A DNA stretch of 23,431 nt from a virus (Duplodnaviria > Heunggongvirae > Uroviricota > Caudoviricetes), in the IMG/VR virus record IMGVR_UViG_3300017649_000001, positions 88,798 to 112,228 of that record. One strand, given 5' to 3'. The notes under the pieces were generated by a model. That model was not told where the DNA came from. It saw only the letters and a program-made list of their open reading frames with translations, and did no database searches. Shown piece by piece: positions 1-23,431 of this stretch. The number at the start of each line of letters is the position of its first letter. The stretch's first letter is position 1. Made by a program: the position numbers and the translations under genes.

Positions 1-1
1 C

Positions 2-97
2 ATCACTGACGAACCCGCACCGCTACCTCAAGCCGTGGTTAAGGATGAAGTCCCTGCGGCCGAACTCGTCGGCGATTGGGCCATCACCAAGGAGTAA
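2..97 (+). CDS. 3' end of an upstream gene (partial; ...ITDEPAPLPQAVVKDEVPAAELVGDWAITKE*), function unknown, probably head module
   Basis: Frame open from base 2 to TAA 95-97, which overlaps the next ATG (TAATG). Not in the ORF track because its start is outside the window. Confidence 0.7.
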   Translation: MTDEPAPLPQAVVKDEVPAAELVGDWAITKE

Positions 98-918
98 TGC
101 TCGTGAACCGTTATCCGGAGTTTTACCCTGTCCTTCTGGAGTTTCCTCTTGTCGACGACAATGGCAAGCCTGTTGTTGCGACCCAGGCGACGCTAACCGT
201 AGCCAACTCGGAAGGTGTAGATATTTATGCCGCAGGATCGGCCGATATCGAAATCACTGATCCTGTCAAAATCCGGATTCCCGAAGAGTTCAACTATCTG
301 GATGACGGTTCACAGCTCGACGTGCGTGTAGCAAAACTTCGTTTGGTGACGGCGGATGGCGTGATCACTCGCACGCAGATGTTTGCCGTCACGTCGGAAA
401 CGCCACTGAAGGTGCTCTCGAACAGTTTTGTCACTTTCGAGAAGGCGGCGTTGATTGCGATGGGTATTGTGAACCTTGCCGGTTGGGCCAGCGCTACCGA
501 TGACGCCAAGATAACGGCGTTAAAGGAAGCGTATTCTAACATCATCAGCATGGTTTACGCGTATTCGGTCGACACGTCGAAATACCGCAGTCGCTTTGAT
601 TATGCGCTGGATTTCGACATTTTTGGCGGGCAGCGTGTCATCTCTCCCGCCGACTGGCTCGTTATGAAGGCCGCTGATTTTCAGGAAATGCCGCTCGAAT
701 TTCGCGCTGCGCTCATGAAAGCTCAAATTCTTGAGGCAAACGAACTTCTCGAAGGCGGCGTTGTCTCGCAAAAGATACGTTCCGGCATTACCAGTGAAAC
801 GATCGGGGAAAGCTCGATCACACTCAACGGCAACATGCTACGAACTTCGGTTGCTCGCAGTACGCTCGCCGTTCTGGGGCCGTACATCTACAATCGTACC
901 GTTGTCGCGAGGGGCTAA
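97..918 (+). CDS. Putative head-tail adaptor/connector (neck) protein, about 273 aa
   Basis: Track ORF 76..918. More likely start is ATG 97 (TAATG coupling) or GTG 103 (AAGGAG at 89-94, 8 nt spacer). First gene of the neck cluster; C-terminal ...GITSETIGES... segment is typical of head-tail adaptors. Confidence 0.7.
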   Translation: MLVNRYPEFYPVLLEFPLVDDNGKPVVATQATLTVANSEGVDIYAAGSADIEITDPVKIRIPEEFNYLDDGSQLDVRVAKLRLVTADGVITRTQMFAVTSETPLKVLSNSFVTFEKAALIAMGIVNLAGWASATDDAKITALKEAYSNIISMVYAYSVDTSKYRSRFDYALDFDIFGGQRVISPADWLVMKAADFQEMPLEFRAALMKAQILEANELLEGGVVSQKIRSGITSETIGESSITLNGNMLRTSVARSTLAVLGPYIYNRTVVARG

Positions 919-1262
919 TGTTCATCCCCAACAGCAAGGGTACGTACCAGAAGGTTACCGGACGAGATATTCACTCTCGTCCCACTTACAGCGCGGCAAT
1001 GATTTGCCCGTTCTCGCCCGTCAACATGCTTATCGCGGACCAGAAGACGTCGGTTCGAACCGACTCTTCGGCTTCCAGAGGTGCTGCGGACGAGCGCGTT
1101 GCTACAAGGGCCAAAATCCTCGTTCCGCCGTTCGTCGCCCTTTCTTTCGGTGACAAGTTCATGTTCGATGATATGGACTTCCGTGTTACCGCGGTTCACA
1201 AGCGGCGCAATGTTTTCGGCGCACTCGATCATCTGGAAATCGATCTGGAGATTGAGCCGTGA
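918..1262 (+). CDS. Putative head-closure / head-tail joining protein (114 aa)
   Basis: TAATG overlap with the upstream gene; size, beta-rich pattern and position match the stopper slot of siphovirus necks. Confidence 0.65.
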   Translation: MFIPNSKGTYQKVTGRDIHSRPTYSAAMICPFSPVNMLIADQKTSVRTDSSASRGAADERVATRAKILVPPFVALSFGDKFMFDDMDFRVTAVHKRRNVFGALDHLEIDLEIEP

Positions 1263-1738
1263 AGTTTCGCATCGACTCCAATATCGGTGAAGTCGTAACC
1301 AAGCTCTATAACCTTCAGGGCAAGGTGACGGATGCCGCGCGTTCTCAGATGATCCGCTCAGCCGATCGCATAGTTGAAAACGCCAAGAATTATGCTCCGG
1401 AAGACACCGGAACGCTTGTCGAGTCTATCAAGGCACGCCGCACATATGTGAACCGTCGTCTGTCTATCGAGATCGTAGCAGGCGACGGCCCGCCAATGCC
1501 GCATCCATATGGTTACAACCGCATGATCTCCGCGGCTGATTACGCCGCCTTGGTGCATGAGGCGTACTGGACTTTCACAAAGAAGCCGAGCGAGAAGACG
1601 CTCGCGAAGATTGCCACCTATGGGTCCAAAGTGGGCGAGGGGTTTCTGCGTACCGCTGTTGAAGAAGAGGCTGAGCGCCTGCATCGCAACATGATTGTGT
1701 CGGTCGAGAAGGTATTGCTTCAGGAGAATTTTCTATGA
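1259..1738 (+). CDS. HK97 gp10-like tail completion/neck protein (159 aa)
   Basis: GTGA overlap; motifs AKNYAPEDTGTLVESI and C-terminal FLRTAVEEE match the HK97 gp10 pattern (APxDTGxLxxSI ... FLRxA). Confidence 0.8.
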   Translation: MKFRIDSNIGEVVTKLYNLQGKVTDAARSQMIRSADRIVENAKNYAPEDTGTLVESIKARRTYVNRRLSIEIVAGDGPPMPHPYGYNRMISAADYAALVHEAYWTFTKKPSEKTLAKIATYGSKVGEGFLRTAVEEEAERLHRNMIVSVEKVLLQENFL

Positions 1739-2160
1739 TTTTTGACGTGATTGAGGATCGCCTGATCGCTTCCGGCGATTTCACTCCAGGAAAAGACCTA
1801 TTCCGGAACTTCATGGGCGCCGACTGCCAGATCGGAGTTTTAATACGCGGACCGCTGACGGGTATCAGTATCGATCCGACTATCGATGGCTGGCACAAGG
1901 GGCGTATTCAGATAATCGTCCGCCACACGGACCCGGTCTTGGGACAACAGCTCATGAAGAAGGTCACGAAACTTGTAACCTTCGAAGGCGACAAGGTGTT
2001 CCCGGCTAATGATGAACGTGGCGAGCTTCGCCTACTTCTGTTCTTTCCTGAAACTCTGCCTATCCAGTTCCCCCGCCTGGAAGGCAATGCGATAGAGTGG
2101 TCTGTTCACTTCAAAACCGTTTTTTCGGTAGACCCTGAATGGTATCGAGAAGCGAATTAA
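1735..2160 (+). CDS. Putative tail terminator (minor capsid/tail completion family, 141 aa)
   Basis: ATGA overlap; immediately precedes the tube gene; size and the IQIIVRH strand fit tail-terminator proteins. Confidence 0.65.
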   Translation: MIFDVIEDRLIASGDFTPGKDLFRNFMGADCQIGVLIRGPLTGISIDPTIDGWHKGRIQIIVRHTDPVLGQQLMKKVTKLVTFEGDKVFPANDERGELRLLLFFPETLPIQFPRLEGNAIEWSVHFKTVFSVDPEWYREAN

Positions 2161-2174
2161 CTATCTCCGCAATC

Positions 2175-2208
2175 AATACCTAATCACCTACGTAGGCATT
2201 TAGGCATT
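2175..2208. repeat. 34-bp imperfect dyad AATACCTA-ATCACCTA-CG-TAGGCATT-TAGGCATT
   Basis: 13 of 17 symmetric positions pair by hand count; perfect core CCTACGTAGG; tandem TAGGCATT at 2193-2200 and 2201-2208. Confidence 0.75.
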
Positions 2209-2213
2209 ATTTC

Positions 2214-2242
2214 TTGCCGTAATCTCACCGTTCAGTTATATT
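2214..2242 (+). promoter_or_regulatory. Sigma70-like promoter for the major tail gene
   Basis: TTGCCG (2214-2219), 17 nt spacer, TATATT (2237-2242). Confidence 0.55.
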
Positions 2243-2255
2243 AACTAAATAGTTA
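2242..2255. promoter_or_regulatory. Palindromic box TAACTAAATAGTTA (copy 1)
   Basis: 12/12 match to TAACTA-NN-TAGTTA; intergenic, 30 nt before the tube gene ATG. Confidence 0.8.
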
Positions 2256-2285
2256 TTTAGCCAGAACGGCCAAGGAGAAATTGAA

Positions 2286-3116
2286 ATGGCATCTAGCACC
2301 AAGAATGTGAAGCTTGGCGTGTGCAAGGTCTATTATGACGGCATCGACATGGGCTTCACCAAGGGTGGCGTGGAGGTTGAAGTTCAGTCCACCACCCACG
2401 ACGTTACGGTTGACCAGCTCGGTGAAACCCCGATTGCTCAGCTTATCACCGGTCGTACGATTACGGCTTCCTGCCCACTGGCAGAAACGACGCTCGAAAA
2501 CATGATCGCCGTCATGCCGGGCGCTACGCTCGTTTCCGATGGTGTAAAGGCCAGCGGTAAGGTCACGCTCACCGGCGTTGCTGTTGCTGGCGATACCGTA
2601 CTTATCGAAGACTATCCGTTCGAGTATGCCGCAGTTCCTGCGACAGACTTTGAGGTTGCTATCGGCGCATCCGCTGCTGAAGCCGCTGAAAATCTGGCGT
2701 CGGCGATTAATGCCGCTGCTATCGAATGGTCTGCTGTTGCTGTGGGCGGCGTCGTGACGATTACCGCCAAGAAGAACGGTGTTGAGTACAACGCTCTGAT
2801 CCAGCTCGATTTCGCAACCGCTGCCAACGCGACTGCAGTCGATATCGCAGGTGGCAAGGATTCAACCAAGGCTCGCGTCGAGGTATCTTCGGGCGTCTCG
2901 ATCAATCTTCTCGACGTTGCAAAGCCGCTGCTTCTGCGTCCACTGAACACCGATGGTGAAGACGATCTGCTCATCTACCGCGCGGCTACTGCAGGTGCGA
3001 TGCAGTTCGCTTATCAGCACGACAACGAGCGTATCTTCCAGGCGTCCTTCAGTGGTTTCGCCACGGAAGACGGCAAGCTCTTCAGTCTTGGTGATCGCAC
3101 CGCGAAGGCAGCCTAA
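2286..3116 (+). CDS. Major tail (tube) protein with an internal inserted domain (276 aa)
   Basis: SD AAGGAG upstream; KNVKLGVCKVYYDGIDMGFTKGGVEVEV N-terminus typical of siphovirus tube proteins; lies directly before the chaperone genes. Confidence 0.88.
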   Translation: MASSTKNVKLGVCKVYYDGIDMGFTKGGVEVEVQSTTHDVTVDQLGETPIAQLITGRTITASCPLAETTLENMIAVMPGATLVSDGVKASGKVTLTGVAVAGDTVLIEDYPFEYAAVPATDFEVAIGASAAEAAENLASAINAAAIEWSAVAVGGVVTITAKKNGVEYNALIQLDFATAANATAVDIAGGKDSTKARVEVSSGVSINLLDVAKPLLLRPLNTDGEDDLLIYRAATAGAMQFAYQHDNERIFQASFSGFATEDGKLFSLGDRTAKAA

Positions 3117-3129
3117 TCCAATAATTCAC

Positions 3130-3155
3130 GTGACTGGTGTGCAATCACCAGTCAC
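3130..3155 (+). repeat. Perfect 10-bp hairpin GTGACTGGTG-TGCAAT-CACCAGTCAC
   Basis: Read directly; no U-tract follows, so not called a terminator. Confidence 0.8.
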
Positions 3156-3169
3156 TAACTCATTAGTTA
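3156..3169. promoter_or_regulatory. Palindromic box TAACTCATTAGTTA (copy 2)
   Basis: 11/12 match; abuts the hairpin; 18 nt before the chaperone ATG. Confidence 0.75.
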
Positions 3170-3187
3170 ACATCAAGGAAACCGGAA

Positions 3188-3535
3188 ATGAATGAAGTTG
3201 TCATCAAAGTGGATCGCGTTATCGAGGGTGATTTCAAGCCGTTTGCGATCGAACTGAAGGGCAAGAAGCACTACATCAAGGAAGCCACCATTCGCGACTA
3301 CATCGCAAATGAGAAAGCCTTGAAAGAGCTTCAGTCGGCAAACGCCGTCGAACGCGAAATTGAAATTCTGATGGATATGGTTTGCCGCGCATTCCCGACC
3401 GTCACCTTCGACGATCTTTCCGACCTTACACCATCTCAGCTCGTCGCCTTCGTTAATGACATGCGCGTCCTTTCGGGCGAAGCAACTCACGCTGACGAGA
3501 AGTCCGTGGAGGTGGATCCCGCTTCGGGAAAGTAA
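3188..3535 (+). CDS. Tail assembly chaperone (lambda gpG-like, 115 aa)
   Basis: Between tube and tape measure genes; ends in G GGA AAG TAA, the lambda G/T slippery heptamer. Confidence 0.85.
   Translation: MNEVVIKVDRVIEGDFKPFAIELKGKKHYIKEATIRDYIANEKALKELQSANAVEREIEILMDMVCRAFPTVTFDDLSDLTPSQLVAFVNDMRVLSGEATHADEKSVEVDPASGK
3526..3532 (+). other. Programmed -1 ribosomal frameshift site G GGA AAG
   Basis: X XXY YYZ heptamer in the correct phase; the -1 frame (GTA AGA CCT GGC CGG...) is open through the 3568..3900 ORF. Confidence 0.88.
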
Positions 3536-3900
3536 GACCTGGCCGGATCAAGTCCATCGATTACGACTTGATCTGCGCCAAAATCATGCGGGAGTTCCGA
3601 CTTTCGTTCGATGAGACTGTCAATATGCCGGTGCGCCGCTTCTGGTGGATGCGCGATATGGTCGGAAGACTTCGGGCGGATGATATTCTCAAGCTGAGCA
3701 ACCTGGGGATGCTGGCACTTGGAAGCGGCGAAAGTCGAACTGAATTGTTCGAAAGCCTGATCGAGACTGCCGGCTCCGATTACGAAGTAGAGGAAATTCA
3801 TAGTGCCGATCCGATTATCGATCCGCGTACTGGACTGGACGTAAACTTCGACAGACAGGGACTTAGTGAACTGAAGGCGCTTACCTCCGCATTTGACTAA
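3532..3900 (+). CDS. Frameshift-accessed C-terminal chaperone (gpT-like part of a 237-aa G-T fusion)
   Basis: Track ORF 3568..3900 starts at a TTG without an SD but is in frame with the -1 shift; F(D)ETVNMPVRRFWWM resembles gpT-type segments. Confidence 0.8.
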   Translation, partial: VRPGRIKSIDYDLICAKIMREFRLSFDETVNMPVRRFWWMRDMVGRLRADDILKLSNLGMLALGSGESRTELFESLIETAGSDYEVEEIHSADPIIDPRTGLDVNFDRQGLSELKALTSAFD

Positions 3901-3911
3901 CTAAATAGTTA
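3898..3911. promoter_or_regulatory. Palindromic box TAACTAAATAGTTA (copy 3)
   Basis: 12/12 match; its first TAA is the chaperone stop codon; 15 nt before the tape measure ATG. Confidence 0.8.
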
Positions 3912-3926
3912 TTTAAGGACGGCGCC

Positions 3927-6900
3927 ATGCAGAACGTTGCTTTTAACCTCCAACTAAATAGTGCGGCTTTTGATACTGCACTCAGTGGTGTCGCCAAAAG
4001 CCTCACCAATCTGCAGAAGCAGATCAGCCAGGTTAATCGTAACCTGAGCAGCATCACCAAGAGCGCCCAGAACACAGGTTCGGCTCTCGACGGTGCATCC
4101 GGCTCCATGCGTGGCTTCACTGCAACCGCTCGCGACCTGACTATTGTCGCGGGCGGTGTCTCGCTTGCCATCGGCGGTATGCGTCTTGCTGCCGAGTCGT
4201 GGATAGGCTCGATCATCCGCACGAACGCCGAAATGGAGCGACTTCGTTTCCAGCTCGCCGGCATGAGCAATGCGGCAGATCCCATGAAGGAGGCGCGACA
4301 GCAGGTTGAAGGTCTTCGCGATATGGCGAAGCAGACCCCGTTCGCGCTAAACACGCTCTCCAATTCCTTTGTTAAGCTGAAAGCAACTGGCGTCGATCCG
4401 ATGAATGGATCGCTTCAGGCGCTCGCTGACGGTGTTGCAGCCTTCGGCGGTGACGACGAGTCATTCAAGCGTATCACGCTCGCCATCAGTCAGATGAGTG
4501 GTAAGGGTGTGATCCAGATGGAAGAACTGCGCCAGCAGCTTGGTGAATCCATGCCGCGAGCAGTTGAACTCATGTCGCGCTCGATGGGCGTGTCGATGGG
4601 TGAACTCACCAAGATCATCAGCACCGGGCAGCTAGAAGCCAAGCGCAATCTTCAGACGTTGTTTGAGGAAATCGAACGTACTTATGGCGGTCGCTCACTC
4701 GCCATGATGCAGACCTTCTCCGGTCAGGTCTCGCAGCTCAAAACGAACCTTCAGACACTGGCTACAAATGAAGGCGGCTCGGGCTTTTTTGACCAGATCA
4801 AGGGGCTTCTCGTCGAGCTGAACGACTTCCTCAGCACATCAAAGGCTGATGCGCTCGCCACTTCGCTTGGTAAGGGTCTTCAGGGCGCTGTCGGTTACGC
4901 TGTGGATTTTGCGCAGGCGCTCTATAGTGTGAGCGGCGCACTCCGGGATATTGCATACCTGGTTGGCGGTGTCGCCGCGCTCAATCTCGTTTTCACCGGT
5001 CTGAACAGTTCCATTTCAGCCGTGGCCAATTCCTTCGCAACGTTTGGTCGTGTTCGTCAGGACATGCAGGATGTTGGAGCTGCAACCAGTCTTTTCGCCA
5101 CGCAGCTCTTTAAGACCGGCCAGACTGTTGATGCGGTCAAGATGGGCGCCGTCGGGCTTGCTGGCGCGTTGCGCGGGGTAGGTATGGCGCTCACCGCCGC
5201 GATGCCATTGATCTTCGCGCTTGGCTCTGCTGTCATACTTGCTGCTGATTATTTCGACGTTTTTGGCACGAAAGCTCAAAAAGCGTTCGAGGATTTCACA
5301 AAGTTTGGCGCTGAAACGCTTGAAGAAGCTCGTCGCATCTCGGACGAACGCGTCAAGATTGTAGAGGATGAAGTTGCGCGCAAGAAGCGGGCGCTGGAAA
5401 CGGCAGAGCGCTTCGCCAATGCGCCCATGGCTGCTCAGTACGGCACGACCACTTCTCCGGAAGAGGCAGCTAAAAATCTGCTGGACGCTGAAAAGAAGGC
5501 TGCAGAGACCCGCCTCGCCATCGAGGAAGGCAAGAAGCAGACCATCGAGAGGCTCTCCCGAGAAGAAAACAACCGGATTGAGCGCGGCCTGAACGAGCGT
5601 CTGACCAAGCAGAAGAACGCTTACGACCAGGAAATGAAAGACCTGGGCGATCAGTATAACAAGCGTATGGAAGCTGCCAAGGAGGCGGGTGAATCTCAGC
5701 GCGAGATCCATGACAGATACGTCAAGGATATCGCCGCATCGCAGAAGAAGCTTCTCGAGGCCGAACTCTCCACCATCGACAGCTACATCAAGGAAATTGG
5801 CTCAAAGACTGTCGGCGCCAGCAAGGATCAGGTCGCTGTCTACCAAAAGTCTATCGATGATCTGAACAAGAAGCGACAGGCGACCCAGAGCCGTCTTTCC
5901 TCCATCAACGCTTCCAGCATTGCGCCCGTCATGCTCTCCGGCAAGGGTGACAACACAGAAAAGCGGATGGAGAAGGGCGCCAAGCTCCTCGGCACGCTCG
6001 TCGGTGATTACAAGGATCTCCAGGCGGAGATCGCGGGTTCATCCGGCGCTCTGGAAAAGCTCAACTTCGAGCTTGAGAATGGCAAGTATGGTAGCGCCAA
6101 GGAAGGTGCGGAAGCCTTCGAAGAGATGGCCGACGCGCTGCGGAATGCCACAATCGCCAAGGAAGCCTTCCATCAGATTGACAAGTCGAACGACAAAGTT
6201 TCGTCCGACATTGAGCACGCTCGCGTCAAGCTTCTGGAAGAGCAGATCGACCTTCAGAATAAAATCGCTGGCAAGACCGAGGATATCACCGAAGCCGAAC
6301 GCATTCGGATGCGTCTCAACAATGGTGTCTACAAGGGACTTGGATCCGATACCGAGCGTTTCATCACCGAGCTGGAAGCTACGCTTGTTCCGATCACGCT
6401 GCAGGCTACCGCCTTGCAGAATGTCGGCGACGTTTCTCGCACCAACGCTTTCGGCGATGCGACCGCAAATGCCATCGATAACACCAAAACCAAGATCGAA
6501 GGTCTGACCACCACGGTCAAGACGCTGCGTGATACCATTGCCGGCGTCAACTTCGACAGTATGGGTACGCCAGGCCAGGGGATTCTCGGTAATATTTTCG
6601 GTGGCATCAACACCGCCATGAACGGTTTCCGAGACGCTATCAGTGGCGTGACGGCATCGGCGAACCTCATGTCGAAGAACATGAAGGTGTTTGGTAACCC
6701 TCTTGAGAAGGGCTGGAAGGAACAGAACATCGTTGGCGTCAAAGCTAACAATGGCATGTCCGTTCAGGTCCACCGAGAGGCTGCTTCTGCATTTCAGGGC
6801 TTCATAAACGATCTTCTGGCTACCGGTTACAAGATCAACTCTCTCGGTGGATACAACCCTCGTCTGAAGGTGAACGGGAAGGGTCTGTCGGAGCACGCCT

Positions 6901-8594
6901 TTGGCAACGCCATCGACATTAATCCTGCCCAAAATCCTTACGGCAAGAACCTCATCACGGACATGCCGGCCAACATTAACGAGCTGGCGGCGAAATGGGG
7001 ACTTTCCTGGGGTGGTAACTGGAAAAGCGTCAAAGACGCCATGCATTTCGAGTGGACCGGTAAAAACGGATCTGCTGCGAATAGCAATATCTCTTCCGCT
7101 GATAAGGCTCAGATCGCATCTGTAGTCGCGCCCGAGATAGCTCAGGCTCTCCAGCCCGACGCCATCATCAAGCAAATGCGAGAAACGATTGCCGACGTCA
7201 CCGGTAAGATCGATACCAACCTTGCTGATCTTGCAAAGCAGGACGCCAAGAATGCTGATCTGCGCACGCAGGCGGCAGACGCAACGTCCATGCGTAGTCT
7301 GCAAAACATTCTCAACGGGCTTAACCTGAAGGAAGACGGCTTCAGCAAGGCTCGCTCGACTTTCTATAATCAGGTCCGCGACGGCAAGATCGATCCGCAA
7401 AATCGTGATCCGGAAAGCGCTCAGTACGAAAAGCAGCGGAAAATTCTCGATGAGATTGAGGCTGCCGAGAGACGCATCAAGGACGCAAAGCAGGCTCAGG
7501 CTGATCTGGACAAGGCGCAGAACTCGGCGACGGACCGACTTGCCTCGTCCAAGGAAAAAATCGCCGCGCTCGAAGAGAAGCTGAAAAACCCGCACGCAAT
7601 CGTTGATGATGCAGATATCCGTCGTGCCAAGCTTCTGTCCGAGGAGCTGAAAAACGCGGCAGAAGCGAAGTACGGTAAGGGGACCGAAGGGTACAACCAA
7701 GCCGTAATGCAGGGTGACGAGCTGGTTAAGTCTGCACTCCGGCAGCAGGGTCTTGAAGCTCAGATTGCCGCTAATAAGGAAATCGAATCCGCTCAGCGGG
7801 CCACGATGACCAAATCTCAGCTTCGCCAAAAGGAAAAGCAGGATGCGCTTGCAACCCTTGCCGCTCAGGAAGCTGCTATGCGGAAGGCTGGCCTCAGCGA
7901 AATATCAATCGCTGAGACAGTGGCGGCTCGCAAGAAGCAGATAGACGAACAGTACGGCTCCACGATTAGCAAGACATTCAGCGACACGGTGAAGTCGTGG
8001 ACCGATATGGAAACGAATTTCAGCAACTCGCTTGACGGGATGATGGGTTCGTTCGCTGACGGCCTGACGAACCTCATTATGGGCACCGGTAATCTGAGCG
8101 ACGCACTGAAAGGTATCGCCGCGCAGTTGGCGAACATGGCCGTGAAATGGGCAATCGGATCTGTCTTCGAAAAGAAGGGCGTTCCTACGCGTCATATGGG
8201 AGGCACGATCGGCTCCAGCATGGGCATGACGAAATCAATTTCGCCGCTTGCCTTTATCGGTGCGCCGAAGTTCCACACCGGCGGTGTCGTTGGACAGAAG
8301 TTGTTGCCGAGCGAAGTGCCGATCATCGCCAAGAAGGGCGAGGTCGTTCTGACCGCCGCTCAAGCCAAGGCTATGGGCAAGAACGGCACGATGACAGGCT
8401 CGGGTTTCAATAACTTCAATATCAGCGCTCCTGTCACTGTTAACGCGAGCGGCGGAACGAAAGAGCAGAACTCCGATCTCGCTAACCAGACTGCCAAAGC
8501 GATGGAGTCCACCATGCGTGGCATTGTTGCGGACGAAATTCGTAAACAGAGCCGTCCTGGAAACTCTCTGAACACCCGTAGCCGTAGGCGGTGA
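3927..8594 (+). CDS. Tail tape measure protein with embedded M15 peptidase (1555 aa)
   Basis: N-terminal tape-measure domain (AKQTPFALNTL...ISQMSGKGVIQMEELRQQLGE), long helical body, lambda-H-like C-terminus (PKFHTGGVVG...EVPIIAKKGEVVL). Confidence 0.96.
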   Translation: MQNVAFNLQLNSAAFDTALSGVAKSLTNLQKQISQVNRNLSSITKSAQNTGSALDGASGSMRGFTATARDLTIVAGGVSLAIGGMRLAAESWIGSIIRTNAEMERLRFQLAGMSNAADPMKEARQQVEGLRDMAKQTPFALNTLSNSFVKLKATGVDPMNGSLQALADGVAAFGGDDESFKRITLAISQMSGKGVIQMEELRQQLGESMPRAVELMSRSMGVSMGELTKIISTGQLEAKRNLQTLFEEIERTYGGRSLAMMQTFSGQVSQLKTNLQTLATNEGGSGFFDQIKGLLVELNDFLSTSKADALATSLGKGLQGAVGYAVDFAQALYSVSGALRDIAYLVGGVAALNLVFTGLNSSISAVANSFATFGRVRQDMQDVGAATSLFATQLFKTGQTVDAVKMGAVGLAGALRGVGMALTAAMPLIFALGSAVILAADYFDVFGTKAQKAFEDFTKFGAETLEEARRISDERVKIVEDEVARKKRALETAERFANAPMAAQYGTTTSPEEAAKNLLDAEKKAAETRLAIEEGKKQTIERLSREENNRIERGLNERLTKQKNAYDQEMKDLGDQYNKRMEAAKEAGESQREIHDRYVKDIAASQKKLLEAELSTIDSYIKEIGSKTVGASKDQVAVYQKSIDDLNKKRQATQSRLSSINASSIAPVMLSGKGDNTEKRMEKGAKLLGTLVGDYKDLQAEIAGSSGALEKLNFELENGKYGSAKEGAEAFEEMADALRNATIAKEAFHQIDKSNDKVSSDIEHARVKLLEEQIDLQNKIAGKTEDITEAERIRMRLNNGVYKGLGSDTERFITELEATLVPITLQATALQNVGDVSRTNAFGDATANAIDNTKTKIEGLTTTVKTLRDTIAGVNFDSMGTPGQGILGNIFGGINTAMNGFRDAISGVTASANLMSKNMKVFGNPLEKGWKEQNIVGVKANNGMSVQVHREAASAFQGFINDLLATGYKINSLGGYNPRLKVNGKGLSEHAFGNAIDINPAQNPYGKNLITDMPANINELAAKWGLSWGGNWKSVKDAMHFEWTGKNGSAANSNISSADKAQIASVVAPEIAQALQPDAIIKQMRETIADVTGKIDTNLADLAKQDAKNADLRTQAADATSMRSLQNILNGLNLKEDGFSKARSTFYNQVRDGKIDPQNRDPESAQYEKQRKILDEIEAAERRIKDAKQAQADLDKAQNSATDRLASSKEKIAALEEKLKNPHAIVDDADIRRAKLLSEELKNAAEAKYGKGTEGYNQAVMQGDELVKSALRQQGLEAQIAANKEIESAQRATMTKSQLRQKEKQDALATLAAQEAAMRKAGLSEISIAETVAARKKQIDEQYGSTISKTFSDTVKSWTDMETNFSNSLDGMMGSFADGLTNLIMGTGNLSDALKGIAAQLANMAVKWAIGSVFEKKGVPTRHMGGTIGSSMGMTKSISPLAFIGAPKFHTGGVVGQKLLPSEVPIIAKKGEVVLTAAQAKAMGKNGTMTGSGFNNFNISAPVTVNASGGTKEQNSDLANQTAKAMESTMRGIVADEIRKQSRPGNSLNTRSRRR
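6732..7061 (+). other. Peptidase M15 (Zn-dependent peptidoglycan peptidase) domain within the tape measure
   Basis: S-E-H-x6-D at 6888-6917, W-G-G-x-W, and D-A-M-H-F-E with His at 7044-7046. Confidence 0.85.
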
Positions 8595-8596
8595 GA

Positions 8597-8610
8597 TAAC
8601 TAACTCGTTA
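8597..8610. promoter_or_regulatory. Palindromic box TAACTAACTCGTTA (copy 4)
   Basis: 11/12 match; 19 nt before the gpM-like ATG. Confidence 0.75.
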
Positions 8611-8629
8611 GTGCAAAGGATGATCTAGA

Positions 8630-8983
8630 ATGCCGCTTCCAACATTCAACCCAATAGTTCGTCCCTCTCCAGGGACGAACTACAGTCGAACCGTCAATCT
8701 TCTGAAAGCTGAGTTTGGCGATGGCTATAGCCAGAATACGCCAAAGGGCCTCAATCACATTCGCAAGAAGGTGAAATTGAAATGGGACGCGCTAACGCTT
8801 GAGCAGCGCAACCAGATCGAGGAGTTCTTCGCCTCGATGCAGGGGTATCTGCCGTTCTATTACAAACCGTATGGCGAAGACCGCACTTTGAAGTGGACCT
8901 GCGAGGAATGGTCTTCGGATATCGACGGCGGTGTTTTTACATTCAGCGCCGAGCTGGTTCAGTCTTTCACCAACGAGGTATAG
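8630..8983 (+). CDS. gpM: Minor tail / distal tail protein, lambda gpM family (117 aa)
   Basis: AEFGDGYSQ...GLN...FF...QGYLPFYYKP...W.C.EW signature; follows the tape measure. Confidence 0.92.
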   Translation: MPLPTFNPIVRPSPGTNYSRTVNLLKAEFGDGYSQNTPKGLNHIRKKVKLKWDALTLEQRNQIEEFFASMQGYLPFYYKPYGEDRTLKWTCEEWSSDIDGGVFTFSAELVQSFTNEV

Positions 8984-8987
8984 CAAA

Positions 8988-9016
8988 AAGAAAAGGAGGC
9001 ATTGCCTCCTTTTCTT
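8988..9016. terminator. Bidirectional rho-independent terminator
   Basis: 13-bp stem AAGAAAAGGAGGC-ATT-GCCTCCTTTTCTT between convergent genes, giving a U-tract in both directions. Confidence 0.85.
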
Positions 9017-9650
9017 ATAGATTAGAGCCGTAGGTCTGAATGCAAGAAATGTCGCTCATCCACTGACCTTCATGCTTATTCCGCTTCAATTGCTCCGCAT
9101 CTGCTGCGATTTCTGACTTATAAACGTCCTCGAGTGCGGCAATGCTGAAAGTTTTGTAATTCTTCTGGAAGTCCGTAAGATCATCTGTGGCGTCGAGCAA
9201 TGTTCGCTCATGATCTTTAAACCGACGTTCCATTTCTTCCGCTCGGACCTGATGCATCGCAATACAAATATTCGTCTTGCCGAAGTCTTCACTTCCGGTC
9301 ATTCCAATCAGATTGGCGCAGCGTCCGACGACGCCTGTTTTTATATCAGTCACCAGATCGGTTACACTTTTGGACTTAGCGTCAAAACGAATATCAGATT
9401 CTCGACTGTAAAGATCCGAAATAGGCTGAGCTAGAATAGCGTTCACGCGCCTCAGTTCGGCGGGAAGATTCATAAGTGCCACAACTGGCGTTTCAGTTTT
9501 ATTCGCGACGATATCGGCGACCTGATCGTCAATCCATTTGGCGGCCGCTTTACAGGTATCCTTGCTGATTTCCAGTTTAGTCGCCGTCTGGCTCTCAGAG
9601 CATCCAGTTATCGAAAGTGCGGCAATCAACGCAATAACTAATTTGTTCAT
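9015..9650 (-). CDS. Predicted lipoprotein of unknown function (211 aa), moron-like
   Basis: MNKLVIALIAALSITG-C: short basic n-region, hydrophobic core, lipobox ITGC; SD GAGGA 5 nt upstream on the minus strand; only recognised minus-strand gene. Confidence 0.82.
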   Translation of the reverse strand: MNKLVIALIAALSITGCSESQTATKLEISKDTCKAAAKWIDDQVADIVANKTETPVVALMNLPAELRRVNAILAQPISDLYSRESDIRFDAKSKSVTDLVTDIKTGVVGRCANLIGMTGSEDFGKTNICIAMHQVRAEEMERRFKDHERTLLDATDDLTDFQKNYKTFSIAALEDVYKSEIAADAEQLKRNKHEGQWMSDISCIQTYGSNL

Positions 9651-9732
9651 ATCATCCTCATTTGCATCTGGCTTCTACCAGAAAATATAGCCGCGGCAAG
9701 AAGGACATTTGCGGCAACCGCTCTCCCAATAA

Positions 9733-9746
9733 TAACTAAATAGTTA
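9733..9746. promoter_or_regulatory. Palindromic box TAACTAAATAGTTA (copy 5a)
   Basis: 12/12 match in the divergent gap between the lipoprotein and gpL genes. Confidence 0.8.
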
Positions 9747-9757
9747 TTTATTTAATC

Positions 9758-9771
9758 TCACTAATTGGTTA
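9758..9771. promoter_or_regulatory. Palindromic box variant TCACTAATTGGTTA (copy 5b)
   Basis: 10/12 match, 25 bp downstream of copy 5a. Confidence 0.5.
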
Positions 9772-9798
9772 TTATCTCTCTGATTAAAGGGACATGTT

Positions 9799-10509
9799 AT
9801 GGCGACTATTCAGACAGAGCAGCAAAGCCTCACACCATCCGGTATCGTTTCTCTCTTCACATTGGACGCAACCTCCTTGGGCGGTCCTGTCATGAACTTT
9901 GTTCAGGCAACGAAGCACAAGTCCTTGGTGAAGTTCGGTGGTGTCGAATATCAGCCGATAGACGTCGAATTTAGCGGACTGGAAACGTCGGGGCAGGGCG
10001 CTCTACCAACTCCGACTATTCGTATGGCCAACACCGACGGTATTCCCCAAGCAATGGTGAATACGTGGGGAGACCTCACGGGCTGTCCTCTTACTCGCGT
10101 TCGCACGCACGTCCGCTTTCTTGATGGAGAGCCTGACGCGGATCCATCTGCGGCATATCCTGCTGATTTTTTCCGTATCGAGCGTAAATCGTCCGAGAAT
10201 AACGTCTACATTGAGTGGGAGCTTTCCACGTCTATCGATCAGGAAGGCAAAATGATCCCCGGAAGGACGATCATTCGCGAAACCTGTTTGTGGCGTTACC
10301 GCTATTTCGACGTTTCGAAGGGCAAGTTCGACTATTCGAAAGCTCAATGCCCCTACGCCGGGAACAAATATTTCGACATTAACGACCGCGAGGTCAGCGA
10401 TCCGGCTGATGACGTACCGTCTCGCCGACTGAATTGCTGCAAGACCCGTTTTGGCGAAGGCGCTGCATTACCGTTTGGTGGCTTTCCTGGTGTGAGGAGA
10501 ACGCAATAA
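9799..10509 (+). CDS. gpL: Minor tail protein L (lambda gpL family, 236 aa)
   Basis: F.G.EYQPID.EFSGLETSGQG.LP.PT...AN, C.W.YR and LPFGGFPG motifs; SD AAGGGA. Confidence 0.93.
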   Translation: MATIQTEQQSLTPSGIVSLFTLDATSLGGPVMNFVQATKHKSLVKFGGVEYQPIDVEFSGLETSGQGALPTPTIRMANTDGIPQAMVNTWGDLTGCPLTRVRTHVRFLDGEPDADPSAAYPADFFRIERKSSENNVYIEWELSTSIDQEGKMIPGRTIIRETCLWRYRYFDVSKGKFDYSKAQCPYAGNKYFDINDREVSDPADDVPSRRLNCCKTRFGEGAALPFGGFPGVRRTQ

Positions 10510-11303
10510 TGAGCGTCTTCTCACCAGAAGTTATTACCAAAGCCGGCGAGCACGCTCGCGAGGTCTACCCAGAGGAAAGCTGCGGACTCGTTGTTAGTGG
10601 CGAGTATATTCGTTGCGATAATGTTGCAGACGACCCGAGTGGCCACAAAGAGGAAGATCCTGACTGCGGCTGCCGTCTCTGCTCGTTCATTGTCGATCCA
10701 AGCAAAATTTCTCGTCATATTCACAATACCGAGGCTGTGATCCATTCGCATCCGGACGGGAAGGCATTTCCTTCGAAATCCGACATGGATGGCCAGATTG
10801 CCTCGGACCTGCCGTGGGCAATCATTCCTCTCAACGCCGAACGTGTCTTCGAGCCTGTGATCTGGGGCGAGGGTGTTGCTCCGTTGATCGGTCGGCAGTT
10901 TGTTCACGGCGTAAGCGACTGCCTCTCGCTGATCCGCGACGCGTACCGTCTCGGTAAGGATGCGCTCGCCGAACAAGGCATTGAAGACTGGCCGTTCGAC
11001 CCGATCGATTTCGCAGACATTGCCCGCCAGGACGCTTGGTGGACCAAGGGCGAAAACCTTTATCTCGATAACTTCGAGAAGTGGGGGTTCGAGCTTATTG
11101 ACGGCGCGTCGGCACGTCCAGGCGATGTTTTCGTGATGCGTATTCCACGCAAGGCGGTGGCGCCAAACCACGGCGGTTTGCTGCTGAGCAACAGTCTCAT
11201 TCTCCATCACCTTCCAGACAGACTTTCGAGACGCGAGGTCGGCAGTGGCTGGCTGCTCGCCGCGGAAATGTGGTTCCGATACAAGGGTTTTGATAATGCG
11301 TAA
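10509..11303 (+). CDS. gpK: Tail tip assembly protein K (JAB/MPN + NlpC/P60, 264 aa)
   Basis: Start reassigned to ATG 10509 (TAATG overlap). JAB motif E...HSHP...PSKSD; NlpC/P60 DCLSLIRDAY...NHGG...LHH. Confidence 0.92.
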   Translation: MSVFSPEVITKAGEHAREVYPEESCGLVVSGEYIRCDNVADDPSGHKEEDPDCGCRLCSFIVDPSKISRHIHNTEAVIHSHPDGKAFPSKSDMDGQIASDLPWAIIPLNAERVFEPVIWGEGVAPLIGRQFVHGVSDCLSLIRDAYRLGKDALAEQGIEDWPFDPIDFADIARQDAWWTKGENLYLDNFEKWGFELIDGASARPGDVFVMRIPRKAVAPNHGGLLLSNSLILHHLPDRLSRREVGSGWLLAAEMWFRYKGFDNA

Positions 11304-11925
11304 GATCGTGCTTCATGGCGCGCTTGCCAAGAAATTTGGCAAAGAGTTCTTCTTTGACGTGGCAACGGCTTCAGAAGCTGTACGCGCTCTATGCACGAAC
11401 TTTCCAGAGATGATCCGGGAGTTTCGCGAGGGACGCTGGCATGTCGTTCGCGGCGCGCACATCGATAAGGGTCTCGACCTTGATGACGAACAGTATGCGC
11501 GCCTGAAACTCGGCAAAGCCGATCTTCATATCGCTCCATTCGTGGCCGGCTCAAAGCGAGGCGGCCTTCTCAAAGCTGTTCTTGGCGTTGTCATGATTGC
11601 GACCGCCTTCGCGTTCGGTGGCGCAGCTATGTTCGCAACACCGATCATGAGCGGTCTTGGCGGAATGACATGGGGTAATCTGGCTGTGATCGGCGGAGCG
11701 ATGGCTCTGTCAGGCATATCTCAGCTTTTGGCGCCAGAATCGTCCGCCGAAGAAGATAGTGAGAGCTTCATCTTCTCCGGTCCCGTCAACAGTTCCGAGC
11801 AGGGTGTTGCCGTTCCCCTGATCTACGGTCGCACCATGACTGGTGGTGTGATGATCTCCGGCGGCATCGATGTTGAACAGATTGCTGCGACTGGCGGCTC
11901 GCGCGGTGGCGGGAGCAAGAAATGA
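11296..11925 (+). CDS. gpI: Tail assembly protein I (lambda gpI family, 209 aa)
   Basis: Start reassigned to ATG 11296 (MRKIVLHGALAKKFG); glycine-rich hydrophobic middle; QGVAVPLIYG motif. Confidence 0.92.
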   Translation: MRKIVLHGALAKKFGKEFFFDVATASEAVRALCTNFPEMIREFREGRWHVVRGAHIDKGLDLDDEQYARLKLGKADLHIAPFVAGSKRGGLLKAVLGVVMIATAFAFGGAAMFATPIMSGLGGMTWGNLAVIGGAMALSGISQLLAPESSAEEDSESFIFSGPVNSSEQGVAVPLIYGRTMTGGVMISGGIDVEQIAATGGSRGGGSKK

Positions 11926-14900
11926 TCCACGCTACAAATTTCGATCCGATTCTTTCGCGCATGAACGCCAATCCATTCCGCGGCCGTGGTGGTGGCAAGG
12001 GTTCTGGCGGTGGCGGAGATAACAACACGCTTCGCTCCAAGGCGCATATGCGTCTCATTGAAGTGCTGTCCGAAGGTCCCATTGTCGGTCTGGTTGATGG
12101 AAAGAAGTCGATCTATCTCGATCAGACGCCGCTTCTCGGCGCCGACGGCGTGGAGAACTTTGAAAATGTCATTATGGAGGAGCACCACGGCTATCCTGAC
12201 GATACGCCGTTCGTTGGCTTCTCTGCTGTTGAGAACACCATTTCTGTCGACACGCAGGTCAAGGCATCTTCTGGCGGCGTTGTCAGAACTATCTCCAATC
12301 CGGATGTGACGGGCGTCAAGGTTACGGTCCGTTACCCCGCTCTCGTAAAGAACGACAGTAAGAAGGGTTTGAAAAAGACCTCCGTTTCTTACGCTATCGA
12401 TCTTCGAAGCTATGGCGGTGATTGGACCGAAGTTCTTAAACACGACGAAAATAACCAGAAGACGGTCTCAGCTTTTCAGCGACAGTTTCGCGTCAAGCTG
12501 CCGAGCACCGGTGCGCCGTGGGACATTCGCGTTCGCCGCATCACTCCGGATAGCACTGACGACAATCTTCAGAATGAAACGTGGTTTGATAGTTACACCA
12601 CGATCATCGAAGGCCGCTTTACGTATCCTTATACGGCTGCTGTAGCCATTGAGGTTAACGCCGAGGATATGGGTTCCTCGATGCCAGCTCGCGTCTATGA
12701 CGTTGAAGGGCTGATTGTCAGCGTTCCCTCCAACTACGATGCGAGATTGCGGAAGTATGTCGGTGTCTGGAACGGGACTTTTAAACAGTCCTGGACAGAT
12801 AACCCGGCGTGGATCTTCTACGACCTCATTAAGAATGATCGTTATGGCCTTGGCGAGTTCATCGATGCAGACATGATCGATAAATGGTCGCTCTACACCA
12901 TTGCTCAGTATTGCGATCAACTCGTTCCGTCTGGCTTCCGTGATCAGAACGGCAACGATGTTATGGAGCCGCGGTTTACCTATAACGGCGTGATCCAGAA
13001 CCGGGACGAGGCTTTCTTTGTCCTGCAGTCCATTACACGTGCCTGGCGCGGTATGGCGTTCTGGGCAATCGGTCAGGTTTTCGCAACAGCCGACATGCCG
13101 GCCGATCCCGTCAAGCTCGTGACGCCAGCCAACGTCATCAACGGTGAGTTTGAGTATTCCTCAACGGCCATAAAGGCACGTCACTCCGTCGTGATGGTGA
13201 CCTGGAATAACCCAGACAATTTCTATCAGTCAGAAATTGAACCGGTCATCGATTCCAAGCTTCTGCACAAATACAACTGGCGGGAAAAACAGGTCACCCT
13301 TGAAGGCTGCACCTCGCGCGGCCTCGCTCATCGTTATGGTAAGTGGATCATCGATAGTGAACAGCATGAAACCGAGACCCTGACTTATCAGGCGTCGTGG
13401 GATCATGCAGATTTGCGCCCCGGCGATCTTATTGCAGTTTCAGATCCGACGAAGGCAATGATCCGCGCCGGCGGTCGTGTCGTTTCGCACTCCGGTAACG
13501 AAATCACTCTTGATGCCGATTTCGAAGCGAATGCTGGTGAATCCTATTGGCTCATGATGACCATGCCCGACGGCTCGGTCGAAAAGAGACCTATCGGCTA
13601 TTGGATTGACGATAATATCTGCGTTGTATCGCAGCCTTTCTCCGCAACAGCTCTGGCGAATGCGATGTTCACGATCACCGGCACGGATATCGTTCCGCGT
13701 CAGTATCGGGTGTTGTCGATTGAGGAAGAAGAGGCGAACATTTTCCGCGTGACCGCGCTTCAGCACGATCCGCAGAAATATGATCGTATTGAAAAGGGGA
13801 TTGTCTTTGATCCGCTGCCGTACAATCGGCCCGACAAAACAGCAAAGCCGCCAACGGGACTCAAAGTCACCGAAAACGGCTACGTGTCGAATGGAAAATC
13901 CTTTCATACTCTGACCTGTTCGTGGACGCCGCCCACGAACCAGACAACGCGTGGGTATTACATCACGGTTGATGACCCTGACGGCAACACGATCACTCTG
14001 GGCTTTACCGAGAACACTTCCATTGATCTCGATAATGTCACGGGCGGACTTTACACTTTCAAAGTGCAGTCGATTAACTACGTAGGCACGGTGTCTAAGG
14101 CTGCTACCTTCGATTTCGAAGCTGCTGGCCCCGAAGGCTTTGCTAAACCGTCCGTCGAGTACGTCCAGTTGATCGACAATCCGGGGTCTACTGAGTTCAC
14201 CTCCCGACGCCTTTCCTTTGAATGGAAGAATAAATTCCCGACGTCGATGAGTGCGATCTCAGGCGAGACAGATTCGTATTCACCTTATTATCGAGCAAAC
14301 CGTGTCAGGATCTATCGCGCCAGTGACGATGTTCTGTTGCGCGAAGCGATGGTGGTCGGAACACAGTTCACCTACGAGTTTGAGGCGAACGAAAGTGATA
14401 ATCTCGCGAAGGGCGGTCAGCAGCCGGCCCGCAATCTTCGTGTCGCGGTTTCTGTGCTCGACACGGTTGGTCGCGAGTCCAATCCGGTTAGCGTCGTCTT
14501 CAATAATCCGCCTCCTGCCGCTATATCGCCCATCTACAACGTCTGGGAGAACGAAATCTGGCTTGGTTACACCAAGCCGACTGATGCCGACTTTGAAGGC
14601 GTAATGATGTGGGTTGAGGAGGAGAGTGGTTACGATCCCGCGACCACGGCTCCGGCCTACGAAGGGCCGAATAATCCGCACACATTCAAGCTCGATTACG
14701 AGAGCGTTTATTACGTCCGCATCGCCGCTTACGACGCTTTCGGCAAAACTGGCCTGAACTATTCGTCCGAGGTGCCGATTACGACGCTTTCAAGCGGCGC
14801 CGACATGGAGCCGCCGAAAACCCCAACCGGTCTGGCGGCGGTGTCGAAGCTCGTCAACGGTCGCGTTCGCATGACCGTTACCTGGAACAAGAACTCCGAA

Positions 14901-16625
14901 AGCGATCTGGCTGAGTACGACCTGCAGATCGCCCAAGCCGGTGGCAATTTTGTCAGCTTCCTACTCACAGAAACGATGTGGGAAAGCGACGTTCTTCCGG
15001 GCGTAGTTTACACGATCAAGCTTCGTGCGCGTGATAAGAACGCGAACAGTTCTCCATTTACGGATGAAATCCGACACGAGGCAGCGAAGGACGTTACACC
15101 TCCGGGTGCAATCACGAATGCGCGCATCGCTATCGGTCTTACATCGTTGTGGCTGAACTGGACCAATCCTTCCGATGACGATCTGGATCACATCGAAGTT
15201 TGGGAAGCGGCTGAAAATGATTTCACGAAGGCCGAACTTGTCGGCGTCACTGCCGGCAATTCGTTCCCCCGTACTGGTTTGGACAATCAGGTCGAGCGGT
15301 TCTATTGGCTCGTAGCTGTAGACACATCCGGCAACAAGTCGGCAGTTTCCGCTGTTGTGAGTGGAACTACCGCCGAGATGCCGGACGCAAAGCGTGTCAC
15401 GACGGTCGGTTTTGTTCTAAAGCCAAACGAACCTGATGCTGACAAAGTCTCCTGGGACGCTTTCCAAATTTCGTTTGGGAAGCCCGGCGGCGTGGTAACT
15501 ACTGAGAATGTCGAAGCGGGTAACGCAACTTGGCCTGGTGATGATCTCTACCTCTATTACGTCGAGGGAACCAACACTCTGAGATCGACGACTTCGGTCT
15601 CGACAATGTTCCTGCAGTACGGTCACCCTTTGGCCGTCTACCGCGGCGGCACCGATGTTGAGCTTTCGGGCGGTAAAACGCTTATGTCCGGCAAGGATAT
15701 CATCGCAGGCACCATCGGCGCCGAGCAATTGATTGCTAACGCGGCCATCATCACCGGTACAGCGCAGATCGCCGACGCCATCATTACAAGCGCAAAGATC
15801 GTCGAGCTGGATGCGGCTAAAATTAAGGCTGGCTCAGTTCTGTCCGAGACCGTTGTGGTTGGTGATGGTGGCGATGCACTGAAAGATATTGCCGATAAGG
15901 CGAACGATCCTGCTGGCCAGATCAATAAGGGCACCACGATCATTCAGCCCGGTAAGGTGCAGATCAACGGAAAGACAACTCTTTCTAGCTGGATATCTGG
16001 TAGCGATAATACCAGCATTGACGGCGGCAAGTTGGCAACCGGCTCGGTGAAAGCAAATTCGGCCGAGTTCGGGATGCGCGGTATCACCGTTGATGGCATT
16101 ACGTTCGAGCATAATAGCCCAAGCGCTAACAGAGTTTCCTGGACGGCAGGCGCGATCACTTATGTCGATGATGACGGCAGCTTCAAAACTGCAAATATTA
16201 CGGCAAGCAACGCCGCCTGGACGGCGGGCACGCTGTGGCTTTATTGGGTAAAGGGTGAGACGGTAATCCGTGCGACGACTGTCTACGCTACCGCGAATGC
16301 GACGAACAATATCATTCTGGCCACCTATAAGGGCACGGTGTTCTTGTTTGCCGCTTATGGACGCACGATTGTCGACGGCGGGCAGATCAAGACGCAGAGC
16401 ATCCAAACCGAGCAGCTCGCTGCCGGTGCGGTTACAGCTCAGGTTATTAGCGTCACATCGCTGTCTGCCATTTCTTCGAACCTTGGCGATATTCGCGGTG
16501 GCTCCTTGAACATTGCTGACAAGTTCATCGTCAACTCCGCGGGCCTCGTAACCGTGCGTTCTGCCGTTAGCGGCGCCCGGCTCGAGTTGACCAGCAATAG
16601 GCTCTTGATCGTGGATAATACTTGA
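11922..16625 (+). CDS. gpJ: Central tail fibre / host specificity protein J (1567 aa)
   Basis: ATGA overlap; EVLSEGPIVGL, WTDNPAWIFYDL, YCDQLVP...EPRFTYNG, GCTSRGLAHRYGKW motifs, then several FN3-like repeats and a beta-rich C-terminus. Confidence 0.96.
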   Translation: MIHATNFDPILSRMNANPFRGRGGGKGSGGGGDNNTLRSKAHMRLIEVLSEGPIVGLVDGKKSIYLDQTPLLGADGVENFENVIMEEHHGYPDDTPFVGFSAVENTISVDTQVKASSGGVVRTISNPDVTGVKVTVRYPALVKNDSKKGLKKTSVSYAIDLRSYGGDWTEVLKHDENNQKTVSAFQRQFRVKLPSTGAPWDIRVRRITPDSTDDNLQNETWFDSYTTIIEGRFTYPYTAAVAIEVNAEDMGSSMPARVYDVEGLIVSVPSNYDARLRKYVGVWNGTFKQSWTDNPAWIFYDLIKNDRYGLGEFIDADMIDKWSLYTIAQYCDQLVPSGFRDQNGNDVMEPRFTYNGVIQNRDEAFFVLQSITRAWRGMAFWAIGQVFATADMPADPVKLVTPANVINGEFEYSSTAIKARHSVVMVTWNNPDNFYQSEIEPVIDSKLLHKYNWREKQVTLEGCTSRGLAHRYGKWIIDSEQHETETLTYQASWDHADLRPGDLIAVSDPTKAMIRAGGRVVSHSGNEITLDADFEANAGESYWLMMTMPDGSVEKRPIGYWIDDNICVVSQPFSATALANAMFTITGTDIVPRQYRVLSIEEEEANIFRVTALQHDPQKYDRIEKGIVFDPLPYNRPDKTAKPPTGLKVTENGYVSNGKSFHTLTCSWTPPTNQTTRGYYITVDDPDGNTITLGFTENTSIDLDNVTGGLYTFKVQSINYVGTVSKAATFDFEAAGPEGFAKPSVEYVQLIDNPGSTEFTSRRLSFEWKNKFPTSMSAISGETDSYSPYYRANRVRIYRASDDVLLREAMVVGTQFTYEFEANESDNLAKGGQQPARNLRVAVSVLDTVGRESNPVSVVFNNPPPAAISPIYNVWENEIWLGYTKPTDADFEGVMMWVEEESGYDPATTAPAYEGPNNPHTFKLDYESVYYVRIAAYDAFGKTGLNYSSEVPITTLSSGADMEPPKTPTGLAAVSKLVNGRVRMTVTWNKNSESDLAEYDLQIAQAGGNFVSFLLTETMWESDVLPGVVYTIKLRARDKNANSSPFTDEIRHEAAKDVTPPGAITNARIAIGLTSLWLNWTNPSDDDLDHIEVWEAAENDFTKAELVGVTAGNSFPRTGLDNQVERFYWLVAVDTSGNKSAVSAVVSGTTAEMPDAKRVTTVGFVLKPNEPDADKVSWDAFQISFGKPGGVVTTENVEAGNATWPGDDLYLYYVEGTNTLRSTTSVSTMFLQYGHPLAVYRGGTDVELSGGKTLMSGKDIIAGTIGAEQLIANAAIITGTAQIADAIITSAKIVELDAAKIKAGSVLSETVVVGDGGDALKDIADKANDPAGQINKGTTIIQPGKVQINGKTTLSSWISGSDNTSIDGGKLATGSVKANSAEFGMRGITVDGITFEHNSPSANRVSWTAGAITYVDDDGSFKTANITASNAAWTAGTLWLYWVKGETVIRATTVYATANATNNIILATYKGTVFLFAAYGRTIVDGGQIKTQSIQTEQLAAGAVTAQVISVTSLSAISSNLGDIRGGSLNIADKFIVNSAGLVTVRSAVSGARLELTSNRLLIVDNT

Positions 16626-16633
16626 CCCATATT
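16605..16633 (+). promoter_or_regulatory. Sigma70-like promoter embedded in the 3' end of J
   Basis: TTGATC (16605-16610), 17 nt spacer, CATATT (16628-16633). Confidence 0.5.
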
Positions 16634-16646
16634 AACTAACTCGTTA
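16633..16646. promoter_or_regulatory. Palindromic box TAACTAACTCGTTA (copy 6)
   Basis: 11/12 match, identical to copy 4; 10 nt before the next ATG. Confidence 0.78.
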
Positions 16647-16656
16647 TTTATTATTC

Positions 16657-17052
16657 ATGTCAAATCGTATCCTTATCGGCGATCTCAATGGCGAAGAAGT
16701 GATCCGGGTTGCAAAACCCGGATACAACGTCGCTGATGTCAATTTGAGCATCGATGGATTGTCGTTTGACAGTCGATGGCAGGCGGTAGGCAAAATCTTG
16801 CTGTCGGGTAAAACCAGTCTACCAAGCAGAACGGCAAGTGATCCGGTGTATTCAGTTACGGTCTGGTATGGCCTCGCGCTGAAGAGGCCGCCATTTGCTT
16901 TCGCTTATGTTCGGGACATAATCCCGAATAGTTCGCCAGGAGCGTGGCAATTAGGGCCGCCACAAGTCTTTCAAGATCGGCTCGTATTCTCAACCGTTCC
17001 GGGCGGCTACAACTTCGCCAAAGATATTTCCTATTTTGTGATGGCGATCTGA
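16657..17052 (+). CDS. Post-J small protein, paralogue 1 (131 aa), putative tail tip accessory
   Basis: MSNRILIG...IRVAKPGYNV...LSFDS N-terminus shared with the next two genes. Confidence 0.75.
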   Translation: MSNRILIGDLNGEEVIRVAKPGYNVADVNLSIDGLSFDSRWQAVGKILLSGKTSLPSRTASDPVYSVTVWYGLALKRPPFAFAYVRDIIPNSSPGAWQLGPPQVFQDRLVFSTVPGGYNFAKDISYFVMAI

Positions 17053-17462
17053 TGAGTAACCGCATTCTCATCGGAGAACGATACGCCGGCAATCTAGGCG
17101 CTTGGGTGTCAAATCCCGGCTTCGATGTTCTGACGGCAGACGCGCAGGATCTCTCCTTTGACATGAACCGGGTGCCCTTTCGTGTGCTTCAGAAAGGGCA
17201 GTTCAACCATGTAGCTAATCAGGATTTCAACTACACGTATCGCGTTACGTTTCCGTCAATAGGATACCCGCCGATTATTCTCGGTCACATGATCAACACC
17301 TCTGATCCAACCTATTGGCTCGATGATGCCCAGTTCTCGTTCGATCAGATTCAGGAATCGTCTTTTCTACTTAAAATGTGGTCGTTTGGCTCTATCGGGG
17401 AAACCTACAAGTACAATCATACCTTCACCTATTACGTCACGAACATCCCGTTGGTGCAGTGA
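17052..17462 (+). CDS. Post-J small protein, paralogue 2 (136 aa)
   Basis: Start reassigned to ATG 17052 (TGATG overlap); MSNRILIG...AWVSNPGFDV...DLSFD. Confidence 0.75.
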   Translation: MSNRILIGERYAGNLGAWVSNPGFDVLTADAQDLSFDMNRVPFRVLQKGQFNHVANQDFNYTYRVTFPSIGYPPIILGHMINTSDPTYWLDDAQFSFDQIQESSFLLKMWSFGSIGETYKYNHTFTYYVTNIPLVQ

Positions 17463-17896
17463 TGGTAAATCGTGTTGTGATCGACCCCGCTTACGGTTTT
17501 CGAATTTCAAAGGCCGGTTTTGATGTGTTCTCGGCTGCGGACAAGGATCTCCTTTTTCGCGACACTTGGAGATTGCTGCGCGTTGCGAAATCCGGCGCAA
17601 TCTGGATTCCAGCAGCCAACGGCTCAAACCAGCAGTACGGCTCTCAGACGATCCCGCACGGCGTTACGCTAAGCTCCAACAATTTCATCGCCGGGTGGGC
17701 ACTCGGTGGCGGCGGATATGGATACTCGGTCGATTATTTCATCGTCGGCGGCAATGGCGGCGGCTCGTTATTCGACAATAACAACTATTACATTCATGCC
17801 GCTTTGGACCCGTGGAATATGCGCCTGGACTATCAGATTGGCGGCGTTTCCGGCTTCGGTGGCGCAGAACTTAAATACGTAATTATGGACTATTGA
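17462..17896 (+). CDS. Post-J small protein, paralogue 3 (144 aa)
   Basis: Start reassigned to ATG 17462 (TGATG overlap); MVNRVVID...FRISKAGFDV...DLLF. Confidence 0.75.
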   Translation: MVNRVVIDPAYGFRISKAGFDVFSAADKDLLFRDTWRLLRVAKSGAIWIPAANGSNQQYGSQTIPHGVTLSSNNFIAGWALGGGGYGYSVDYFIVGGNGGGSLFDNNNYYIHAALDPWNMRLDYQIGGVSGFGGAELKYVIMDY

Positions 17897-17899
17897 ACG

Positions 17900-18412
17900 A
17901 TGATCATTGAGTACGATAATTCCGGGCGCATCATTCATATGATCTACGATCCGGTCGATCCGACGATCGTGGATTTTTATACGTCTGAGGATTTTGAGGG
18001 TAATGTTTTGAACCTTGAGCCAATCCCTTGGCCGCCAACTCAGGATATCGACATTGATACGGGTCTTCCGGTTGTCGAAATTATCGATGAAGAAGAAATT
18101 CCAGTTATGTCGTCCAAGGGTAAAGACTATGCCAAGGTTGATATGACGGGTCAGTACATCAAGGATGGCGCTGTAACACGCAGGCCAACCTTTAATTTGC
18201 CTGAAATGACGGCTGCAGAAGTCGGCGATACGCTTCGCTTTGATGACCTTCCTCTGGGCACCGTTATATTTCTAGATGATGAACGTCACGAACTCTCCGA
18301 AAATCAGCTCACTCTGGAGTGCGATATGGCAGCCGATTACACGATTAAATTCGTGTGCTGGCCTTATATGGATGCGGCGGTAAAGGTTACGGTCAATGAA
18401 GCTCAGCCTTAA
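17900..18412 (+). CDS. Acidic hypothetical tail-associated protein (170 aa)
   Basis: Starts 3 nt after the previous stop and overlaps the next gene; function assigned from context only. Confidence 0.6.
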   Translation: MIIEYDNSGRIIHMIYDPVDPTIVDFYTSEDFEGNVLNLEPIPWPPTQDIDIDTGLPVVEIIDEEEIPVMSSKGKDYAKVDMTGQYIKDGAVTRRPTFNLPEMTAAEVGDTLRFDDLPLGTVIFLDDERHELSENQLTLECDMAADYTIKFVCWPYMDAAVKVTVNEAQP

Positions 18413-18782
18413 AAAGAACATCGACGCCTTGCGCGAAGGCGCTCTCGCGCAGATCGCAGTTGGCGCACAAGAAGCCTTAGCGAGATACAAATCTCCGAGC
18501 GAGTATGTGGCCAAAGCACATGCTCGAAAGCAAAGTGAACATGCTATTTATAAGCAGGATTCATCGCTAACCGCAGACGAACTGCCAATCATGTTCAGTG
18601 AGGCAGAAGCGCTTGGAACAGATATTCATACTGTGGCCGCCATCTGGGATCAGAAGATGAAAGAGGAGAGCCTGATTATTTCGCGAATTGAGGCAATCCG
18701 TTTAACTGCAAACAAAAAGGTGCGCGAGGCTACAACACCAACTGCAATAAATGAGGTTATAGCCCGGATCGAGTGGCCGTAA
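18396..18782 (+). CDS. Putative tail fibre assembly chaperone (DUF4376-like, 128 aa)
   Basis: Helical; ends ...IEAIRLTANKKVREATTPTAINEVIARIEWP, a pattern seen in fibre chaperones; family call is from recall. Confidence 0.5.
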   Translation: MKLSLKKNIDALREGALAQIAVGAQEALARYKSPSEYVAKAHARKQSEHAIYKQDSSLTADELPIMFSEAEALGTDIHTVAAIWDQKMKEESLIISRIEAIRLTANKKVREATTPTAINEVIARIEWP

Positions 18783-18817
18783 CTCAGTCTAAAATTGATT
18801 TCTGCCTTCTGTTGTGG

Positions 18818-18831
18818 TAACTAATTAGTTA
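18818..18831. promoter_or_regulatory. Palindromic box TAACTAATTAGTTA (copy 7, fully self-complementary)
   Basis: 12/12 match, with a second overlapping 11/12 copy at 18822-18835; 26 nt before the first lysis-cassette ATG. Confidence 0.8.
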
Positions 18832-18857
18832 GTTACCATTCCAACAGGAGTCTATCT

Positions 18858-19205
18858 ATGGCTGACACTCCGCGTCTTCTGGTTACGCCAGTAACCGTTG
18901 GCTTTTTTCTGTCGATTGTCAGCGCTCTGACAGTTGGCTGGAACGCAGTTGGCTACTTCAAAGGCATCGAACAAAAGAACGTCGAACAGGATTACCGCCT
19001 TGATCGCAGTGACAAGGATAATGAATCCATGCAGGCGACGATGAAAGAGAACAGCAAAGAAGTTTCCTCTTTGCGTGAGTCCATCGTCCGGCTGACGACA
19101 GTCATTGAATCCTCGACCGCCACAAAGCGCGCTGACTTTTTCCTCGGACCCCATTACCCGCAGAATTTAACTGCATCGGAGGACAAGTATGCGCCTCCGC
19201 GATGA
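18858..19205 (+). CDS. Single-TM membrane protein with coiled-coil tail (115 aa), possible holin/antiholin
   Basis: SD CAGGAG; hydrophobic residues about 7-32, then a charged heptad-like region; first gene of the lysis cluster. Confidence 0.6.
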   Translation: MADTPRLLVTPVTVGFFLSIVSALTVGWNAVGYFKGIEQKNVEQDYRLDRSDKDNESMQATMKENSKEVSSLRESIVRLTTVIESSTATKRADFFLGPHYPQNLTASEDKYAPPR

Positions 19206-19422
19206 CTGGAAACACATTCTCCGACACGCCTGGTCAGTACGACTGATCGTAATTGCCGCGCTGCTGTCCGCAGCCGAGGCGGCATTCCCATTCATGGAAG
19301 ATTATCTCGGATTGCCTCCACAGAAGTTCGCGCTTCTGACGGCGCTGATTACATTTCTGGCAATCCCCGCTCGCCTGATGGCTCAGAAATACACAATCAA
19401 GGATAAAGATGATGGCGAGTAG
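19189..19422 (+). CDS. Putative holin (two TM segments, 77 aa)
   Basis: SD GGAGG; W..I.R.AWSVRL..IAALLS.AE pattern, two hydrophobic stretches, charged C-terminus; overlaps the lysozyme start. Confidence 0.75.
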   Translation: MRLRDDWKHILRHAWSVRLIVIAALLSAAEAAFPFMEDYLGLPPQKFALLTALITFLAIPARLMAQKYTIKDKDDGE

Positions 19423-19897
19423 ATTGAAAAACATCGCTAAGGGCGTCACCGGCGTAACTGCTGCCGGCGCTCTTGCTATTTCACTGGTTGGCGGTTTCGA
19501 AGGTCTTCGTTTGACCGCCTATAAGGATATCGTGGGTATCTGGACTGCTTGCTACGGCGAGACGAAAGGTATCAAGCCTGGCATGAAATTCTCCAAGGAG
19601 ACCTGTAACAACATGCTCATCGATAGTCTGGTCGAGCATGAGCAGGGTATGCGCAGATGCCTGGTTAACCCGGACAAGGTCCCGGTCGAGACCTACATCG
19701 CAAATTTGTCACTGACCTACAACATCGGCACCGGCGCTTACTGCAAGTCAACAGCGGCCCGCAAGCTCAACGCTGGCGACATTCGCGGCAATTGCGAGGC
19801 TCTGACCATGTTCAATAAGGCTGGCGGTAAGGTCGTAAAGGGTCTTGTCGACCGCCGCGCCAAGGAGAAGGCCCTCTGTCTGAAGGGGCTATCCTGA
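19409..19897 (+). CDS. GH24 lysozyme, SAR-type endolysin (about 162 aa)
   Basis: Catalytic E-x8-D-x5-T (FEGLRLTAYKDIVGIWT); Gly/Ala-rich weakly hydrophobic N-terminus. The second ATG (19412) has the better SD spacing. Confidence 0.93.
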   Translation: MMASRLKNIAKGVTGVTAAGALAISLVGGFEGLRLTAYKDIVGIWTACYGETKGIKPGMKFSKETCNNMLIDSLVEHEQGMRRCLVNPDKVPVETYIANLSLTYNIGTGAYCKSTAARKLNAGDIRGNCEALTMFNKAGGKVVKGLVDRRAKEKALCLKGLS

Positions 19898-20250
19898 TGG
19901 GTCTCATCTCCATCGAGGGTAAATCTGTGATCTGGCTGGCGGCGACCGTAATTATGGTCGTCGCAGTCATCTCCGGTGGGGTCTTTGTTTATAACCGCAT
20001 CTACGACCGCGGCTATCAGGCCGCAAAAATCGAAGATGAGGCACTTATGCAGAGAATGAAAGAAGCCAATGAGCGGGCCATTACGGCTGCCGAAAAAGCG
20101 CTTCGGGAAGACCTAGCCAATCTGAAGCTCGAAAAGGACAAGCTGGAAAATGAAGTCAAGCGCCTCGATGATCAGGCTGATCAGGATCCTCATGCTGACA
20201 CTGGCGGCATCAAGCGCAGCAGCGTGCAGCGTCTCAACGCCATCCGCTAA
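19897..20250 (+). CDS. Inner-membrane spanin (Rz-like, 117 aa)
   Basis: TGATG overlap; one N-terminal TM followed by coiled coil; directly after the endolysin. Confidence 0.8.
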   Translation: MGLISIEGKSVIWLAATVIMVVAVISGGVFVYNRIYDRGYQAAKIEDEALMQRMKEANERAITAAEKALREDLANLKLEKDKLENEVKRLDDQADQDPHADTGGIKRSSVQRLNAIR

Positions 20251-20497
20251 GGCTCCAATCAATCTGCCCGAGCTTCCGAAAGAGCTTTACTGCGATCCTG
20301 AGAAGGACGAGACATGCGCGCCAGTATGTCCTTATGCAACCGAAATTCCCGACCGAGACATAAATCAGTCTGAAGTAGAGAAACTGTGGCGCCAAGACCG
20401 GGTCAGTCTGAAAACATGCCGTGATAAGCTTACTAGCACTGTTAAATATTATCAGGTTCTTCGAAGCAATCTGTCAGCTCCCGAGCCAACTCTCTAA
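20168..20497 (+). CDS. Outer-membrane spanin lipoprotein (Rz1-like, about 109 aa)
   Basis: Start reassigned to ATG 20168: MIRLIRILMLTLAASSAAA-C (Cys codon 20225-20227), proline-rich after the lipobox; overlaps the i-spanin 3' end in another frame. Confidence 0.78.
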   Translation: MIRLIRILMLTLAASSAAACSVSTPSAKAPINLPELPKELYCDPEKDETCAPVCPYATEIPDRDINQSEVEKLWRQDRVSLKTCRDKLTSTVKYYQVLRSNLSAPEPTL

Positions 20498-20543
20498 TTA
20501 GTATATATCTTAAAAGGTATGTTGATAATAATTAGAGAGTTGG
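20486..20543. repeat. Perfect 15-bp inverted repeat CCAACTCTCTAATTA / TAATTAGAGAGTTGG with a 28-nt AT-rich spacer
   Basis: Arms at 20486-20500 and 20529-20543, read directly. Confidence 0.85.
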
Positions 20544-20584
20544 TCGCTCATCCCGGTTCCAAAACCGAGCTATGTAATGTAAAC

Positions 20585-20602
20585 TAACTATTCAATTAGT
20601 TA
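20585..20602. promoter_or_regulatory. Degenerate box TAACTA-TTCAAT-TAGTTA (copy 8)
   Basis: Both perfect half-sites but 6 nt apart, equivalent to two overlapping 10/12 copies; 16 nt before the next ATG. Confidence 0.55.
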
Positions 20603-20618
20603 TTTCCGGATATGTTCG

Positions 20619-20972
20619 ATGGCCTCTTACGACCAATATCTCCAGGGTAAAGCGATCCAGACCGGCTGTGAGTGGCGACTGCGGTTCACTGTTCAGTCTG
20701 AAGTGCTGGAAACCTTTCCAACGACTGCAAAATTTGTCGCCCAGTTTCGCGAGAAGCCGGAAGGACCGGTGCTTGCTGAGCTGACGACGGCTAATGGCGG
20801 AATTGTTCGGATCGACGGGAACTCTTTAGAGCTGGTTCTCAAAGGAACTATGACAGCGGGTTGGAGCATCAGCTCGGTCATGACCGATATCGTTCGAACG
20901 GACGGCGCCCAGAAGGTTCATCTTGGCTTCGACCTTATCATTCCGGTCAAGAAATCGATCACGAGGGTATAA
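20619..20972 (+). CDS. Putative side-fibre attachment/collar protein (117 aa, beta-rich)
   Basis: Coupled (TAATG) to the fibre gene; alternating hydrophobic strands; function from context. Confidence 0.5.
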   Translation: MASYDQYLQGKAIQTGCEWRLRFTVQSEVLETFPTTAKFVAQFREKPEGPVLAELTTANGGIVRIDGNSLELVLKGTMTAGWSISSVMTDIVRTDGAQKVHLGFDLIIPVKKSITRV

Positions 20973-23431
20973 TGGCCGAAGACCTTATCATTTCCTACGC
21001 CAACGACATTCAGGTTCGCCCCCGGCACAATCATGAAGTTCGTGTCACGTTGACAAAACAGGGGCCGGCGGGTGTTCAGGGTCCGAAAGGGGACACTGGC
21101 GACGTTACGCAGGACGCGCTCGACGCACTTGCGGCTGCGAAGATTGCCGAAACGAATGCCAAAACTTCGGCTACCAATGCCAAGACGTCAGAGACGTCGG
21201 CCGCCGCATCCAAAACTGCGGCATCGACCTCTGCGACTAACGCCAAAGCTTCCGAAACGAATGCCGCCGCGAGCGCATCGGCATCTCTTGCCGCCAAGAC
21301 AGCTTCTGAATCAGCCCGCGATGACGCTCAGGCGTCTAAAATCGCGTCGGCAGCGTCTGCCACCGCCGCCAAAACCTCGGAAACAAATGCCAAAACTTCT
21401 GAAACGAAGGCTGCTGCGAGTCAGACCAGTGCTGCAAACTCGGCCTCTGATGCAATAGCCGCTCGCGACGCCGCCAAGGCATCAGAAACGAATGCGAAGA
21501 CTTCCGAGACAAACGCTGCCGCTTACGCAGTAGATGCTAAAGCGAGCCGCAATGGTATCGAGGCTTTCGTTGCTGATGCAGAAACGTCCGCGGCTGTCGC
21601 AAACGCAGCCAAGGCCGACGCTATAACTGCCAAGATAGCGACTGAAACCGCGCGCACGGACGCCCAGAACGCCGCTTCAACAGCCGTTGCTGCAAATACC
21701 GCCGCTCAGTCGGCAAAATCGGATGCAGAGGCCGCCAAGACAATCTCCGAAACGGCGAGAGATGAAGCTGTTGCTTCCGTCAGTGCGATCGGCACTTCGG
21801 TCGACGACGCTCTTACCGCTCGTAATGAAGCCGAGGGCTTCGCTCTACGTGCTGAAGCCGCTGCTGAAGAAACCTCTATATTCGACCCTGCAAGTTTCAT
21901 GCGCAAGTCGAACAATGGTTCCGATTTTGCAGATGTAAACGCCGCTCGTGAAAATATCGGGGCACAGATCAAGCTCGATACCGTGAGCCAGGCTGAAGCA
22001 ACCGCGGGCACCGAAAAGATCGAGCGAAATTGGACCGCCGAAAGGGTTAAGCAGGCAATTGACGCGAACATCGCTTCAAAGGCCGATCTTAACTCGCCTG
22101 ACTTTGCAGGGATTCCAACTGCTCCGACGGCAGTAGTCGGCACAAACACCACTCAGATTGCTACAACTGCATTCGTAAAGGCTGCGGTCGACGAACTGGT
22201 CGGCGCGGCACCTGGTGCTCTCGATACTCTCCAGGAATTGGCAGATGCTATCGGTGATGATCCTAATTTCGCCACGACTGTTACCAATCAGATCGCGTCG
22301 AAAGCCGATCTTGTTCACACGCATTCGGTCACCGATATCGATGGATTGAAGGCTGCGCTAGACAGCAAAGCGCCTTTGGCATCACCCGCCCTTACCGGCA
22401 CGCCCACAGCGCCTACTCCGACGAAGGGTGATAGCTCGACTAATTTGGCTACGACCGAATTTGTTTCGGTTGCTGTGGCTGATAAGGCTGATCTAGCCCA
22501 CACCCACGCAATTACTGACATTCTTGAACTGCAGCCGACTCTGGACAGCAAAGCGAACGCTGCCGAGGTTTCGGAGGCGCTGAGCTTGAAAGCTCCGCTC
22601 GACTCGCCGACTCTCACCGGTGTTCCCAAAGCTCCCACAGCGACCAAAGGCACCAATACAACTCAGGTCGCCACCACGGCATTTGTAGCAGCGGCAGTTG
22701 CTAATCTGTCCGGGGCGGAGCATGAGCATGAAATCGCCGATATCAATGGTCTGAAGGCCGCGCTGGATGGTAAAGCCGCGCTCTCGCACGAGCACGCCAT
22801 TACTGACGTAACTGGCCTGCAAACCGCATTGAACGCTAAAGCCGCGCTCTCGCATACTCATAATATGGACGATGTTGCCGGTCTTGGGGCTGCCTTGGAC
22901 CTGAAGGCGCCACTTGCTTCTCCCGCCCTCACTGGCTCACCGACGGCTCCAACCGCAACGTCAGGAACGAACAATACTCAAATCGCCACGACAGCATTTG
23001 TCGGCGCCGCAGTCTCCAAATTCGGTGATGAGCTGACGATCGCCGGTGTGGATGGCCTTCAAACTGCTCTTGATGCGAAATGGGAAACCGCCGACCTCAC
23101 TCTCATATCTCAGGCAGAGGCAGAGAGTGGTTCAATGACGACCGCGAGAGTATGGTCCGCTCAGCGAGTTCGACAGGCCATTGATAAGGCAGCGTTTCAG
23201 ATTAACGGCTCTATCGCAGCGTCTGTAAACCTGAATGATATGCTGACTCCAGGTCTCTGGCATCAAGGTGCCAACGCCAACACTTCAGCCGCACTCAACT
23301 ATCCTGTTCTGCTCGCAGGTATGCTTCAGGTGACTGCGGCTTCTAATATGGTCTATCAAACATATACGGCCTACAGCACCGGCAAAATCTACTCCCGTGT
23401 CAAATATCAAACTGCATGGTCGTCTTGGGTC
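20972..23431 (+). CDS. Side tail fibre protein, partial (820 codons in the window, no stop)
   Basis: Hand translation from ATG 20972 stays open to the window end: GPAGVQGPKGDTG collagen-like stub, Stf-like AKTSETNA repeats, four SPxLTGxPxAPT repeats, five HxH repeats and a knob-like domain (NLNDMLTPGLW...YQTYTAY...IYSR...W..W). Confidence 0.92.
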   Translation, partial: MAEDLIISYANDIQVRPRHNHEVRVTLTKQGPAGVQGPKGDTGDVTQDALDALAAAKIAETNAKTSATNAKTSETSAAASKTAASTSATNAKASETNAAASASASLAAKTASESARDDAQASKIASAASATAAKTSETNAKTSETKAAASQTSAANSASDAIAARDAAKASETNAKTSETNAAAYAVDAKASRNGIEAFVADAETSAAVANAAKADAITAKIATETARTDAQNAASTAVAANTAAQSAKSDAEAAKTISETARDEAVASVSAIGTSVDDALTARNEAEGFALRAEAAAEETSIFDPASFMRKSNNGSDFADVNAARENIGAQIKLDTVSQAEATAGTEKIERNWTAERVKQAIDANIASKADLNSPDFAGIPTAPTAVVGTNTTQIATTAFVKAAVDELVGAAPGALDTLQELADAIGDDPNFATTVTNQIASKADLVHTHSVTDIDGLKAALDSKAPLASPALTGTPTAPTPTKGDSSTNLATTEFVSVAVADKADLAHTHAITDILELQPTLDSKANAAEVSEALSLKAPLDSPTLTGVPKAPTATKGTNTTQVATTAFVAAAVANLSGAEHEHEIADINGLKAALDGKAALSHEHAITDVTGLQTALNAKAALSHTHNMDDVAGLGAALDLKAPLASPALTGSPTAPTATSGTNNTQIATTAFVGAAVSKFGDELTIAGVDGLQTALDAKWETADLTLISQAEAESGSMTTARVWSAQRVRQAIDKAAFQINGSIAASVNLNDMLTPGLWHQGANANTSAALNYPVLLAGMLQVTAASNMVYQTYTAYSTGKIYSRVKYQTAWSSWV

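Follow-up and report, generated by a model that had tools for sequence, protein, structure and literature searches.

A palindrome repeated at gene junctions throughout a Rhizobiales phage-plasmid genome as a candidate binding site of one phage-encoded dimeric regulator

What is the role of a short palindrome that recurs at one gene junction after another in a tailed phage genome? The stretch of DNA analyzed here (the window, 23,431 nt) is the terminal part of a soil-metagenome virus of 112,228 bp that belongs to a group of Rhizobiales phage-plasmids including B1VFA, pLM21S1, and RHEph10. A preliminary description of the window had placed nine copies of a 14-bp palindrome at gene junctions and proposed that they form a late-gene regulon under a single DNA-binding protein, either a repressor or a late activator, whose gene lies outside the window.

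All nine copies were found where they had been placed. Exact copies of TAACTANNTAGTTA start at positions 2242, 3898, 9733, and 18818 (four in the window compared with none in 100 dinucleotide shuffles), copies with one mismatch at 3156, 8597, and 16633, and copies with two mismatches at 9758 and 20585 and also at 9635; register-overlapping hits of the window palindrome number 17 against 0.18 expected. The palindrome is therefore real, but its register had to be revised, as the family-wide form is AACTAA-N4-TTAGTT (in its fuller form T-AACTAA-N4-TTAGTT-A), shifted by 1–2 nt from the earlier 14-mer, which appears where the central four bases are ATAG or TTAG. Read from the sequence, the window version, (TAAC)n(GTTA)n, contains a stop codon in each of the three frames of either strand.

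In the revised register, site 1 (AACTAAATAGTTATTT, 2243..2258; 14-mer at 2242-2255) has the tail tube gene 28 nt downstream, site 2 (CACTAACTCATTAGTT, 3153..3168; 14-mer at 3156-3169) the chaperone gene 20 nt downstream, and site 3 (AACTAAATAGTTATTT, 3899..3914; 14-mer at 3898-3911) the tape measure gene 13 nt downstream; the 14-mer at this third site starts on a stop codon, the TAA at 3898-3900 that ends ORF 3568-3900. Site 4 (AACTAACTCGTTAGTG, 8598..8613) lies 17 nt upstream of a gpM-like minor tail gene. The divergent gap upstream of the gpL-like gene contains site 5 (AACTAAATAGTTATTT, 9734..9749) and a degenerate second copy (TCACTAATTGGTTA, 9758..9771) 27 nt from that gene, and a further degenerate copy (TAACTAATTTGTTC, 9635..9648) marks the 5′ end of ORF 9015-9650 on the reverse strand. 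Site 6 (AACTAACTCGTTATTT, 16634..16649) precedes the first gene after J by 8 nt, site 7 (AACTAATTAGTTAGTT, exact, 18819..18834) the first lysis-cassette gene by 24 nt, and site 8 (AACTATTCAATTAGTT, 20586..20601) the ORF 20619-20972 by 18 nt, which is itself followed by a long fibre-like ORF. As first described, the copies lie just upstream of starts (30, 18, 15, 19, 52/27, 10, 26, and 20 nt from motif end to start codon), all eight true plus-strand gaps past the neck genes carry a site, and the overlap-coupled junctions of K, I, J, and the endolysin (19409-19897) carry none.

The restriction to late genes did not hold. The eight junctions in the window belong to a set of some 45 sites spread over the genome, and the same palindrome stands upstream of genes across the whole genome, including those for replication and nucleotide metabolism. 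Allowing at most one mismatch, 28 sites were found in the whole genome, all 28 of them in the intergenic DNA that makes up 10.3% of it; at most two mismatches gave 44 sites, nearly all intergenic. The motif is also enriched over an AT-matched intergenic background, with 25 sites observed within intergenic DNA against 0.03–0.25 expected from order 1–3 Markov models of that DNA. Among the 87 gaps of at least 25 nt in this genome, 43 carry a site, and the gap beside repC carries none. One site is orthologous to a pLM21S1 site upstream of the gene for the RNR beta-subunit, other sites of this genome are found upstream of an AAA/CobS-like gene, and relatives have sites upstream of primase, dnaB, RNA ligase, and a gp32-like gene.

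Related phages have conserved the junctions, each with a palindrome of its own in place of the window's sequence. Among the seven genomes compared, a site lies upstream of the tube gene and of gpL in all seven (pLM21S1 and G002 also with two copies at gpL), upstream of the tape measure gene in six, each with its lineage's own motif, and upstream of the first lysis gene in six, no orthologue of this gene having been found in the seventh (G001); the junction orthologous to site 8 has a site in pLM21S1, G001, and G002. No upstream site was found for K, I, J, or the endolysin in any of the seven. At least four motif types follow lineage, and 72–85% of the relatives' sites are intergenic. B1VFA, pLM21S1, and G002 each contain 22–30 exact copies of AAGTAA-N4-TTACTT and zero copies of the window's motif, the closest relative, G001, contains 29 copies of TAAAYRTTTA versus 4 of the reversed control, and RHEph10 has AATCAA-N2-TTGATT-type sites. 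B1VFA and RHEph10 share a host genus and yet have different motifs, suggesting that the reader is encoded by the phage. An AT-rich dyad that the preliminary description mentions for SSU5-type phage-plasmids does exist in SSU5, and two dyad families were found there: AAACAA-N-TTGTTT at 20 sites (16 of them intergenic) and AGGTAA-N4-TTACCT / TAAGT-N4-ACTTA at 16. Our literature search found no published account of the palindrome or of either SSU5 dyad.

With somewhat better than even confidence, we read the palindrome as the DNA-binding site of one phage-encoded dimeric regulator with about 45 sites, probably a repressor that keeps the plasmid-prophage silent rather than an activator. The idea that a single dimeric protein, encoded beyond the window, binds the DNA survives in outline, through the dyad form, the enrichment, and the conserved junctions, and fails in its late-gene scope. 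Each monomer would read one AACTAA half-site; the spacing of the two is close to one turn of the helix, and the four bases at the centre are nearly free. Copies that overlap core promoter elements would serve as classical operators, while copies that lack a visible promoter and separate a stop codon from the following ribosome-binding site would form roadblocks to read-through, a role close to that of the mycobacteriophage stoperators. Jointly, the sites would silence replication, morphogenesis, and lysis genes for as long as the element is a RepC/ParA plasmid-prophage, and the half-site sequence would drift with its reader in each lineage, giving rise to immunity groups.

As judged from sequence matches, the positions of the sites at promoter elements suit a repressor better than a late activator. 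Within the window, a sigma-70-like promoter match, TTGCCG-17-TATATT (2214..2242, plus strand), ends where site 1 starts and is the only plus-strand match of the promoter scan beside a site; sigma-70-type matches are not above chance in the window (7 versus 13.9 in shuffles), so that the claim of promoter overlap rests mainly on the relatives. At the tube junction of B1VFA and pLM21S1, TTGTCA-18-TATTGT is located directly 5′ of the palindrome. In the AAGTAA group, the palindrome follows 8–10 of the 16–17 GCKYTAYAW boxes at a gap mostly fixed at 3 nt, and three orthologous TTGnnn-17-TAnnnT promoters per genome, one of them upstream of gpL, have the palindrome in their spacer. Read by eye, site 6 falls inside TTGACC-17-TATTTA, a match absent from the promoter scan list. 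Several sites thus lie over or just past −10-like boxes or within the 17-nt promoter spacer, and several, such as the one upstream of the tape measure gene, have no recognisable promoter. Just past the tube gene, a GC-rich hairpin read from the sequence, GTGACTGGTG-tgcaa-tCACCAGTCAC (3130..3155, plus strand), adjoins site 2; it was missed by the terminator scan because it has no T-run. Some sites elsewhere lie directly upstream of terminator-like hairpins, e.g., after the capsid gene, an arrangement that the regulator model leaves unexplained.

Instead of binding a repressor, the palindrome could be a positive promoter element, which we regard as unlikely. It could be the box of a phage activator, on the model of the Lpa-dependent late promoters of P1 and of the Mu promoters that depend on Mor/C, or else a −10-like element (TAAsTAA) that the phage's small sigma-70-family protein recognizes, much as T4 gp55 reads TATAAATA. 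The genome does encode a protein with Sigma70 region 2 (2e-10), which is kept across the group and is as diverged between the motif lineages as the helix-turn-helix (HTH) protein discussed below, but SSU5 has related dyads without a homologue of this sigma (tblastn). TATAAATA-like strings occur within the G001 motif; a symmetric −10-like element would, however, start antisense transcription at some 45 places, although nearly the whole genome lies on one strand. Although many gene starts are found 10–50 nt downstream of sites, many sites overlap or follow −10-like boxes or occupy a spacer already at the optimal 17 nt, which are poor positions for an activator, and the marking of early replication genes as well as late ones does not describe a late class. 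The left, upstream half-site is better kept than the right in all four genomes, a mild bias that favors a promoter element and argues against a perfectly symmetric dimer, which does not predict it; yet neither a sigma element nor a one-sided activator box needs an inverted repeat at all.

Action of the palindrome in RNA, as a hairpin upstream of the ribosome-binding site that serves as processing site, stabiliser, or target of a translational repressor, appears quite improbable. The sites do lie 8–50 nt 5′ of start codons, in would-be leaders or intercistronic RNA, and several have no promoter nearby, e.g., upstream of the tape measure gene, but copies in promoter spacers would be absent from the transcript of that promoter. 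The versions of the AAGTAA group can form 7–8-bp stems with a mean minimum free energy of −5.1 kcal/mol, whereas hairpins are marginal in this genome (mean −3.4 kcal/mol) and for the most part missing from G001, the closest relative (mean −2.0 kcal/mol, 59% of sites weaker than −2). Mismatched positions are almost never compensated, with 2 of 49 in this genome and none in three relatives, and a stem fixed within the genome around a free loop is the reverse of most protein–RNA hairpin recognition. Half-site centres are spaced by 10 bp, and the central four bases vary. With one-sided mismatches and weak hairpins, the best reading of the sequences is recognition of half-sites rather than base pairing. 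Finally, it is very improbable that the sites are AT-rich islands for a host nucleoid protein (a MucR/Ros-type silencer), passive three-frame stop insulators, or recombination boundaries of modules: they are indeed AT-rich islands in genomes of 52–60% GC, placed at module junctions and in the window version bearing those stops in three frames on both strands, but the different motifs of the same-genus phages B1VFA and RHEph10 make a conserved host reader unlikely, the three-frame property is not conserved (TAAAYRTTTA of G001 has one stop per strand), and a motif that is uniform within each genome and changes in concert from genome to genome is better explained by a specific reader than by general AT-richness.

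The leading candidate for this reader is a 147-aa Cro/C1-type HTH protein encoded outside the window (genome positions 12375-12818) beside repC, where the HTH gene is present in all seven genomes. Its putative recognition helix differs per lineage, with NANMISMF in this genome, N[QP]NMITML in the AAGTAA group, SPSILSTL in G001, and QSNMVTMI in RHEph10. Shinella combines a helix like that of this genome (NNANFISM) with a motif of the AAGT type, and hence no simple recognition code emerges. The co-variation of HTH protein and motif is confounded by phylogeny, because these lineages differ in all of their proteins; the phage sigma-like protein of this genome shares 36% identity with that of pLM21S1, a divergence as great as that of the HTH protein (32%). 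The candidate itself had no Pfam hit, while 40 of 60 homologues match Pfam HTH_3 and the family profile matches an immunity repressor (8bny, 4e-6) and 434 repressor/Cro. In its AlphaFold2 (AF2) model (pLDDT 88), the N-terminal part superposes weakly on XRE-type HTH proteins, and Foldseek returned no match for the model at an E-value of 1e-3 or better. The protein is predicted to form a homodimer (score 0.58 versus 0.00 for the best control, at a mark attained by 20 of 30 homodimers and 1 of 23 monomers of solved structure), the runs sharing at least 72% of contacts with a partner pLDDT of at least 77; the predicted interface comprises residues 51-131 and leaves the HTH free. HTH dimers are frequent among solved structures, and part of this pass may be likeness.

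Some Cluster A mycobacteriophages live as parABS plasmids. In this cluster (L5, Bxb1), the repressor gp71/Rep has 20–30 sites, with a lineage-specific consensus that tracks the repressor (PMC6550527). Like these stoperators, the sites described here number in the tens, occupy early and late regions, lie mostly in short intergenic gaps, and only in part coincide with promoters. Unlike the stoperators, which are asymmetric, 13 bp long, and oriented with transcription, they are 16–18-bp palindromes with a free centre, and the candidate reader is unrelated to the Cluster A repressor; binding and a block to elongation have been demonstrated for L5, whereas here we infer them. The P1 C1 repressor has 22 operators dispersed over the genome and controls lytic replication and, via Lpa, the late genes (PMC8546580). 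The element described here resembles P1 in its life as a plasmid-prophage and in needing numerous scattered sites, but the late genes of P1 are under indirect control, via Lpa, and do not each have a C1 site. The P1 operator is an asymmetric 17-mer, ATTGCTCTAATAAATTT (PMC8546580). The motif here, a palindrome of different sequence, does not fit an operator of this C1 type, nor does it fit an activator box of the Lpa late-promoter type, since the sites are not limited to operons for late morphogenesis and lysis. A pair of inverted half-sites spaced by about one helical turn around a weakly constrained centre resembles the operators of lambda, 434, and P22, and the candidate, as a putative HTH_3-like protein with a predicted C-terminal dimer interface, may resemble Cro/CI-type repressors; lambdoid repressors, however, use two or three clustered operator regions rather than some 45 junctions that include positions inside operons. 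In SSU5, AGGTAA-N4-TTACCT / TAAGT-N4-ACTTA is very like the rhizobial AAGTAA-N4-TTACTT, although SSU5 has two motif families instead of one, lacks a homologue of the sigma-like protein of the rhizobial phages, and gave only a marginal match to the HTH protein.

More tentatively, and at slightly less than even confidence, the scheme may extend to an SSU5-to-Rhizobiales supergroup of phage-plasmids (~100–120 kb), each with one master repressor and 30–50 palindromic sites per genome, some of them intra-operon roadblocks, and with a half-site code (AACTAA, AAGTAA, RTAAA, AATCAA, AGGTAA) that diversifies into immunity groups. If so, it would be a previously undescribed, palindromic Cro/C1-type counterpart of the stoperator system.

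Rhizobia and enterobacteria commonly harbor phage-plasmids of this size class, some of them with resistance genes; to our knowledge, the mechanism that silences ~100 kb of lytic genes in such plasmids is known only for P1. Here, one motif sits at nearly all regulated junctions and differs from lineage to lineage. Should this motif prove to be the site of the repressor, it would offer a direct handle on the lysis–lysogeny switch, make immunity groups predictable from sequence, and provide a map of transcription units for a family whose genes are mostly unannotated. It would also mean that dense genome-wide control by operators and roadblocks, so far a speciality of mycobacteriophages, arose independently with a symmetric dimeric reader.

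The 14-bp palindrome TAACTA-NN-TAGTTA that the preliminary description had placed at gene junctions is indeed repeated there. Exact copies of TAACTANNTAGTTA lie at window positions 2242, 3898, 9733 and 18818, compared with none in 100 dinucleotide-preserving shuffles, and all copies previously listed were located, with one mismatch at 3156, 8597 and 16633 and with two at 9758 and 20585, in addition to a further two-mismatch copy at 9635. The copies occupy gaps between open reading frames (ORFs) or start on a stop codon, such as the TAA at 3898 that ends the ORF at 3568-3900, and 10-52 nt separate the end of each from the next start codon. Names of the neighboring genes are backed by PHROG matches (Ig-domain tail tube, tape measure, gpM- and gpL-like minor tail proteins, endolysin). 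Every real plus-strand gap downstream of the neck genes contains a copy, and the overlap-coupled junctions in the window (K, I, J, endolysin) are without one.

The register common to the family is T-AACTAA-N4-TTAGTT-A, relative to which the 14-mer was slightly mis-registered; the latter arises where the central four bases are ATAG or TTAG. Across the whole genome, the 14-mer occurs nine times and AACTAA-N4-TTAGTT 11 times without mismatch, with 28 sites at up to one mismatch to the latter form and 44 at up to two. All 28 sites with at most one mismatch are intergenic (28/28) in a genome of which 10.3% is intergenic, 25 were observed within intergenic DNA vs 0.03-0.25 expected from Markov models of that DNA (order 1-3), and a site is found in 43 of the 87 gaps of at least 25 nt. 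The sites are spread along the entire genome, including one that is orthologous to a site upstream of the ribonucleotide reductase (RNR) beta-subunit gene in the Sinorhizobium plasmid pLM21S1 and others upstream of an AAA/CobS-like gene, while relatives have sites ahead of the genes for primase, DnaB, RNA ligase and a gp32-like protein. Because genes for replication and nucleotide metabolism are thus preceded by sites as well, the proposed late-gene regulon does not hold. Sites in a minus-strand block at genome 66-77 kb favor the half-site variant CACTAA/TTAGTG, with a perfect palindrome CACTAATCGTTTAGTG at 72309; the variant recurs near the gene of a candidate regulator (genome 12888) and may represent a class of lower or higher affinity.

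The window covers bases 88,798-112,228 of an IMG/VR virus record of 112,228 bp, the ends of which overlap by 123 bp and the GC content of which is 52%. The genome is one of the RepC/ParA phage-plasmids, a group mentioned in PMC12509600 and PMC5537653. Near-identical DNA was found only in soil and sediment metagenome DNA runs, with no RNA dataset listed for the window. A nucleotide search with the whole window gave no match among phage records, and relatives were obtained through protein searches. The gpL protein recovered the Rhizobium phages B1VFA, V1VFA-S and RHph_X66 (67%) and RHEph10 (59%), 115-120 kb plasmids of Sinorhizobium (pLM21S1), Rhizobium, Shinella, Pararhizobium and Methylobacterium, and SSU5-like Klebsiella plasmids (37%).

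No copy of the 14-mer exists in B1VFA, pLM21S1 or RHEph10, and the Shinella plasmid has one near-match, but the first impression of a non-conserved motif was overturned by counting palindromes, as each lineage has its own. B1VFA, pLM21S1 and an IMG/VR contig (G002), hereafter the AAGTAA group, carry 22-30 exact copies each of AAGTAA-N4-TTACTT. The closest relative (contig G001, gpL 76%) has 29 copies of TAAAYRTTTA vs four of the reversed control, RHEph10 has at least four exact copies of the AATCAA-N2-TTGATT type, and the Shinella plasmid has 13 of TAAGT-N8-ACTTA. An intermediate form, CTAAA-N6-TTTAG (four copies) or ATAACTAAATAGTTAT, was found on the Logan contig that encodes the candidate regulator nearest to ours; the contigs of two further homologues (P0023, P0009) are too short to show motifs. 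The dyad mentioned in the preliminary description for SSU5-type phage-plasmids proved real, with two motif families counted in SSU5, AAACAA-N-TTGTTT (20 sites) and AGGTAA-N4-TTACCT/TAAGT-N4-ACTTA (16 sites). What is conserved in related phages is therefore the junction, with a lineage-specific sequence: a site lies upstream of the tube gene and of gpL in 7/7 genomes and upstream of the tape measure gene and of the first lysis gene in 6/7, and K, I, J and the endolysin have none upstream in any of the seven genomes compared. With crude ORF calls, 72-85% of the relatives' sites are intergenic. Both B1VFA and RHEph10 are phages of Rhizobium species and their motifs differ, which argues for a reader encoded by the phage rather than by the host.

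Two features of the window lie beside these junctions. A 211-aa ORF on the minus strand (window 9015-9650), followed by a strong terminator with a 13-bp stem (window 9016-8988), separates the gpM- and gpL-like genes; since the same interval in B1VFA, pLM21S1, RHEph10 and the Shinella plasmid is a gap of only 50-80 nt, the ORF looks like an inserted moron, and it had no PHROG match and no significant Pfam match. The 1555-aa tape measure protein (window 3927-8594) has as its best PHROG one labelled endolysin (phrog_1768, 9e-202) and lysozyme-like matches at about residues 986-1218, and the orthologue in Shinella carries the annotation tail tip lysozyme; its sequence suggests a tape measure protein that incorporates a cell-wall hydrolase.

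Several readings of the palindrome were considered. An insulator made of stops in three frames was rejected since the G001 motif is without that property, and the palindrome showed no evident match to the consensus sequences of the host-factor sites for IHF, CtrA and the SOS box. Selection for RNA pairing is disfavored: compensated mismatches occur at 2/49 mismatched positions in this genome and at none in three relatives, and the mean predicted hairpin energy is −3.4 kcal/mol here and −2.0 kcal/mol in G001, where 59% of the sites are weaker than −2 kcal/mol. Within one genome, the stem sequence is fixed and the centre is free, and in 4/4 genomes conservation is somewhat stronger in the left half-site than in the right one. 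One-sided mismatches, weak hairpins and the fixed stem with a free centre fit a dimer that reads two half-sites, and the palindrome is probably a protein-binding DNA site.

Its positions relative to promoter elements bear on the direction of regulation. In the AAGTAA group there are 16-17 plus-strand GCKYTAYAW boxes, which resemble a −10 element (GCGCTATAA); the palindrome comes after 8-10 of them, mostly at a constant distance of 3 nt that would place it across the transcription start. The palindrome also lies in the spacer of three orthologous TTGnnn-17-TAnnnT promoters per genome, including one before gpL. In the window, TTGCCG-17-TATATT ends exactly at the start of the site before the tail tube gene (2243..2258), and TTGTCA-18-TATTGT is found at the equivalent position in B1VFA and pLM21S1. 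Consensus scans of the whole window for sigma-70 promoters and for terminators were not above chance, so the promoter-overlap argument rests mainly on the relatives. As judged from these sequences, the positions are of the repressor type, and the earlier lean towards an activator probably took the choice the wrong way. Late promoters of P1 carry an inverted repeat near −22. No promoter was recognized near the tape measure site and some other sites, and such promoter-less sites would suit a roadblock role like that of the stoperators of phage L5 (PMC6550527).

Other elements accompany some palindromes. Upstream of many in the AAGTAA group is a conserved block of ~45 nt, GCGCnCAnnACCTGA-n-GCACTCC-N11-13-GCGCTATAA, located on the plus strand in B1VFA (487-20053) and pLM21S1 (12418-52928, loci L009-L018), the first part of which forms hairpins with stems that vary between copies and a conserved ACCTG loop; the block, which is not obvious in our genome, may serve as an additional promoter or regulatory element specific to that lineage. 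Just before the window (genome 88084-88150), downstream of the major capsid gene, a TTGnnn-17-TATTAT match contains the palindrome within its spacer, and no more than 3 nt beyond this match come a GC-rich hairpin and a T-run that resemble a terminator; the arrangement recurs in B1VFA (60122-60190) and pLM21S1.

The suggestion of a single regulator encoded outside the window survives in part, as one trans-acting DNA-binding protein is the likely reader, although its scope is not late-specific. A 130-150-aa protein adjoins repC, divergently oriented, in 7/7 genomes, here as a helix-turn-helix (HTH) candidate of 147 aa at genome 12375-12818, outside the window. The protein itself has no Pfam match; 40 of 60 homologues match HTH_3, and the family profile matches the immunity repressor 8bny (E 4e-6), 434 repressor and Cro. 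Its AlphaFold model (pLDDT 88) gave no Foldseek match at E 1e-3 or better, and the N-terminal part superposes weakly on the XRE-type C.BclI, SinR and lambda repressor. The homodimer prediction scored 0.58 vs 0.00 for the best control, passing a mark reached by 20/30 solved homodimers and 1/23 solved monomers; part of this pass may be likeness, since many solved structures are HTH dimers. Contact agreement between runs was at least 72% and partner pLDDT at least 77, and the predicted interface (residues 51-131) leaves the HTH free. A word-based protein search found one relative at 90% and an exhaustive search 160 distant ones. The recognition helix reads NANMISMF here, N[QP]NMITML in the AAGTAA group, SPSILSTL in G001 and QSNMVTMI in RHEph10, but as all proteins differ between lineages, and a sigma-like protein of the phage with Sigma70 region 2 is as diverged as the HTH protein, the case for this protein is suggestive only; Shinella is an exception to any simple recognition-helix code. 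That this protein reads the palindrome is a tentative assignment, with slightly more doubt than confidence. The sigma-like protein (208 aa, genome 16688-17314, Pfam 2e-10) is encoded between CobT/CobS-like VWA and AAA genes, which it directly follows, and dnaE; it is conserved in 7/7 rhizobial genomes, and no homologue was found in SSU5.

No description of these repeats was found in the literature on B1VFA, pLM21S1 or SSU5. The system would work most like the Cluster A mycobacteriophage repressor, with 20-30 oriented sites that are mostly outside promoters and have a lineage-specific consensus (PMC6550527), and P1 C1, with 22 dispersed operators (PMC8546580), but it falls in neither class because both use asymmetric sites and unrelated proteins. 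The site geometry is that of Cro/CI-type repressors, to which the candidate protein may also belong; such repressors usually work from clusters of two or three operators, whereas the sites here are genome-wide. For these phage-plasmids, we lean modestly towards a reading of the palindromes as a set of repressor operators and roadblocks.
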